Shown here piece by piece: positions 1-46,745 of a stretch of DNA of 46,745 nucleotides. Source of the stretch: Actinomycetota bacterium (lineage in GTDB: Bacteria > Actinomycetota > Acidimicrobiia > IMCC26256 > PALSA-610); assembly GCA_034408875.1 (NCBI GenBank), contig JAWXCJ010000011.1, positions 1 to 46,745 on the forward strand, written 5' to 3'. Below the pieces are notes generated by a model that saw only the letters and a list, made by a program, of their open reading frames with translations, did no database searches and had not been told where the DNA came from. Each line of letters begins with the position of its first letter. The first letter of the stretch is position 1. Position numbers and translations under genes: made by a program.

Positions 1-99
1 CAGCTTGAAGTGCTCCATATCGCAGGCGTTGCGGGCCTCGGGCCGGTCGATCGTGATGAGGACGACGTGGTCCTCGTCCGCCGCGTAATGAATGGGCAT
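1..99 (-). CDS. enoyl-CoA hydratase/isomerase (crotonase) family protein, N-terminal fragment; the gene runs off the left edge
   Basis: Not in the ORF track. The reverse complement of 1-99 reads MPIHYAADEDHVVLITIDRPEARNACDMEHFKL, a typical crotonase N-terminus (..ItlnRPea.NA). A GGAGGA Shine-Dalgarno (plus-strand tcctcc, 104-109) precedes the ATG at 99-97. Confidence 0.6.
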   Translation of the reverse strand, partial: MPIHYAADEDHVVLITIDRPEARNACDMEHFKL

Positions 100-121
100 G
101 AGGTCCTCCGTGGTACGGCCC

Positions 122-145
122 AAACCTGACACGGTAGTCAGGTTT
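122..145. promoter_or_regulatory. perfect inverted repeat AAACCTGAC-N6-GTCAGGTTT in a divergent promoter region; candidate operator or 5'-UTR hairpin
   Basis: Read directly: aaacctgac (122-130), acggta, gtcaggttt (137-145). It lies between the crotonase start (99, minus) and the small membrane protein start (213, plus). Confidence 0.45.
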
Positions 146-212
146 CTCCCCAGCGGACGATGGGGCCGTTACCCCCTTTTGCCCGGACGTCGCGGCGTCG
201 AAGCTTGACGGC

Positions 213-500
213 ATGAACCAGTTGCTCGCCGGCCCGATCGAGTTCTCGCCGGAAGAAGTCGCCGTGATCCTCGCCGTCCTCGCCGCGATGGCGATCGCAA
301 CGACGATCCCGGCGGGCGCGGGCGCCGCCTTCCTGTACGCGCGACGCGGCCGCTCCGCGTGGGCCGGATGGTTCGTCGGCACGCTCGTGTACGTCGCGGT
401 CGCGGTGCCCATCGTGTTCGCGCTGCCCAGCTTCTACGGCGCCGCGATGCCACTCGGATGGATTGCAGCGTGGGCGTGGGCCGCGCGCGGCCGAACCTGA
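213..500 (+). CDS. small hydrophobic membrane protein (about 2-3 TM), unknown function
   Basis: 95-aa ORF with very high third-position GC (the coding signature in this genome). Hydrophobic stretches VAVILAVLAAMAIATTIPAGAGAAFLY and WFVGTLVYVAVAVPIVFALP. ATG start. Confidence 0.55.
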   Translation: MNQLLAGPIEFSPEEVAVILAVLAAMAIATTIPAGAGAAFLYARRGRSAWAGWFVGTLVYVAVAVPIVFALPSFYGAAMPLGWIAAWAWAARGRT

Positions 501-553
501 CGTCACCGTCAGCGACGCGCGAGGATGGCGTCCCGCTCGTAGAGGAGACACCG

Positions 554-1534
554 TTGGCGGCACGCCCGAAGGCGCTGGTCACTGCGCCGTTCCGCGGTGA
601 AGGACTCGAGACCCTGCACGGTCTCGCCGACGTCACCGTCGACCCGTGGATCGACCACGTACCGCTGCGGATCCTCGACGGCGAGAAACTCGCGGCCCTG
701 ATCGACGAGACGGGCGCCGAGATCCTCATCGTCGAGGCAGACTTCGTCGACGGCCCGGTGTTCGACCGGCCATTGCGTGTCATCGGTACGTGCCGAGGCG
801 ATCCCACCAATGTCGACGTTGCGGCGGCGTCCAAGGCGGGCATTCCCGTGCTGCGGGCACCGGGTCGCAACGCGGACGCGGTGGCCGAGATGACGCTGGC
901 CCTGCTGTTCGCCGTCAACCGGTCGGTGCTCCCGGCCGACCAGGACGTCCGCACGAACCAGGTGTTCAAGGACGGGAAGATCCCGTACCAGCGCTACCGG
1001 GCGTGGCAACTCGCGGGCCGCACCGCCGGCATCGTCGGACTCGGAGCAGTCGGGCGCGCAACGAAGTGGCGGCTCGAAGGGATCGGCATGCGGGTGCTCT
1101 CGTTCGATCCGTACAACCCGGAGGCGACACACAAGAATCTCGACGAGATGCTGCCCGAGTGCGACGTCGTGTCGATGCACGCGGCCGTGTCGCCCGAAAC
1201 CGAACGCATGATGGACGCGCCGCAGTTCGCCCTCATGCCCGAAGGGGCCATCTACGTGAACTCGGCCCGGGCCCAGCTGCACTCACTGACCGCACTCACG
1301 GCCGCACTCCAATCCGGCCATCTCTCCGGTGCGGGCCTCGACCACTTCAAGGGCGAACGCCTAGCCGAAGGCCACCCGATCGGCGCGATGACCAACGTCG
1401 TGCTCACACCGCACATCGGTGGTGCGACGTACGACACCGAGGCGATCCACTCGAAGCTGATCGCCGACGATGTCGCGCGCATTTATGCGGGCGAGAAACC
1501 CGTGAACTGCGTGAACCCGGAGGTTCTGGACTAG
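554..1534 (+). CDS. D-isomer-specific 2-hydroxyacid dehydrogenase family protein (PGDH/GHPR-like)
   Basis: NAD Rossmann motif GIVGLGAVGRATKWRL and catalytic-His region VVLTPHIGGAT, with family-typical order. ORF 359-1534 overlaps the upstream membrane gene. TTG at 554 preceded by GAGGAG (542-547) gives the typical ..KALVTAPF start. The start is uncertain. Confidence 0.85.
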   Translation: MAARPKALVTAPFRGEGLETLHGLADVTVDPWIDHVPLRILDGEKLAALIDETGAEILIVEADFVDGPVFDRPLRVIGTCRGDPTNVDVAAASKAGIPVLRAPGRNADAVAEMTLALLFAVNRSVLPADQDVRTNQVFKDGKIPYQRYRAWQLAGRTAGIVGLGAVGRATKWRLEGIGMRVLSFDPYNPEATHKNLDEMLPECDVVSMHAAVSPETERMMDAPQFALMPEGAIYVNSARAQLHSLTALTAALQSGHLSGAGLDHFKGERLAEGHPIGAMTNVVLTPHIGGATYDTEAIHSKLIADDVARIYAGEKPVNCVNPEVLD

Positions 1535-2190
1535 TGGCAGGCGTAAAAGGCACTGCCGACGAGATCAAGGCCGAGCTGTTGTGGGTCGCGCAGGAGAGCC
1601 TGCGCACGAACCTGGTGCACGGCACCGCGGGCAACTTCTCGGCCCGGTTGCCCGACGGCAACGTGGTGCTCACACCGTCGTCGCTGCCGTACGAGACGAT
1701 GACGCTCGACGACCTGGTCGTCACCGACCTCGACGCGAACGTCCTCGAAGGTAAGAACGGCCCGACGACCGAGAAGATGCTGCACCTCGCATGCCTCAAG
1801 GCGTACGACGACGTGCACGCCGTCATCCACTGCCACGCCAAGTTCTGCACGATGTTCGCGCTGACCCGAACACCGATCCCGTGTGTCATCGAAGAGGTCG
1901 AAGTGTTCGTCGGCGGCGACGTCCCCGTCGCAAGCTACGAATTCACCGGTTCGCAGGAACTCGCGGACGAGGTGTCGAAGTGGGTCGGCGACCGCGCTGC
2001 GGTGCTCATGGCCAACCACGGTCTGCTCACCGTCGGGAAGTCGCCGAAGGACGCGCTGAAGATCGCCAACCTCGTGGAGCTGACCGCCGAAATCATCTGG
2101 GGCGCCAAGCAACTGGGCGAGATCGTCCCGCTCCCCGACTCCACCCGCGAAAAGATGGCCCCCTACTACAAAATGCTCCGAGGCATGTAA
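1534..2190 (+). CDS. class II aldolase/adducin family protein (fuculose-/ribulose-phosphate aldolase/epimerase-like)
   Basis: Motifs GTAGNFSAR, HCHAKFCTMFA and ANHGLLTVG. It is the 3' part of ORF 646-2190. GTG at 1534 overlaps the upstream TAG by 1 nt (TAGTG). Confidence 0.85.
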   Translation: MAGVKGTADEIKAELLWVAQESLRTNLVHGTAGNFSARLPDGNVVLTPSSLPYETMTLDDLVVTDLDANVLEGKNGPTTEKMLHLACLKAYDDVHAVIHCHAKFCTMFALTRTPIPCVIEEVEVFVGGDVPVASYEFTGSQELADEVSKWVGDRAAVLMANHGLLTVGKSPKDALKIANLVELTAEIIWGAKQLGEIVPLPDSTREKMAPYYKMLRGM

Positions 2191-2191
2191 G

Positions 2192-2240
2192 AAGGATGCG
2201 TCGATAGCCCACACGTGGTGTGGGCTATCGACGCATCCTT
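2192..2240. repeat. palindromic element, copy A: 23-bp perfect stem with a 3-nt loop, directly after a stop codon; terminator-like and shared with 26593-26635
   Basis: aaggatgcgtcgatagcccacac (2192-2214), gtg, gtgtgggctatcgacgcatcctt (2218-2240). The 19-nt core ggatgcgtcgatagcccac is identical to 26593-26611. It starts 2 nt after the TAA of the aldolase gene. No T-tract. Confidence 0.8.
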
Positions 2241-2254
2241 GTGGTGTCTTTCTT

Positions 2255-2531
2255 GCGGAGGAGGGTGAGGCCGTCGCGGGGCAACCCACGAGCAATGGCC
2301 AGTGACGAGTACCCGGTGGACGTACCGACTTCGACGGCGCGCTTCGCACCCATCACCTGCGAGCATTGTCATGAACGCGCCCTGCTCGGGCGCGATCTGC
2401 ATGCCGGAGACCGGTCCGAGCGCGCGCGTCTCCTCGATGAGGTCGCGCTGGACGTCGTCGGGTGGTGTCCCGTGTTCGACCAGGTAGCGGTGCACATCGG
2501 CGGTGAGAAAGAAGGCTTTGGGTTCGTCCAC
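2255..2531 (-). pseudogene. class I SAM-dependent O-methyltransferase (caffeoyl-CoA OMT-like) remnant: frameshifted and 3'-truncated
   Basis: ORF 2166-2531 begins MDEPKAFFLTADVHRYLVEHGTPPDDVQRDLIEETRALGPVSGMQIAPEQGAFMTMLAG. Family similarity then continues only in another frame (MGAKRAVEVGTSTGYSSLAIARGLPRDGLTLL, the SAM-binding motif). It stops at about 2258, next to the palindrome. Roughly the first 95 of an expected ~220 aa remain. Confidence 0.65.
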
Positions 2532-2539
2532 GCCGCGCC

Positions 2540-2576
2540 GCGTAACTACTGACGTACGTGTCAGGGACGGTTACGC
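2540..2576. promoter_or_regulatory. nested inverted repeat (GCGTAAC..CTGAC-N6-GTCAG..GTTACGC) upstream of the MFS-LivF gene; candidate operator
   Basis: gcgtaac (2540-2546) pairs with gttacgc (2570-2576). The inner arm ctgac (2549-2553) pairs with gtcag (2560-2564) across gtacgt. It lies in the 73-nt gap between 2531 and 2605. Confidence 0.4.
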
Positions 2577-2604
2577 TCCGGCCCGACCGGATCGGGGGGT
2601 GACG

Positions 2605-4833
2605 GTGGCAACCGACAGCGAGAACCAGAGCGGCGACGCCCCTCTCGGCGCTGCCGCGCTCGCCGCCGCCGTCCTCGACGAGGAAGAGGCCCGAGAAGCC
2701 GCGCAGGCAAAGTCCCGCGAGCAGGTGATCTTCCCCGACGACCTCCTCCCTGGCGTCCAGTCCGAGCCGCTGACTCTGAAGCAAGGATTCGCGGCCGGCG
2801 GCGCCTACATGTTCGTCGTCCTGACGATGTTGAACTCGCTCGACGAGCTCGAGGGCGCGGCGATGAGCGTGCTCGCGCCCGAGATCCGGGACACCTTTGG
2901 CATCAGCGAGGGCGCGATCACCTTCATCACAGGTGCGTCGCTCGCGTTCTTCGTACTCGGCGCGGTCCCGATGGGTTGGCTCGCCGATCGCGTCAAGCGC
3001 GCGCCGATCGTCGGCTTCTCAAGCCTGTTCTTCGGGTTCTTCGTCGTCCTGTCGGGCTTGGCGGTCAGCGCGTTCATGCTCTTCTGGACGCGGTTCTTCA
3101 CCGGTATCGCCAAGGCCAACACCATCCCGGTTCACGGTTCATTGATCGCCGACAACTATCCGATCGGCGTTCGCGCCCGCATGTCGGCCCTCAACAACCA
3201 GATCGGCCACGGCTTCGGATTGGCGAGTCCCGTCCTTGCCGGCGGTATCGCGGTTGCGGTCGGCGGTTCAGAGGGCTGGCGCTGGGCGTTCTTGTTGCTG
3301 GGACTCCCGGTCACGATCGTGGCCGTTGCGGCATTCTTCATTCGCGAACCGCCGCGCGGGCAGTACGAGAAGGACGACGTGCTCCACGAGGTGTTCACGG
3401 AGGAGAACCCCGCCCCCATCTCGATGGAAGCCGCCTTTGCCCGCATCAAGCGCATCCGCACGATTCGCAACGTCGTCACCGCCTTCTCTGCCCTCGGGTT
3501 CGCCCTGTTCACGATTCCGGTGCTCACCAGCCAGTACCTCGACGACACGCTCGGCGTCGACGATCCCCTCGACCGTGGCATCGTCCTCAGCCTCATCGGA
3601 GTCGCCGCGCTCCCGTTCTTCCCGTTTGTCGGGCGGTACTTCGACCGTACGTATCGGGTCGACCCGCCGAAGGCTCTGGTCATTATCGGCATGTGCATCC
3701 TGCCGTCGGCCCTGCTGACGCCGCTGCAGTTTTCGGTCGACAACGTCGCACTGTTCGTCATTCTCGCCACCCCGACCGCGGTCCTCTCGGCAATGGCGTT
3801 CTCGATGGTCGGTCCCGTACTTCAGGCGGTGGTGCCGTTCCGCCTGCGCGGTATGGGAACTGCGTACGCGACCTTGACGATCTTTCTCGTGGGCGGACTC
3901 CTCGGGAATTTGCTCGCGGCGTTCCTCGTCGATGCCACGAGCATTCGGACAACCGTGATCGTCATGGCAATACCGTCGAGCATCATCGGAGGGGTCCTCC
4001 TGATGAACGGCTCCCGCTTCATCCGCAACGACCTGTCCCTCGTCGTGGAAGAGCTGCTTGAAGAACAGGCCGAGCACCACAAGCGTCGCGAGTTGGGAGC
4101 CGCAACTCCCGCGTTGCAACTTGCAAACATCGACTTCTCGTACGGACCGGTGCAGGTGCTGTTCGGCGTGAACTTCGAGGTGCGCAAGGGCGAGACCCTC
4201 GCACTGCTCGGCACCAACGGTGCCGGTAAGTCGACCGTTCTGCGAGTCATCAGCGGCCTCGCTGTCCCCGAACGCGGGGTCGTACGTCTCAACGGACAGA
4301 ACATCACGTACGTCGCGCCCGAAACTCGGGCGCGCCGGCTCCGGATCATGCAGCTCCCCGGCGGCAAGGGAACCTTTCCGAGCCTCACGGTGCACCAGAA
4401 CCTCGCGATCAGTGCGCGCCTCGCGACGAAGTCGCACTCGGAGCAGGACGAACACGTCGGGCGTGTCCTCGACCTGTTCCCCGACCTCGCCGGAAAGCAG
4501 GGGCAGAACGCCGGCAGCCTCTCCGGCGGACAGCAACAGATGCTCGCGCTCGCCCGCGTCTTGATCCACGAGCCCGAGATCCTGCTCATCGACGAGCTGT
4601 CCCTCGGTCTTGCACCCGTTGTGGTCCAGCGCCTGTTGGAGTTGGTCGAGCAGCTCAAAGAAGCCGGCCAGACGATGATCATCGTCGAGCAGTCGTTGAA
4701 CGTCGCGCTCGCGATCGCCGACCGCGCCATCTTCCTCGAGAAGGGCGAAGTGCGTTTCGAAGGCGCCGCCGCCGACCTGCTCGAACGTGACGACCTGGCC
4801 CGGGCCGTGTTCTTCGGCGACGAGGGCGGTTGA
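2605..4833 (+). CDS. fusion protein: N-terminal MFS-type 12-TM domain plus C-terminal LivF-type ABC ATPase
   Basis: About twelve hydrophobic spans in a 6+6 arrangement, with an MFS motif-A-like loop GWLADRVKRAPIVG. The C-terminal ~240 aa carry Walker A GTNGAGKST, signature LSGGQQQ and Walker B ILLIDELSLGL. GTG at 2605 is preceded by GGGGGG. ORF 2503-4833 would overlap the OMT remnant. Confidence 0.8.
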   Translation: MATDSENQSGDAPLGAAALAAAVLDEEEAREAAQAKSREQVIFPDDLLPGVQSEPLTLKQGFAAGGAYMFVVLTMLNSLDELEGAAMSVLAPEIRDTFGISEGAITFITGASLAFFVLGAVPMGWLADRVKRAPIVGFSSLFFGFFVVLSGLAVSAFMLFWTRFFTGIAKANTIPVHGSLIADNYPIGVRARMSALNNQIGHGFGLASPVLAGGIAVAVGGSEGWRWAFLLLGLPVTIVAVAAFFIREPPRGQYEKDDVLHEVFTEENPAPISMEAAFARIKRIRTIRNVVTAFSALGFALFTIPVLTSQYLDDTLGVDDPLDRGIVLSLIGVAALPFFPFVGRYFDRTYRVDPPKALVIIGMCILPSALLTPLQFSVDNVALFVILATPTAVLSAMAFSMVGPVLQAVVPFRLRGMGTAYATLTIFLVGGLLGNLLAAFLVDATSIRTTVIVMAIPSSIIGGVLLMNGSRFIRNDLSLVVEELLEEQAEHHKRRELGAATPALQLANIDFSYGPVQVLFGVNFEVRKGETLALLGTNGAGKSTVLRVISGLAVPERGVVRLNGQNITYVAPETRARRLRIMQLPGGKGTFPSLTVHQNLAISARLATKSHSEQDEHVGRVLDLFPDLAGKQGQNAGSLSGGQQQMLALARVLIHEPEILLIDELSLGLAPVVVQRLLELVEQLKEAGQTMIIVEQSLNVALAIADRAIFLEKGEVRFEGAAADLLERDDLARAVFFGDEGG

Positions 4834-7676
4834 TGCTCGCAACGGTCGCCACCTGGGACATCGCGTTCACCGGCCTGGTCAACGGCCTTGCCGGCGCGCT
4901 CGTCGCCATGGGCATCGTGCTCGTGTACCGGTCGAGCCGCGTCATCAACTTCGCCGTGGGCAGCATGGGCGTTCCGGCGACCGCGCTCTTCGGTCTCATG
5001 GCCGCCAAGCAGGGCTGGCCCTACTGGCCGTCGTTGATCGCGGCGATGGCCGTCGGCATTCTCACCGGAACCGTCGTCGAACTGGTCGTCATCCGCCGCC
5101 TCGCTCGGGCGCCGCGGGTCATCGTGCTGGTCGCGACGATCGGCGTCGCGCAACTGTGTGTTGCCGTCACCCTCGCGCTGCCCAAGTACCGCACCGGCGA
5201 GTTCCAAACGAAGTTCCCGCTGCCGTTCGAGGGCCAATGGCAGCCCGGACTCGATGTCGGTGTGAAGGATTCGGAACTCGTGGTGCTGATGTTCGTCCCC
5301 GCGATCATCGTCGGGCTTTGGTGGCTGCTCGGGCACACGACGTTCGGTGAAGCCGTCCGCGCCTCGGCGAGCAACGCCGACCTCGCCCGCATGACGGGTA
5401 TCAGCCCGAAGCTCGTGTCGACCGCGGTGTGGTCGATCGCCGGGTTCCTGTCCTTCATGGCGATCTTCCTGACGGCCACGCTGAATGCATCGACCGCGCT
5501 GGTGGAGATCGGACCGCAAACATTGGTGCGCGGCATGGCCGCCGCGCTCGTCGGCGGCATGGTGTCGTTCCCGCGCGCGGCAATCGCGGCCATCGCGATC
5601 GGCGTCCTCGAGCGGATCTACTACTTCAACTTTCCCAGCGAGACGGGAATGGTCGAGTTCGTTCTTCTCGTCGTGATCATCGCGTTGGTCGCCCGCGTCA
5701 GCCGGGACGCGGAGGCCGGCGGCGAAAGCTTCCAGTTCGCTCCGCGCGTGAGCGCGATACCGGATGCGCTACGCCGGATGTGGTGGGTCGGACGTCTCCC
5801 GCATCTCATCGGGGTTCTCTTCGTCGTCCTCGCGGTCATTGCCCCGATGCTGTCGGACCGGTCCGAGAACCACGGCGCGTGGACGAAGATCATCGGGTTC
5901 GCTATCTGCGCACTGTCCGTCACGGTGTTGACCGGGTGGGCCGGCCAGCTCTCCCTCGGGCAGATGGCCTTCGCGGGAATGGGCGCGCTTTCGGCCGCGG
6001 CGCTCGCGCGCGGTGCTCCGACCGAGATCGGCTTCAGCTCGATCAGCGTGTTCGACGGGAACCTCCCGACCCTCTCGTTCCCGTGGACGATGTTGATCGG
6101 CGCCTGCTTCGCGGCCGGGCTGGCGGTGATCATCGGCATCGGTGCTCTGCGCGTGCGTGGGCTCCTGCTCGCGGTGAGCACGCTCGCGTTCGCTATTGCG
6201 TGCCAGGCGTACCTGTTCCGGCGGCCCATTTTCAGCCCGAACGGCAGCACGAGCGTGACCCTCCCCCGCGCCGAGATCGGGCCGTTCGACCTGACCGACA
6301 AGAATCGGGCCTTCTACTACGCCGCGCTCGCCACACTCGTGGTGGTCATGGCCGTGCTCGGCCACCTTCGGCAGTCGGGTATTGGGCGGACCATTGTCGG
6401 CGTGCGCGAGAACTACGACGCCGCGTCGGCAATGACGGTGTCGCCCACGCGATCGAAGCTCACCGCGTTCGCGCTCGCCGGCTTCGTCGCCGGCTTGGGG
6501 GGCAGCGTCATCGCGGCCGCGTACGACACGTCGTTCGACCACTCCGGCCGCTACTTCGTGGTGCAGGACTCGCTGACGATCGTCGCGATCGCGGTGATCG
6601 GCGGGCTCGGCAGCCTCTCGGGGGCCGTTGTCGGCGCACTGTGGGTCGTCGGGCTGCCGTCGTTCTTCCCCGGGAACGAGACAGTGCCGCTCTTCGTGTC
6701 GAGCATCGGGCTCCTGCTCATCTTGTTGTACATCCCCGGTGGGTTCGCCCAGATCGGGTACTTCGCGCGCGACGCGATCGTCCGAGCGGTCGCGCGACGC
6801 CGCCCGGAACAACCGGTGAAGTCCGTCTCGACGCCGCCGACCTCGCTCACCCGGGAGCGTACGGGCGTGCCGGTCGCAGTCGGCACTACCGGCGCCGTCC
6901 TCGCGACGCGTGAACTGACCGTTCGGTTCGGCGGCCTTGTCGCCGTCAACGGCATCGACGTGGAAGCGCAACCGGGTGAGGTCATCGGCCTCATCGGCAA
7001 CAACGGCGCGGGCAAGTCGACGCTGCTCAACGCAATTGGCGGCTACGTCAAAAGCAGCGGCCGGGTCGAGCTCCTCGGCCGCGACATCTCCAAGTTGCGT
7101 CCCCACCAGCGCGCTCGCATCGGCCTCGGGCGCACATTCCAGGCGGCCACGCTGTATCCGGAGCTGACCGTACGCGACACGGTGCTCGTCGCGATGGAAG
7201 CGCGCCACCGAACGTCGTTCTTCGGAACGCTCACCGTCTTCGCGCAGATCCGGCCCGAGCGCACCCGCCGGGCGGAAGCAGCCGAACTCATCGACTTCCT
7301 CGGCCTCGGCCGCTACGCCGATCGCCACGTCGCCGAACTCTCGACCGGCACCCGCCGCATCGTCGAGCTGGCGACCGTGCTCGCGGTCGCGCCTCGGGTG
7401 ATCTGTCTCGACGAACCCACAGCGGGTGTCGCCCAACGCGAGGCCGAAGCGTTCGGTCCACTGATCACCAGCATCCAGCGCGAACTCGATTCGACGCTGC
7501 TGATCGTCGAGCACGACCTGCCGATGATCATGTCGATCAGCGACCGCGTGTACTGCCTCGAAGCCGGACAGGTCATCGCGGAGGGTTCGCCCGAAGAGAT
7601 CCGGGCGAACCCTCGCGTGATTGCGTCCTACCTGGGCACCGACGAGCGGGCCATCATGCGCAGCGACGCTCGCTGA
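4833..7676 (+). CDS. fusion protein: LivH-like permease, LivM-like permease and LivG-like ABC ATPase (branched-chain amino acid/HAAT-family importer)
   Basis: N-terminal LivH-like region (GLVNGLAGALVAMGIVLVYRSSRVINFAVGS). Central LivM-like region (LTGWAGQLSLGQMAFAGMGA). C-terminal NBD (Walker A GNNGAGKST, LSTGTRR, VICLDEPTAGV). The ATG overlaps the upstream TGA (TGATG). Confidence 0.85.
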   Translation: MLATVATWDIAFTGLVNGLAGALVAMGIVLVYRSSRVINFAVGSMGVPATALFGLMAAKQGWPYWPSLIAAMAVGILTGTVVELVVIRRLARAPRVIVLVATIGVAQLCVAVTLALPKYRTGEFQTKFPLPFEGQWQPGLDVGVKDSELVVLMFVPAIIVGLWWLLGHTTFGEAVRASASNADLARMTGISPKLVSTAVWSIAGFLSFMAIFLTATLNASTALVEIGPQTLVRGMAAALVGGMVSFPRAAIAAIAIGVLERIYYFNFPSETGMVEFVLLVVIIALVARVSRDAEAGGESFQFAPRVSAIPDALRRMWWVGRLPHLIGVLFVVLAVIAPMLSDRSENHGAWTKIIGFAICALSVTVLTGWAGQLSLGQMAFAGMGALSAAALARGAPTEIGFSSISVFDGNLPTLSFPWTMLIGACFAAGLAVIIGIGALRVRGLLLAVSTLAFAIACQAYLFRRPIFSPNGSTSVTLPRAEIGPFDLTDKNRAFYYAALATLVVVMAVLGHLRQSGIGRTIVGVRENYDAASAMTVSPTRSKLTAFALAGFVAGLGGSVIAAAYDTSFDHSGRYFVVQDSLTIVAIAVIGGLGSLSGAVVGALWVVGLPSFFPGNETVPLFVSSIGLLLILLYIPGGFAQIGYFARDAIVRAVARRRPEQPVKSVSTPPTSLTRERTGVPVAVGTTGAVLATRELTVRFGGLVAVNGIDVEAQPGEVIGLIGNNGAGKSTLLNAIGGYVKSSGRVELLGRDISKLRPHQRARIGLGRTFQAATLYPELTVRDTVLVAMEARHRTSFFGTLTVFAQIRPERTRRAEAAELIDFLGLGRYADRHVAELSTGTRRIVELATVLAVAPRVICLDEPTAGVAQREAEAFGPLITSIQRELDSTLLIVEHDLPMIMSISDRVYCLEAGQVIAEGSPEEIRANPRVIASYLGTDERAIMRSDAR

Positions 7677-7688
7677 ACCGGCGAGCGA

Positions 7689-9074
7689 CTACCCGCCGGA
7701 ACACTTCCCGCCGCTGGCGTCGGCCAGTTCGGTCACGCCCTTCCAGTCGCCGTTCTCGCCGATCGTCGGGTCGAACTGCACGATGCGGTACATGTCGTTG
7801 GCTGCGTACTTGCCCTCGCACAACGAAGCGACGGTGGCCGTGGGCAACTCGATTGATCCGAGCCCGTGAATCGCCGTGGTCCAGCTCTCGTTGGTGACAC
7901 CCGCGCCGGCGGCCTCGAGCCCGAGTACGAGCATCTCGACCTCGTCGCAGAAGTCCTCGACGGCGACGAACTCTTCGACGTTCTTGCCGTTCTCGTTCGG
8001 GACGATGTCGTCGGGCCGAACGATCTCGTGGCCGATCGCTGCCTCCACCGCGTCGATGCAATTCTGCAGCTTGGCATTCGGCTCGGCCCACCGTTCCGAC
8101 CGGGTCTCGCCGTCGAGGCTGATGAGTCCTTCGTACGGATTCGGGTCGGCGCCCGACGCGACAGCGTCCTGCGCCGACGCTGAGAGGGAGGGCGAGTCGG
8201 CGATAAGGACCACGCCCGGCATTTCGAGCGCGATCTTGTCGGCGAACTGCTTCGCCGGCGCGGTGAGCCCGGCCGTGAAGATCGTGTCGACGCCCTCTTC
8301 CTTCCACCGGGCGATGAAGCCGTCGAGCTGCGACTGCGCGGCCGACGTGTCGGTCCCCGTGATCGTGAGTACCGCTGTCGAACCGAGATCAGCCTCGATC
8401 TCTTCGAGGCCCGGGACGATCACTTCGTCGATCCGGGTCTCCGACTTGTCGTCGCCCAGCACCGCGACCTTCTTACCCTCGAGCATGCCTTCCTCTCCGA
8501 GCAAACGGATGAGGTTGCCGGCAGTCGCTTCGGGGGTACCACCCGGCGTCAACAACAACGCCGGCGGAGCCTCGTCGATCCACGCGTCCTGCAACTCGTG
8601 GCCGATGTGGATCGTTTCCTTGTCGCGCGTGAGGCAGAGCTGCCCCTCGCCCGTGAAGTCGATGAACACACCGAGGACGGCGAATACTTCTTCGTCGTCG
8701 GCCATGCCGGTGCAGATCGCCTGCGGGCTCGGCTCGCTGCCGGGAATCGGCGGGTACTCGCGGAAGACAGCCTCCAGCGTGTACGGCACGCGCCCGTCGG
8801 CGTTGTAGTCGTCGATGACCGCCTGCGCGATCGCCTCCTGGTCGCCGCGCTCGAAGTCGACGAAGTCGGCAATGGCCGAGTAGTCGACGAGCACGACACC
8901 GATCTTCAGCGGCTCGGCGTCAGCAGACGCGTCGTCGTCGGCCTCGGTCGTATCCGTGGCCGGGTCGTCATCGTCGTCGTCACCACCACACGCGGCAAAC
9001 ACCAATGCCCCGACGCAAAGCGCTGCGAACAACGCACGACTCCGTGCCAACCCCGACAGTCCGGACCGACGCAT
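7689..9074 (-). CDS. ABC transporter substrate-binding lipoprotein (LivJ/Peripla_BP_6-like)
   Basis: Signal peptide plus lipobox MRRSGLSGLARSRALFAALCVGALVFAAC, then an acidic linker GGDDDDDDPATDTTEADDD and a type-I periplasmic binding fold-like body. I prefer the ATG at 9074 (AGGGGGG Shine-Dalgarno) over the GTG at 9092. It is convergent with the permease genes, 12 nt apart. Confidence 0.8.
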   Translation of the reverse strand: MRRSGLSGLARSRALFAALCVGALVFAACGGDDDDDDPATDTTEADDDASADAEPLKIGVVLVDYSAIADFVDFERGDQEAIAQAVIDDYNADGRVPYTLEAVFREYPPIPGSEPSPQAICTGMADDEEVFAVLGVFIDFTGEGQLCLTRDKETIHIGHELQDAWIDEAPPALLLTPGGTPEATAGNLIRLLGEEGMLEGKKVAVLGDDKSETRIDEVIVPGLEEIEADLGSTAVLTITGTDTSAAQSQLDGFIARWKEEGVDTIFTAGLTAPAKQFADKIALEMPGVVLIADSPSLSASAQDAVASGADPNPYEGLISLDGETRSERWAEPNAKLQNCIDAVEAAIGHEIVRPDDIVPNENGKNVEEFVAVEDFCDEVEMLVLGLEAAGAGVTNESWTTAIHGLGSIELPTATVASLCEGKYAANDMYRIVQFDPTIGENGDWKGVTELADASGGKCSGG

Positions 9075-9110
9075 TGCAACCCCCCTGGTCACCGATTGGC
9101 CAGGACTCTA

Positions 9111-9124
9111 TGACGCAAACGTCA
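9111..9124. promoter_or_regulatory. TGAC-N6-GTCA palindrome in an AT-richer promoter region upstream of the binding-protein gene
   Basis: tgacgcaaacgtca read directly. It sits about 40 nt upstream of the ATG at 9074, in the locally AT-rich stretch 9108-9146. Confidence 0.35.
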
Positions 9125-9264
9125 GTTTGTCTTGGCATAAATTCTTGGTCGGGTTCGCCCGGCCGCGGCGACCGGAGCGACGGAGGAGCGCAGGAAGCCC
9201 GCCGGGAGCGATGACGATCTCTCGAGCGCCGAAGGCGCCCCCGCAGTCGGAACCCGACCCAGAA

Positions 9265-10863
9265 TTACGCCAGCGCGACCAAGTCCATGAGGTCATCGGA
9301 CCAGTAGTCCAATGTTCCCTCGGGCATCAGCAGGACCCTGTCTGGCGCTAGTGCTTCTACGAACTCGACGTCGTGACTGACCAGGAGCATTGCGCCTTTC
9401 CACTCGCGCAGCGCCGTACCGACCGCGGTCCGCGAGGGCGGGTCGAGGTTGTTGGTCGGTTCGTCGAGGAGGAGGAGGTTGTGGCCACCGGCGACGAGCA
9501 TCGACAGCGAGAGCTTGGTTTTCTCACCGCCCGAGAGGGTGCTCGCGTCCTGGAAGGCGAGGTCGCCGCGCAGTCCGAACATGCCGAGCAGCCCGCGCAG
9601 GTACTGGTCGGTGAGCGTGCTCGGCGCGACGGTGCGGGCATGCGCCAGTGCCGACTCCCCGGCCGAGATGTTCTCGTGCTCCTGCGCGTAGTAGCCCATC
9701 GAGACGTTGTGCCCGAGGCGCACCTCGCCCAACTCGGGTTCGAGTTCACCGGTGAGTGAGCGCAGCAGCGTGGTCTTGCCGGCACCGTTGAGGCCGAGCA
9801 CAAGGAGCCGTTCGGTGCGACCGACGTCGAATGTGACATCTTCGAAGATGGTCTTGCGGCCGAACGCCTTGGCCAGGTCCTTCACTTCGAGCACGGTCTT
9901 GCCCGCGCGCGGCGGCACCGGGAGCGTGACCCGCATCGTCTTCTTGGCCTTGGGCGCGTCGATCTTCGTCGCCGCCATGCGGTCGACGCGCGCGTCGAGC
10001 ACCTTGGCGAGCCGGGCGCGCGACTGGGTTTGATGCCGCATGCCGTCGGCCAGCGTTTTCAGGCGCTTCATCTCCGACTCCTGGCGCGTCGCGATCTTCG
10101 TACGCGACTTCTCGTCGACTTCGCGGGCCGTGAGGTACTGCGAGTAGGTCCCCTTGTATTCGACGAGTTCACCCTCGTCGAGGTGCAGCACGCGGGTCAT
10201 GGCGTGGTCGAGCAACGCGAGGTCGTGGCTGATGACGAGGAGCGCGCCCTTGAAGGTGCGCAAGAAGTTCATCAGCCATTCCTTGGCATCGACGTCGAGG
10301 TGGTTTGTGGGTTCGTCGAGGAGAAGCACGTCGCTGGCGGCGAAGAGGATCCGCGCTAATTCGGCGCGGCGTCGCTCGCCACCTGAAAGCGCGCCGATCG
10401 GGAGGTCGAGCCGGTCGGGTGCAAGGCCGAGGCCGTCGACCATGCGGCGCACCTCGGCTTCGGCCGCGTACCCACCGGCGTCGCGGAACGCGTCCTCGGC
10501 GTTCGAGTACGCCCGTACGTTGCGGGCCGACGGGTCGGCGTCGACTTTGTGGCGGAGATCGTCGAGTTTGCCGGCCGCGGCGTCGAGGCCCCGGCCCGAA
10601 AGCACGTGAGCGAGCGCGGTGCCGTCGAGTCCCTTGCCGCGCGACGGCGGGTCCTGCGGCAGGTACCCGAGACCCTCGCGCGGCCGGGAGACGACACCAC
10701 TCGCGGCGTCGGCGTCGCCGGCAATCACCTTCAACAGCGAGGTCTTGCCCGCACCGTTGCGGCCGACGAGGCCGACCTTGTCACCGGCATGCAACGAGAA
10801 CGACGCGCCCGCGACGACGTACTTACCGCCGACCTCGACCGCGACTTCCCGGGCTTGGAGCAC
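9265..10863 (-). CDS. ABC-F family ATPase (two tandem NBDs, no TM domain)
   Basis: Two Walker A motifs (GRNGAGKTS, GLNGAGKTT) and two signatures (LSGGERRR, LSGGEKTK). A charged inter-domain linker (KSRTKIATRQESEMKRLKT..) is present and there are no hydrophobic spans. Confidence 0.9.
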   Translation of the reverse strand: MLQAREVAVEVGGKYVVAGASFSLHAGDKVGLVGRNGAGKTSLLKVIAGDADAASGVVSRPREGLGYLPQDPPSRGKGLDGTALAHVLSGRGLDAAAGKLDDLRHKVDADPSARNVRAYSNAEDAFRDAGGYAAEAEVRRMVDGLGLAPDRLDLPIGALSGGERRRAELARILFAASDVLLLDEPTNHLDVDAKEWLMNFLRTFKGALLVISHDLALLDHAMTRVLHLDEGELVEYKGTYSQYLTAREVDEKSRTKIATRQESEMKRLKTLADGMRHQTQSRARLAKVLDARVDRMAATKIDAPKAKKTMRVTLPVPPRAGKTVLEVKDLAKAFGRKTIFEDVTFDVGRTERLLVLGLNGAGKTTLLRSLTGELEPELGEVRLGHNVSMGYYAQEHENISAGESALAHARTVAPSTLTDQYLRGLLGMFGLRGDLAFQDASTLSGGEKTKLSLSMLVAGGHNLLLLDEPTNNLDPPSRTAVGTALREWKGAMLLVSHDVEFVEALAPDRVLLMPEGTLDYWSDDLMDLVALA

Positions 10864-10883
10864 CAGACATCATCGCGCGCGGG

Positions 10884-11900
10884 CTACCCGCCCTGGTCCG
10901 CGGACTTGTAGCCGGGGGCGCCGGCCTCGACCCATTCGCCGACGAAGTCGAAGAATTCCTGGCCGAAGGGGTCTCCGCCCCGCAGGGGCAGGGTGCCCCG
11001 GCGGATGGTGAAGTCGTACGGGGCAAGTTTCGCGGCCTCGGCGAAATGCACCTCGGCCCGGTCGTCGCGCCCGACCCGGTGCAAATACGCGCCGAGGCGG
11101 CGTTCGGCGCGCGCCAGCTGTTGCTCGGGGGTCGTGACGATCAGCCGGGCCTGCGCCTCCTCGGCCGAGTACGGCAGCACCCCGTCGCGCACCCAGGCGC
11201 GGAGCTGCTCGTGGTGCACGGCGGAATCGATCTGGGTGAAGTCCTTGAACATGTCGTTCACGGGCGCGTTGACGGGCGCGCGCACGACGCGGTCTTCCTC
11301 GTCGATCCAGATGACCGTCGGCACGTTGTAGATACCGAGCTGGTCGGCCGTCAGGTGGCCCGGGTCGACGAGCGCGGGATACGTGGGCGATGCGGCCTCG
11401 ATCCATTCGCGCGCGGCCGGCGCCTCGTCGAGCGCGACGGCGACGACGGTGAATCCGTACTCAGCGAGTTCGTCGTGGAGTTCCTGCCACCCGGGCAGGT
11501 CGTAGCGGCAGCCTCACCACGAAGCCCAGGCGAAGAACAGTTTCTTCTTACGCCCGATCGACGACCACGTGAAAGCTGTGCCGTCGACGTCGTGCAGGGT
11601 GAAGTCGCCGACCTCCATGCCGGTCTGCTGCTCGGCTCGTTTCGTAGCAGGCGTTCCGAGGACCGCGACCTGCGCATCGTCGTCGACCGCGAACGGAGTG
11701 CGCAGTGCCGCGGCCGCGGCGCGCAGGTCGACACCACCCTCGACGGCGACGTTCCCGTCCCGCACGGGCACACACACGGCGCCGCGGCAGAGCCCTTCGG
11801 GCTTCAGCTCCCATCCGGTGGCGCGAGTGAGGGCGTCGGGCGCGACGACGAGTCCGGTGATCTCGACCTCGCCGTCGTTGGCGATCAGGGTCCAGGTCAT
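10884..11900 (-). CDS. TlpA/ResA-like thioredoxin-fold redoxin with an in-frame TGA at the active site (probable selenocysteine; motif WASW-U-GC)
   Basis: ORFs 10884-11324 and 11514-11900 share one frame (1017 nt = 339 codons). The only stop between them is TGA (plus-strand tca, 11514-11516). The connecting 11325-11513 is open and reads as redoxin sequence. The TGA replaces the first Cys of the WCxxC-type active site. The ATG overlaps the amidase stop (ATGA). Confidence 0.7.
11483..11499 (-). other. candidate bacterial SECIS apical hairpin (CCUGCC-CGGGU-GGCAGG), with its 5-nt loop beginning 21 nt 3' of the UGA
   Basis: Read on the minus strand: UGA GGCUGCCGCUACGA CCUGCC CGGGU GGCAGG. 6-bp GC-rich stem and a 5-nt loop containing GGU. 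The distance falls in the range reported for bacterial SECIS elements. Not validated with a covariance model. Confidence 0.4.
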
Positions 11901-13285
11901 CGGGGGGCTCCGGGTGCAACAAGCGGCCAGGGACGTTCGCGTTCGGCGGCGAGGGCCATATCGAGCAGCCAGCCTTCGCGGTGATGCGGGGCGAGCACCT
12001 GCAGCCCGACGGGTAGACCGCGCACGGTGCCGACCGGTATCGACAGCGCGGGGCTGCCGTAGATGTTCGCGGGAATGGTCAGCGCGCCGTTGTTGCCGGG
12101 GCTGACCTCGACGCCGTTGACGACGTTCGGGAGCGGCCCCTCCGCGCCGAACGCGACGTCGGGGTTCGTCGACGCGATGACGAAATCGACCTGGTCGAAA
12201 AGGTCGGCCATCGCTTCGTTGGTGCGCACGCGCGTGGCCTCGATCTTCGCCCGCACATCGATGTTGTACATCTTCTCGGCGATGCGCAGGCCGAAGCGAA
12301 TCTCACGCGTGAGGTCGCCCATGCAGTCGGGCCAGAGGTCACCCAAGTCCTTGCGCACTTCGGCGAGACCGGCGAGGGCCCACTCCAAACTCAACTCGGG
12401 CAACTTCACCGGCACGTCGACGAGTTCGAGTCCCCAGGTACGCGCGAGGTCTTCGGCGGCGGCAACGACAGCGGCCGCGACGTCGTCGGCGACGGCCGCG
12501 ACGCCGAGGTCGACGGCGATGACGGCGCGTTTGCCCCGGAGGTCGTACGAACCGAGGCCGGATTCCCAGCCTTCGACGCGCGGAAGGCTGTAGGGGTCGC
12601 GCGAGTCGAATCCGTTGCACACGTCGAGATAGCGCGCCATGTCGCGGACCGAGCGCGAGAGGCATCCGCTCACTGCGGTCAGGGACCCGATGACGAGATC
12701 GGGTCCCTTCGGGATCCGTCCGTAGGTGTTCTTCAGACCGGGAAGGCCGGTGAACGCAGCCGGGATACGAATCGATCCACCGCCGTCACCGCCGGTCGCG
12801 AGCGGGACGAGCCCGCCCGCCACCGCTGACGCGGCACCGCCCGAGGAACCACCGGGTGTGTGGTCGTGGTTCCAGGGATTGAGCGTCGCGCCGTTCAACT
12901 TCGTGAACGTCAGGTTCACACCACCGAACTCGCTCGCAGTCGTGAGACCGACAAGCACGGAGCCCGCGTCTCGCAACCGTTGCACCATCGTGGAGTCGTG
13001 CGTTGCGACGCGGTCGCGCAGTACGACTGACGCCTCGGTCAGCGGCCATCCCGACACGGGCGACAACTCCTTCACGCCGACGGGCACGCCGCCGAACGGC
13101 AACGACACGTCTGCGCGTTCGGCCTCGGCGCGCGCCTCGTCGGGCGCGAGATACGAGAACGCGTTCAGTTCCGAAGCGTCGATCGCCGCGAGTGTCGCGT
13201 CGAGTTCCTCGAGCGGGCTGCGTTCGCCCGCGCGAAACGCGTCGACCAAGCTGCACGCATCTCCCAGCCAGGGCTCACTCGTCAT
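11897..13285 (-). CDS. amidase (amidase-signature family)
   Basis: Signature GGSSGGAASAVAGGLVPLATGGDGGGSIRIPAAF. 462 aa. Its start overlaps the AftD-like stop by 11 nt. Confidence 0.9.
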   Translation of the reverse strand: MTSEPWLGDACSLVDAFRAGERSPLEELDATLAAIDASELNAFSYLAPDEARAEAERADVSLPFGGVPVGVKELSPVSGWPLTEASVVLRDRVATHDSTMVQRLRDAGSVLVGLTTASEFGGVNLTFTKLNGATLNPWNHDHTPGGSSGGAASAVAGGLVPLATGGDGGGSIRIPAAFTGLPGLKNTYGRIPKGPDLVIGSLTAVSGCLSRSVRDMARYLDVCNGFDSRDPYSLPRVEGWESGLGSYDLRGKRAVIAVDLGVAAVADDVAAAVVAAAEDLARTWGLELVDVPVKLPELSLEWALAGLAEVRKDLGDLWPDCMGDLTREIRFGLRIAEKMYNIDVRAKIEATRVRTNEAMADLFDQVDFVIASTNPDVAFGAEGPLPNVVNGVEVSPGNNGALTIPANIYGSPALSIPVGTVRGLPVGLQVLAPHHREGWLLDMALAAERERPWPLVAPGAPR

Positions 13286-16200
13286 GGGGTCGCCACCTGT
13301 CGTCGTCGTTCGCTTCGGGCCGGCTCGGACGAAGTGTACGGAACGTTTCGATCACGGCGTCGGCCCCGAGCAGGGCGAGCGCAAGCCAGCCGAGGGTCCG
13401 GGCCCACGGGAACAACACCGGCCACTCGAAGATCGGGTCGAATTCGTACCGCCGTTGGCCGTACACGATGTACAGCGCGGCGATCCCCAGCAGGAGCGGG
13501 GGCGCGAGCGCCAGCACCACCCGCGCGCGCGGGCGGAGCACGGCGAGCGCGGTGAGCGCGGCCGCGACGACACCGATCCACGGCGCCGCGACCAGCGCCG
13601 CGACCCCGCCTGCCACCACCACGGTCGCGACCCGCGCCCACGTCGGCAGCGGTATCCCGTCGGCGCCGGGCAGCCCGAGCTCGACGTCGGCATCACCTGG
13701 CATGGCAGTCACCACCGTTCGAGCCCGGCGCCAGGTCAGCGCGATCAGAACGCAGCACAGGATCGCGACGCCGAGCGAAATCCACAGTGATGCCCAAACC
13801 CTACGTTGCGGCGTCCAGTCGAGGACGATGTCGAACGAAGTCGCGGTCGGTGTCACATACCAGCCGTTCGCGTATCCGTCGACGAGTTGTGGCGGGCCGA
13901 GGTCGTCGCCCCCCGGCACTCGGGCCGTCCACCCCTCGCTGTGCGACTGCCCGAGTACGAGCCAGAACGGCTCGGTGGCCGCTTCGACTTTGACCGAAAT
14001 GCGCGTACGCCCGTTGTCGGCCACGTGCACGACCGGGGTCGGCGGCGCGCTGGCGGCCCCCGACGTGACGCGACCGTCCTCGGCCGTGAACACCTGATCT
14101 CCGCCATCAGCGGCGAAGACGAGTCGGTCGAGCTCGACGCCCGTGTCGACACCGGACGCGGCCCGGACCACGTGCCGTCCCGGCCCCAGGGTGATCTCTT
14201 CCCGGCACGGTTCGACCGTCAATCGCTCCATGGCCGCCGCCGCGGCCCCCGTGCCGACGATGCGAACCGGAACCGGACGGCCGTCGATGCGCAGCAGATC
14301 GGCGCGACACTCCTCCGAGAGCAGCCGCGGCGGCGCGTCGAGCGTCAATTCGGCGATACCCAGTTCGGCGATGCCCGCCGGTAGTAGGGAGGTGCTGGCG
14401 CCGTCGAGTGTGAATGTGAGCTGTTCGCGTACGTCGACGATCGTGACGCGCACACGGCGACCGGTCATCGGTGCGACGTCGATCGGGATCGCGACCGTCG
14501 AATTCTCGCCCGCCTGGTCCTCGATCGTCGGGAGCACGACGTCGCGAACTTCGTCATCGACTTCGACGCGAAGGCGAGTCGGTACCGAGTGCCTGCCGTC
14601 GGCGATCACCTGGAGATCGAGATGGTCCACGGTCAGCGGGTCCGGCGCAATGAATTCGGCCCACTGACCGCGCACGCCGATGAACGGAGTCTGCCAGGCC
14701 GTCGCCGCGTCACCGTCGATCGCGGCGTCGGCGCGGCAGGCGACGCAGCCCTTCAGGAACTCACGGGCGTCGGTCGAGATCCCGCCCGCTTCCGGCGTCG
14801 GATATCCGAGCGCGCGGTCGATCGCGGCGTGGTCGGCCGCACTCGTGACCCGGGCGTCTCCCGTCACCGTGAACGTGCGCGCCGTAGGGAGCTCGAACTC
14901 GCGCACGATCGCCACTTCCGGGTCGGTGCGCGGTGGGATCGGGACGACCCGCTCCCGATTCATCACGACCACCAACGGATGGTCGACCGAGTCGGCACCG
15001 GTCGCGCCGAGCAGGTCCGTCGGCATCCGCACGACTTCTTCGACGCGCACCGTCCGGTTGCTCACGTCGTCGCGCACGCGCACTTCGGCAAAGCCCACCG
15101 CGTCGGCGCCACCGTGCCAGCGTCGCTTTCCCACATTGACGGCGGACACCTCGATGTCGAGGGTGCGAAACCGGCGTTGGTCGAAACGCAGGCGCTGGCC
15201 TTCGGCGGTGCGGGACGAACCGTCGAGTGTGAATGTCTCGGCCGGACCGCCGTCGAAGCTGACCTGTACCTCGGTGATGAACCGATCGCGTCCACCGGTA
15301 AGCGGTTGTACGACCTCCACTGCGTTCGTCGTGATCGGTTCGTCGAGCACGACGTGCAGGCGTTGCCCGATCGCGGCACCGAAGCCGCCGGCGCGCCAGG
15401 CGGTGGCGGCGTCGCCGTCGAAGGCACGCGCGGCGCGGTCTTCGGACGTGTACGAGATCACGTTGCCGTAAGCGGTCGCGGCGACCCACCGGACACCCTG
15501 CTGGTCGACGACGGTCTGTGCGCTCGGTCGTTCGTCGGGAAACACGTCGAGGCGGGCGTCACCGAGATCGCGGCGCAGTGCTTCCTCGCCCGGTTGTTCG
15601 GTGACGCCGACGTTGTCGAGCACCGAACTCCATTTGCGCGCTCGACGGCGGTTCGAGTCGGTCACGACGAGCAACATGTCGTCGGCAATCGCGTCGCGGA
15701 GCTTCTCGTCGTCGCCGAACGACGCCGAATACTGCACGACGCCGGCGTCATCGAGGAGACCGAGATCGGCGACGTCGACGAGCCCTTCGCCGTCACCGGC
15801 GATCATGACCGCGCGCTCGTCGGACTCGGCCCGCACGATCGGCGCGGGGTCCTCCACCGCGTACACGACCACCGGGCTCGACAACGGCTCGTTCACCGGA
15901 GCCCGCAACGTCAACTCGTCTTCGTGCGGCTTCGCCAACGCCGGTGCGGTCGGTGCGCCGAATGCGCGCGGCGAACCGAGGCCGGGCATTTCAGCGAACG
16001 CCCGCGCCAGTTCACGGTTCGTGATCACGTCGTAGCGTTCGAACTGGATGTCGTTGCGGAGGACCACGGCGCCGACGCCCATGCGCCGAGCGATCGCAGT
16101 GAACCCGCGCTCGTCGAACAGTCCCTCCTGGAGCCGGCGGTCGACCGCGTTGAGGAGATCGGCGGTTCCCGGCCCGCCGTACGGAATGAGCTCGCGCGCG

Positions 16201-17717
16201 ACGTACGGCCGTTCGGTCAGGCCCGGCGTAATCGGGTCGACCGTGTTGCCCCACCGGTAGGACGCAAAGTCGAGCCCCGGAACCTCGAACACGCGCGTGC
16301 CGTCGTCGGTCGCGTCGAGGTAGTCGGCCGCGTCGAGCCAGTACTCAGGAACGTCTTCCGGACGTTGGAGGTTCTTGCCGTAGAAGGTGTCGTCGACCAG
16401 CGCGGGGAAGTTCACGAAGACCAGCGCGACGACGATGCCGACGCTGCTCACCGCGAGGAATGGCCTCGCTCGCCGCCGCAACGCGTCATAGGCCGCGTTC
16501 ACGCCGAGGCCGAGGAACATCGCGGTAGCCAGCACAACAAGGGGTACCGCCCGCCCCGTACTGCGAAGTGCAAGCCCCGCCGTCGACGAGTTCGCGAACG
16601 CCTTGAACACGGCGCCGAGTGGGCTCGGGTCGTCGTACGGGTGTGCGCCAACCGAGATCACGACGCCGACGAGCAAGAGGCCGACGAAGAACACTCGGTG
16701 GCGCCAGCGCACCACCCCCGCCGCCAAGAGCGACAAACACGCGAGTGCATAGCCCGCCAGCAGCACGACCGGTCGCTGCGTGTAGTTGGACGATGCTTCG
16801 ATCCACGGACCGAGCCGGTCCTGCCCGTAGAAGAACCAGTACCCGAGGCCGCGCAGGATCTCGTTCGGTGTCGACGTGAGCGCGACCGCTTCGACCGTCT
16901 CGGTGTACTTCAGCACGTTGAGGCCGTAGCCGCTCTGGATCGACAGGCCCGCGATCCACCACAACGACGTGAAGATCGTCAGCAGCCCGGTCTTGGCCGC
17001 GACCGACAGCGCACGCCGCCACTGCACTTCGCGCGCCACCAACCAGGAGTACGCAATCCACAACACGGGACCGACGCCGGCGAAGATGAGCGCGGTCGCG
17101 TTCACGCCGCCCACGACCTGTACGACAAGGGCGAAGATCGCCGGGTAGCGCCAGCCGCCGTCGCGCAGCGCCTTGCGCATCAACGCGATCATCCACGGCA
17201 GGGCCGCCCACGGCAGCAACAACACCGAGATGCGCGCCGCGTAGTCGAGCGAGTACGGCGTGAGCATGTACGCGAGTGCACCGACAACGACACCGGGCCC
17301 GCGAATGCCGAACGTGCGGAACAGGTAGAGCACGCCCGCGGCTGCGACGAAAAGGATGGAGCCGAGCCAGAGGCGCTGCGCGACCCAGTCGGGAACACCG
17401 AACCGGTCGAACGACCAGTAGAACGGGCCCATCGGGAACAGGTAACCGATCGTCTGGTGGGTGACGGTGCCCATACCGACGTTCGGGTCCCACATGTACG
17501 CGGCCCGGCCCATGAGCCGCGCCGGATCGAGGTAGAGGTATTGCTTCGTGTCCGCCGCGACGAAGCCGGGCGCGGTGCGAAGTGCGGGAACGTACGCGAG
17601 GAGCGCGAGCGCGAGCCATCCGATCGGCTTACGAGGGAGCGTCTGGCCGATCTCGACGGCCCGCGTCACGAAACCGGGGCGCGTTCGAGGGCGCGCGTCC
17701 CCCGAGATCGCAGTCAC
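13275..17717 (-). CDS. AftD-like alpha-(1->3)-arabinofuranosyltransferase family (DUF3367) giant GT-C membrane glycosyltransferase with discoidin/CBM-like repeats
   Basis: N-terminal polytopic region ..FVAADTKQYLYLDPARLMGRAAYMWDPNVGMGTVTHQTIGYLFPMGPFYW.. matches my memory of the AftD family. Two repeats are built around DGDAATAW. C-terminal TM bundle. GTG at 17717 overlaps the GT4 stop (GTGA). The Arg-rich ORF extension to 18029 is rejected. Confidence 0.8.
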   Translation of the reverse strand: MTAISGDARPRTRPGFVTRAVEIGQTLPRKPIGWLALALLAYVPALRTAPGFVAADTKQYLYLDPARLMGRAAYMWDPNVGMGTVTHQTIGYLFPMGPFYWSFDRFGVPDWVAQRLWLGSILFVAAAGVLYLFRTFGIRGPGVVVGALAYMLTPYSLDYAARISVLLLPWAALPWMIALMRKALRDGGWRYPAIFALVVQVVGGVNATALIFAGVGPVLWIAYSWLVAREVQWRRALSVAAKTGLLTIFTSLWWIAGLSIQSGYGLNVLKYTETVEAVALTSTPNEILRGLGYWFFYGQDRLGPWIEASSNYTQRPVVLLAGYALACLSLLAAGVVRWRHRVFFVGLLLVGVVISVGAHPYDDPSPLGAVFKAFANSSTAGLALRSTGRAVPLVVLATAMFLGLGVNAAYDALRRRARPFLAVSSVGIVVALVFVNFPALVDDTFYGKNLQRPEDVPEYWLDAADYLDATDDGTRVFEVPGLDFASYRWGNTVDPITPGLTERPYVARELIPYGGPGTADLLNAVDRRLQEGLFDERGFTAIARRMGVGAVVLRNDIQFERYDVITNRELARAFAEMPGLGSPRAFGAPTAPALAKPHEDELTLRAPVNEPLSSPVVVYAVEDPAPIVRAESDERAVMIAGDGEGLVDVADLGLLDDAGVVQYSASFGDDEKLRDAIADDMLLVVTDSNRRRARKWSSVLDNVGVTEQPGEEALRRDLGDARLDVFPDERPSAQTVVDQQGVRWVAATAYGNVISYTSEDRAARAFDGDAATAWRAGGFGAAIGQRLHVVLDEPITTNAVEVVQPLTGGRDRFITEVQVSFDGGPAETFTLDGSSRTAEGQRLRFDQRRFRTLDIEVSAVNVGKRRWHGGADAVGFAEVRVRDDVSNRTVRVEEVVRMPTDLLGATGADSVDHPLVVVMNRERVVPIPPRTDPEVAIVREFELPTARTFTVTGDARVTSAADHAAIDRALGYPTPEAGGISTDAREFLKGCVACRADAAIDGDAATAWQTPFIGVRGQWAEFIAPDPLTVDHLDLQVIADGRHSVPTRLRVEVDDEVRDVVLPTIEDQAGENSTVAIPIDVAPMTGRRVRVTIVDVREQLTFTLDGASTSLLPAGIAELGIAELTLDAPPRLLSEECRADLLRIDGRPVPVRIVGTGAAAAAMERLTVEPCREEITLGPGRHVVRAASGVDTGVELDRLVFAADGGDQVFTAEDGRVTSGAASAPPTPVVHVADNGRTRISVKVEAATEPFWLVLGQSHSEGWTARVPGGDDLGPPQLVDGYANGWYVTPTATSFDIVLDWTPQRRVWASLWISLGVAILCCVLIALTWRRARTVVTAMPGDADVELGLPGADGIPLPTWARVATVVVAGGVAALVAAPWIGVVAAALTALAVLRPRARVVLALAPPLLLGIAALYIVYGQRRYEFDPIFEWPVLFPWARTLGWLALALLGADAVIETFRTLRPSRPEANDDDRWRPHDE

Positions 17718-18880
17718 ACCGTGCGTTGGCGAATCGCCTCGACGGCAAGCACCTCGAGCGTGCCGCGCGCGGTCGCAGCCCAGGTGAAGGTCGCCGCGTG
17801 CGCCTGCGCGGCGGCACCGAGGCGGGCCCGCAGGTCTCCGTCTTCGATGACGCGCCCGAGCGCCCCCGCGAGTTCTGCAGGGCGGTCGACGAGGAGTCCG
17901 GTCGTGCCGTCGACCACGGCGTCCTCGTGGCCCGCGATGCGCGTGGCGACGGCCGGGGTACCGCACGCACCGGCTTCGGTGACCGTCATGCCCCAGCCTT
18001 CGTGCGCAGACGCGCTGGCGAGCACCCACGCCCGCCGGTACAGCGCGACGAGTTCGCCGTCGGAGAGCCTGCCGGGCAACGCGATCCAGTCTTCGGCGCC
18101 GAGTTCACGGCGGCGCGCTTCGAGTTCGCCGCGCGAGTAGCCCTCGCCGACGAGCATCGCGGTGAGTTCGGGGATGCGCGGCTTGAGTTCGGCGAGCGCG
18201 TCCATCAGCAGATGCATCTGCTTCACGGGCACCAACCGGCCCACTGCGACCACCAACGGCGTCGGCGACTTCGTACCGCCCGGCGCAAACCGGGTGTCGA
18301 CTCCCGGCGGGACCACACTCACGCGCGCGGCCTTGAACTTCAGGCGCTCGACAAGCTCTCGCTTCGACGACTCCGACAAGGTCACGATCGGCGTGCGGCG
18401 ATACAGCGGCGGGGCGACACGGAACTCGACGGCGCGTCCCAGCCGGGCAAGGCGGGGCGGCAACGTCATGTCCCACATCGTGTCGTGCACGTGGTGCAGC
18501 CACGCGACTGTTGGGCGGCGCGCCCACACCGGCGAGAAGAACGGCATGCCGTTCCAGATCTCGACCAGTCCGTCGCTCGCGCCGTGCCAGCCCATCATCT
18601 CGCTGAACGCGGCGCGGGGGAACACGAGGTACCGGCCCGCCTTGCGGATCACGCGGTACCCGTCGCGCCAGCTCACCTGCGGATGGCCCGGTGCGTATGA
18701 CGTGCGCATCGTGACTTCGATGCCCGCCTCGCCCCAGAGCGCCGCGACTTTCGATGCGTGCAGTTCCGAACCGCCGGCCTCCGGATCGTCGAGATCGCGC
18801 CACGCCAGGATCGCGATCCGGCGCAGCCCCGCGTTCGCAGCGATATCACCCAACTTGGCGACGGCCTCGGCTCCGGACAC
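17714..18880 (-). CDS. glycosyltransferase family 4 (GT-B, retaining type)
   Basis: C-terminal EX7E region EGWGMTVTEAGACGTPAVATRIAGHEDAVVDGTTGLLV. N-terminal IAILAWRDLDDPEAGGSELH. Confidence 0.9.
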   Translation of the reverse strand: MSGAEAVAKLGDIAANAGLRRIAILAWRDLDDPEAGGSELHASKVAALWGEAGIEVTMRTSYAPGHPQVSWRDGYRVIRKAGRYLVFPRAAFSEMMGWHGASDGLVEIWNGMPFFSPVWARRPTVAWLHHVHDTMWDMTLPPRLARLGRAVEFRVAPPLYRRTPIVTLSESSKRELVERLKFKAARVSVVPPGVDTRFAPGGTKSPTPLVVAVGRLVPVKQMHLLMDALAELKPRIPELTAMLVGEGYSRGELEARRRELGAEDWIALPGRLSDGELVALYRRAWVLASASAHEGWGMTVTEAGACGTPAVATRIAGHEDAVVDGTTGLLVDRPAELAGALGRVIEDGDLRARLGAAAQAHAATFTWAATARGTLEVLAVEAIRQRTV

Positions 18881-19036
18881 GGCGACTATGGCTCCCTTCG
18901 CTCCCGTCCAGGGGGCCTTCGGCTTGCAGGACTTCGCTTCGTCCGCACGGCCCGGAAGTCTAGGAGGTCGCCTCGTCTGTGAGCGGGCAGGCGATACGCT
19001 GCGGCGCCCGAACGACCATCGAGATGCGGTAGACGC

Positions 19037-19834
19037 GTGCGGCTCACCGGCGAGCGCCCGATGCAGGGCGCAACTCCTGATTCACTCCTGGCCCTCCACG
19101 ACGCGGGATACCGCGAAGTGATTGCGCGGCTGGAGACGGGCCTCGTGCTCGACGTCGGCTGTGGAGTCGGCGACGAGACCGCCCGCCTTCTCGGACCGGA
19201 TCGCACGGTCGTCGGCGTCGACTACAACGCGCCGACGGTCATCGAAGCGGGCCGCGCCCCCGCGGCCGCGAGCGGGGTGCGCTTCGCGGGGATGGATGGC
19301 GCCAAGCTCGGCGTGCGCGACGGTGGCGTCGATGCCGTCGTGTCGTCACACATCATCGAGCACTTCACCAACCCCGTGTTGCACGTCGCCGAACTCGCCC
19401 GCGTGCTCGGCGAAGACGGCACGGCCTACGTCATCACGCCGAATGCACCGGCCGACTTCGAGAACCCGTTCCACGTGTATCTGTTCGAGGCCGAGCAACT
19501 CACGTCGATGCTGGGCCTGTTCTTCGAAGAGGTCGAGTGCCTGGGCCTCGAAGGCGACGACGTCCTGCGTTCGGACTTCGCCGCCCGCCGGGCCGGCGGC
19601 GAGAAGATCCTGAAGCTCGACGTGTTCAAGCTCCGGCACCGACTCCCCCGCCGCATGTACGTCTGGTCGTACGAGCGGGGCCTGCCCGTCGTCTACAAGC
19701 TGCTCGGGAAAGACAGCACGGGCATCGGGTCGGGTATCGACGAGAGCCACCTCTTCATCAGCCCCCACATCACGCCGATGACCCCGGTGTTGTTCGCAGT
19801 CGCTCGGCGGCCGCGACGCCGAGCGGGTAGCTGA
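19037..19834 (+). CDS. class I SAM-dependent methyltransferase
   Basis: Motif I VLDVGCGVGDET, then post-I VVGVDYN and SSHIIEHF. The start may instead be the ATG at 19061. Confidence 0.8.
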   Translation: MRLTGERPMQGATPDSLLALHDAGYREVIARLETGLVLDVGCGVGDETARLLGPDRTVVGVDYNAPTVIEAGRAPAAASGVRFAGMDGAKLGVRDGGVDAVVSSHIIEHFTNPVLHVAELARVLGEDGTAYVITPNAPADFENPFHVYLFEAEQLTSMLGLFFEEVECLGLEGDDVLRSDFAARRAGGEKILKLDVFKLRHRLPRRMYVWSYERGLPVVYKLLGKDSTGIGSGIDESHLFISPHITPMTPVLFAVARRPRRRAGS

Positions 19835-19856
19835 GACGAAGTACGGAGGCAGCGCA

Positions 19857-20588
19857 ATGCGCGTGTGGGTCACGGTTCCGACCTACGAAGAGGCCGAGAA
19901 CATCGAAGTGTTGGTGCGCCGCATCCGCGACGCGCTCCCCGACGCCGCGATCCTCGTCGTCGACGACAACAGTCCCGACGGCACCGCCGACAAGGCCGAA
20001 GCTCTCGGCGCCGATTTGGGCAACGTCCACGTGTTACGCCGGCCGCGCAAGCTCGGACTCGGCAGCGCGTACCGCGCCGGCCACGCCGCGGGCATCGCGC
20101 GCGGCTACGACGTGATGATCCAGATCGACGCCGACCTCTCGCACGATCCGGCCGACCTCCCCCGACTGCTCGCAGCGGTCGAGCGCGGCGCCGACCTCGC
20201 GATTGGTTCGCGTTACGTCGAGGGCGGCAGCGCGCCACACTGGCCGAAGCGCCGGCTGATGCTGTCGCGCTACGGCAACATCTATTCGTCGTTCGTGCTG
20301 CGCATGACGGTGAAGGACATCACCGCGGGGTACCGCGCGTACCGCGCCACGATCCTGGCGGAGATCCACTTCGAGACGACGCAGTCCACCGGTTACGGCT
20401 TCCAGGTCGAGATGGCGTACCGAGTGGTGCAAGCGGGCGGGAGCATCGAAGAGGTGCCGATCTGCTTCACCGACCGCGTACGCGGCACGTCGAAGATGTC
20501 GTCTCGCATCGTCGCCGAGGCGATGGCCCTGGTGACGTGGTGGGGCATCCGCGACGGCGTGAAGCGCATCGGTAGAAAGCGCGACTGA
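19857..20588 (+). CDS. polyprenol-monophosphomannose synthase-like GT2 (Ppm1/DPM1-like)
   Basis: VTVPTYEEAENI, VVDDNSPDGT, QIDADLSHDP and GSRY. The size (243 aa) and soluble character fit the catalytic Ppm1 type. Confidence 0.85.
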   Translation: MRVWVTVPTYEEAENIEVLVRRIRDALPDAAILVVDDNSPDGTADKAEALGADLGNVHVLRRPRKLGLGSAYRAGHAAGIARGYDVMIQIDADLSHDPADLPRLLAAVERGADLAIGSRYVEGGSAPHWPKRRLMLSRYGNIYSSFVLRMTVKDITAGYRAYRATILAEIHFETTQSTGYGFQVEMAYRVVQAGGSIEEVPICFTDRVRGTSKMSSRIVAEAMALVTWWGIRDGVKRIGRKRD

Positions 20589-20626
20589 CGGGGACTTTCG
20601 CGACCCGACTGGTAGCGTCCGCGCCC

Positions 20627-22052
20627 ATGTCGACGCGGGCGGACCGGCGTTTCTGGGTCGTCCTGGCCGCCATCAGTCTGGTCGCCCTCGCGTGGCGCGT
20701 GACGTACGTGATCTGGCAGCGGGGTCGTATCGACCTGTACGGCGACGCCGCCTACTACCACTGGCAGTCGATCGACCTTTCCCGCGGGCTCGGGTTCCTC
20801 GACCCGCCCATGTACGAGTTCTACGGCCGGGTCACACCGAGCGCGGGGCACCCACCGACGTACCTCCTGTACCTGGCCGGCGTGTCGAAGGTCATCGGCA
20901 CCAGCGAACTGACGCATCGCCTCGCGTCGTGTCTACTCGGCGGCCTCGCCGTGTTCGTGATCGGGATGCTCGCTCGCAAGGTCTTCGGCCGCGACGGCGC
21001 GGGCTGGCTCGCGGCAATCCTCGCGGGCGCGTACGCGCATCTGTGGATCAACGACGAGATGCTCATGTCGGAGAGCATGTACGTCCTCATGAGCGTCATC
21101 GCGATCTTCACCGCATACCGCTTCTGGGACCGCCGCACGCTCGGCAGTGCGGCACTCATGGGCGCGATGGTCGGGCTCGCGGTGTTGAGTCGCGCCGAAG
21201 CGCTCGCGCTCTTCCCGTTCATGGTGCTTCCCCTGGCGTTGATGCTGCGTGAGTACACGTGGCCGCGCCGGTTTTGGCTCGCAATCGTGGCGGGCGGTGT
21301 CGGTGCGCTCGTCATCTTGCCGTGGGTCGCGTTCAACGTCACCCGATTCGAACATCCAGTGTTGCTGTCGAACGGGGCAGGCAGCGTGCTCATGGTCGCG
21401 AACTGCGACTACACCGACCCTGTCACGGGTGAGTACGCCGGAACGTACCGGGGCGCCTTCGTCGGGTACTGGTCGATCTTCTGTGCCGCGGACCTACCCA
21501 AAAAAGATCGAAGAGCACTTCTCCGACGAGCAGGCGGCCGAGCTACTGGCTGAGCTCGGGCCAGTCGAATTCCCCAACGGCAACGCCACGCACTGGTACG
21601 GGGACGAATCCACGCATGAAGTTGCGTGGCGCGCGGTCGGCGTGAAGGAGATGAAGGATCACTGGAGAGAGCTGCCTCGCGTCGCACCGTTGCGTGTGCT
21701 CCGGATGTGGGACCTCTTCCGGGCCCGCCAGAACATCACGCTCAATGCGTATTTCGAAGGCCGCGGGTTGTGGCCGACGCGAATCGCGTACGTGCAGTAC
21801 TACCCGCTGCTGGCGCTGTCGGTTGTCGGGCTCGTCGCGTTGCGGTTGCGGAAGGTGCCGATCTTGCCGTTCCTCGCGGTCGCTGCGACCGTCACCATCA
21901 CTGCCGCGTCGACGTTCGGGATCACGCGGTACCGCGCGCCCGTCGACGGCCTGCTCCCGGTTCTCGCCGCGGGTGGCATCTTCTTCATCTATGACGGCCT
22001 GACCCGCAACCGCGTGTCCGCGCCTCCGGCCGCAGACCTTCCCGAGCAGTGA
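20627..22052 (+). pseudogene. ArnT/GT39-like (PMT_2) membrane glycosyltransferase, interrupted by a +1 frameshift at an A6 run
   Basis: ORF 20627-21553 matches the paralogue 22049-23419 up to ..GYWSIFCAADLPKK. Similarity then continues in ORF 21249-22052 from PKKIEEHF.. to the C-terminal TM region. The junction is aaaaaa at 21500-21505. It could also be a sequencing error or a recoding site. Confidence 0.7.
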
Positions 22053-23419
22053 GCCGGCGCCAGTTCGCCGTTGCACTGGGCACCGTCACACTGGCCGCGC
22101 TGTTCTGGCGTGTCGCGTACGTGCTCGTCGAACACCGAGACTCGGGCATCTTCGGCGACGCGTGGGCCTATCACCGCGGCGCGAACCTGCTGGCCGACGG
22201 GCACGGGTTCATCGACGCGTTCCGCTACGACCTCACCGGGCTCGAGAAACCGAGCGCCGCGCACCCGCCGCTCTACACCCTGTACCTCGCGGTGTGGTCG
22301 CTGCTCGGTATCGACACCCCCCTGGGCCACCGACTCGTGTCGACGCTGCTCGGTGCGGCAGCCGTGCTCGTCGTCGGGCTCGTCGCCCGCCGCCTCGCCG
22401 GCGAACGCGCGGGGATTGCGGCCGCGATCTTCGCGGCCGTCTATCCGCACCTCTGGCTCAACGACGCCGCTTTGCTCTCCGAGTCGGCCGCGGCGTTGGC
22501 CGTTGCCGTTTCGCTCCTTGCCATCGAGCGCTACCGAGACCGGCCTGATCTCGCGCGGGCCGCGCAACTCGGTGGGGCGTTCGCGCTCGCGACGTTGACG
22601 CGCGCCGAGTTGGTCCTTCTGTTCCCGCTCGTTGCGCTGCCACTGCTCATCGCGTGCGGCACCCACGATGCCCGCGCCCGCCTCGAGCGCCTCGGAACTG
22701 CCGCGCTCGTCGCCGTCGTCCTGGTCGGTCCGTGGGTAGCGCACAACCTGACGCGCTTCGAGGAACCGGTCACGTTGTCGAACGGCCTCGGCGCCACCAT
22801 GCTGGGCGGTTCGTGCGACCCCGCGTGGTCGGGCGGGAAGCTCGGGTACTGGTCGGAACTGTGCCCCACCGTCGAGGTCGGCGACGGGCCCGACGAGGCG
22901 ACCCTGGCCCGCTGGCGCGCCGACCCCGAAGGTACCCGCGACGAAGTCACCGCGTATCTCACGGAGTACGCGCGTACCGAGCCCGACGAATCGGAACGCG
23001 ACGTCGCGTCACGTGAACTCGCGCTCGCCTACGTCGACGACCACACAGGCCGGCTTCCCGTCGTCGTGGCGGCGCGAGTCGGGCGCATCTGGAACGTGTA
23101 CCGGCCCGCGCAGAACGTGCGCTTCGACGCCGATATCGAGGGTCGGGGTTCGACGGCGTCGTGGGCCGCGCTGCTCGGCTACTACGCGCTGGTAGGCATG
23201 GCCGCGGTCGCGCTCGCGAGACTCCACCGAGCCGGACGCCCGATCTGGCCGTATCTCGTGCTGGTCGGCATCGTCACGTTCTCGACTGCGATCACGTTCG
23301 GCGTCCAGCGCTACCGTCTCCCCGTCGACGTCGCCCTCTGCGTGGTCGCCGGAACCTTGTTTGGAGTTCCGAGGATCCTTGGGGGCGCTCCTTCCTCCAG
23401 AAACGAGGTTGACGCGTGA
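22049..23419 (+). CDS. ArnT/GT39-like (PMT_2) lipid-carrier-dependent membrane glycosyltransferase
   Basis: Polytopic protein with an early loop FGDAWAYHRGANLLADGHGF. Paralogous to 20627-22052 and 36211-37611 (shared ..NLTRFEEPVTLSNG..SCDP.. block). GTGA overlap with the upstream gene. Confidence 0.75.
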   Translation: MSRRQFAVALGTVTLAALFWRVAYVLVEHRDSGIFGDAWAYHRGANLLADGHGFIDAFRYDLTGLEKPSAAHPPLYTLYLAVWSLLGIDTPLGHRLVSTLLGAAAVLVVGLVARRLAGERAGIAAAIFAAVYPHLWLNDAALLSESAAALAVAVSLLAIERYRDRPDLARAAQLGGAFALATLTRAELVLLFPLVALPLLIACGTHDARARLERLGTAALVAVVLVGPWVAHNLTRFEEPVTLSNGLGATMLGGSCDPAWSGGKLGYWSELCPTVEVGDGPDEATLARWRADPEGTRDEVTAYLTEYARTEPDESERDVASRELALAYVDDHTGRLPVVVAARVGRIWNVYRPAQNVRFDADIEGRGSTASWAALLGYYALVGMAAVALARLHRAGRPIWPYLVLVGIVTFSTAITFGVQRYRLPVDVALCVVAGTLFGVPRILGGAPSSRNEVDA

Positions 23420-24339
23420 CCGAGCGCTACTCGAAAACCTCGGAACTCCTGGCCGAGTACCTCGACGCGCACCGGTTCGGCGACACGCGCTACCTCGAGT
23501 GGTTCTACGGCGCCAATCCTCGAGGTGAGGCGATCGAGGAACACATCGACGACGAGGAAGGGAAGCGCATCGGCCACTACGCGGTGCTGCCCACCCGGTA
23601 CCGCACACCGGCGGGTTCGACGCCGTTCATCTTCACGTCGAACGTCGCGACCGACGCGACCGCACGGCGGCGCGGCTTGTTCCGGGAGATGGCCGAGAAG
23701 ATCTACCTGCGGGCGGCGGCGACCGGCGCACCCGGGCTCGCCGGCCACGGGAACGCGGTGTCGACCGCTGCGCTCGTCAAGTTCGGCTGGGTTGTCACGG
23801 GTCCGATGCCGGTGGTCGTCACGCCGCCGGTCGTTCCACCCCGGGGCGTGCAAGACCGGCGCGTCGACGACGCGTTTCTCGCGAGCCGCGAGTTCGCGAC
23901 GCTGGCCGCCGACCTCGACTGGGTACCCGTACACGATTGGGTGCAGTCGTGGACCGAAGACTGGTTGCGCTGGCGGCTGGCACGCCCGGAGTCGGGGTAC
24001 TTCCTGCACGTCGGACCCGACGCGCTCGTCGTGAGCGCCCGCGATCACGGGCCGTTGGGCGTTCCGGCCGCGGTGATCGTCAAGATCTTCCCCCGGCCCG
24101 GCGCGCGGCTTCCCGTACGCACCAGCCGCTACGTCGCCGCCGCGTGCCGGGCCCAACGGGCGCCGCTGTGCGTATACGCGGGCTGGAACGCGCACGCTTG
24201 CGTGCGCGGCGTGCCGGTACCCATGCGGTTTCGGCCCTCGCCGATGAACGTCGTGTACAAATCGTTCGACGAGACCCGGATGCCGACCGAAGGGTTCCGC
24301 ATCGACACCTTCGAATTTCTCGACGGGGACGCGTACTGA
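23416..24339 (+). CDS. GNAT-fold (possibly FemAB-like) acyltransferase
   Basis: HYAVLPTRY...FIFTSNVATDATARRRGLFREMAEKIY resembles the GNAT motif A region. The assignment is weak. GTGA overlap upstream and TGATG overlap downstream. Confidence 0.5.
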   Translation: MTERYSKTSELLAEYLDAHRFGDTRYLEWFYGANPRGEAIEEHIDDEEGKRIGHYAVLPTRYRTPAGSTPFIFTSNVATDATARRRGLFREMAEKIYLRAAATGAPGLAGHGNAVSTAALVKFGWVVTGPMPVVVTPPVVPPRGVQDRRVDDAFLASREFATLAADLDWVPVHDWVQSWTEDWLRWRLARPESGYFLHVGPDALVVSARDHGPLGVPAAVIVKIFPRPGARLPVRTSRYVAAACRAQRAPLCVYAGWNAHACVRGVPVPMRFRPSPMNVVYKSFDETRMPTEGFRIDTFEFLDGDAY

Positions 24340-25151
24340 TGGCGAACGCACCGGCAACCGGAGTGACGTTCACGCTCGACGTCGAGGATTACGCCGTACC
24401 GCACACCGAGCCCCGCGCGCCCAAGATCACCCGCGAGATCGTGGCCTTCCTCGCGGAGCGCGATGTCCGCGGCACGTTCTTCGTCGTCGGCGCACTGGCC
24501 GCCGAGCATCCGGACCTGGTCCGCGACATCGCGGCTGCGGGTCACGAGGTCGGTCTGCACGCCTACCGCCACGATCCCCTCCCCGACGTCGCGCCCGACG
24601 CATTCCGCTCCGACATCGACCGGGGGAAGAAGCTCCTCGAAGACCTGACCGGCGCACCCGTCGTCGGGTTTCGGGCACCGATGTTCTCGCTCGTCGAGGC
24701 GAGCGTGTGGGCGACCGACGTCCTCGCCGAAGCAGGGTTCGCGTATTCGTCGAGCGTGCTCCCCGCGCGCAGCCCGCTGTACGGCTGGCCCGGCCAGCCC
24801 CGCGTCCCGTACCGGTGGCCGTCGGGCGTGATCGAACTCCCGTGTCCCATCGCGACGATGGGACCGATCGCGAACCCGTACCTGGGCGGCGTGTATTTCC
24901 GTGTCCTGCCGTGGCGCGCGGTGGAGTACGGGCTCGGGCACGCCGGACCGGGCGAGGCCCTGTGGACCTACTGCCACCCGTACGACTTCGACCCCGACGA
25001 ACCGTTCACCCGCCGACCCGGCCTCGGCCTGGCCAAGTCGCGGCTGCTGTGGCTGAATCGCCGCGGCATGTACGACCGCATCGCGCGCCTGCTGGCCAAG
25101 GGCGCGGCCGCGCCGCTGGCGGAACGCGTTCCCTCATTCGGTTCGGTATAG
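24339..25151 (+). CDS. polysaccharide deacetylase family protein (CE4, DUF3473-containing subtype)
   Basis: FTLDVEDY, GTFFVVG, GHEVGLHAYRH, GFRAP and the C-terminal GGVYFRVLP motif. It is the 3' part of ORF 23937-25151. Confidence 0.8.
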   Translation: MANAPATGVTFTLDVEDYAVPHTEPRAPKITREIVAFLAERDVRGTFFVVGALAAEHPDLVRDIAAAGHEVGLHAYRHDPLPDVAPDAFRSDIDRGKKLLEDLTGAPVVGFRAPMFSLVEASVWATDVLAEAGFAYSSSVLPARSPLYGWPGQPRVPYRWPSGVIELPCPIATMGPIANPYLGGVYFRVLPWRAVEYGLGHAGPGEALWTYCHPYDFDPDEPFTRRPGLGLAKSRLLWLNRRGMYDRIARLLAKGAAAPLAERVPSFGSV

Positions 25152-25170
25152 GCCGGCGTGTAACACTCGC

Positions 25171-26592
25171 GTGATGCGGACTCCGGCCGAATACATCGAG
25201 TCACTGCGTGACGAACGGGTCCTCTGGTACCGCGGCAAGCGGGTCGGCAACCTCCTGGCCGAGCCCGACCTGCGCGTCGCCGTCGAGCACTCCTGTGTCG
25301 ATTTCGCGCTGACCGCCGACCCTGCGCATCGTGACCTCGCCGTCGCCCGGGACGAGACCGGGCTCGAGTACCACGCGCTGTACCAGCTACCCGAGTCTCC
25401 CGACGACCTGATCCGGCGCTCGCGCCTCGTCGAGCTGGGCTCACTGATGAACGGGACCATCCCGTCGGTGAAGGAGGTCGGTGCCGACGCCCTCCTGGCC
25501 CTCCTCGCCGCCCTCGAAGGCGAGGAACGTGAGCGTGCGGTCGCGTTCTGGGACCGGTGCCGGCGCGACGACCTCGTCGTGTCCGTCGCCCAGACCGACG
25601 TGAAGGGCGACCGCTCCAAGGCGCCCCACGAGCAGGCCGATCCCGATCTCTACGTCCACGTCGTCGATCAGAGCGACCAGGGCATCGTCGTGCGCGGCGC
25701 CAAGGCGCACACCTCGCTCACCCCGAACTGCAACGAGATCGTCGTCCTCCCGACGCGCGCCATGGGCGCCGCCGACGCCGACTGGGCGGTGTCGTTCGCA
25801 ATCCCGGCCGACACGCCCGGGCTCTCGATGTACGTGTCCGGGTACTCGGCCGGCGAACGCCACCCGTGGGAGTACCCGATCTCGTCGCGCCACAAGATGC
25901 TCGAGACACTCACGGTCTTCGAGAACGTGTTCGTGCCGTGGGAGCGCGTCTTTTTGTTCCGGCGCCCCGAACTGGCCGGGCCGCTCGCGCTGCGCTTCGT
26001 CGACTTCCACCGCTTTACCGCAGTGTCGTACAAGCTGCCGTTGCTCGACGCGCTCGTCGGTGCCGCGGCCGAGATCGCGCGCATGAACGGTGTGCTCGGC
26101 GCCGGGCACATCAAAGAGAAGCTCACGCAACTCGTGATCTACGCGGAGACGGTGCGCACGCTGACCGAAGCGGCAGCCATCCGCGGGCGCACCGGCGCGC
26201 ACGGGATCTGCCGGCCCGACTCCGGGACGACGAACCTGGCCAAGTACACGTTCGCGAGCCGGTACCACGACGCGGTGCGCATGGTGCAGGAGTGCGCCGG
26301 TGCCCTGCTCGTCACCGGACCGGGCGGCGACGACTGGGACAGCCCCGAAGTGCGCCCGGTGTTGGAGAAGTACTTCGGCGCGGCCGCGCCCGCGGGCGAA
26401 CGGCTCGCGATGATGAACATGATCTCCGACCTGACCGTGCGCGAGTACGGCGGCTACCAGACGATCCTGGCCGTGCACGCCGAAGGCTCGATCGAAGCCG
26501 AGAAGATGCAGATCCTGCGCGAGTACAACCCGAACCGAGCGGTAGGCCGCGCCCGCTGGCTCGCCCGCCTCGACGAGAACCCCCCGTCGTAG
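25171..26592 (+). CDS. 4-hydroxyphenylacetate 3-hydroxylase (HpaB) / 4-hydroxybutyryl-CoA dehydratase family protein
   Basis: EYIESLRDERVLWYRGKRV.. N-terminus, ..VAQTDVKGDRSKAPHEQ.DPDLYVHVV...GIVVRGAKAHTS.. The size (473 aa) is typical of the family. I could not find the Cys cluster expected for the Fe-S dehydratase branch. Confidence 0.8.
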   Translation: MMRTPAEYIESLRDERVLWYRGKRVGNLLAEPDLRVAVEHSCVDFALTADPAHRDLAVARDETGLEYHALYQLPESPDDLIRRSRLVELGSLMNGTIPSVKEVGADALLALLAALEGEERERAVAFWDRCRRDDLVVSVAQTDVKGDRSKAPHEQADPDLYVHVVDQSDQGIVVRGAKAHTSLTPNCNEIVVLPTRAMGAADADWAVSFAIPADTPGLSMYVSGYSAGERHPWEYPISSRHKMLETLTVFENVFVPWERVFLFRRPELAGPLALRFVDFHRFTAVSYKLPLLDALVGAAAEIARMNGVLGAGHIKEKLTQLVIYAETVRTLTEAAAIRGRTGAHGICRPDSGTTNLAKYTFASRYHDAVRMVQECAGALLVTGPGGDDWDSPEVRPVLEKYFGAAAPAGERLAMMNMISDLTVREYGGYQTILAVHAEGSIEAEKMQILREYNPNRAVGRARWLARLDENPPS

Positions 26593-26635
26593 GGATGCGT
26601 CGATAGCCCACCCTCAGGGTGGGCTATCGACGCCT
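26593..26635. repeat. palindromic element, copy B: 17-bp perfect stem with loop TCA, directly after a stop codon and overlapping the 3' end of the convergent gene
   Basis: ggatgcgtcgatagcccaccc (26593-26613), tca, gggtgggctatcgacgcc (26617-26634). The loop tca is the TGA stop of the minus-strand gene 26614-27018. The right arm encodes its last residues, AGVDSPP. Confidence 0.8.
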
Positions 26636-27018
26636 GCTTGTTCTTCTTGTTCGCCGCGGAGGATGGCTACCTCCTCCGCGAGGACTCGGGTGCGTTCTTC
26701 GAGGCGGGAGAGTTCCCACGAGAAGTAGACGCACACGAGCGTGAGGAACGCGATGCCGCCGATGAACAGGGTGCTCGGCGCGTAGTAGATGTCGAGCCAC
26801 TGCGACGTGCGGTCGAGGCCGTCGGGATAGACGGCGAGGATCAGGACGATCGCGCCGACGAACATCCACAGCAGCGTGTACTTCCCGCGCATCTGCCGTT
26901 TGCGGAGCATGCGGAGCAGGAACCACGCGCCGATCAGCGCAACGAGGAACACGACCACGTGCGCGCGGAAGCTGAGCCCGAGTTGTTCCTCGGAGGTCTG
27001 GGCGAGGAGTCCGTTCAC
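26614..27018 (-). CDS. DUF2304-type small membrane protein (partner of the GT2)
   Basis: 134 aa with 3-4 TM spans, central YPDGLDRTSQWLDI and a C-terminal coiled charged tail LSRLEERTRVLAEEVAILRGEQ. GTG start with a GGAAGGAG Shine-Dalgarno. Confidence 0.7.
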   Translation of the reverse strand: MNGLLAQTSEEQLGLSFRAHVVVFLVALIGAWFLLRMLRKRQMRGKYTLLWMFVGAIVLILAVYPDGLDRTSQWLDIYYAPSTLFIGGIAFLTLVCVYFSWELSRLEERTRVLAEEVAILRGEQEEQAGVDSPP

Positions 27019-27084
27019 GAGAATGGCTCCTTCCGCTCCCGCTCGAACGGCCTGCGGCTAACGGAGCTCCGCTGCATCCGCACG

Positions 27085-27807
27085 CTACGTCACCTCGCGG
27101 CGACGGCGGCGCGATATCTGGACCTGGCTGATGATGACGACGAGCAGTCGCAGGTAGTGGTACACGAGCCGGAAGTGGCGGGTCGACGGCTTGCCCGCGC
27201 TGCGTTTGCGGATGCGGGTGGGAACCTCGACGACTTCGAAGCCGGCCTTGCACGCGAGCAGCAGCGATTCGGTGGAGTCCATGAACTCGACCGGGTACGA
27301 GTGCGCGAAGGACTCGAGCACGGGCCGCGTGAACGCGCGAAACCCGCTCGACGTGTCGGTGAACTTGTGCCCGGACACGGCATTGACCGACGCGCGCAGC
27401 ACATGCATGGCACCCCGGCGGATGGGCCCGACGCGATACTCGACGGTGCCTTCGCCGAAGCGGCTGCCGATCACCATGTCGGCGCCGTCGTCGAGGGCCG
27501 CCTCGAGGGTCGCGATCTCGCGCGGGTCGTGCTGGCCGTCGGCATCGAACTGCACGGCCCGGGTGTACCCGTTGCGGACGGCGAACCGGAAGCCGGTCTG
27601 GAGCGCACCGCCGATACCGAGGTTGAACGGCAATTCGACGATCGACACTCCGGCCGCGCGCGCGAGGTCCGCGGTCTTGTCCCGTGATCCGTCGGACACG
27701 ACGAGTACGTCGAGATCGGGCCGCACGGACATGAGTTCCGCGAGGGTTCCGGGAATCGCCTCTTCCTCGTCGTACGCAGGAATCACCACGAGCGTGGTCC
27801 GTCGCAC
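27085..27807 (-). CDS. glycosyltransferase family 2, polyprenyl-phosphate-sugar synthase type (PpgS/GtrB-like)
   Basis: VVIPAYDEEEAI, VVSDGSRDKT and QFDADGQHDP. Small (240 aa) and followed by the DUF2304 gene. Confidence 0.85.
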   Translation of the reverse strand: MRRTTLVVIPAYDEEEAIPGTLAELMSVRPDLDVLVVSDGSRDKTADLARAAGVSIVELPFNLGIGGALQTGFRFAVRNGYTRAVQFDADGQHDPREIATLEAALDDGADMVIGSRFGEGTVEYRVGPIRRGAMHVLRASVNAVSGHKFTDTSSGFRAFTRPVLESFAHSYPVEFMDSTESLLLACKAGFEVVEVPTRIRKRSAGKPSTRHFRLVYHYLRLLVVIISQVQISRRRRREVT

Positions 27808-27881
27808 GACAGTCAGGCTACCGTCTCGCCCCCATAAGACCCCGAGACTGGCTCCGACAACCCGCGGCCCTGTTCGCCATC

Positions 27882-29231
27882 GTGGCGTCGGTCTTCGGCG
27901 TGCTGCTCGCCCTCACGCTGCCCGCGCTCGGCGGCTACGACGAGAGCGTGCATGTGCTGCGCGCGTGGCAAGTCTCCGACGGAGGCGTCTTCGCGATCGA
28001 ACGGCCCGGCGCCGACGGTCGCACGGCATTCGGCGGCGACATCCCCGACGAACTGATCGAGGACATGATCGTGATCGCGCGAGGCGGGTTTCTCGCCGAG
28101 GACGCCGAACCGTTTTGGAGGCACCTCGGCCGCGATGCGCCCGACGGTCCGCGCTCGTTCGTCGACTTCTCGTCGGGAGCGGTCTATCCCCCGGTTCCGT
28201 ACCTCCCGAGCGCCATCGCGATGCGCGCGGGGCGCACGCTGGGAGTATCGACGGCGGGCATCCTGCTGCTGGGCCGGTTGGCGAATCTGGCGACATTCGT
28301 CGCGCTCGTCGCGCTCGCCATCCGGCGCATCGGCAGCCGGCGGTGGCTCCTCGCCGTTCTCGCCCTTCTGCCCGTCGTGCTGTTCCAAGCCGCGACGATC
28401 TCGGCCGACGCGATCACAGTCGCGCTCGTGGTGCTCGTCATCGCCGACGCCATGGCGCTGACGACCCGATCCGAGGACGAGATCACGCGCGCCCTGCTCG
28501 TCGAGTGTGCACTCGCGGTCGGCGCGCTCGCGCTGGCCAGGCCGCCCTACGTTGCAGTCGCAGTCGTGCTCCTCGTCCCCGCGCTGCGGCACCGCGGCCG
28601 CGTGCTCGTGACCCTCGCATCCACCCTGGTCGTGGCCGCGCTGCTGGCGGGCGCCTGGTCGGCCTGGGCCGCCGACCGCCATGTTCCGCAGGACTTCCCG
28701 CCCGCGTACCTCGACGGGTCGGGCAACTACGCGTACCGCGACGTCGACCCCGACGCGCAGTTCGAGTACCTCCGGTCGCATCCGTTCTCGCTTCTCTCGG
28801 CCATCGGCCACACGGTCGCGCGGGAAGGTGACGAGATCGCGTCCGATGTCGTCGCGCAGACCGCGTGGTGGGAGGTCCCGTGGTGGCTCGTCGTCGCCGC
28901 CGCGGCCGCAGTCGTGGCGCTCGCGTGCTTCGACGCCGCACCCCGCCTCGATCGGGCGCTGCGCATCACGGCGGGCGTGCTCGTCGCCGGGCTTGTGCTC
29001 GTGGTGTTCCTGCTCGCATACTCGGGTTGGAACGCAGTGGGTGCGCCGCGCGTCGATGCGTTCCAGGGTCGTTATCTGTTCCCCGCATTCGCGCTCGCGC
29101 TGCTGATATGCGTTCCGAGCCGCTTCGCGAATCGGTCAACCGCCGACCGGCTCGGGCCGGCCCTCGTCGGTGGCGCCGCCGTGCTCCTCACGCTGCTCGA
29201 GATCGGCGTCGCGCGCTTCTTCTACGCGTGA
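27882..29231 (+). CDS. DUF2142-type polytopic membrane protein (putative GT-C-like glycosyltransferase)
   Basis: N-terminal TM span, then GGYDESVHVLRAWQVSDG (the family-typical D/E-x-H..RA.Q motif as I recall it), and about 10 further TM spans. Divergent from the GT2 gene. Confidence 0.65.
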   Translation: MASVFGVLLALTLPALGGYDESVHVLRAWQVSDGGVFAIERPGADGRTAFGGDIPDELIEDMIVIARGGFLAEDAEPFWRHLGRDAPDGPRSFVDFSSGAVYPPVPYLPSAIAMRAGRTLGVSTAGILLLGRLANLATFVALVALAIRRIGSRRWLLAVLALLPVVLFQAATISADAITVALVVLVIADAMALTTRSEDEITRALLVECALAVGALALARPPYVAVAVVLLVPALRHRGRVLVTLASTLVVAALLAGAWSAWAADRHVPQDFPPAYLDGSGNYAYRDVDPDAQFEYLRSHPFSLLSAIGHTVAREGDEIASDVVAQTAWWEVPWWLVVAAAAAVVALACFDAAPRLDRALRITAGVLVAGLVLVVFLLAYSGWNAVGAPRVDAFQGRYLFPAFALALLICVPSRFANRSTADRLGPALVGGAAVLLTLLEIGVARFFYA

Positions 29232-30536
29232 GCGACTCAGGACTGCGTCGATTGCGAGCAACGTCACGAGCCACAACGCGATGCGGAGCTGCACCGCGGC
29301 GGTCAACGAGTGGCGATCGATTTCGAGCGCGTCGCCGTGCCACGCCGCGTAGAACCCCGCGACCGACAGCCCGAGGACCAGGCCGACGGTGACGAGGATC
29401 GGCGCCGCCACGGCGCGCCGAACCACAAGCGCTCCGAATGCCACCACGCAGAGCACGACCCACACGCCCACGACCGGAACCCACGGCGGGTACGCAACCG
29501 CGCTCACCTCGTAGATCGGCCACGGGTCGAGGTGCCAGATCAGGGTGTACCCGTCGAGGTCGGGAACGAGGAAGCGTTCGTAGTCGGCCAACGGCTCGCG
29601 CAGCGTCCACCAGGGATGGGTGACGAGAAACGTCGTGTACGTGCTCCGGCCGTCGTCGCGCACCCACGTGCGGAGTTCGGCGAACTCGGGACCGTCGTCG
29701 AGGCGGGTGTGCACGATGTAGTAGTTGTCGCCCAGCGCGACGAGATCCTCGTCGAGTGGGAGCCCGTGCTCGACGAAGTAGGGCTCGGCGGTGTCGTCGC
29801 CCACGAGGCGCAGCGCGATCGTCTCGTGCAAGGGGTAGTACCAACGGGGCGGCTCCGACTGGTTCGACAGGGCGAGGGCCAGTACCGCGGCGGCCAGGCC
29901 GGTCACGGCGACGACGGCACCGACCCGGCGCCAGGCGGGGCGCGTCACCGCGAGGACGACGGCCCCGCACCCGAGGGCGAGGGCGACGACCGCGTTGGTG
30001 TCGCGGACGAAGACGAACGCGACGAGGCCCACGGCGAACGCCACGACGGCGCGTCCCGGCGCGGCGGCCAGCCGGAGGGCAAGGCCGATGAGGAGAACCA
30101 TGACCGATACCGACAGGCTCTCGGTCGACACGATCACGTTCCATTGCAGCAACGGTGGCGCAAGGGCGACGAGCAGGATCGCCGTGAACCCGACGACCTG
30201 CATAACCCGGTGCCGCAGCACCGATCGCACCGACGCGGCGAGGAACACCCACGCCCCGACCGAGATGACACTCTGCACCAGCACGATCGCGCGCAGGTTG
30301 CGGGCACAGAACTTGGCGAGCACCAGGAACAGGAACGGTCCCCGCGCCGCGAGGAAGTCGAGCGACCAGACGGGTTCGCGGGCCGCGTCCATGTAGATCT
30401 GCGAGTCGGGGCCGAAACCCACTCGCGGCCCGAAGACGCCGTCGAGCACGAACGCCATGACCGCGGCGTACCCGAGCACGAGCAGCGCGAACGCGCCCGC
30501 GATCCAGGTTTCGGGTCGCCGCAACCGCTCCCTCAC
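29136..30536 (-). CDS. polytopic membrane protein of unknown function with a soluble extracytoplasmic-looking domain
   Basis: About 8 N-terminal TM spans, then a soluble segment (PRWYYPLHETIALRLVGDDTAEPYFVEHGLP...THPWWTLREPLADYERF) and 3 C-terminal TM spans. GTG at 30536 overlaps the upstream stop (GTGA). The ORF extension to 31040 is rejected. Confidence 0.55.
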   Translation of the reverse strand: MRERLRRPETWIAGAFALLVLGYAAVMAFVLDGVFGPRVGFGPDSQIYMDAAREPVWSLDFLAARGPFLFLVLAKFCARNLRAIVLVQSVISVGAWVFLAASVRSVLRHRVMQVVGFTAILLVALAPPLLQWNVIVSTESLSVSVMVLLIGLALRLAAAPGRAVVAFAVGLVAFVFVRDTNAVVALALGCGAVVLAVTRPAWRRVGAVVAVTGLAAAVLALALSNQSEPPRWYYPLHETIALRLVGDDTAEPYFVEHGLPLDEDLVALGDNYYIVHTRLDDGPEFAELRTWVRDDGRSTYTTFLVTHPWWTLREPLADYERFLVPDLDGYTLIWHLDPWPIYEVSAVAYPPWVPVVGVWVVLCVVAFGALVVRRAVAAPILVTVGLVLGLSVAGFYAAWHGDALEIDRHSLTAAVQLRIALWLVTLLAIDAVLSRSRVEEARDADLEQREEHGGATDEGRPEPVGG

Positions 30537-31642
30537 GTCGCGACCCGCCCCGACACCGGCCGCGCCGTGCGCAGGAGCGGCCGCTCGACGAGAAACCAGC
30601 TCGCGGCCGCAGTCGCGAGCGACAACGCCAGGACCAGAGCAAGCACAGGAAGGGTCGGCGCGGTGGGATACCACTCCTTCACTTGTTCGAGCCACGGGAA
30701 GTGCCACAGGAACAGGCCGTACGAAACGGTGCCGACCGCGACCGCGACCGGCTGATCGAGGACCCGGCGAACGTATGCGTTCTCGCGCCCGAGCGCGGCC
30801 GGGAGCACGAGGAAGAACGCGAACGCACCGAACAGCACCTGCCGCAACAGGTCCTGGCGCACCGTGCCACTCGCAAGCGCCTCCGGGAGCCCGATGTTGC
30901 ACACCCACCCGTACGCACCGACCGCGAGCGCGACCGACGCCCACGCGTACCGGTCGGCAAGGGCGCGGGTGTTCGTCGCGACGTGCAGGACCGCCAGCAG
31001 GATACCGAGCGCGAACCAGTCGGCCATCGCCGGGAGCCAACGGGCCGAGACCGCATCGGTACCGCGGTCAGAGACGAGGACGAGCCGCCAGACGAGAGCG
31101 GCACCGTAGAGCAGCACCGCCGCCGCGATCTCGGCCCGGACCCGCTGCGGTACCGCGAGGTGTCGAGACGCGCGCCCGACCACCAGCGCGTACAACGGCA
31201 GGGTCGCGTAGAACGACACCTCGACCGCGAGTGTCCACGCGGGGAGAATGCCCGCGAGCCCGTACGCGGGTTGGTAGATCTGCACGAGCAGGTAGTGCCG
31301 CACGTAGTCGGCTACGCCGCTCAGCTCGGTCATGCCGAACAGGACGATCGCACCCGTGAGCGCGACCCAGTACGCGGGAAAGATGCGCAGCACCCGCCGC
31401 CACCAGAACTCGGGCACGGCGACGTCGTCGCGCCGGCCGAGGTGCGCGGCCGCGAACGGCCGGTAGAGCAAGAACCCCGAAATCACGAAGAACACGGCCA
31501 CACCGATGTCGAGGTGCGCCGTGTAGCGGTTCACCGCGCCGGTCGCGCCGGTGACGTGGAGCACGACGATGCACAGCGCCGCGATCGCGCGCAGCCCGTC
31601 GAATCCGGGGAGACGCTCTTTCGCCTGGAGGTTCATGGTCAT
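30533..31642 (-). CDS. acyltransferase family 3 (OafA/NolL-type membrane O-acyltransferase), copy 3 of 3
   Basis: FDGLRAIAALCIVVLHV, FFVISGFLLYRPF, RIFPAYW, WTLAVEVSFY and SYGLFLWH. The ATG at 31642 overlaps the upstream stop (ATGA). Confidence 0.85.
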   Translation of the reverse strand: MTMNLQAKERLPGFDGLRAIAALCIVVLHVTGATGAVNRYTAHLDIGVAVFFVISGFLLYRPFAAAHLGRRDDVAVPEFWWRRVLRIFPAYWVALTGAIVLFGMTELSGVADYVRHYLLVQIYQPAYGLAGILPAWTLAVEVSFYATLPLYALVVGRASRHLAVPQRVRAEIAAAVLLYGAALVWRLVLVSDRGTDAVSARWLPAMADWFALGILLAVLHVATNTRALADRYAWASVALAVGAYGWVCNIGLPEALASGTVRQDLLRQVLFGAFAFFLVLPAALGRENAYVRRVLDQPVAVAVGTVSYGLFLWHFPWLEQVKEWYPTAPTLPVLALVLALSLATAAASWFLVERPLLRTARPVSGRVAT

Positions 31643-32943
31643 GCGTCGGCGGGCTCGGACGAGCGGCGCCCGAAGAGCGGCTGGTCCTTGCGCCGCAGGA
31701 TCGGGCGCTCGACGAAGAACCAACTCGCGCTCGCGACGATGACCGTCAACACGAACGCCCCGAGCACATGCACGAGAAACGGTCCGTTGGGCAGCGGGTT
31801 CGCGTCCCAACCGTCGGCCCACGTCGCGTCGACGACGCCGCCCTGGAAGCCGCCGTCGTGGATCACCGTGATGAACGCCTGGTGCCACAGGTAGATGCCG
31901 TAGGAAATGACGCCGAGGTACACGACGGGCGCGAGTTGGAGCCCGCGCCGCACGACGCCGCGGCGCTGCGGGCCGAACACGGCCGGTACGAGCAGGCAGA
32001 GCGCGGTGATGCCGTAGAGGAACTGCCGCAAATACGCCTGCCCGCCGTACACCAACTCGAGCCGGCCCGACAGGCCGATCCCGAACGTCACGACATGGAA
32101 CGCGACCGCGGCACCGAGCCACCACGCCCAGTCGAAGCTCCCGATGCGTTCGAGGAGCGGGCTGGGTTCGGGGCGCGTGTCGGACCACACGCGGAGCACC
32201 GCGAGTCCCATTCCCATCGCGAACAAGTCGAGGTTGGCCGGCAACCAGTACGGACCGAGGAACTCGAATGACGAGCCGTCGGCGACGACCCAGTACGCAA
32301 CCGCCCGCCAGAGCACGCTGATGAGGACCAGCACGACCAGCCCGGCCGCCTCGATGCGAAAGCGTGTCGCGCGCAGCCGCCCGGCCCCGACGCGGCGGAT
32401 GATCGCGGCGTACAGCGGCAGGAACAGGTAGAAGCTCACCTCGACCACGAGCGTCCACGACTGCGAGATGCCGCCGAGCGCGCGCCACACGGGCCGGCCC
32501 GTCTCGGTGACGACACTCGTCGTGTCGTAGAGGTGCACGAGGAAGAAGTACTCGGTCATGCTGCGGGCCCCGCCGATGGGCATCCGGATGCCGACCCACA
32601 GCGCGATGCCGATGAACGCGACCCAGTACGCCGGATAGATACGCAGGAACCGGTGCCGGAAGAACCTTCCGAGTCCCGGATAGACATCGGCAAAGTTCTT
32701 GGCGACGAACGGCCGGTACAGCAGGAAGCCCGAAATGAGGAAGAACACCTGCACGCCCGCGTCCATGTGCGCGAAGTACTCCCCGAACCGACCGCCGCCA
32801 CTCAACGGCACTTCGAAGCCGCGCAACGAATACGCAGTCGCGATCGACGCGTGGTGCAACAGGACGGCCAGCGCCGCGAGCGCGCGCAGCCCGTCGAAAC
32901 ACGGAAACCGGCCGTGCTCGGCCGGTGCGTCGGCCGCGATCAC
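31639..32943 (-). CDS. acyltransferase family 3, copy 2 of 3
   Basis: FDGLRALAALAVLLHH, FFLISGFLLYRPF, RIYPAYW, WTLVVEVSFY and SYGIYLWH. The GTG at 32943 overlaps the upstream stop (GTGA). Confidence 0.85.
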   Translation of the reverse strand: MIAADAPAEHGRFPCFDGLRALAALAVLLHHASIATAYSLRGFEVPLSGGGRFGEYFAHMDAGVQVFFLISGFLLYRPFVAKNFADVYPGLGRFFRHRFLRIYPAYWVAFIGIALWVGIRMPIGGARSMTEYFFLVHLYDTTSVVTETGRPVWRALGGISQSWTLVVEVSFYLFLPLYAAIIRRVGAGRLRATRFRIEAAGLVVLVLISVLWRAVAYWVVADGSSFEFLGPYWLPANLDLFAMGMGLAVLRVWSDTRPEPSPLLERIGSFDWAWWLGAAVAFHVVTFGIGLSGRLELVYGGQAYLRQFLYGITALCLLVPAVFGPQRRGVVRRGLQLAPVVYLGVISYGIYLWHQAFITVIHDGGFQGGVVDATWADGWDANPLPNGPFLVHVLGAFVLTVIVASASWFFVERPILRRKDQPLFGRRSSEPADA

Positions 32944-34205
32944 TTCTTCGGCACCGGTCGGAACCAGTGCTTCAGCGGAATATCCCGCCGGCGGTTGATC
33001 GGCTTCTCCAGCGCGTACCACGACGCCACCGCGCACACGACGCTCAGCGCGACCGCGATGCCGGTGATCAGAAGGAAGTTGGCGTGGAGCGGCCGGCTGT
33101 CGGTGTACTCCATCGCGTTGTCGGTCCAGCCCTGGTGCCAGAGGTAGACGCCGTACGACACCAGGCCAACGTACGCGATGGGTTTCCATTGGAGAAACCA
33201 CCGAACGCCGCCGCGGCCCTGGGCTCCGAAGACGCCGGGGAGTAAGAGACATACGACGATGGCCGCGTTCATGAAGTGCCGCGCCTCCGCCTTCATGGGC
33301 GAGACGTACGCCAGGCCCTTCGTTCCGAGCACGCCGCTGTAGATCACGAACAGCCCGAGCGCCGCGGCCCACCACCAGCTGCCGAGCGCGCCGATGCGAC
33401 GCAACCAGCCCGGTTCACCGGCGCGCGCCAACCGCCACGAGGCAATCACCGCGACACCCATCCCCAGCGCGAAGTAGTCGGCGTACCCGGGAAACCACTG
33501 CACCGCCGCACACGCCAGGTGCGCGTCGCCGGTGACCGCCTGCGCGACGCACTGGCGGCGTTCGTCCTCGAAGAGCAACTCGATGGCCAGTCGCCACACC
33601 GCGCTCCCGACCACCACCGCCCCGAGCGCGTAGAACTCGAGCTTCACCTTCTCGCCGAGCGCGCGCCCCGACGTGAAGCGGGCCACCGCGTACGCGTACA
33701 ACGGGAGCAACAGGTAAAACACGAACTCGACGTTCAGCGTGTACGCCGACGTGATGCCGTGGAAGAACCAGTCGGGGTTGTAGGTCTGGGCGAACCCGAA
33801 GATCGCGAGGCCGTCGCGCCATCCGTCGACCTTCAGCCCACCCGAGAGCGGGTCGTTCGGATCGGCGCGAAAGAACAACATCAACAACGCGAGGGTGATC
33901 CAGTAGGCCGGGACGACGCGCAACAGCCGGGTTCGTACGAAGCGGCCCCACCGTTGTGGTGTTCTGTCGAGCAGGTTCGCCGACACGAACGGCTGATACA
34001 GCAGGAACGACGACAGCACGAAGAACATCGTCGGCCCGAGTTCGAGGTGACCCATCCACCCGAACCCGGCGCGCGCCTGGAGACCCGTCGTGTAGCCGGT
34101 GTGCTGGAAGAACAGCGCCATCACGCCGATGGTGCGTAGTCCTTCGAGCGACGGATAGTGCGGCCGCAAGGTTGCAGCCGGCGGAGCGACAACCGCGTCG
34201 CTCAT
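32940..34205 (-). CDS. acyltransferase family 3, copy 1 of 3
   Basis: LEGLRTIGVMALFFQH, FFVLSSFLLYQPF, RVVPAYW, YTLNVEFVFY and SYGVYLWH. Confidence 0.85.
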   Translation of the reverse strand: MSDAVVAPPAATLRPHYPSLEGLRTIGVMALFFQHTGYTTGLQARAGFGWMGHLELGPTMFFVLSSFLLYQPFVSANLLDRTPQRWGRFVRTRLLRVVPAYWITLALLMLFFRADPNDPLSGGLKVDGWRDGLAIFGFAQTYNPDWFFHGITSAYTLNVEFVFYLLLPLYAYAVARFTSGRALGEKVKLEFYALGAVVVGSAVWRLAIELLFEDERRQCVAQAVTGDAHLACAAVQWFPGYADYFALGMGVAVIASWRLARAGEPGWLRRIGALGSWWWAAALGLFVIYSGVLGTKGLAYVSPMKAEARHFMNAAIVVCLLLPGVFGAQGRGGVRWFLQWKPIAYVGLVSYGVYLWHQGWTDNAMEYTDSRPLHANFLLITGIAVALSVVCAVASWYALEKPINRRRDIPLKHWFRPVPKK

Positions 34206-34209
34206 GCGC

Positions 34210-35730
34210 CTACGTGTGCGGGCGCGGGAGGAGTGGCGCTTCCCGCCCGGTCCCTCGTCCCGATGCTGACGCCTCTTCGTGGTACTCGGCTTCGACGTTC
34301 ACGGACCACACGTCGTGGTCGGCGCCGAGGATGTTCTCCACCGACAACATCGCGGTCAGCATCGAGTGGTCCTGGTTGTTGTACTTGTGCATGCCGTTGC
34401 GGCCGCACGGATACACGTTGGAAGTGTTGGCGTCGATCCACTTGCGCACAGTCGTCACGCTGTCTTCGTAGATGTCGTCGTACACGGGGTACGCCTTCGG
34501 CATGCGCACGACGTATCCGGCCTCGACCTTGTCGGGATGCGTGATGAGCTTCAGTTCGTGGAGCTCACGCTTGCCCTGCTCGATCAGGTCGGTGTCGGCC
34601 TTGGTCCACATGGAGTCGCCCTCGTTCACGAAGTATTCGAGTCCGAGGCAGGTGCGGCCTTCCTTCACCATCGACGGCGACCAGGAGCCGTAGTTCTGTA
34701 CCCGCCCGACCTCGACTTCCGGGTCGTGGATGTAGATCCAGTTGTCGGGGAACGAGAACTCCTGCGGGACGACGAGCGCGACTGTGAGGTGGTCGCGGTA
34801 GCGAAGCGCCCGCGCCGCACCGCGCGTGACATCGTCGACGGGCGGATCCATCGCGAGGGACAGCGCACCGAACGGCATCGACGAGATCACATGCGTGCAC
34901 GGGTACGTGTGCACCGTGCCTTGCTCGTCGGCGGCGTCGACTTCGTACGCGATTCCGTCACGGTGACGAATCGCAGTCACCTTCCGGCCGAACACGACGT
35001 TCACGCCCGCGGCCGTGACCTTCTCGGTCGCCCGTTCCCACATCATCCCGGGCCCGAAGCGCGGGTAGTTGAACTCTTCGATGAGGCTCGTGACCTGTTT
35101 CGACTTGTCGCGCTTGCGACGCAGGAATTTCGGTGTGAGTGCTTCGACGACGGCGCGGAACATGGAGAGGTTCTTGATGCGCTGCGCGCCCCAGTCGGAG
35201 GAGATCTCCGAGGCCGGCACACCCCACACCTTCTTGTTGTACGTCTCGAAGAAGTGACCGTAGAGCCGGCGCCCGAAGCGGGCGATGATGAACCCCTCCA
35301 GGGTGTCCTGGTTCTTCGGCGGGCGGATGCGGGCCCACACGTACGAAAAGCCACAGCGCACCGCCTCGATGAGCCCGAGGCTCCGCAGCGCGTTCATCGC
35401 GACGAACGGGTAGTCGATCAGCTTGCCGCGGTAGTAGATGCGACTCTGGCGCGGCCGCTGCAGGAAGTCCTCCTCGCCGAGGATCTCGAACCAGAGGTCG
35501 TCGACGACTTGCACCTTGGTGAAGAAGCGGTGCCCGCCGATGTCGAACCGCCAGCCGTCGCGCTCCTCGGTGCGGCTGATGCCGCCGACGATGTGGTCGG
35601 CTTCGAGCACGGTGACGGCGCGCGCGTGTCCGGCTTTCACGAGTTGGTAAGCAGCGGTCAGTCCGGCCGGACCCGCGCCGATGACCACGACCGCGAGGTT
35701 TGGGACGGAGAGATCAGGGCGTTCACTCAC
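34210..35730 (-). CDS. FAD/NAD(P)-binding oxidoreductase (amine-oxidase / UDP-galactopyranose-mutase-like fold)
   Basis: Dinucleotide motif VVVIGAGPAGLTAAYQL...VLEADHIVGGISRT, then RFDIGGHRFF. GTG at 35730; the ORF extension to 35982 is rejected. Only 4 nt separate it from the next gene. Confidence 0.8.
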   Translation of the reverse strand: MSERPDLSVPNLAVVVIGAGPAGLTAAYQLVKAGHARAVTVLEADHIVGGISRTEERDGWRFDIGGHRFFTKVQVVDDLWFEILGEEDFLQRPRQSRIYYRGKLIDYPFVAMNALRSLGLIEAVRCGFSYVWARIRPPKNQDTLEGFIIARFGRRLYGHFFETYNKKVWGVPASEISSDWGAQRIKNLSMFRAVVEALTPKFLRRKRDKSKQVTSLIEEFNYPRFGPGMMWERATEKVTAAGVNVVFGRKVTAIRHRDGIAYEVDAADEQGTVHTYPCTHVISSMPFGALSLAMDPPVDDVTRGAARALRYRDHLTVALVVPQEFSFPDNWIYIHDPEVEVGRVQNYGSWSPSMVKEGRTCLGLEYFVNEGDSMWTKADTDLIEQGKRELHELKLITHPDKVEAGYVVRMPKAYPVYDDIYEDSVTTVRKWIDANTSNVYPCGRNGMHKYNNQDHSMLTAMLSVENILGADHDVWSVNVEAEYHEEASASGRGTGREAPLLPRPHT

Positions 35731-35774
35731 GGCGCGCGCGGTGTATTCCAGGACCCGTGTGGTAAACGGACGGG

Positions 35775-36281
35775 GTGCTGACCCGGCGACGCCCCTCGCT
35801 CCGAATGTTTCTTTCCCTTGTCGCGCTGTGTTGGCTCGCGGGTGCGTGCTCGACGCCCGAAACCGGGTCCGACAACCTCGCAACCGGCAAGGCGCGCGTC
35901 CAGGATCTGCTGCACGAGGCACTGGCGACGCTGCCCGAAGATTCCGACTACGTCGTACCGGCCGAGCCGGGCCGGCAGACATGTCGCAAGACGTTTCTCG
36001 GCTACGCAGTCGGCACCACCGGCGCGCACCGGGCCGAGATCCCGACGATCGTCGACCTCCCGTCCGGGTCCGACCCGGCCGAACGGCTCACCGAGATCGA
36101 AGCAGTGTGGCGCGACGCAGGCTACGACGTCACCCGGCCGCGCACGGCCGACGGTCGGTTCCCGAAAGTGCAGGCAACAGTCGACGACTACCGCGTCGTG
36201 ATGACGGCATTCATCGATCAACTTCCTGATGTTCCGCCGCGAGTGACGGTGTACGCGGTGTCTCCCTGCTTGGACTCCTGA
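35775..36281 (+). CDS. hypothetical lipoprotein
   Basis: Signal peptide with lipobox ..MFLSLVALCWLAGAC-STPE. High GC3. No recognisable domain. The start could be the internal ATG at 35805. Confidence 0.6.
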   Translation: MLTRRRPSLRMFLSLVALCWLAGACSTPETGSDNLATGKARVQDLLHEALATLPEDSDYVVPAEPGRQTCRKTFLGYAVGTTGAHRAEIPTIVDLPSGSDPAERLTEIEAVWRDAGYDVTRPRTADGRFPKVQATVDDYRVVMTAFIDQLPDVPPRVTVYAVSPCLDS

Positions 36282-37611
36282 CGCGCTCGATAACAGCGAC
36301 GATCGCGACGGCAGCGAGAATTGCCAGCGATGGTTCCGCGGCGGCGCGGAACCGGGTTTGCCCGTAACTGACCATCGCGCCGACGGTCACGCATAGCGCG
36401 GGAACGAGAAGCACCCAGAGCGTGCGCCGGTGCTTCGCCCTCCACAGAAGGACCGCGCCGTAGATCGCGGCGAGCAGGGTCGGGTAGTACGCAACGAGCC
36501 CGAGGCGCGTGACCCAGCGTTCGCGTCCTTCGCCTTCGTTGAACGACACCATGTCGAGCGGGCGATACACGCTCCAGGTCCGCCCGACACGAGCCGCGAG
36601 GACGACGGGAACGCGACCTGCGTGATCCTGCGCGTACTCGAACGCGCGCTCCCGGTACACCTGCGCGACCTCTGACTGGTCGCCGGGCGGGTGCGGCGTG
36701 TCGATACACGCGTCGGGCCCGGTGATCGCGGTGAGCCCGATGGCCGGGCCCGAGTACACCGGATCACAGTTGGATCCGGCGAGCGCGATGCCGTCGTTCG
36801 TCGACAATGTCGTCGGTTCCTCGAAGCGGGCGCCGTTGTAGAGCACCCACGGCGCGACGACGATGCCGCTCGCGACCAACGCGACCACCGCGAGTACGCG
36901 CCGGTTCCCGGCCGCGGTCCAAGCCACGGGTACCGCGAGTAGGGGTACGAATAACACCAGCTCCGCGCGGGCGAGTCCCGCGAGTCCGCACACCGCGCCC
37001 AGCGCGGCGACGCGTCCCGGTGTCGGGCGGTCCCATGCCGCGAATGCAAGCAGCATCGCCCCGACGACGGTCAGGCCGGTCACCGTTTCCGACATGACGA
37101 GCCCGTCGTTCACCCAGAGGTTCGGGGTGACGGCGGCGATCACGCCCGCGACGATGCCGACCGTGTCGCCACGGACCCGTCGGCCGAGCAGCGCGATCAT
37201 CCCGACCAGCGCGGTTCCCAGCACCACCATCGCCCAGCGGTGATGCGTGAGATGCGTGTCGTCGTCGATCCATTCGAGCGGCGGTCTGTCGGCGAACCAC
37301 GACACGGGCGCGAGCACCATCGCGGTGAGCGGGGGGTGGTCGGCGGCGGGCGCGGGATCGACGCTGCGGTCGAACGGCTCGACGAATCCGTCGCCCTCCG
37401 CCAGGCGGTTGGCCGCGGCGTTGTAGAAGAGTTGGTCGCCGACCGCGCACTCGGTGGGGATGTCGCCCACGATCGGATTCGGGCACGGCCCTTGCTTGCC
37501 GAACCCGACGTACGCGACCCGCACGCCCGCGGCGAGGACCAGGATCAGCAGCAGCGCGCGCGTGAAGGTGCGGACGGAGCGGAGCCACGGACGGCGCAGC
37601 GAGGGAGCCAT
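36211..37611 (-). CDS. ArnT/GT39-like (PMT_2) membrane glycosyltransferase, third paralogue
   Basis: Shares the VGDQLFYNAAANRLAEGDGF loop, the ..LWVNDGLVMSE.. block and ..YNGARFEEPTTLSTNDG..SNCDP.. with 20627-22052 and 22049-23419. ATG at 37611; the ORF extension to 37764 is rejected. Confidence 0.7.
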   Translation of the reverse strand: MAPSLRRPWLRSVRTFTRALLLILVLAAGVRVAYVGFGKQGPCPNPIVGDIPTECAVGDQLFYNAAANRLAEGDGFVEPFDRSVDPAPAADHPPLTAMVLAPVSWFADRPPLEWIDDDTHLTHHRWAMVVLGTALVGMIALLGRRVRGDTVGIVAGVIAAVTPNLWVNDGLVMSETVTGLTVVGAMLLAFAAWDRPTPGRVAALGAVCGLAGLARAELVLFVPLLAVPVAWTAAGNRRVLAVVALVASGIVVAPWVLYNGARFEEPTTLSTNDGIALAGSNCDPVYSGPAIGLTAITGPDACIDTPHPPGDQSEVAQVYRERAFEYAQDHAGRVPVVLAARVGRTWSVYRPLDMVSFNEGEGRERWVTRLGLVAYYPTLLAAIYGAVLLWRAKHRRTLWVLLVPALCVTVGAMVSYGQTRFRAAAEPSLAILAAVAIVAVIERVRSPSRETPRTPSLAAEHQEVDR

Positions 37612-37621
37612 GGTTATGGGC

Positions 37622-38746
37622 TCACGGGACGAGGATGCCCGTGAACGCGAGGACTGCCGCGACGACCAGGCCCGCGGCCGCGAGCACGAGTACGACGCGT
37701 TCGGCGTCGGGCGCGTCGGTGACGTCGGCGCCCGCGAGCAGGAACGGCAACGTCGACAAGCCATAGCGTTCGAGCGAGTCGAGGTTGCTCGCGCTCAGCG
37801 CGAGCACCAGTACCGCGCCCGCGTAGCACGAGTACGAGGCGGGCCAACGCCGGATCAACACGACGAGGAGCACAATCAGCAGCATCGCCGCGACCACGTG
37901 GACACCCGCGCTCACGCGATCCGCGCCCGCGTCGCGTGCGGCGTCGATGACGTTGGTCACCGGGAACTTCCAACTCCCCCGCCGTTCGGGGTCCTCCTGC
38001 ACGCGCAACGGATAGAGGAACCCGTCGCCCCGGTCAGAGGCCCACGCGAGGTACGTGAAGAGCCCCGCAAATGGGGCGACAACCGCGGTGATGCGCCCGC
38101 CGAGCTCGGCGCGCGTCATGGTGCGGCGGTGCTGGATGACCTCGACGAGCGCCGGTACCGCGAGCAGCACACCCACGGGGCGCGCGAGCCCGGCGAGGTA
38201 ACCGGTGACTGCAGCCAACCACCATCGGCGCGAGCGCAACGCGAGCAAGGTGAGCGCAGCGAGCAGCATCACGGTCGCTTCGGCGTACCCCATGACGAGG
38301 ACGAATGCGGGGGGAACGAGATACGCGAGCCACACGGCGCGCCGGGCGAACGCTTCGTCGCCCCGTTCGCGCCACGCCAGCGCGTAGAACACGAAACCGA
38401 ACGCGAGCGCGCTGAGGTTCGCGATGAGGAGCACCCCGAGCTCGGCGTCGACACCGGGCAGCAACGCGACGACCCGCCCGAGCAGCGCCACGAGCGGGAA
38501 GAAGCGCAACCCCTCGGCGGCGACGCCGTCGTAACCGCTCGCGGCGATGTCGCGGTAGAACGCGGCATCCCACGCCATGAGGCCCTGGTCGATCTGGATC
38601 GGTACCGGCGAGACGTGTAGTTGCTCGACGAGGTGGCGCGAGATAGCCAGTGCGCCGCCGACGAGGACGCGCGCGAGGACGAACGGCACCAGCACTGCAC
38701 GCGCGACATCGGCGCGCGGGACCAGTCCCCGACCGTCGCCTCTCAC
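37622..38746 (-). CDS. polytopic membrane protein, PIG-V/GT76-like mannosyltransferase family (tentative)
   Basis: WDAAFYRDIAASGYDGVAAEGLRFFPLVALLGR resembles the Mannosyl_trans2 N-terminal motif as I recall it. About 8-9 TM spans. GTG at 38746 overlaps the upstream stop (GTGA). The ORF extension to 40153 is rejected. Confidence 0.5.
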   Translation of the reverse strand: MRGDGRGLVPRADVARAVLVPFVLARVLVGGALAISRHLVEQLHVSPVPIQIDQGLMAWDAAFYRDIAASGYDGVAAEGLRFFPLVALLGRVVALLPGVDAELGVLLIANLSALAFGFVFYALAWRERGDEAFARRAVWLAYLVPPAFVLVMGYAEATVMLLAALTLLALRSRRWWLAAVTGYLAGLARPVGVLLAVPALVEVIQHRRTMTRAELGGRITAVVAPFAGLFTYLAWASDRGDGFLYPLRVQEDPERRGSWKFPVTNVIDAARDAGADRVSAGVHVVAAMLLIVLLVVLIRRWPASYSCYAGAVLVLALSASNLDSLERYGLSTLPFLLAGADVTDAPDAERVVLVLAAAGLVVAAVLAFTGILVP

Positions 38747-40269
38747 GTCGGTGGGAGCCGGAACTCGATGAGTCCCGGCTTCTCGAAGAACTTCTCTTCC
38801 GGAATGACGCGCTCGACCCGCTCGCGTGAGGCGGAGAACCGGTCGGTGATGGCTTCGCACACGCCGTGGTGGTTCGGGTACCCCGGACCCGTCACGTACC
38901 AGATGCGATGGTCGCCGGCGCGCGCGAAGACCTCGTCGACAAACGCGTCGGGATCGGCCGCGTCGAGCCGTTCCTGGTAGTCGACCCAGTCGACGAGTTC
39001 GGGCCCGGCGAGGTCGGGATACGTGAGCTGGAGCAACCCGGCCGGGCCGACGCGCTCGACCGCGGGCCCGAGCTGGTCGGGGCAGTACACGACGACGTCG
39101 CCCGGCTGGGCCTCGGCCACGAGGACTGCGCCGACCGCGCCCGCCTGGGTGCGCTGTTCGGTCACGTTGCGGGCACCGCCCAACCAGCCGAGCGCGACGA
39201 CGAGCACGAGTACGGCGACCTGGACCCGGGCATCGACGAAGGTCGTGACGCCCCGCGCCACCAGCAGCACGAAGAACGGGAACACGATCGCGCTGTACCT
39301 CGGCTCGAACGCCTGACCCGCGAGGTAACTGAGCGTGACGCCGACCACCAACGTCGCACCGCCGACGAGTGCGGTCCAGCGCGCTTCGGGCGCACCGTGA
39401 ATATCCAGCTCGACCCGCCGGCTGTCGATCGCGCGCCCGAAGACGCCGAGCAGCATGAGCGGCACGAGGATCAGCAGCAGCAACCAGCCCTCTTGTTCCT
39501 CGCCGCCGCCGAACTCGAGGAAGGTCTCGCCGATCGGAAGCCCGGGCAACACCGGGTCGCCCCACGGTGTGCCGGTGTGCGCCCGTTGCGAAAGGAAGAT
39601 CGGCACCCACGGCGCGAACAACACGACCCCGACCGCCATGGCCGCGAACACGCGCCACTGCTTCACGATCAGGAATACGAGGCCGACGACGCCGACGAGA
39701 TAGAACGCCCAGTACTGCGTGTACACGAGCAGCGTCGCGATGAGCGTGACGACCGCGAGCCGGCCGACGGTCGGCCGCTCGATCGCCCGGAGCACGGCGA
39801 GGATCCCGCACGCGACGAGCAGGATCTCGAGCATGTACATGCGGGCCTCGGTCGCGTACCGGATCGTGAACGGGTTGGCCGCCATGACGACGACGGCGAT
39901 CCACGCGCCGCGCGTGCCGGCCGGGCGCCGCGCTGCGAACCACGTCGCGACAACCGCACCGGCTGCGAACAGCGCCGAGAGCGAGCGGGCCGCGACGTCG
40001 CCCGAACCGAACAGCCCCGTCCACACGTGGAGGAGCACGTAGTACAGCGGTGGTGCGCCGTCGCGTTCGAGCGCGTCGGGCAGATCGCCGAGCGGGAGGC
40101 GGGCGATGTTGACCGACAGCGCCTCGTCGAGCCACATGTCGGAACGCGTCCACGAAAAGAACGCCGCGCCCGCAAGCACCACGATCGCGATCGCAGCGGG
40201 ATAGAACCGGCGCAGCGGCCCCTCGTGCTCGACGGGCTCGCGCGCGGGCGCGTCGGAGACGAGCGTCAC
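38743..40269 (-). CDS. ArnT/GT39-like lipid-carrier-dependent membrane glycosyltransferase with a C-terminal soluble domain
   Basis: Early loop SDMWLDEALSVNIARLP (Asp-Glu motif of the GT-C family) and about 11 TM spans. The soluble C-terminal ~150 aa include VVVYCPDQLGPAVER... 508 aa. Confidence 0.7.
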   Translation of the reverse strand: MTLVSDAPAREPVEHEGPLRRFYPAAIAIVVLAGAAFFSWTRSDMWLDEALSVNIARLPLGDLPDALERDGAPPLYYVLLHVWTGLFGSGDVAARSLSALFAAGAVVATWFAARRPAGTRGAWIAVVVMAANPFTIRYATEARMYMLEILLVACGILAVLRAIERPTVGRLAVVTLIATLLVYTQYWAFYLVGVVGLVFLIVKQWRVFAAMAVGVVLFAPWVPIFLSQRAHTGTPWGDPVLPGLPIGETFLEFGGGEEQEGWLLLLILVPLMLLGVFGRAIDSRRVELDIHGAPEARWTALVGGATLVVGVTLSYLAGQAFEPRYSAIVFPFFVLLVARGVTTFVDARVQVAVLVLVVALGWLGGARNVTEQRTQAGAVGAVLVAEAQPGDVVVYCPDQLGPAVERVGPAGLLQLTYPDLAGPELVDWVDYQERLDAADPDAFVDEVFARAGDHRIWYVTGPGYPNHHGVCEAITDRFSASRERVERVIPEEKFFEKPGLIEFRLPPT

Positions 40270-40288
40270 GAAAACCGACGCTAGTGGG

Positions 40289-41263
40289 TTACGGCATCAC
40301 CAGCGGGACCACCTCGGCGGCGAATCGTTCCAGCGATTCCGACGACGGGTAGTCGCGGAACCAGAGCACGAACTCGCCCGCACCGGCGTCGACGTAGGCC
40401 TGGACCTTCTCGCCGACCTGCTCGACCGTGCCGACGAAGTTGTCGCGCACGTACTCGTCGTGCGGGTTGCGTCCCCACAATGAGCCGCCACCGGGCGAGT
40501 CGAGCCACTTCTGCATGTCGGCTTCGGTGTCGAACAGCCGGCAGTCGGGGCCGTGGGTGCGCACGATGCTGTCGAAGTCGCGGCCGATCTCGGCGCAGTA
40601 CTGACGCAGCAGCTTCGACTTGTGCACGAAGCCTTCGAGATTGGCCTGCCAGTTCGTCTTGTCCGCGTGCTTCGCCTCGATCCGCAGCGTCACCTTCTCG
40701 CCGCCGCCGCCGACCCAGATTTCGGGGAGCTGCTGGATGGGTTTCGGGTCGCAGTACGCGCCGTCGAACGTCAGGTGCTTGCCCTGGTACGTCACCGTCT
40801 CTTCGGTCCAGAGCCGTTTCACGACTTCGAGCGTCTCCTCGAGGATCTGGAGCCGCACACCGGGGCGCGGGAACGGGTAGCCGTACGCCTGGTACTCGCG
40901 CTCGTACCACCCGGCGCCGAGCCCGAGAATCAACCGACCGCCCGAGAACACGTCGATGCACGCCGCTTCCTTGGCGAGCAATCCGGCGTTGCGGTACGCC
41001 GCGCACGTGACGAGCTGACCCAACTTGATCGTCTCGGTGTGCTGCGCGAGCGCGGACAACAGCGTGAACGCCTCGAACATGTGCGTCGCTTCGCGCCGCG
41101 GCACCGTCTCGACGTGGTCGTACACCCAGAGATGGTCGTAACCGACGCGCTCGGCGATCTGCGCGATCTCCTTGGTACGCGACCACGCGTCCGCCGCACC
41201 CCACCCTGTGTATTCGAGCTTCCACCCCTGGGGCGCGAATGCTCCCCACTTGAGTTCCGTCAC
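40289..41263 (-). CDS. LLM-class (luciferase-like) flavin/F420-dependent oxidoreductase
   Basis: KWGAFAPQGW, GYDHLWVYDH, LGQLVTCAAYRNAGLLAKEAACIDVFSGGRLILGLGAGW and EIWVGGGGEK. I prefer the GTG at 41263 (GTGA overlap with the upstream stop). The alternative ATG at 41290 would overlap by 31 nt. Confidence 0.85.
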   Translation of the reverse strand: MTELKWGAFAPQGWKLEYTGWGAADAWSRTKEIAQIAERVGYDHLWVYDHVETVPRREATHMFEAFTLLSALAQHTETIKLGQLVTCAAYRNAGLLAKEAACIDVFSGGRLILGLGAGWYEREYQAYGYPFPRPGVRLQILEETLEVVKRLWTEETVTYQGKHLTFDGAYCDPKPIQQLPEIWVGGGGEKVTLRIEAKHADKTNWQANLEGFVHKSKLLRQYCAEIGRDFDSIVRTHGPDCRLFDTEADMQKWLDSPGGGSLWGRNPHDEYVRDNFVGTVEQVGEKVQAYVDAGAGEFVLWFRDYPSSESLERFAAEVVPLVMP

Positions 41264-41742
41264 TGGTTCCCGAATTTCATGTCCCACCATTGGACTTCGA
41301 CCATCATCGGGAGCAGGTAACGGATGTAGATGCTCGTGATCGCGAGCATGCCGTGGTCGTCGACGGTCCTGTCGATGATCTCGACCCGGTCGTCGCGCTC
41401 CTTCCACGCCTGGGCGCGCCGCAAGATTTCGTCGAGCTCGGCTTCTTCGCCGACCGAAATGCCCCAGTGGTCGAGGCGGGCGCACGTCATCGGCGGGTCG
41501 TCGGCGATGAGGAACAGAAACTGTTCGAGCGCGTGCACCTGGAACACGAGCCGGTGCCGGTCCTGCGTCATCGTCGGCAGCTCGACGAACCCGAACACGT
41601 CGTCGTAGAACGCGACAAGATCTGCACGGTTCTTCTCGTCGAGCAACTCGGGCGGCAGACTCATCGCGACGTGGTTGATGCGCGGCTTGCGCGCACCGAA
41701 CTGCGGTCCACCCGACGCCGGGAGCATGTTCGCCGATGTCAT
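41260..41742 (-). CDS. VOC (glyoxalase/bleomycin-resistance/dioxygenase) family protein
   Basis: INHVAMSLP...VFGFVE...LDHWGISV fits the paired beta-alpha-beta-beta-beta modules. The ATG at 41742 overlaps the ADH stop (ATGA). The ORF extension to 42072 is rejected. Confidence 0.7.
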   Translation of the reverse strand: MTSANMLPASGGPQFGARKPRINHVAMSLPPELLDEKNRADLVAFYDDVFGFVELPTMTQDRHRLVFQVHALEQFLFLIADDPPMTCARLDHWGISVGEEAELDEILRRAQAWKERDDRVEIIDRTVDDHGMLAITSIYIRYLLPMMVEVQWWDMKFGNQ

Positions 41743-42812
41743 TTCGATACCCCCGTTCGCGGCACGACCATGACCTTGGCCGCGAGCTCGCCCTCGTGCA
41801 GGCTGATCGCGGCGCCGAGCAGCCCGTCGAGGGGCACGTCGTCGGCTTCGACGAGCACGTCGAGCGGCACCTTCCCCGACGCGAGCAGCGCGAGCGCACG
41901 CGGGAACCCGTCGTGGTCGTACACGTACGCGCCCGTGATGACGAGTTCGTTCAACAGAATGCGGTTGTTGTCGAACTTCGGACGCCGAATGCCCGCACCG
42001 ACGAGCACCAAGGTTCCGGCCCGCTTGAGCTGGGCCAGGCCGACTTCCATCGCCAGGTTGCTGCCCGAACACTCGAGCACCACGTCGAACGGTTCGTCGA
42101 CCATGTCGTGTGGCATCACGGGCGCCTGGAGTTCGTCAGGGTGCACCGCCCGCGCGCCGAGCCGTTCGCACAACGCGCGGCGCCGTTCGTGCGGCTCGCT
42201 CACGACGATGTCGTCGATTCCCTGCGCTTTCAACGCCGCGACCGACAGGAACCCGATCGGGCCGCCACCGGTGACGAGCCACCGGGTGCCGGGCCGGGCG
42301 CCACCGCCTTGGGTGATGCCGTGCAGCGCAACGGCCATCGGTTCAGTGAGCGCAGCGTGCTTCAACGCCAACCCGTCGGGAACCCGCAGCATGTGCGCGG
42401 CCCGCATCTTCTTGTAGCCCGCGAACGCACCCTGCCAGCCCCCGTCATCTCCATCGGCGTCGTCGGCGCCGACCCGACCGCGCTCGACACACAGCGACGT
42501 GCGGTCGGCAAGGCAGTACTCGCAACGTCCGCACTTGGGTGACGGCCCGCCGACGATCTCGTCGCCGACCTTCCACTCGGCGACGTCGCTTCCGACCGCG
42601 GCGACCGTGCCACTCCACTCGTGGCCTTCGATCGCACCTTCGCGACCACCCCACTCGACGAGGAAGTGCAGATCCGACCCGCAGATGCCGCAGTGGCTGA
42701 CCTCGACGAGGACTTCGTCGGCACCGAGCTCGGGGAGCGGGACGTCTTTGACCTCGACGGCGCGCAAGCCCATGAAGACGGCGGCCGGCATCGTGGCGGG
42801 GAGATCAGGCAT
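41739..42812 (-). CDS. zinc-dependent medium-chain alcohol/polyol dehydrogenase (threonine/sorbitol DH-like)
   Basis: Catalytic Zn motif SHCGICGSDLH...GHEWSG, structural Zn Cys cluster CGRCEYCLADRTSLC, and NAD fold VTGGGPIGFL. Confidence 0.9.
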   Translation of the reverse strand: MPDLPATMPAAVFMGLRAVEVKDVPLPELGADEVLVEVSHCGICGSDLHFLVEWGGREGAIEGHEWSGTVAAVGSDVAEWKVGDEIVGGPSPKCGRCEYCLADRTSLCVERGRVGADDADGDDGGWQGAFAGYKKMRAAHMLRVPDGLALKHAALTEPMAVALHGITQGGGARPGTRWLVTGGGPIGFLSVAALKAQGIDDIVVSEPHERRRALCERLGARAVHPDELQAPVMPHDMVDEPFDVVLECSGSNLAMEVGLAQLKRAGTLVLVGAGIRRPKFDNNRILLNELVITGAYVYDHDGFPRALALLASGKVPLDVLVEADDVPLDGLLGAAISLHEGELAAKVMVVPRTGVSK

Positions 42813-42920
42813 TCAGAAAGGCTCCCTCTCTGCGCCGTCCGTGGCTCCGCTGCGTCCGCACATGACCTGCAGCGTCGCCCGTACCTAACACGCACGTCAA
42901 GGTTCGACCGTGACCAGGAA

Positions 42921-43412
42921 TTACTCGACCGCCGACAGGTCGACCACGTCGATGCCGCACGGCTTCCAAGATCCGCCCTCTTCGAGCATCCGGATCTCGA
43001 GCGTGAACTCGGAATCTGGCCCGCGCACCGTGTAGCGCACCCGAGTGAAGCGGTCGCCGTCGGAATGCCGCTTCGTGTTCCGCCAGATGTGCGCCAGCGT
43101 CTCTTCACCCTCGCGCTCGCGGAAGTACTCGTCGAAGCCGGTCCAGTCGCTCGGCGCCTCGCCGGCGACAACCTCGGTGCACATGGATGCGGTCGCGGAT
43201 TCGTACTCGTGGGCGAGGACCAGCTCGACAAAGGGGTCGGCCGCGCGTTTCGCCGCGCCGGGCTCGTCGAGCTTGGTCGCGACAAATCCCGAACCGAGCG
43301 CGGCGACCGCCAGGCCGGCGACCATCGCGCCCATGATCAGCGGCCGCAACCGGTTGCGGCGCGGCGCGTCCGAACCGCTCCGGGGCCGGAGTCCGGGAAA
43401 GCCCAACTGCAT
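42921..43412 (-). CDS. hypothetical membrane-anchored protein
   Basis: Basic N-terminus, one TM span (LIMGAMVAGLAVAALGSGFVA), then a ~120-aa soluble domain. ATG at 43412; the upstream ORF extension overlaps the divergent gene and is rejected. Confidence 0.5.
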   Translation of the reverse strand: MQLGFPGLRPRSGSDAPRRNRLRPLIMGAMVAGLAVAALGSGFVATKLDEPGAAKRAADPFVELVLAHEYESATASMCTEVVAGEAPSDWTGFDEYFREREGEETLAHIWRNTKRHSDGDRFTRVRYTVRGPDSEFTLEIRMLEEGGSWKPCGIDVVDLSAVE

Positions 43413-43470
43413 GGCTCTTCCTCGGCATGGGGACGGGGCCCTGAAGGCGCCCGTGCGCGAGACTGCGCCC

Positions 43471-45147
43471 ATGGCTGACCTCGTCATTCGTGGTGGAACC
43501 GTGGTCGACGGCACGGGGGCGCCCGGGCGCCGGGCCGACGTGGCCGTCACCGACGGCGTGATCACCGAAATCGATGACCGCATCAGCGGTGCCGATGTCG
43601 GAGGAGCGAGGGAGCTCGACGCCGCCGGACACGTCGTCGCGCCGGGCTTCGTCGACATCCACACCCACTACGACGCCCAGGTGTTCTGGGACCCGGCCCT
43701 CACGCCGTCGTCATGGCACGGCGTCACCTCGGTGGTTGCCGGCAACTGCGGCTTCTCCATCGCGCCGGTACGCGCGCAGGACCGCGAGCTCCTGGTGCGA
43801 ACGTTGATGCACGTCGAGGACATGAGCCCCGCCACGCTGACCGTCGGTGTGCCGTGGGACGCGTTCGAGACCTTCCCGCAGTACCTCGACGCCGTCGAAC
43901 GGCAGGGCACGTTGCTCAACTACGCGTGCTACGTCGGCCACACCGCCGTACGCATCTACGTGATGGGCGAAGCGGGCTACGAGCGCGAAGCAACCGACGA
44001 CGAGATACGCGGCATGCAAGCCGTCGTCGCGGATGCGATGGCCGCGGGTGCGGCCGGGTTCGCGACGTCGTCGTCGGCCACCCACAACGGCGACCAGGGC
44101 CGGCCGGTGCCGTCGCGTATCGCGGGCCTCGAAGAACTGACTGCGTTGCTCGAACCGTTGCGCGACGCGGGGAAGGGCGTGGCGGCGCTGCTTCCCAGCG
44201 AGAAGATCAAGCACGCCGACGTCTATGGCATTCAGCAGGCCATCGGGCGACCGCTCACGTGGACGGCGCTGCTCACGGTGAAGGACTTCCCGTGGCACGA
44301 AAAGATCATGGCAGACAACACCGCGGCCCGAGCCGAGGGCATCGAGGTTTGGCCGCAGGTTTCGTGCCGGCCGCTCGTGTTCCAGATGAACCTACGCGAG
44401 CCGTTCACGCTCAACATGCGGCCCTCGTTCAAGAAGCTGATGGACCGCTCCCACGAGGAGCGCATGGCCGCGTACCGCGACCCCGCGTGGCGCACGCAGG
44501 CCGGTGACGAGCTCGAAGGGCGCGGCGGCTTGCAGATGAACTTCGACTCGCTGTCGGTCGCCGAGTCGGAAGCACGTCCCGACCTCGTCGGTCGCAAGGT
44601 CACCGACATTGCCGCCGAACTCGGCGTGACACCCCTCGACGCGATGCTCGACATCTCGCTCGCCGAGAACCTCGACACCAGGTTCTACAGCGTGCTCGCG
44701 AACAACGACCCCGAGGCAATCGCGTGGTTGCTCCCGCAGGACACGGTGCTGCTCGGGCTCGCCGACTCGGGCGCGCACGTGAGCCAGCTGTGCGACGCGT
44801 GCTTCGCCACCGACCTGCTCGGCAACTGGGTACGCGACAAAGAGGTAATGCCGATCGAGAAGGCGATCTACAAGCTCAGCGGCGAACCCGCGGGCGTGTT
44901 CGGATTCACCGACCGCGGCACGATCGAGGTGGGCAAGGCCGCCGACCTATGCGTGTTCGACGCCGACACCGTCGCGCCCGGTCCCCTGCGCCGCATCCGC
45001 GACTTCCCCGCCGACGGTGAGCGCCTCGTCGCCGACCAGCCGGTCGGCATGCGCCACGGCCTCGTCAACGGCACGGTCATTCGCGAAGACGACAAGCCGG
45101 TCGTCGGCGCGCTGGACGCCCGACCCGGGCGCGTCCTGCGGTCCTGA
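43471..45147 (+). CDS. N-acyl-D-amino-acid deacylase (D-aminoacylase) family amidohydrolase
   Basis: MADLVIRGGTVVDGTG..., metal motif APGFVDIHTHYD, GVTSVVAGNCG and the C-terminal ..ADLCVFDADTV.. block. It is the 3' part of ORF 43045-45147. Confidence 0.85.
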   Translation: MADLVIRGGTVVDGTGAPGRRADVAVTDGVITEIDDRISGADVGGARELDAAGHVVAPGFVDIHTHYDAQVFWDPALTPSSWHGVTSVVAGNCGFSIAPVRAQDRELLVRTLMHVEDMSPATLTVGVPWDAFETFPQYLDAVERQGTLLNYACYVGHTAVRIYVMGEAGYEREATDDEIRGMQAVVADAMAAGAAGFATSSSATHNGDQGRPVPSRIAGLEELTALLEPLRDAGKGVAALLPSEKIKHADVYGIQQAIGRPLTWTALLTVKDFPWHEKIMADNTAARAEGIEVWPQVSCRPLVFQMNLREPFTLNMRPSFKKLMDRSHEERMAAYRDPAWRTQAGDELEGRGGLQMNFDSLSVAESEARPDLVGRKVTDIAAELGVTPLDAMLDISLAENLDTRFYSVLANNDPEAIAWLLPQDTVLLGLADSGAHVSQLCDACFATDLLGNWVRDKEVMPIEKAIYKLSGEPAGVFGFTDRGTIEVGKAADLCVFDADTVAPGPLRRIRDFPADGERLVADQPVGMRHGLVNGTVIREDDKPVVGALDARPGRVLRS

Positions 45148-46131
45148 TCAGCTCGCCGGCGTGAGCGAACCGAGCTCTTCGCCATCGGCGCCGTAGGCGC
45201 GCACGTTCTCGGGGGCGGCTTCGTCGAGTCCGCTGTCGAGCCACCACACCCGCAGCGTGGAATCAGGAACCGCGATCAACGCCGCGTCGGCCGTCGAGCC
45301 GTCGACCTGCGTCACGGCGACCCGGGCGACATCCGGCAGCGCGAAGCCGTAGATCACCGAACCGACTTGGGCCCCGGTGCCGAGCACGCCGGCCATCTCG
45401 ACCGGGTCACACGGTGTCGCGGGGACGAGCGCCGCGCACGGCAGTCCGGCCTGGACGTCGACCGCGATCCCGTTCGTCATGAACTGGCCGTGCTCCCACT
45501 GCAACGACTGCACGACCAGCGGCAGGGCGCCGGTCCACTCGCCCTCGACCAGGCGCACGCCGCGCGCCACCTGCAGCAACTCGTCTTCGGTGACAGCCTG
45601 GGTGCCCTCGACCGTGATCCAGATGTTCGGGCTCGCCTCCCAGCGCACACCGCGGAAGTCGATGAGGTCGACCGGGTCGAGCACGCCCTCGACACCGCCG
45701 ATGTCCACCGGAGTCCCGCCGCCGAGTCCGACGAACTCCATGTTGCGGTGCACCGTGACCTGCACCAGCTGTTCACCCTCGCCTGCGTACTGCAACGTGG
45801 TCTCGCCGTCGATCCGCTCGCAGAGGACACCGTCGTCGGTGTCCGTCCACACCCCGCACGCCACGACATTCGAGTACGGGTCTTGCTGCGCGCCGAGACC
45901 GTCGATCATGACCGTCGCTTCGGCATCGACGAACGCGCCCGGCGCAATGTCGACGACATACGGCCCGGCCGCGACATCGGGCGTCTCGGTTCCGTCGCGC
46001 ATGACGACGACACCGAGTCCGACTGCGACGACAACGGCGGCCGCGGCCGCGAGCCCGGTGACCAGAGAGGGACGGCGCGCACTCGGCAGGTACGCAACGG
46101 TCGCGGTCTCGTCGAAATCGCGTTGCGTCAC
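45148..46131 (-). CDS. single-pass membrane protein downstream of the ECF sigma factor (anti-sigma/partner-like); the 5' end appears interrupted
   Basis: Short cytoplasmic N-terminus, a TM span (LVTGLAAAAAVVVAVGLGVVV), and a ~270-aa extracytoplasmic domain. An in-frame upstream ATG (46188) with a GGAGG Shine-Dalgarno is separated from this ORF by a single TAA (46150-46152). Confidence 0.55.
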   Translation of the reverse strand: MTQRDFDETATVAYLPSARRPSLVTGLAAAAAVVVAVGLGVVVMRDGTETPDVAAGPYVVDIAPGAFVDAEATVMIDGLGAQQDPYSNVVACGVWTDTDDGVLCERIDGETTLQYAGEGEQLVQVTVHRNMEFVGLGGGTPVDIGGVEGVLDPVDLIDFRGVRWEASPNIWITVEGTQAVTEDELLQVARGVRLVEGEWTGALPLVVQSLQWEHGQFMTNGIAVDVQAGLPCAALVPATPCDPVEMAGVLGTGAQVGSVIYGFALPDVARVAVTQVDGSTADAALIAVPDSTLRVWWLDSGLDEAAPENVRAYGADGEELGSLTPAS

Positions 46132-46282
46132 CGTCGTACGCTCGGCGCGTTACGCGAACGCGTCGCGGAGTGCGGTTTCGATGTTCATGCGGCTGCGACC
46201 TCCGACGCTCCATCGCAGCTGAGCACGCCCGCTGCCGTCACACCGCGCCTGCGGATCTGCGCCTTGCTATCCGGAGGCGTGG

Positions 46283-46711
46283 TCACTGTTCGATCTCCTG
46301 TCGGAGCCGGGCGAGGCCCCGTGCGGCCAACGACTTGACGGTGCCGGGTCGAATGTCGAGCGCCGCCGCGATGTCGGCTTCGCTGAGATCCTCGTAGTAC
46401 CGGAGCACCACCACTGCCTTCTGCTTGTAGGGAAGCTGGTCGACCCGTTCGAGCAGGTCGTCACGCAGGTCGATGACAAGGCCGTCGGAACCGGCATGGG
46501 CGCGGGCAATGCGAGCCGTCTCTCTCGTCCGGCTGCGGTGCCAGGACCGGCACGCGTTGACGACGGTCTTGCGCAGGTACGCAGCCGGGTTGTCGAGGCC
46601 GGTGAGGACGTGCGCGAGGCGCACGGTCGCGGCCCACTGCGCCCGGTAGAAGGCGTCGAAATCCGTTTCCGCCTCCCCCGGCGCCCGTCCCGCCAACACA
46701 CCCGCTGTCAC
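46283..46711 (-). CDS. ECF-type (SigE-family-like) RNA polymerase sigma factor; the frame stays open to the window edge
   Basis: Region 4 HTH VVVLRYYEDLSEADIAAALDIRPGTVKSLAARGLARLR and region 2.4-like NPAAYLRKTVVNACRSWHRS. The reading frame has no stop between 46711 and 46745, so the true start may lie outside the window. Confidence 0.7.
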   Translation of the reverse strand: MTAGVLAGRAPGEAETDFDAFYRAQWAATVRLAHVLTGLDNPAAYLRKTVVNACRSWHRSRTRETARIARAHAGSDGLVIDLRDDLLERVDQLPYKQKAVVVLRYYEDLSEADIAAALDIRPGTVKSLAARGLARLRQEIEQ

Positions 46712-46745
46712 TTCTTCACGACGCCGCCCGGAAGGAGTCGGTTCC

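Follow-up and report, generated by a model that had tools for sequence, protein, structure and literature searches.

The analysed window, i.e. the whole stretch of 46,745 nucleotides, holds on its minus strand two open reading frames, at 10884-11324 and 11514-11900, which are entered separately in the ORF list. As recognized in the earlier note, both share a single frame of 339 codons, and translation of 10884-11900 (minus strand) yields only one internal stop, a TGA at 11514-11516 (tca on the plus strand). This TGA lies in the context KKKLFFAWASW*GCRYDLPGWQEL, reading FFAWASW-TGA-GCRYDLP directly around the stop, and the translation previously given for the connecting stretch of 63 codons, from the TGA to a GTG at 11324, is exact. 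The two adjacent annotated genes thus very probably represent one thioredoxin-fold enzyme of 338 residues, in which codon 129, UGA, would encode selenocysteine (Sec). The corresponding complete coding sequence spans 10884-11900 (minus strand), ends with a TAG stop and has full-length homologues in the form of Cys proteins of 340-360 amino acids as well as TGA forms. Automated callers had been expected to miss such a gene, and public gene calls indeed split it into products of 128 and 146 amino acids, while its relatives are called as 199-amino acid tail fragments. The same TGA is present in four independent metagenome assemblies of the source organism, one of which differs by an F-to-V change five codons before the TGA; because the four assemblies agree, the TGA is no assembly error.

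The start codon of the selenoprotein gene overlaps the stop codon of an upstream amidase gene in an ATGA at 11897-11900 (minus strand), which is directly visible in the sequence as reported before, and a GGAG motif is located 7 nt upstream of the start (11908-11911). This arrangement suggests translational coupling to the amidase (11897-13285, minus strand; 462 amino acids; PF01425, 1.3e-78), with which the gene probably forms an operon; the same gene order is repeated at loci L024 and L132. The amidase start is in turn overlapped by 11 nt by a gene for an AftD-like GT-C arabinofuranosyltransferase of 1584 amino acids (13275-18029, minus strand; PF11847, 1.5e-110), and synteny of the AftD-like and selenoprotein genes is kept in L001, L002, L024 and L105. 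The envelope glycosyltransferase setting proposed earlier was likewise borne out, as the gene lies downstream of the AftD-like GT-C and GT4 genes. On the other side, an ABC-F ATPase gene (9265-10863, minus strand; two ABC_tran and one ABC_tran_Xtn match in Pfam) starts 21 nt past the selenoprotein stop, and an ABC-F gene is also found nearby in L001, L003, L024 and L164. Conserved-neighbour clustering across 120 genomes yielded no widespread partner gene, the largest cluster comprising 7 loci. The AftD/amidase context is confined to the subclade of the window gene, and a PF06181 neighbour recurs in some Actinomycetota only.

Homology to ResA-type redoxins continues straight through the TGA, which aligns with the nucleophilic Cys of ResA's WCxxC and hence takes the place of the first active-site Cys of ResA/TlpA, as previously claimed. 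The W-A-S-W-TGA-G-C motif spans 11508-11528 (minus strand); within it, the in-frame UGA (11514-11516), read here as a putative Sec, U129, stands where the attacking Cys would be, and the codon at 11508-11510 specifies Cys131, which presumably acts as resolving Cys in the U-G-C centre and is invariant in all Sec and Cys forms. Alignment of homologues, a check suggested beforehand, revealed Cys at the TGA column, within a C-G-C motif, in all 118 full-length homologues examined. At the same time, no fewer than 170 further genes, distributed over many phyla, have TGA-G-C at this column, with intact frames on both sides. The set of TGA forms used here comprises 122 genome-derived and 51 metagenome-derived genes, the latter out of 75 usable metagenome relatives. 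TGA forms occur in at least 120 genomes assembled from metagenomes (MAGs) of Chloroflexota, Acidobacteriota, Actinomycetota, Proteobacteria, Rokubacteria and others, and the frames around the TGA are open in about 120 genomes. Every genome match, among the matches listed, is an uncultured MAG. One of these, MFD05942.bin.2.133, harbours L105 and L127 as two TGA-form paralogues, while L024 and L101 stem from Acidimicrobiia MAGs. Members of the family abound in bacteria from soil and groundwater.

The three closest lineages (L001/L002, L003 and L105) share the TGA codon at an amino acid identity of 62-68%. Downstream of the TGA, 209 gap-free codons display a dN/dS of 0.24-0.29, compared with 0.30-0.57 upstream; the downstream stretch is under purifying selection, with a constraint at least as strong as that on the upstream part. 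A reassignment of TGA (genetic code 4 or 25) was ruled out, because TGA terminates 18 of the 25 window genes. No other TGA-joined coding pair in the window had a coding signature on either side of the TGA alike, the remainder being antisense artefacts.

Immediately 3' of the UGA, the mRNA can form a SECIS-like hairpin at 11483-11499 (minus strand), composed of a 6-bp stem (11494-11499 paired with 11483-11488) and a 5-nt loop (11489-11493, CGGGU). It sits in the codons for D-L-P-G-W-Q-E and starts 14 nt past the UGA; nucleotide 21, counted from the UGA, is the first of the apical loop. This CCUGCC-CGGGU-GGCAGG hairpin, proposed initially from the single sequence, was recovered independently by comparative analysis, and RNAalifold predicts it de novo. 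Across the 122 genome-derived TGA forms, 97.2% of stem cells are paired, compared with 27-66% with slid partners, and 47 double-change cells are observed versus 9.7 +/- 2.6 in shuffles; none of 500 shuffles matched the observed values. Compensatory changes affect three stem pairs, one of which makes use of the silent third base of the Asp codon (C-G 66, U-A 26, G-C 8). An intact inner stem of 5 bp is present in 117 of 122 genome-derived and all 51 metagenome-derived TGA forms (96-100%), in contrast to only 3 of 24 Cys forms (12%). A comparable difference is seen in codon usage: where the encoded peptide is L[PS]xWQ, Leu is specified by NTG in 110 of 112 TGA forms versus 3 of 9 Cys forms, and the loop codon, always Val or Gly in TGA forms (with G at loop position 2), is mostly Ala in Cys forms. 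The loop consensus of the TGA forms is N-G-K-N-U with an invariant G.

Single-sequence folding energies are unexceptional (z = -0.7 to -1.6), and the window's own minimum-energy fold takes an alternative 5' arm from the Gly-Cys-Arg codons. As this arm is not conserved (the Gly codon is GGC in 49 of 122 sequences) and the single-sequence minimum energy is not significant, the comparative evidence was relied on. Rfam searches gave nothing relevant, either at the gathering threshold over the whole window or at E <= 10 over 11380-11600. Bacterial SECIS elements are characterized in the literature by a small apical loop that contains a conserved G (PMC1088965); the UGA-proximal hairpin has such a loop, in which the conserved G is followed by U or G. 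As in bacterial SECIS elements of the E. coli fdhF type, the hairpin lies within the reading frame, directly downstream of the UGA. Unlike these, it is minimal, with 6 bp and no detected conservation of a lower stem or bulge, and lies wholly within the conserved peptide L-P-[VG]-W-Q. It may serve as a SelB-binding SECIS element.

The 338-residue protein comprises three domains: a beta-rich N-terminal domain, the thioredoxin fold and a helical C-terminal domain. The thioredoxin-fold domain (ResA/TlpA/AhpC-TSA-like; about residues 95-215, encoded by 11256-11618, minus strand) is recognized by Pfam AhpC-TSA and Redoxin (E = 6e-16; PF00578 58.9 bits with a cut-off of 26, PF08534 59 bits), by ResA 4nmu (E = 1.2e-10) and by Foldseek (TM-score to target about 0.76). 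The structural evidence derives from a Cys-form homologue of 60% identity, P0001; its AF2 model reaches a pLDDT of 95 and opens with beta strands at residue 2. In the N-terminal domain, Cys38 and Cys43 form a C-x4-C pair (11772-11789, minus strand; motif GWxLKPEGLCRGxVCVP) that is invariant in 65 aligned homologues and also present in TGA forms of other phyla. The window protein has no hydrophobic segment (maximum Kyte-Doolittle 19-residue mean 1.02); it is cytoplasmic and lacks a membrane anchor.

With ResA, TlpA and CcmG (DsbE), the protein has in common the thioredoxin fold, a Trp directly ahead of the nucleophile and a VPT cis-Pro segment. However, the C-x-x-C of ResA/TlpA is replaced by U-G-C (CxC type), which is one residue shorter, and the HMMER alignment to ResA 4nmu requires a one-residue gap inside the active-site motif. 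Moreover, ResA, TlpA and CcmG are extracytoplasmic, whereas the window protein has neither signal peptide nor membrane anchor, and its two extra domains, absent from those proteins, match no solved structure. The scores against the curated models for ResA (NF002854; 49.3 bits, cut-off 170), TlpA (NF047696; 35.2, cut-off 230) and DsbE (TIGR00385; 21.6, cut-off 123) all remain below the cut-offs.

The top match is instead NCBIfam NF041054 (WAxxUGC_long, 'ResA-like WAxxUGC motif-containing protein'), so that the family mentioned in the earlier note does exist. Entered with C in place of U, the window protein reaches 234.6 bits (E = 2e-69) and thereby misses the curated cut-off of 300. The W-A-x-x-U-G-C motif is matched literally, with the in-frame TGA as U, and the 'long' architecture (N-terminal domain, thioredoxin fold and C-terminal extension, together about 350 amino acids) is matched as well, the profile having 354 positions against 338 amino acids in the window protein. 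N-terminal and thioredoxin domains are common to both; as the best HMM stretch covers profile positions 5-205 only, the C-terminal third of the window protein is diverged. The actinobacterial subclade stays below the cut-off with both its TGA and its Cys forms (220-269 bits; 229.3 for the closest TGA relative L105, 269.2 for L072, 220-238 for Cys forms), whereas core members pass, with 317-355 bits in Binataceae and Acidobacteriota (L035 354.6, L053 317.1). BLASTP aligns residues 7-311 of the window protein with L035 and 24-331 with L053, and members of NF041054 carry the same hairpin at an equal distance from the UGA. Judged from its sequence, the window gene is a member of a divergent actinobacterial subclade of a known UGC redoxin family. 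With a score below 300 bits, the NCBI pipeline would probably neither name nor rescue the gene via NF041054.

The family itself was described as "Prx-like (UGC-containing)" selenoproteins in 2008. 'UGC-containing Prx-like / TlpA-family' selenoproteins are listed in three surveys, which give no function, domain architecture or SECIS consensus (PMC2398784, PMC9312934, PMC13188914); the published family is commoner in non-marine samples. Like the window protein, it combines a pfam00578/cd02966-type domain with U-G-C, and numerous Cys homologues and a predicted SECIS of the bacterial type are likewise among its features. On the basis of domain and motif, the family of the window gene can be likened to these proteins (examples MBL6689828.1 and MDE0950781.1) and is probably identical with them. 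A literature search for 'WAxxUGC' returned zero papers, and no experimental work on any family member was found.

Several other explanations for the interrupted frame have to be weighed. A TGC-to-TGA nonsense mutation, requiring a single base change, might have truncated a Cys-type redoxin whose downstream part is now decaying; this would agree with the prevalence of Cys forms among the close actinobacterial homologues (123 of the 140 leaves of the clade that encloses the window gene) and with the fact that Sec machinery is not seen in the window. However, the TGA is common to lineages of merely 62-68% identity and to more than 170 genes in many phyla, the 209 downstream codons are free of gaps and stops at the low dN/dS given above, and the covarying hairpin is tied to the TGA, Cys forms having lost it. 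Because TGA, SECIS-like hairpin and downstream coding sequence are conserved in many lineages, a nonsense mutation is effectively excluded, with next to no probability left for a pseudogene. The chance that the TGA is a true stop is equally minute. It would then end a 128-amino acid N-terminal protein, with re-initiation at the GTG at 11324 giving a second polypeptide of 146 amino acids, which is how the gene is annotated automatically in four assemblies. Yet neither fragment would contain a complete thioredoxin fold, the 63 codons that separate the TGA from the first start are conserved and hold the resolving Cys together with helix alpha-1, every Cys form is a single protein of 340-360 amino acids, and hairpin and codon bias would be left without a role.

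A third explanation concerns the inserted residue, which is not identifiable from sequence. The UGA could be recoded by a near-cognate Trp or Cys tRNA, or with Cys via the Sec pathway, the hairpin then acting as a generic stimulator of read-through or pausing. The source organism is represented by metagenome contigs of at most 46.7 kb, with JGI 3300020186 and 3300020213 (SRR6448210 and SRR6448213) as source metagenomes, and no gene for tRNA-Sec, selA, selB, selD or a second selenoprotein was detected across the 46.7-kb window and 1.24 Mb of flanking sequence; ARAGORN found no tRNA-Sec in the window or any of the loci, and neither the window nor the flanks were matched by E. coli SelA, SelB or SelD in tblastn. 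Against such recoding, however, stand the position of the UGA in the column of the redox-active Cys, at which Sec and Cys replace each other as a rule in bacterial selenoproteins (PMC1794560), the bacterial SECIS spacing and small G-containing loop of the hairpin, the curation of the family as a selenoprotein family, and the use of TGA as a normal stop codon in the source organism. Insertion of a residue other than Sec is therefore considered very improbable, if slightly less so than the two preceding explanations. The reading as one 338-amino acid selenoprotein, originally put forward in the earlier note, is strongly supported by the Cys/TGA column, downstream purifying selection and the covarying hairpin, and Sec is likely inserted at the UGA in the source organism.

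A mechanism consistent with these features can be proposed. The mRNA hairpin located 14 nt after the UGA, with its 6-bp stem and N-G-K-N-U loop, would act as bacterial SECIS element and be bound by SelB-GTP-Sec-tRNA(Sec), which would place Sec at the UGA while competing with release factor 2. The resulting protein would carry a U129-G-C131 centre where ResA/TlpA redoxins have CxxC. Its selenolate may attack an oxidised substrate (disulfide, sulfenate or peroxide), after which Cys131, as the probable resolving Cys, would resolve the intermediate to an intramolecular selenenylsulfide that could be recycled by a reductant. Both the catalytic cycle and the substrate class are inferred.

The genomic context additionally raises the idea that the actinobacterial subclade constitutes a functionally distinct selenoenzyme, more than a divergent version of the known UGC redoxin, recruited to envelope arabinan/glycan biosynthesis, co-transcribed with the GT4, AftD-like GT-C and amidase genes and coupled in translation to the last of these. 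This is regarded as unlikely; if true, selenium status would be tied to envelope assembly in uncultured Actinomycetota.

The result is a sound annotation correction, concerning a real, misannotated gene that very probably encodes a selenoprotein of an already described family. Compared with earlier surveys, new aspects are the minimal SECIS consensus, i.e. a 6-bp stem and N-G-K-N-U loop in the L-P-[V/G]-W-Q codons, clean evidence of hairpin decay upon replacement of Sec by Cys, and the organization as a cytoplasmic protein of three domains that contains a second invariant pair of Cys. Public gene calls split or truncate the window gene and its relatives, which NF041054 could rescue, yet this curated HMM misses the whole actinobacterial subclade. 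Hence, selenoproteome counts for uncultured Actinomycetota are underestimates.

The region 10884-11900 on the minus strand constitutes a single frame of 339 codons, in which the sole internal stop is a TGA at 11514-11516 (tca on the plus strand), flanked as ...GRKKKLFFAWASW-TGA-GCRYDLPGWQEL.... The earlier note had described it as one selenoprotein gene split by this codon, and its reading of the DNA was borne out: both separate ORFs (10884-11324 and 11514-11900) are present in the ORF list, translation confirms one frame broken by the TGA alone, the 63 joining codons translate identically, and at 11897-11900 the start ATG and the stop of the preceding ORF overlap as ATGA, with a GGAG located 7 nt upstream of the ATG. 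The same TGA is found in four independent metagenome assemblies of the organism (L004-L007; JGI 3300020186, JGI 3300020213, SRR6448210 and SRR6448213), in all four of which public gene calls break the gene into 128 aa and 146 aa. Since one of these assemblies differs by an F-to-V change five codons upstream of the TGA, an assembly error was ruled out. TGA reassignment was likewise rejected, as TGA serves as the stop codon of 18 of the 25 mapped window genes, the overlapping amidase gene (11897-13285, minus strand) among them.

The read-through product, with C in place of U, was used as a query and retrieved 897 homologues, the best 120 of which are mostly single proteins of 335-360 aa with 47-63% identity. 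In the homologue alignment that the earlier note had proposed, Cys is invariant at the TGA column, since all 118 site-spanning sequences among these best 120 carry W-[AS]-S-W-C-G-C-R. The two best matches, P0081 and P0089 (73-74% identity), are 199-aa tails starting just past the TGA site; on their contigs (L001/L002 and L003) a TGA occupies the identical codon and the N-terminal part is open upstream. Scanning one genome per species, the DNA motif TGGGCNTCNTGGTGAGGNTGYCG was matched in at least 120 genomes. The listed matches (L008-L127, approximately 120) are all MAGs, with no cultured isolate among them, and include Chloroflexota, Acidobacteriota, Actinomycetota, Rokubacteria, Methylomirabilota, Alpha-, Beta-, Gamma- and Deltaproteobacteria, and others. 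Except for L047, rejected as a chance motif match, all are homologues whose frames stay open before and after the TGA. When an alignment of Cys forms was used to retrieve metagenome sequences, TGA was present in 51 of the 75 usable genes and Cys in 24. Compared with the closest TGA forms (L003, L001 and L105), the coding stretch past the TGA, 209 codons, shows no gaps and a dN/dS of 0.24-0.29, and upstream values lie at 0.30-0.57.

From an ungapped alignment of the 60 nt from the UGA onward in 122 TGA forms, RNAalifold predicted a single hairpin, in which columns 18-23 pair with 29-34 as a 6-bp stem around a 5-nt loop; it is exactly the hairpin noticed earlier at 11483-11499 on the minus strand (CCUGCC-CGGGU-GGCAGG). 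Within the stem, 97.2% of cells are paired, compared to 27-66% with partners slid by 1-3 columns, and 47 cells have changed on both sides versus 9.7 ± 2.6 in shuffles, none of 500 reaching 47. The outermost pair (C-G 66, U-A 26, G-C 8) joins the third, silent position of an Asp codon with the first base of the codon following Gln. The second pair from outside alternates between CUG/CAG and UUG/CAA, and in the window's nearest relatives CUG/CAG has become CUU/AAG, i.e. a silent Leu change plus Gln to Lys. The loop consensus is N-G-[U/G]-N-U with an invariant G, its codon specifying Val or Gly in every TGA form and Ala in 84 of 118 Cys forms. All of the inner five base pairs form in 117/122 and 51/51 TGA forms, against only 3/24 Cys forms, and when the comparison is restricted to genes encoding an L-[PS]-x-W-Q peptide, Leu is specified by NTG in 110/112 TGA forms versus 3/9 Cys forms. 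Because both controls separate TGA from Cys forms, the hairpin follows the TGA and not the encoded peptide. The signature described for bacterial SECIS elements (PMC1088965) is a small apical loop that carries a conserved G and directly follows the UGA. As single-sequence folding energies of the region are unremarkable and Rfam gives no match to the element, the case for this putative element is a comparative one. A second CUGCC, located in the window's Gly-Cys-Arg codons (GGC UGC CGC, 11503-11513, minus strand), can pair with the same 3' arm and yields the window's own minimum-energy fold; it was rejected as a conserved element, since only 49 of 122 genes use GGC for this Gly.

Taken as a Cys-type redoxin disrupted by a nonsense mutation, the gene would be a pseudogene, a reading excluded by the comparative data. 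The TGA column, selection and covarying hairpin support the selenoprotein interpretation put forward in the earlier note, i.e. a genuine but misannotated selenoprotein gene with a demonstrable SECIS-like element. Neither tRNA-Sec, selA, selB or selD nor a second selenoprotein gene was found within the window or 1.24 Mb of flanks. The related MAG Actinomycetes MFD05942.bin.2.133 carries two TGA-form paralogues, L105 (5512) and L127, with 62% and 35% identity to the window protein, an argument that Sec decoding works in that lineage. One study reports Sec machinery in about 40% of 244 Mycobacterium genomes (PMC13449736), showing that Sec decoding is possible in Actinomycetota, with no bearing on the window organism.

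The window represents an envelope-glycan locus of an uncultured actinobacterium, with its large glycan part at 13275-40269. An AftD-like GT-C arabinofuranosyltransferase (13275-18029; PF11847, 1.5e-110) and a GT4 (17714-18880) share the locus with amidase, selenoprotein and an ABC-F ATPase (9265-10863, minus strand), while two GT2s (19857-20588, 27085-27807), four PMT_2-type GT-Cs (20627-21553, 22049-23419, 36211-37764, 38743-40269), a DUF2142 protein (27882-29231) and an Acyl_transf_3 acyltransferase (31639-33375) lie on the other strand and further along. The envelope glycosyltransferase operon proposed earlier thus holds for the window lineage but does not identify the family's function, since the order GT4-AftD-(amidase)-selenoprotein is limited to the closest relatives (L001/L002, L024, L105, L132). 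No neighbour is conserved across 120 genomes, and Cys-form orthologues on megabase contigs adjoin beta-oxidation-type genes. In several Actinomycetota, a PF06181 (Urate_ox_N) membrane protein of approximately 250 aa is encoded immediately after the redoxin gene, following both Cys and TGA forms (L208 10148-10915, L209 10124-10876, L028, L082, L101, L133); absent from the window, it may be a partner. Elsewhere in the window, two unusual fused transporters are encoded by overlapping plus-strand genes, a 776-aa MFS_1-ABC ATPase fusion (2503-4833) and a 948-aa fusion of a branched-chain-type permease (BPD_transp_2) and an ABC ATPase (4830-7676), a pair also present on L004. A 467-aa ORF at 7689-9092 (minus strand) has a good coding signature (GC3 0.86) and no Pfam match at 1e-5; the corresponding gene on L004 and L005 has only a faint Peripla_BP_6 match in precomputed annotation.

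Pfam assigns AhpC-TSA and Redoxin to residues 93-212, and among solved structures, ResA, TlpA and DsbE-type redoxins are its best relatives. In the alignment with ResA 4nmu (E = 1.2e-10), the TGA falls on the first active-site Cys, in agreement with the redox-active position proposed for it; a one-residue gap turns the motif into U-G-C instead of C-x-x-C, and the cis-Pro segment is conserved. A confident AF2 model (pLDDT 95, pTM 0.92) of P0001, a 60%-identical Cys form, comprises three packed parts, namely a beta-rich domain at the N-terminus (about 100 residues), the Trx fold and a helical domain at the C-terminus; Foldseek matched the Trx domain alone (TM-score ~0.76 to target, ~0.33 to query). 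The N-terminal domain holds an invariant C-x4-C pair (Cys38 and Cys43). As its sequence contains no hydrophobic anchor, the window protein is most likely cytoplasmic, unlike ResA and TlpA. In a rough NJ tree built from 148 Sec and 141 Cys forms, a minimum of 16 Sec/Cys switches is required, and the window falls in a clade of 10 leaves (6 Sec, 4 Cys) within a larger actinobacterial clade of mostly Cys forms (123 Cys, 17 Sec). This history is only indicative, given a crude tree and a sampling biased by the motif.

The curated WAxxUGC family mentioned in the earlier note does exist: NF041054, 'ResA-like WAxxUGC motif-containing protein', is the top NCBIfam match (E = 2e-69), but the score of 234.6 bits falls below the cut-off of 300. 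Binataceae and Acidobacteriota members exceed it, at 354.6 and 317.1 bits respectively, whereas both TGA and Cys forms among the actinobacterial relatives of the window reach 220-269 bits and match profile positions 5-205 only, which means that their C-terminal third is diverged. For both reasons, the gene is treated as a divergent subclade of the wider UGC family and not placed in the strict equivalog. Publications have described that wider family since 2008, later under the name 'UGC-containing Prx-like protein' (PMC9312934), and no functional study of it was found in the literature. The gene adds a new and divergent member to a selenoprotein family already described, which makes the finding sound but modest in reach.

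Follow-up and report, generated by a model that had tools for sequence, protein, structure and literature searches.

A modular, GT-C-rich locus of an uncultured Actinomycetota bacterium, best read as an envelope-glycan pathway that acts outside the cytoplasm and depends on a lipid carrier

DUF2304 proteins are known as partners of glycosyltransferases, with GacJ and Rv3632 shown experimentally to stimulate GacI and PpgS, respectively (bioRxiv 10.1101/180810). The DUF2142 domain is carried by lactococcal proteins of the WpsI/WpsJ type (PMC12599335). Proteins of both kinds are encoded in the locus described here, which is best read as an uncharacterised pathway, modular and dependent on a lipid carrier, for an extracytoplasmic glycan of the cell envelope.

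The window, the whole stretch of 46,745 nucleotides that was analysed, comes from an uncultured microbial-mat member of Actinomycetota. Genes were mapped from third-codon-position GC; the assignment of proteins to families and folds, the order of the genes and their conservation were observed directly, using Pfam and NCBIfam, sequence matches in the PDB, AlphaFold2 models compared with Foldseek, and related loci (L-numbers) in uncultured Actinomycetota genomes. Nearly all gene coordinates of the original prediction match this map. Corrections concern the frame of 20627-22052, the start of the FAD enzyme and a lipoprotein gene that had been missed. Because of operon structure and synteny, the locus is taken to extend rightwards to about 42812, with the following genes (scores are from Pfam unless stated otherwise):

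13275..17717, minus strand: AftD-like giant GT-C protein, 1480 aa; core; GT-C_AftD 1.3e-110
17714..18880, minus strand: GT4, cytoplasmic retaining GT-B enzyme; core; Glycos_transf_1 6e-33, Glyco_transf_4
19037..19834, plus strand: SAM-dependent methyltransferase; core; Methyltransf_11 4e-15
19857..20588, plus strand: GT2a, polyprenyl-phosphate hexose synthase-like, DPM1/Ppm1/AglJ type; core; Glycos_transf_2 8e-28
20627..22052, plus strand: PMT2_a, PMT_2-family GT-C; accessory; PMT_2 9e-12 on the N-terminal part (20627-21553)
22049..23419, plus strand: PMT2_b, PMT_2-family GT-C; PMT_2 2e-9; about seven transmembrane segments
23416..24339, plus strand: GNAT-like putative N-acyltransferase (tentative); accessory; Acetyltransf_9 26.9 bits, cut-off 25
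24363..25151, plus strand: CE4 polysaccharide or lipid-linked-sugar de-N-acetylase; accessory; Polysacc_deac_1 1.4e-21, DUF3473 1.3e-23
25171..26592, plus strand: HpaB-family flavoenzyme, acyl-CoA-dehydrogenase fold; accessory; HpaB_N 3e-71, HpaB 3e-47
26614..27018, minus strand: DUF2304 small membrane protein, three transmembrane segments; accessory; DUF2304 1e-23
27085..27807, minus strand: GT2b, PpgS/GacI/ArnC type, soluble; accessory; Glycos_transf_2 3e-22
27882..29231, plus strand: DUF2142 polytopic protein of GT-C fold; accessory; DUF2142 1.6e-51
29136..30536, minus strand: Pfam-less GT-C-fold protein, 466 aa; accessory; by AlphaFold2 and Foldseek
30533..31642, minus strand: acyltransferase-3 paralogue 1, window-specific extra copy; Acyl_transf_3 2e-23
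31639..32943, minus strand: acyltransferase-3 paralogue 2; Acyl_transf_3 4e-24
32940..34205, minus strand: acyltransferase-3 paralogue 3, window-specific extra copy; Acyl_transf_3 1e-14
34210..35730, minus strand: UDP-galactopyranose-mutase-like flavoenzyme; core; NCBIfam NF005548
35784..36281, plus strand: small putative lipoprotein, lipobox LAGAC
36211..37611, minus strand: PMT2_c, PMT_2-family GT-C; PMT_2 26.6 bits, cut-off 26.1
37622..38746, minus strand: GT87/PIG-V-like small GT-C, 374 aa; core; family-level Pfam matches
38743..40269, minus strand: PMT2_d, PMT_2-family GT-C; PMT_2 8e-9
40289..41263, minus strand: F420-dependent luciferase-like oxidoreductase; Bac_luciferase 3e-50
41260..41742, minus strand: conserved 160-aa protein, overlapping each neighbour by 4 bp
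41739..42812, minus strand: Zn-dependent dehydrogenase with a glucose-dehydrogenase-like C-terminus; ADH_N, ADH_zinc_N, Glu_dehyd_C

At least seven polytopic GT-C-like proteins had been predicted, and eight were found by Pfam, fold search and family-level Pfam matches: the AftD-like giant, four PMT_2 paralogues, the DUF2142 protein, the GT87/PIG-V-like protein and the Pfam-less protein. They account for eight of the 21 genes in 13275-40269 (27 kb) and eight of the 24 in the locus taken to 42812, for which the Poisson chance of at least eight is 4e-15 to 2e-10 under an assumed GT-C background of 0.25-1% of genes. Each of the eight is predicted to have 7-11 transmembrane segments. The AftD-like protein begins with a GT-C domain, continues with periplasmic carbohydrate-binding modules and ends in transmembrane helices; F5_F8_type_C and CBM_AftD domains are also matched in Pfam, and M. 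abscessus AftD (6w98) matches its residues 34-826 at 2e-40. Of AftD's five essential residues, three (K39, E251 and D474) are unchanged and K361 is conservatively replaced by R, which counts for the envelope-glycan pathway; D41 is Y and hence unconserved, a point against it. Orthologues are 1472 and 1478 aa long in L009 and L010, and appear as split gene calls in L008. The AlphaFold2 model of the DUF2142 protein (pLDDT 90) finds ArnT (probability 1.0), STT3, AftA, ALG12 and AftB as its best Foldseek matches. The polytopic protein at 29136-30536, whose gene overlaps the DUF2142 gene by 96 bp at its 3' end, has no match in Pfam or NCBIfam and had been left unassigned; it can now be placed as GT-C-type, since the best PDB folds for its model (pLDDT 92.4) are all GT-C enzymes (STT3, AglB, PglB, ALG3, ArnT, Pmt4, Emb and AftB; TM-score ~0.43-0.46). 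Its family has 3042 representatives at E<=1e-3, one remote member of which matches PMT_2, and shows an invariant D44 within a GYGPDS motif that follows the first helix. A homologue in L004 lies in a non-glycan context, a point against the envelope-glycan pathway. The GT87/PIG-V-like protein itself has no Pfam match; of 39 members of its family, 25 match PIG-V and 23 match GT87, and its homologues number more than 1180, the best 120 being 48-73% identical and some named Acidimicrobiia. Its D60 is invariant. In GT-C proteins of the locus, little or no variation is seen at acidic positions that follow the first helix (D44, D20/E21, D60), which counts for the envelope-glycan pathway.

Within the PMT_2 family, PMT2_a is interrupted in the window by a single additional A within the A-run at ~21498-21503. 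The extra base is missing at 21500/21501 in four independent assemblies (X1, X2, X3, X5), the gene read without one A encodes 474 aa with zero internal stops, and the orthologues of L001 and L002 are in a single frame. PMT2_b is a tandem paralogue of PMT2_a (37% identity) found in the window and L002 only, L001 and L005 holding one copy of the pair. PMT2_c is 32-37% identical to these two and has orthologues in L001, L005 and L007; the Pfam scan listed its frame as 36211-37764(-), and its family call, barely over threshold, counts against the envelope-glycan pathway. PMT2_d is near-core, being present in L009 and missing from L010 only, and is 56-63% identical to its orthologues in L001, L007 and L008. 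Four PMT_2-family genes, a Ppm1-like GT2a and a conserved lipoprotein gene (48% identical to a 165-aa gene at the same position and orientation in L001) raise the idea of protein O-glycosylation, in which the PMT_2 enzymes would play the part of Pmt, using polyprenyl-P-mannose from GT2a to modify secreted proteins or lipoproteins, and the remaining GT-Cs would extend the protein-linked glycans. This is very unlikely: the score to the actinobacterial Pmt equivalog is 22.7 bits where the cut-off is 800, PMT (PF02366) is matched below its cut-off with no PMT_4TMC domain reported, PMT_2 includes ArnT-type enzymes acting on lipids or glycans, and the carbohydrate-binding modules of the AftD-like protein point to a glycan acceptor.

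Two lipid-sugar donor synthases had also been predicted, and the PDB matches agree. Residues 1-224 of GT2a match the Dol-P-Man synthase of P. furiosus (5mlz; 2e-34), with ArnC next; its best NCBIfam matches, all under cut-off, are AglJ, dolichyl-P-hexose transferase and PpgS, and it is predicted to be soluble, with no transmembrane segment. GT2b matches Dol-P-Man synthase (1e-12), ArnC (1.6e-10) and GtrB in the PDB, and PpgS best in NCBIfam (104.5 bits, cut-off 370); its sequence resembles that of a polyprenyl-phosphate (N-acetyl)hexosamine-type synthase. The adjacent DUF2304 gene reproduces the arrangement of GacI/GacJ and PpgS/Rv3632, and by analogy its product is the presumed activating partner of GT2b. 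The single cytoplasmic GT4 of the original prediction is confirmed by Pfam at 17714-18880. Its gene overlaps the AftD-like gene by 4 bp, no transmembrane segment is predicted, and its best matches are MshA in NCBIfam (119 bits, under the 462 cut-off) and C. glutamicum MshA (3c4q) in the PDB, at 2e-25.

These enzymes bear on a lipomannan/lipoarabinomannan-type lipoglycan pathway, which would be the envelope-glycan pathway made specific, with a lipid as acceptor. A membrane lipid anchor would be the substrate of GT4, acting like PimA or MgtA; polyprenyl-P-mannose would come from GT2a as a Ppm1-type synthase, the GT87-like protein would take the role of PimE or Mpt, and a furanosyl domain would be added by the AftD-like protein. 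In favour of this possibility are the similarity of GT2a to Dol-P-Man synthase, its closest match, and the established role of Ppm1 in lipoglycan synthesis (PMC3485146). Moreover, apart from the donor synthases, GT4, with MshA-type nearest relatives, is the sole cytoplasmic Leloir transferase, both the GT87/PIG-V-like and AftD-like families occur in the locus, and the window has no polyprenyl-PP priming enzyme, polymerase or exporter. A lipoglycan is nevertheless possible but doubtful, as no orthologue-level score to mycobacterial enzymes was obtained, the window contains neither an Emb-type arabinosyltransferase domain nor UbiA/DprE genes for decaprenyl-P-arabinose, and LM/LAM synthesis involves no mutase-like enzyme.

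The mutase-like enzyme had been counted as an FAD oxidoreductase among the tailoring genes, an assignment that does not stand. It exceeds the cut-off of NF005548 (710 versus 389 bits), a family named only "hypothetical protein", and is closest in the PDB to eukaryote-type UDP-galactopyranose mutases (UGMs), those of T. cruzi (4dsg, 1.4e-21, full length) and A. fumigatus. A Pfam scan of 34210-35982(-) gave the FAD/amine-oxidase fold, and the UGM stretches GGH, YNxKVW, KxYP and NQDHS are kept. The gene probably starts at a GTG at 35730 (506 aa) rather than at 35982, its orthologues in L009 and L010 being 505-506 aa long. The enzyme is mutase-like and therefore probably makes a donor instead of tailoring the glycan. 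Mutases of the UGM type are characteristic of wall glycans that contain galactofuranose, and in mycobacteria glf lies within the arabinogalactan cluster, with the priming enzyme WecA encoded elsewhere. Both points count for a peptidoglycan-linked wall polysaccharide, arabinogalactan- or rhamnose-rich-like, for whose backbone the priming and export genes would lie outside the window, the window itself supplying extracytoplasmic extension and side-chain (three-component) glycosylation. In addition, the GT2-DUF2304-GT-C set resembles GacI/GacJ/GacL side-chain addition, DUF2142 proteins have been proposed to act as polymerases or transferases in the wall polysaccharide loci of lactococci and streptococci, and wall polysaccharide loci typically consist of a core and a variable region (PMC9574508). 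Such a product is possible but doubtful: the 46.7 kb contain neither a cytoplasmic polymerising transferase that would build a backbone nor an ABC exporter or LCP ligase, and eight GT-C versus three Leloir enzymes is unlike known loci of this kind.

As for the other predicted tailoring genes, Pfam recovers the methyltransferase, CE4, three acyltransferase-3 and HpaB-family genes, and the GNAT-like gene weakly. Methyltransferase orthologues adjoin GT2a in L001, L008, L009 and L010. The GNAT-like protein has no match in NCBIfam or the PDB and is kept at the same position in L001 (61%) and L002 (90%); its assignment, barely over threshold, counts against the envelope-glycan pathway. CE4 best matches the XrtA-system polysaccharide deacetylase TIGR03006 (187 bits, cut-off 276) and scores 19 bits against the ArnD model (cut-off 382). 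The HpaB-family protein matches vinylacetyl-CoA isomerase (5e-61), 4-hydroxybutyryl-CoA dehydratase (2e-58) and T. thermophilus HpaB (2e-57) in the PDB, and the residues that we take to be the Fe-S cysteine ligands of 4-hydroxybutyryl-CoA dehydratase are replaced. The acyltransferase-3 genes, of a family of membrane O-acyltransferases, span 30533-34205(-). Paralogues 1 and 2 are 36% identical, paralogue 3 is 31-33% identical to both, and paralogue 2 is the orthologue of the sole copy in L001 and in L005 (59% identity to each).

The predicted absence of Wzx/Wzy, Wzm/Wzt and a priming transferase is upheld by Pfam for every gene in the window, with no match to Wzx, Wzy, ABC2_membrane, Bac_transf or Glycos_transf_4. 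The window lacks genes for a flippase of the GtrA, Wzx, MATE or ArnE/F type, for a priming transferase and for an exporter, so the pathway drawn below is incomplete here, a point against it. Of the ten GT-C and GT2 proteins scanned, none reaches the cut-off of an NCBIfam equivalog model, the shortfalls including those of Pmt and PpgS given above and MT1671 (17 versus 900 bits); the tailoring proteins other than the three acyltransferases also score below cut-off, save for matches to NF005548 and TIGR03560, both general families. The polytopic proteins of the original prediction, the unassigned one included, are GT-C-type by Pfam, fold or family evidence, and, with no orthologue-level GT-C or GT2 score, the locus shows no gene-for-gene orthology to a characterised pathway.

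Six genes (GT87-like, mutase-like, GT2a, methyltransferase, GT4 and AftD-like) form a core whose order is kept in three other loci (L008, L009 and L010), the proteins shared with L008 being 56-82% identical. A variable insert lies inside this core in the window and in three related loci, L001, L002 and L005, as far as contigs reach. As a refinement of the original reading, the arrangement is modular and not a single unit. Genes are tightly packed, and 4-bp overlaps are common; this packing and the conserved gene orders count for the envelope-glycan pathway. That adjacent modules could serve different polymers counts against the envelope-glycan pathway. The locus might be a chromosomal hot spot holding several independent cassettes, each for a different envelope polymer, as the three GT2/GT-C pairs that decorate three different polymers in lactococci (PMC8035078) would suggest. 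Six or more transcription units that alternate in strand, a core without the insert in L008-L010, other content at the same site in L007 and the Pfam-less GT-C alone in L004 all favour this, but it is unlikely, given that L001 and L005 keep the whole insert in order at 43-79% protein identity and that the insert is located within the core, not beside it.

The dense GT-Cs, two donor synthases, tailoring genes and core with insert make an unstudied cell-surface sugar polymer the most likely product. We regard it as reasonably probable that the locus encodes a modular polyprenyl-phosphate-sugar-dependent pathway that assembles and decorates an envelope glycoconjugate at the external side of the membrane, and the stepwise extracytoplasmic elongation and decoration originally proposed is supported. 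From family knowledge we infer its donor identities, step order, membrane side, acceptor and product. In the core, GT4 would initiate a cytoplasmic primer, either a glycan or a glycolipid, a lipid-linked sugar donor would come from the mutase-like flavoenzyme together with GT2a, the relative of Dol-P-Man synthase, the small GT87/PIG-V-like and giant AftD-like GT-Cs would extend the glycan outside the membrane, and the methyltransferase may modify or cap it. In the insert, GT2b and its DUF2304 partner would make a second donor, probably polyprenyl-P-N-acetylhexosamine, which CE4 may de-N-acetylate by the logic of ArnD/NaxD and the GNAT-like protein may re-acylate. Side chains would be added by the DUF2142 protein, the Pfam-less GT-C, PMT2_a, PMT2_b and PMT2_c (PMT2_d travels with the core, not the insert), and the product would be O-acylated by the three membrane acyltransferases.

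At the right-hand end, 42812->36211 is a probable operon with the Zn-dependent dehydrogenase as its first gene. The luciferase-like protein belongs to the F420 LLM family TIGR03560 (248 bits, over the 231 cut-off), and its gene is possibly an operon member, as every locus compared has it directly upstream in the same orientation. The 160-aa protein has no family match in Pfam or NCBIfam and is 66-70% identical to its counterparts in L007 and L008, where the dehydrogenase is also found at the same position, with 74-76% identity.

The glycosyltransferase array at 13275-40269 is organised as a fixed six-gene core that includes a UDP-galactopyranose mutase-like enzyme, with a variable cassette lying inside the core, and this arrangement is new. 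In three core-only loci (L008, L009 and L010), the order is a luciferase-like oxidoreductase, the PMT_2-family gene PMT2_d (38743-40269 in the window), a GT87-like gene (37622-38746), the mutase-like gene (34210-35730), the small glycosyltransferase GT2a (19857-20588), a methyltransferase, a GT4, an AftD-like giant (13275-17717) and an ABC-F gene. PMT2_d is missing from L010, and the invariant core is therefore taken to be six genes. The window and three related loci (L001, L002 and L005) carry an insert of about 13 genes between the mutase-like gene and GT2a; L007 has other genes at this site. The PMT_2-family gene PMT2_c (36211-37611) and a small lipoprotein gene are found between the GT87-like and mutase-like genes.

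Insert and lipoprotein gene of the locus
Between the mutase-like gene and GT2a: the insert, with acyltransferases, a GT-C protein without a Pfam match (29136-30536), DUF2142 (27882-29231), the second small GT2 enzyme GT2b (27085-27807), DUF2304 (26614-27018), HpaB-family (25171-26592), CE4 (24363-25151) and GNAT-like (23416-24339) genes, and the PMT_2-family genes PMT2_b (22049-23419) and PMT2_a (20627-22052)
35784-36281, + strand: small putative lipoprotein with the lipobox LAGAC, 48% identical to the gene at the same place in L001

The closest relative is L002, a soil metagenome-assembled genome (MAG) labelled "Actinomycetes bacterium", whose proteins are mostly 88-96% identical to those of the window and which covers the insert only in part, from the Pfam-less GT-C through PMT2_a. 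Nearly the whole array is present in the same order in L001 (a 25.8-kb metagenome contig, proteins 43-79% identical) and L005 (a MAG contig), with one PMT_2 gene in place of PMT2_a and PMT2_b and one acyltransferase-3 gene rather than three. Among more distant relatives of the core genes, the labels are Acidimicrobiia or Actinomycetota, and the organism is accordingly placed in the Actinomycetota, at the level of the phylum only. The genes immediately upstream, on the same strand, are always those for a Zn-dehydrogenase, a 160-aa protein and an F420-type oxidoreductase, which in the window follow one another with 4-bp overlaps or short gaps. This constancy and tight spacing suggest that an operon probably runs from 42812 to 36211, so that the gene array stands as first described but its right end probably extends beyond 40269 to 42812. 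A second, smaller insertion point is the stretch 10884-13285 (- strand): the ABC-F gene comes immediately after the AftD-like gene in the minimal loci, but in the window it is separated from it by an amidase (11897-13285) and by two small genes (10884-11406 and 11514-11900) that match no family. Split matches or gene calls were observed for the HpaB, GNAT-like and methyltransferase genes of L005 and for the mutase-like, GT4 and AftD-like genes of L008, which suggests assembly frameshift errors rather than real pseudogenes.

The GC content of the window is 65-71% and the gene map is unambiguous from third-codon-position GC, with which nearly all of the predicted coordinates agree, although corrections are needed at PMT2_a, at the start of the mutase-like gene and at the lipoprotein gene. 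The mutase-like start is placed at 35730 on the basis of orthologue lengths of 505-506 aa. The lipoprotein gene, which is conserved, had been missed from the gene list; its neighbours, the mutase-like gene and PMT2_c, lie on the other strand, and long-ORF versions of both overlap it. The gene at 20627-22052 does belong to the PMT_2 family, but its reading frame is broken in the window by one extra A, in an A-run (A6) at about 21498-21503 within DNA of 68% GC. A pseudogene was considered and rejected: four independent assemblies of the same population have one base fewer at this run (three of them also carry G in place of A at 21500), the L002 orthologue has one uninterrupted frame and, read without the extra base, PMT2_a encodes 474 aa with no internal stop. 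The gene is thus intact in nature, and the extra A reflects a consensus error or else a rare, minority slippage variant. Many metagenome runs from microbial mats contain sequence nearly identical to the window. Neither an Rfam nor a tRNA scan gave a match in the window, and no RNA runs were listed when transcripts were sought.

The locus had been predicted to encode at least seven GT-C-like proteins, and eight GT-C-type genes were counted by Pfam, family-level Pfam and fold search. This number far exceeds the chance expectation at any reasonable background frequency, the value used being an assumed one, and the density is presumably about twice that of the mycobacterial arabinogalactan cluster. 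A hydropathy scan, a crude method giving approximate counts, found 7-11 segments in each polytopic protein, where GT-C enzymes have about 8-13 helices, with 5+3 in the split PMT2_a and seven N-terminal plus three C-terminal segments in the AftD-like protein. The four PMT_2 proteins scored 45.9, 38.3, 26.6 and 36.4 bits against a cut-off of 26.1, one of them barely above it. The PMT family itself (PF02366) reached 20.9 bits, under its cut-off of 22.7, and the Pmt equivalog NF058602 scored 22.7 bits against a cut-off of 800; neither PMT together with PMT_4TMC nor an equivalog-level match was found to mark a Pmt. PMT2_a, PMT2_b and PMT2_c share 32-37% identity and the three acyltransferases 31-36%, which indicates that both sets of paralogues are old.

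Structure prediction and fold search were relied upon for the remaining families, as hhalign probabilities were 1-57%, too weak to use, when the DUF2142, GT87-like and Pfam-less families were compared among themselves and with the PMT_2 paralogues. For the Pfam-less 466-aa protein, previously an unassigned polytopic protein, an alignment was built with 38 relatives (model pLDDT 92), and the best PDB fold matches were all GT-C enzymes (oligosaccharyltransferases, ALG3, ArnT, Pmt4, Emb and AftB, with moderate TM-scores of about 0.43-0.46); it is counted as GT-C-type for this reason. The DUF2142 model (pLDDT 90) matched ArnT, STT3, AftA, ALG12 and AftB, its top PDB matches likewise being GT-C enzymes throughout. 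The E-values for the DUF2142 and Pfam-less models are weak (2e-4 and 5e-3), with TM-scores of 0.3-0.46. The GT87-like protein of 374 aa has no PIG-V or GT87 match of its own in Pfam; among its more than 1180 relatives, PIG-V was matched in 25 of 39 sampled and GT87 in 23 of 39, and the PIG-V-like label first given to it is borne out at family level. A comparison of acidic residues across the Pfam-less, DUF2142, GT87-like and AftD-like proteins gave invariant or nearly invariant candidates, for the acidic residue that GT-C enzymes conserve in the first extracytoplasmic loop, at D44 (Pfam-less), D20/E21 (DUF2142) and D60 (GT87-like), and a DTK motif is the candidate conserved acidic site of the AftD-like protein.

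The Pfam-less family at first seemed very rare, since a word-indexed search returned 39 proteins and matched only five of about 185,000 species genomes. This was rejected when an exhaustive profile search returned 3042 representative clusters, and the GT-C assignment predicted for this family of about 3000 representative clusters from its structure model is new. Some members (among P0188, P0195, P0202 and P0213) are about 970-1000 aa long, with the profile matching in three stretches of P0188 and P0195, two of P0202 and one of P0213, the last of which has a C-terminal Sulfatase (LtaS/EptA-type) domain. A homologue with 38% identity, at 9881-11290 of a 4.6-Mb MAG chromosome (L004), is surrounded by Zn-dehydrogenase, FHA-domain, Ser/Thr kinase and protease genes, with no glycosyltransferases nearby. 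The Pfam-less and DUF2142 genes are neighbours in five of six loci. In the window they are convergent and share 96 bp (29136-29231) at their 3' ends; at the same junction in L001 (11327-11425) a 99-bp overlap is called, with proteins only 43-46% identical. Model confidence for the 466-aa protein is lowest in its C-terminal tail, the part encoded in the overlap.

Two dedicated donor synthases had been proposed, and the matches of both small GT2 enzymes, neither of which has membrane segments, agree with this. GT2a aligns with the catalytic domain of the dolichol-P-mannose synthase of Pyrococcus (2e-34), with ArnC next. GT2b matches the same synthase, ArnC and GtrB in the PDB, and its best NCBIfam model is PpgS, the mycobacterial polyprenyl-P-GalNAc synthase (104.5 bits, cut-off 370). 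GT2b adjoins a gene for a three-helix DUF2304 protein in the window and in L001, L002, L003 and L005, and the DUF2304 proteins GacJ and Rv3632 stimulate GacI and PpgS (bioRxiv 10.1101/180810). These matches, together with the DUF2304 neighbour of GT2b, place both enzymes as predicted members of the polyprenyl-phosphate-loading branch of GT2. As two candidate donor synthases are present, the GT-C proteins may draw on donors linked to polyprenyl-P(P) at the outer face of the membrane.

The AftD-like protein has the GT-C_AftD domain (1e-110), periplasmic carbohydrate-binding modules and a C-terminal helical bundle, as in mycobacterial AftD. Of the residues essential in the mycobacterial enzyme (K39, D41, E251, K361 and D474; Tan et al.), K39, E251 and D474 are identical here, K361 is conservatively replaced by R and a tyrosine stands in place of D41. 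The mapping assumes that the PDB chain is numbered as native +3, which fits E251, K361 and D474. The presence of an AftD-like gene alone is not new, as homologues have been reported in 12 orders of class Actinobacteria (Tan et al.).

The mutase-like protein was originally listed as an FAD oxidoreductase among the tailoring genes; the FAD fold stands, but PDB matches point to a UDP-galactopyranose mutase (UGM)-like enzyme. It scores 710 bits with NF005548, a model named only "hypothetical protein", and among solved structures it is closest to eukaryote-type UDP-galactopyranose mutases, the protein being of the long type. Residues 97-555 align full length with 11-455 of the Trypanosoma cruzi UGM, and it keeps the stretches GAGPAGL (FAD Rossmann), DiGGH (histidine loop), YNxKVW, KxYP and NQDHS, which fit the FAD motif, histidine loop and substrate-binding stretches characteristic of a UGM. 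Sequence relationships thus make it more likely that the enzyme makes a donor sugar than that it tailors the glycan. A literature search on PRK07208 found nothing relevant.

Pfam confirmed the GT4, the DUF2304 and DUF2142 proteins and, among the tailoring genes, the methyltransferase, a weak GNAT, CE4 with DUF3473, the HpaB-family protein and three acyltransferase-3 proteins. All tested tailoring proteins are under the NCBIfam cut-offs, except in the general families NF005548 and TIGR03560. The nearest NCBIfam model to CE4 is the XrtA-system polysaccharide deacetylase (187 bits), with ArnD at only 19 bits against a cut-off of 382, and the GNAT-like protein has no meaningful match in the PDB. 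The HpaB-family protein was considered as a 4-hydroxybutyryl-CoA dehydratase (AbfD) supplying an unusual acyl donor for the GNAT. At the positions that we take to be the [4Fe-4S] ligands (three Cys and one His) it has P/S, E and Y, with the His alone kept; as stated, this candidate was rejected for its missing Fe-S cysteines, and the protein is filed only as HpaB-family.

The Wzx, Wzy, Wzm/Wzt, WecA-type and WbaP-type families have no match among the genes of the window, in line with the lack of Wzx/Wzy, Wzm/Wzt and a priming phosphotransferase noted originally, and the ABC proteins of the left flank are Liv-type and ABC-F. There is likewise no match to a flippase of the GtrA, Wzx, MATE or ArnE/F type among the window genes. 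This absence from the window is not decisive, since in lactococci a flippase encoded elsewhere serves several glycosylation systems (PMC8035078). The flippase, primer and exporter may be encoded elsewhere in the genome.

The families, folds, gene order and conservation observed support the original prediction of an uncharacterised extracytoplasmic glycan pathway, with refinements; the mechanism draws on knowledge of GT-C enzymes, Ppm1/DPM1-type enzymes and three-component systems. Primer synthesis would begin in the cytoplasm with the GT4, a lipid-linked donor would come from the mutase-like enzyme together with GT2a, the GT87-like and AftD-like proteins would extend the glycan outside the membrane, and the methyltransferase would cap or modify it. 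The insert would add a second donor, probably N-acetylhexosamine on polyprenyl phosphate, which CE4 may de-N-acetylate and the GNAT-like protein may re-acylate. Five further GT-C proteins would form side chains, and the membrane acyltransferases would O-acylate the product. A lipid anchor, a wall polysaccharide or a protein may serve as acceptor. The locus offers a natural case of a constant core in which the decoration cassette can be swapped.

A narrower and, in our judgement, unlikely reading is that the core is an undescribed lipid-linked hexofuranose donor route that feeds the AftD-like GT-C and leads to a furanan-containing envelope polymer. UDP-Galf or another UDP-furanose would be produced by the long UGM-like mutase, GT2a would load its sugar onto polyprenyl phosphate, and the AftD-like protein, of furanosyltransferase lineage, would polymerise it outside the membrane. 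If true, uncultured Actinomycetota, including some labelled Acidimicrobiia, would have a furanan polymer without the PRPP-derived decaprenyl-P-arabinose pathway. Literature searches found nothing relevant on a lipid-linked (polyprenyl-P) galactofuranose/GT-C route, and no description of the envelope glycans of Acidimicrobiia or the carrier lineages. 

The carrier lineages, some labelled Acidimicrobiia, have been found only in mat, soil and water metagenomes, and the conserved six-gene core is a concrete target for finding their envelope polymer. The fixed pairing of the AftD-like protein with the mutase-like, GT2 and GT4 enzymes is also a testable lead on AftD relatives outside mycolate bacteria.

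The locus works like the mycobacterial arabinogalactan (AG) and LM/LAM machinery and also like three-component systems, and it belongs to no characterised pathway. Ten GT-C and GT2 proteins were tested and all stay below the NCBIfam equivalog cut-offs, consistent with the expectation that the locus is not gene-for-gene orthologous to a known one. Mycobacterial and corynebacterial AG and LM/LAM assembly resembles it in having many GT-C enzymes fed by polyprenyl-P-sugars, an AftD-family giant, a GT87/PIG-V-like enzyme, a Dol-P-Man-synthase/Ppm1-like GT2 and a UGM-type mutase in the cluster. However, the locus has no orthologue-level scores; there is no Emb-type domain or PRPP-derived arabinose route in the window, and no gene of the 46.7-kb window has the domains for decaprenyl-P-arabinose supply (UbiA-type transferase, DprE1/DprE2). 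AftD D41 is not conserved here, the mutase is long and eukaryote-like, and DUF2142, the Pfam-less GT-C, HpaB, CE4 and three acyltransferase-3 genes are extra.

Three-component systems (GtrB/GtrA/GtrX, CsbB/GtcA/YfhO, GacI-GacJ/GacK/GacL and PpgS-Rv3632/Rv3779) share the soluble GT2 with a three-helix DUF2304 protein, followed by GT-C enzymes. They differ in their one-to-one pairs, against eight GT-C proteins for two synthases here, and no GtrA-, Wzx- or MATE-type flippase is found in the window; GT2b also stays well below the PpgS cut-off. The ArnC-ArnD-ArnT route to Ara4N on lipid A is similar in that a GT2 loads an N-acylated aminosugar onto polyprenyl phosphate, which is then deacylated and transferred by an ArnT/PMT_2-like enzyme, and GT2b, CE4 and PMT2_a/PMT2_b lie within about 7 kb (20627-27807). 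Francisella FlmF2-NaxD-FlmK, a lipid-linked aminosugar modification route, follows the same logic. In contrast to Arn, CE4 is nearest to the XrtA-system deacetylase and not to ArnD, the phylum is of Gram-positive type without a lipid A acceptor, and the conserved GNAT-like and HpaB-family genes have no Arn counterpart. Pentofuranose three-component systems comprise a polyprenyl-phosphoribose synthase, a MATE flippase and a GT136 GT-C (Kelly et al. 2024, PMC11127046). Here the likeness would be a lipid-linked furanose added outside the cytoplasm by a GT-C with a carbohydrate-binding module. Their donor is made from PRPP via a UbiA-like synthase, whereas the locus has a UGM-like mutase next to a Dol-P-Man-synthase-like GT2, with no PRPP-route enzyme or MATE flippase.

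Two further features of the flanks were observed. At 2503-7676 (+ strand), two unusually fused transporter ORFs lie in tandem with a 4-bp overlap; the first (776 aa) joins MFS_1 (residues 119-459) to an ABC ATPase (residues 555-698), and the second (948 aa) joins two BPD_transp_2 (LivH/LivM-type) permease stretches to a LivG-type ATPase. At 45148-46699 (- strand), a partial ECF-type sigma factor (region 4, 46283-46699) runs towards the window end, and the 327-aa protein encoded downstream of it, which matches no family and has a single predicted membrane segment, may be an anti-sigma factor.
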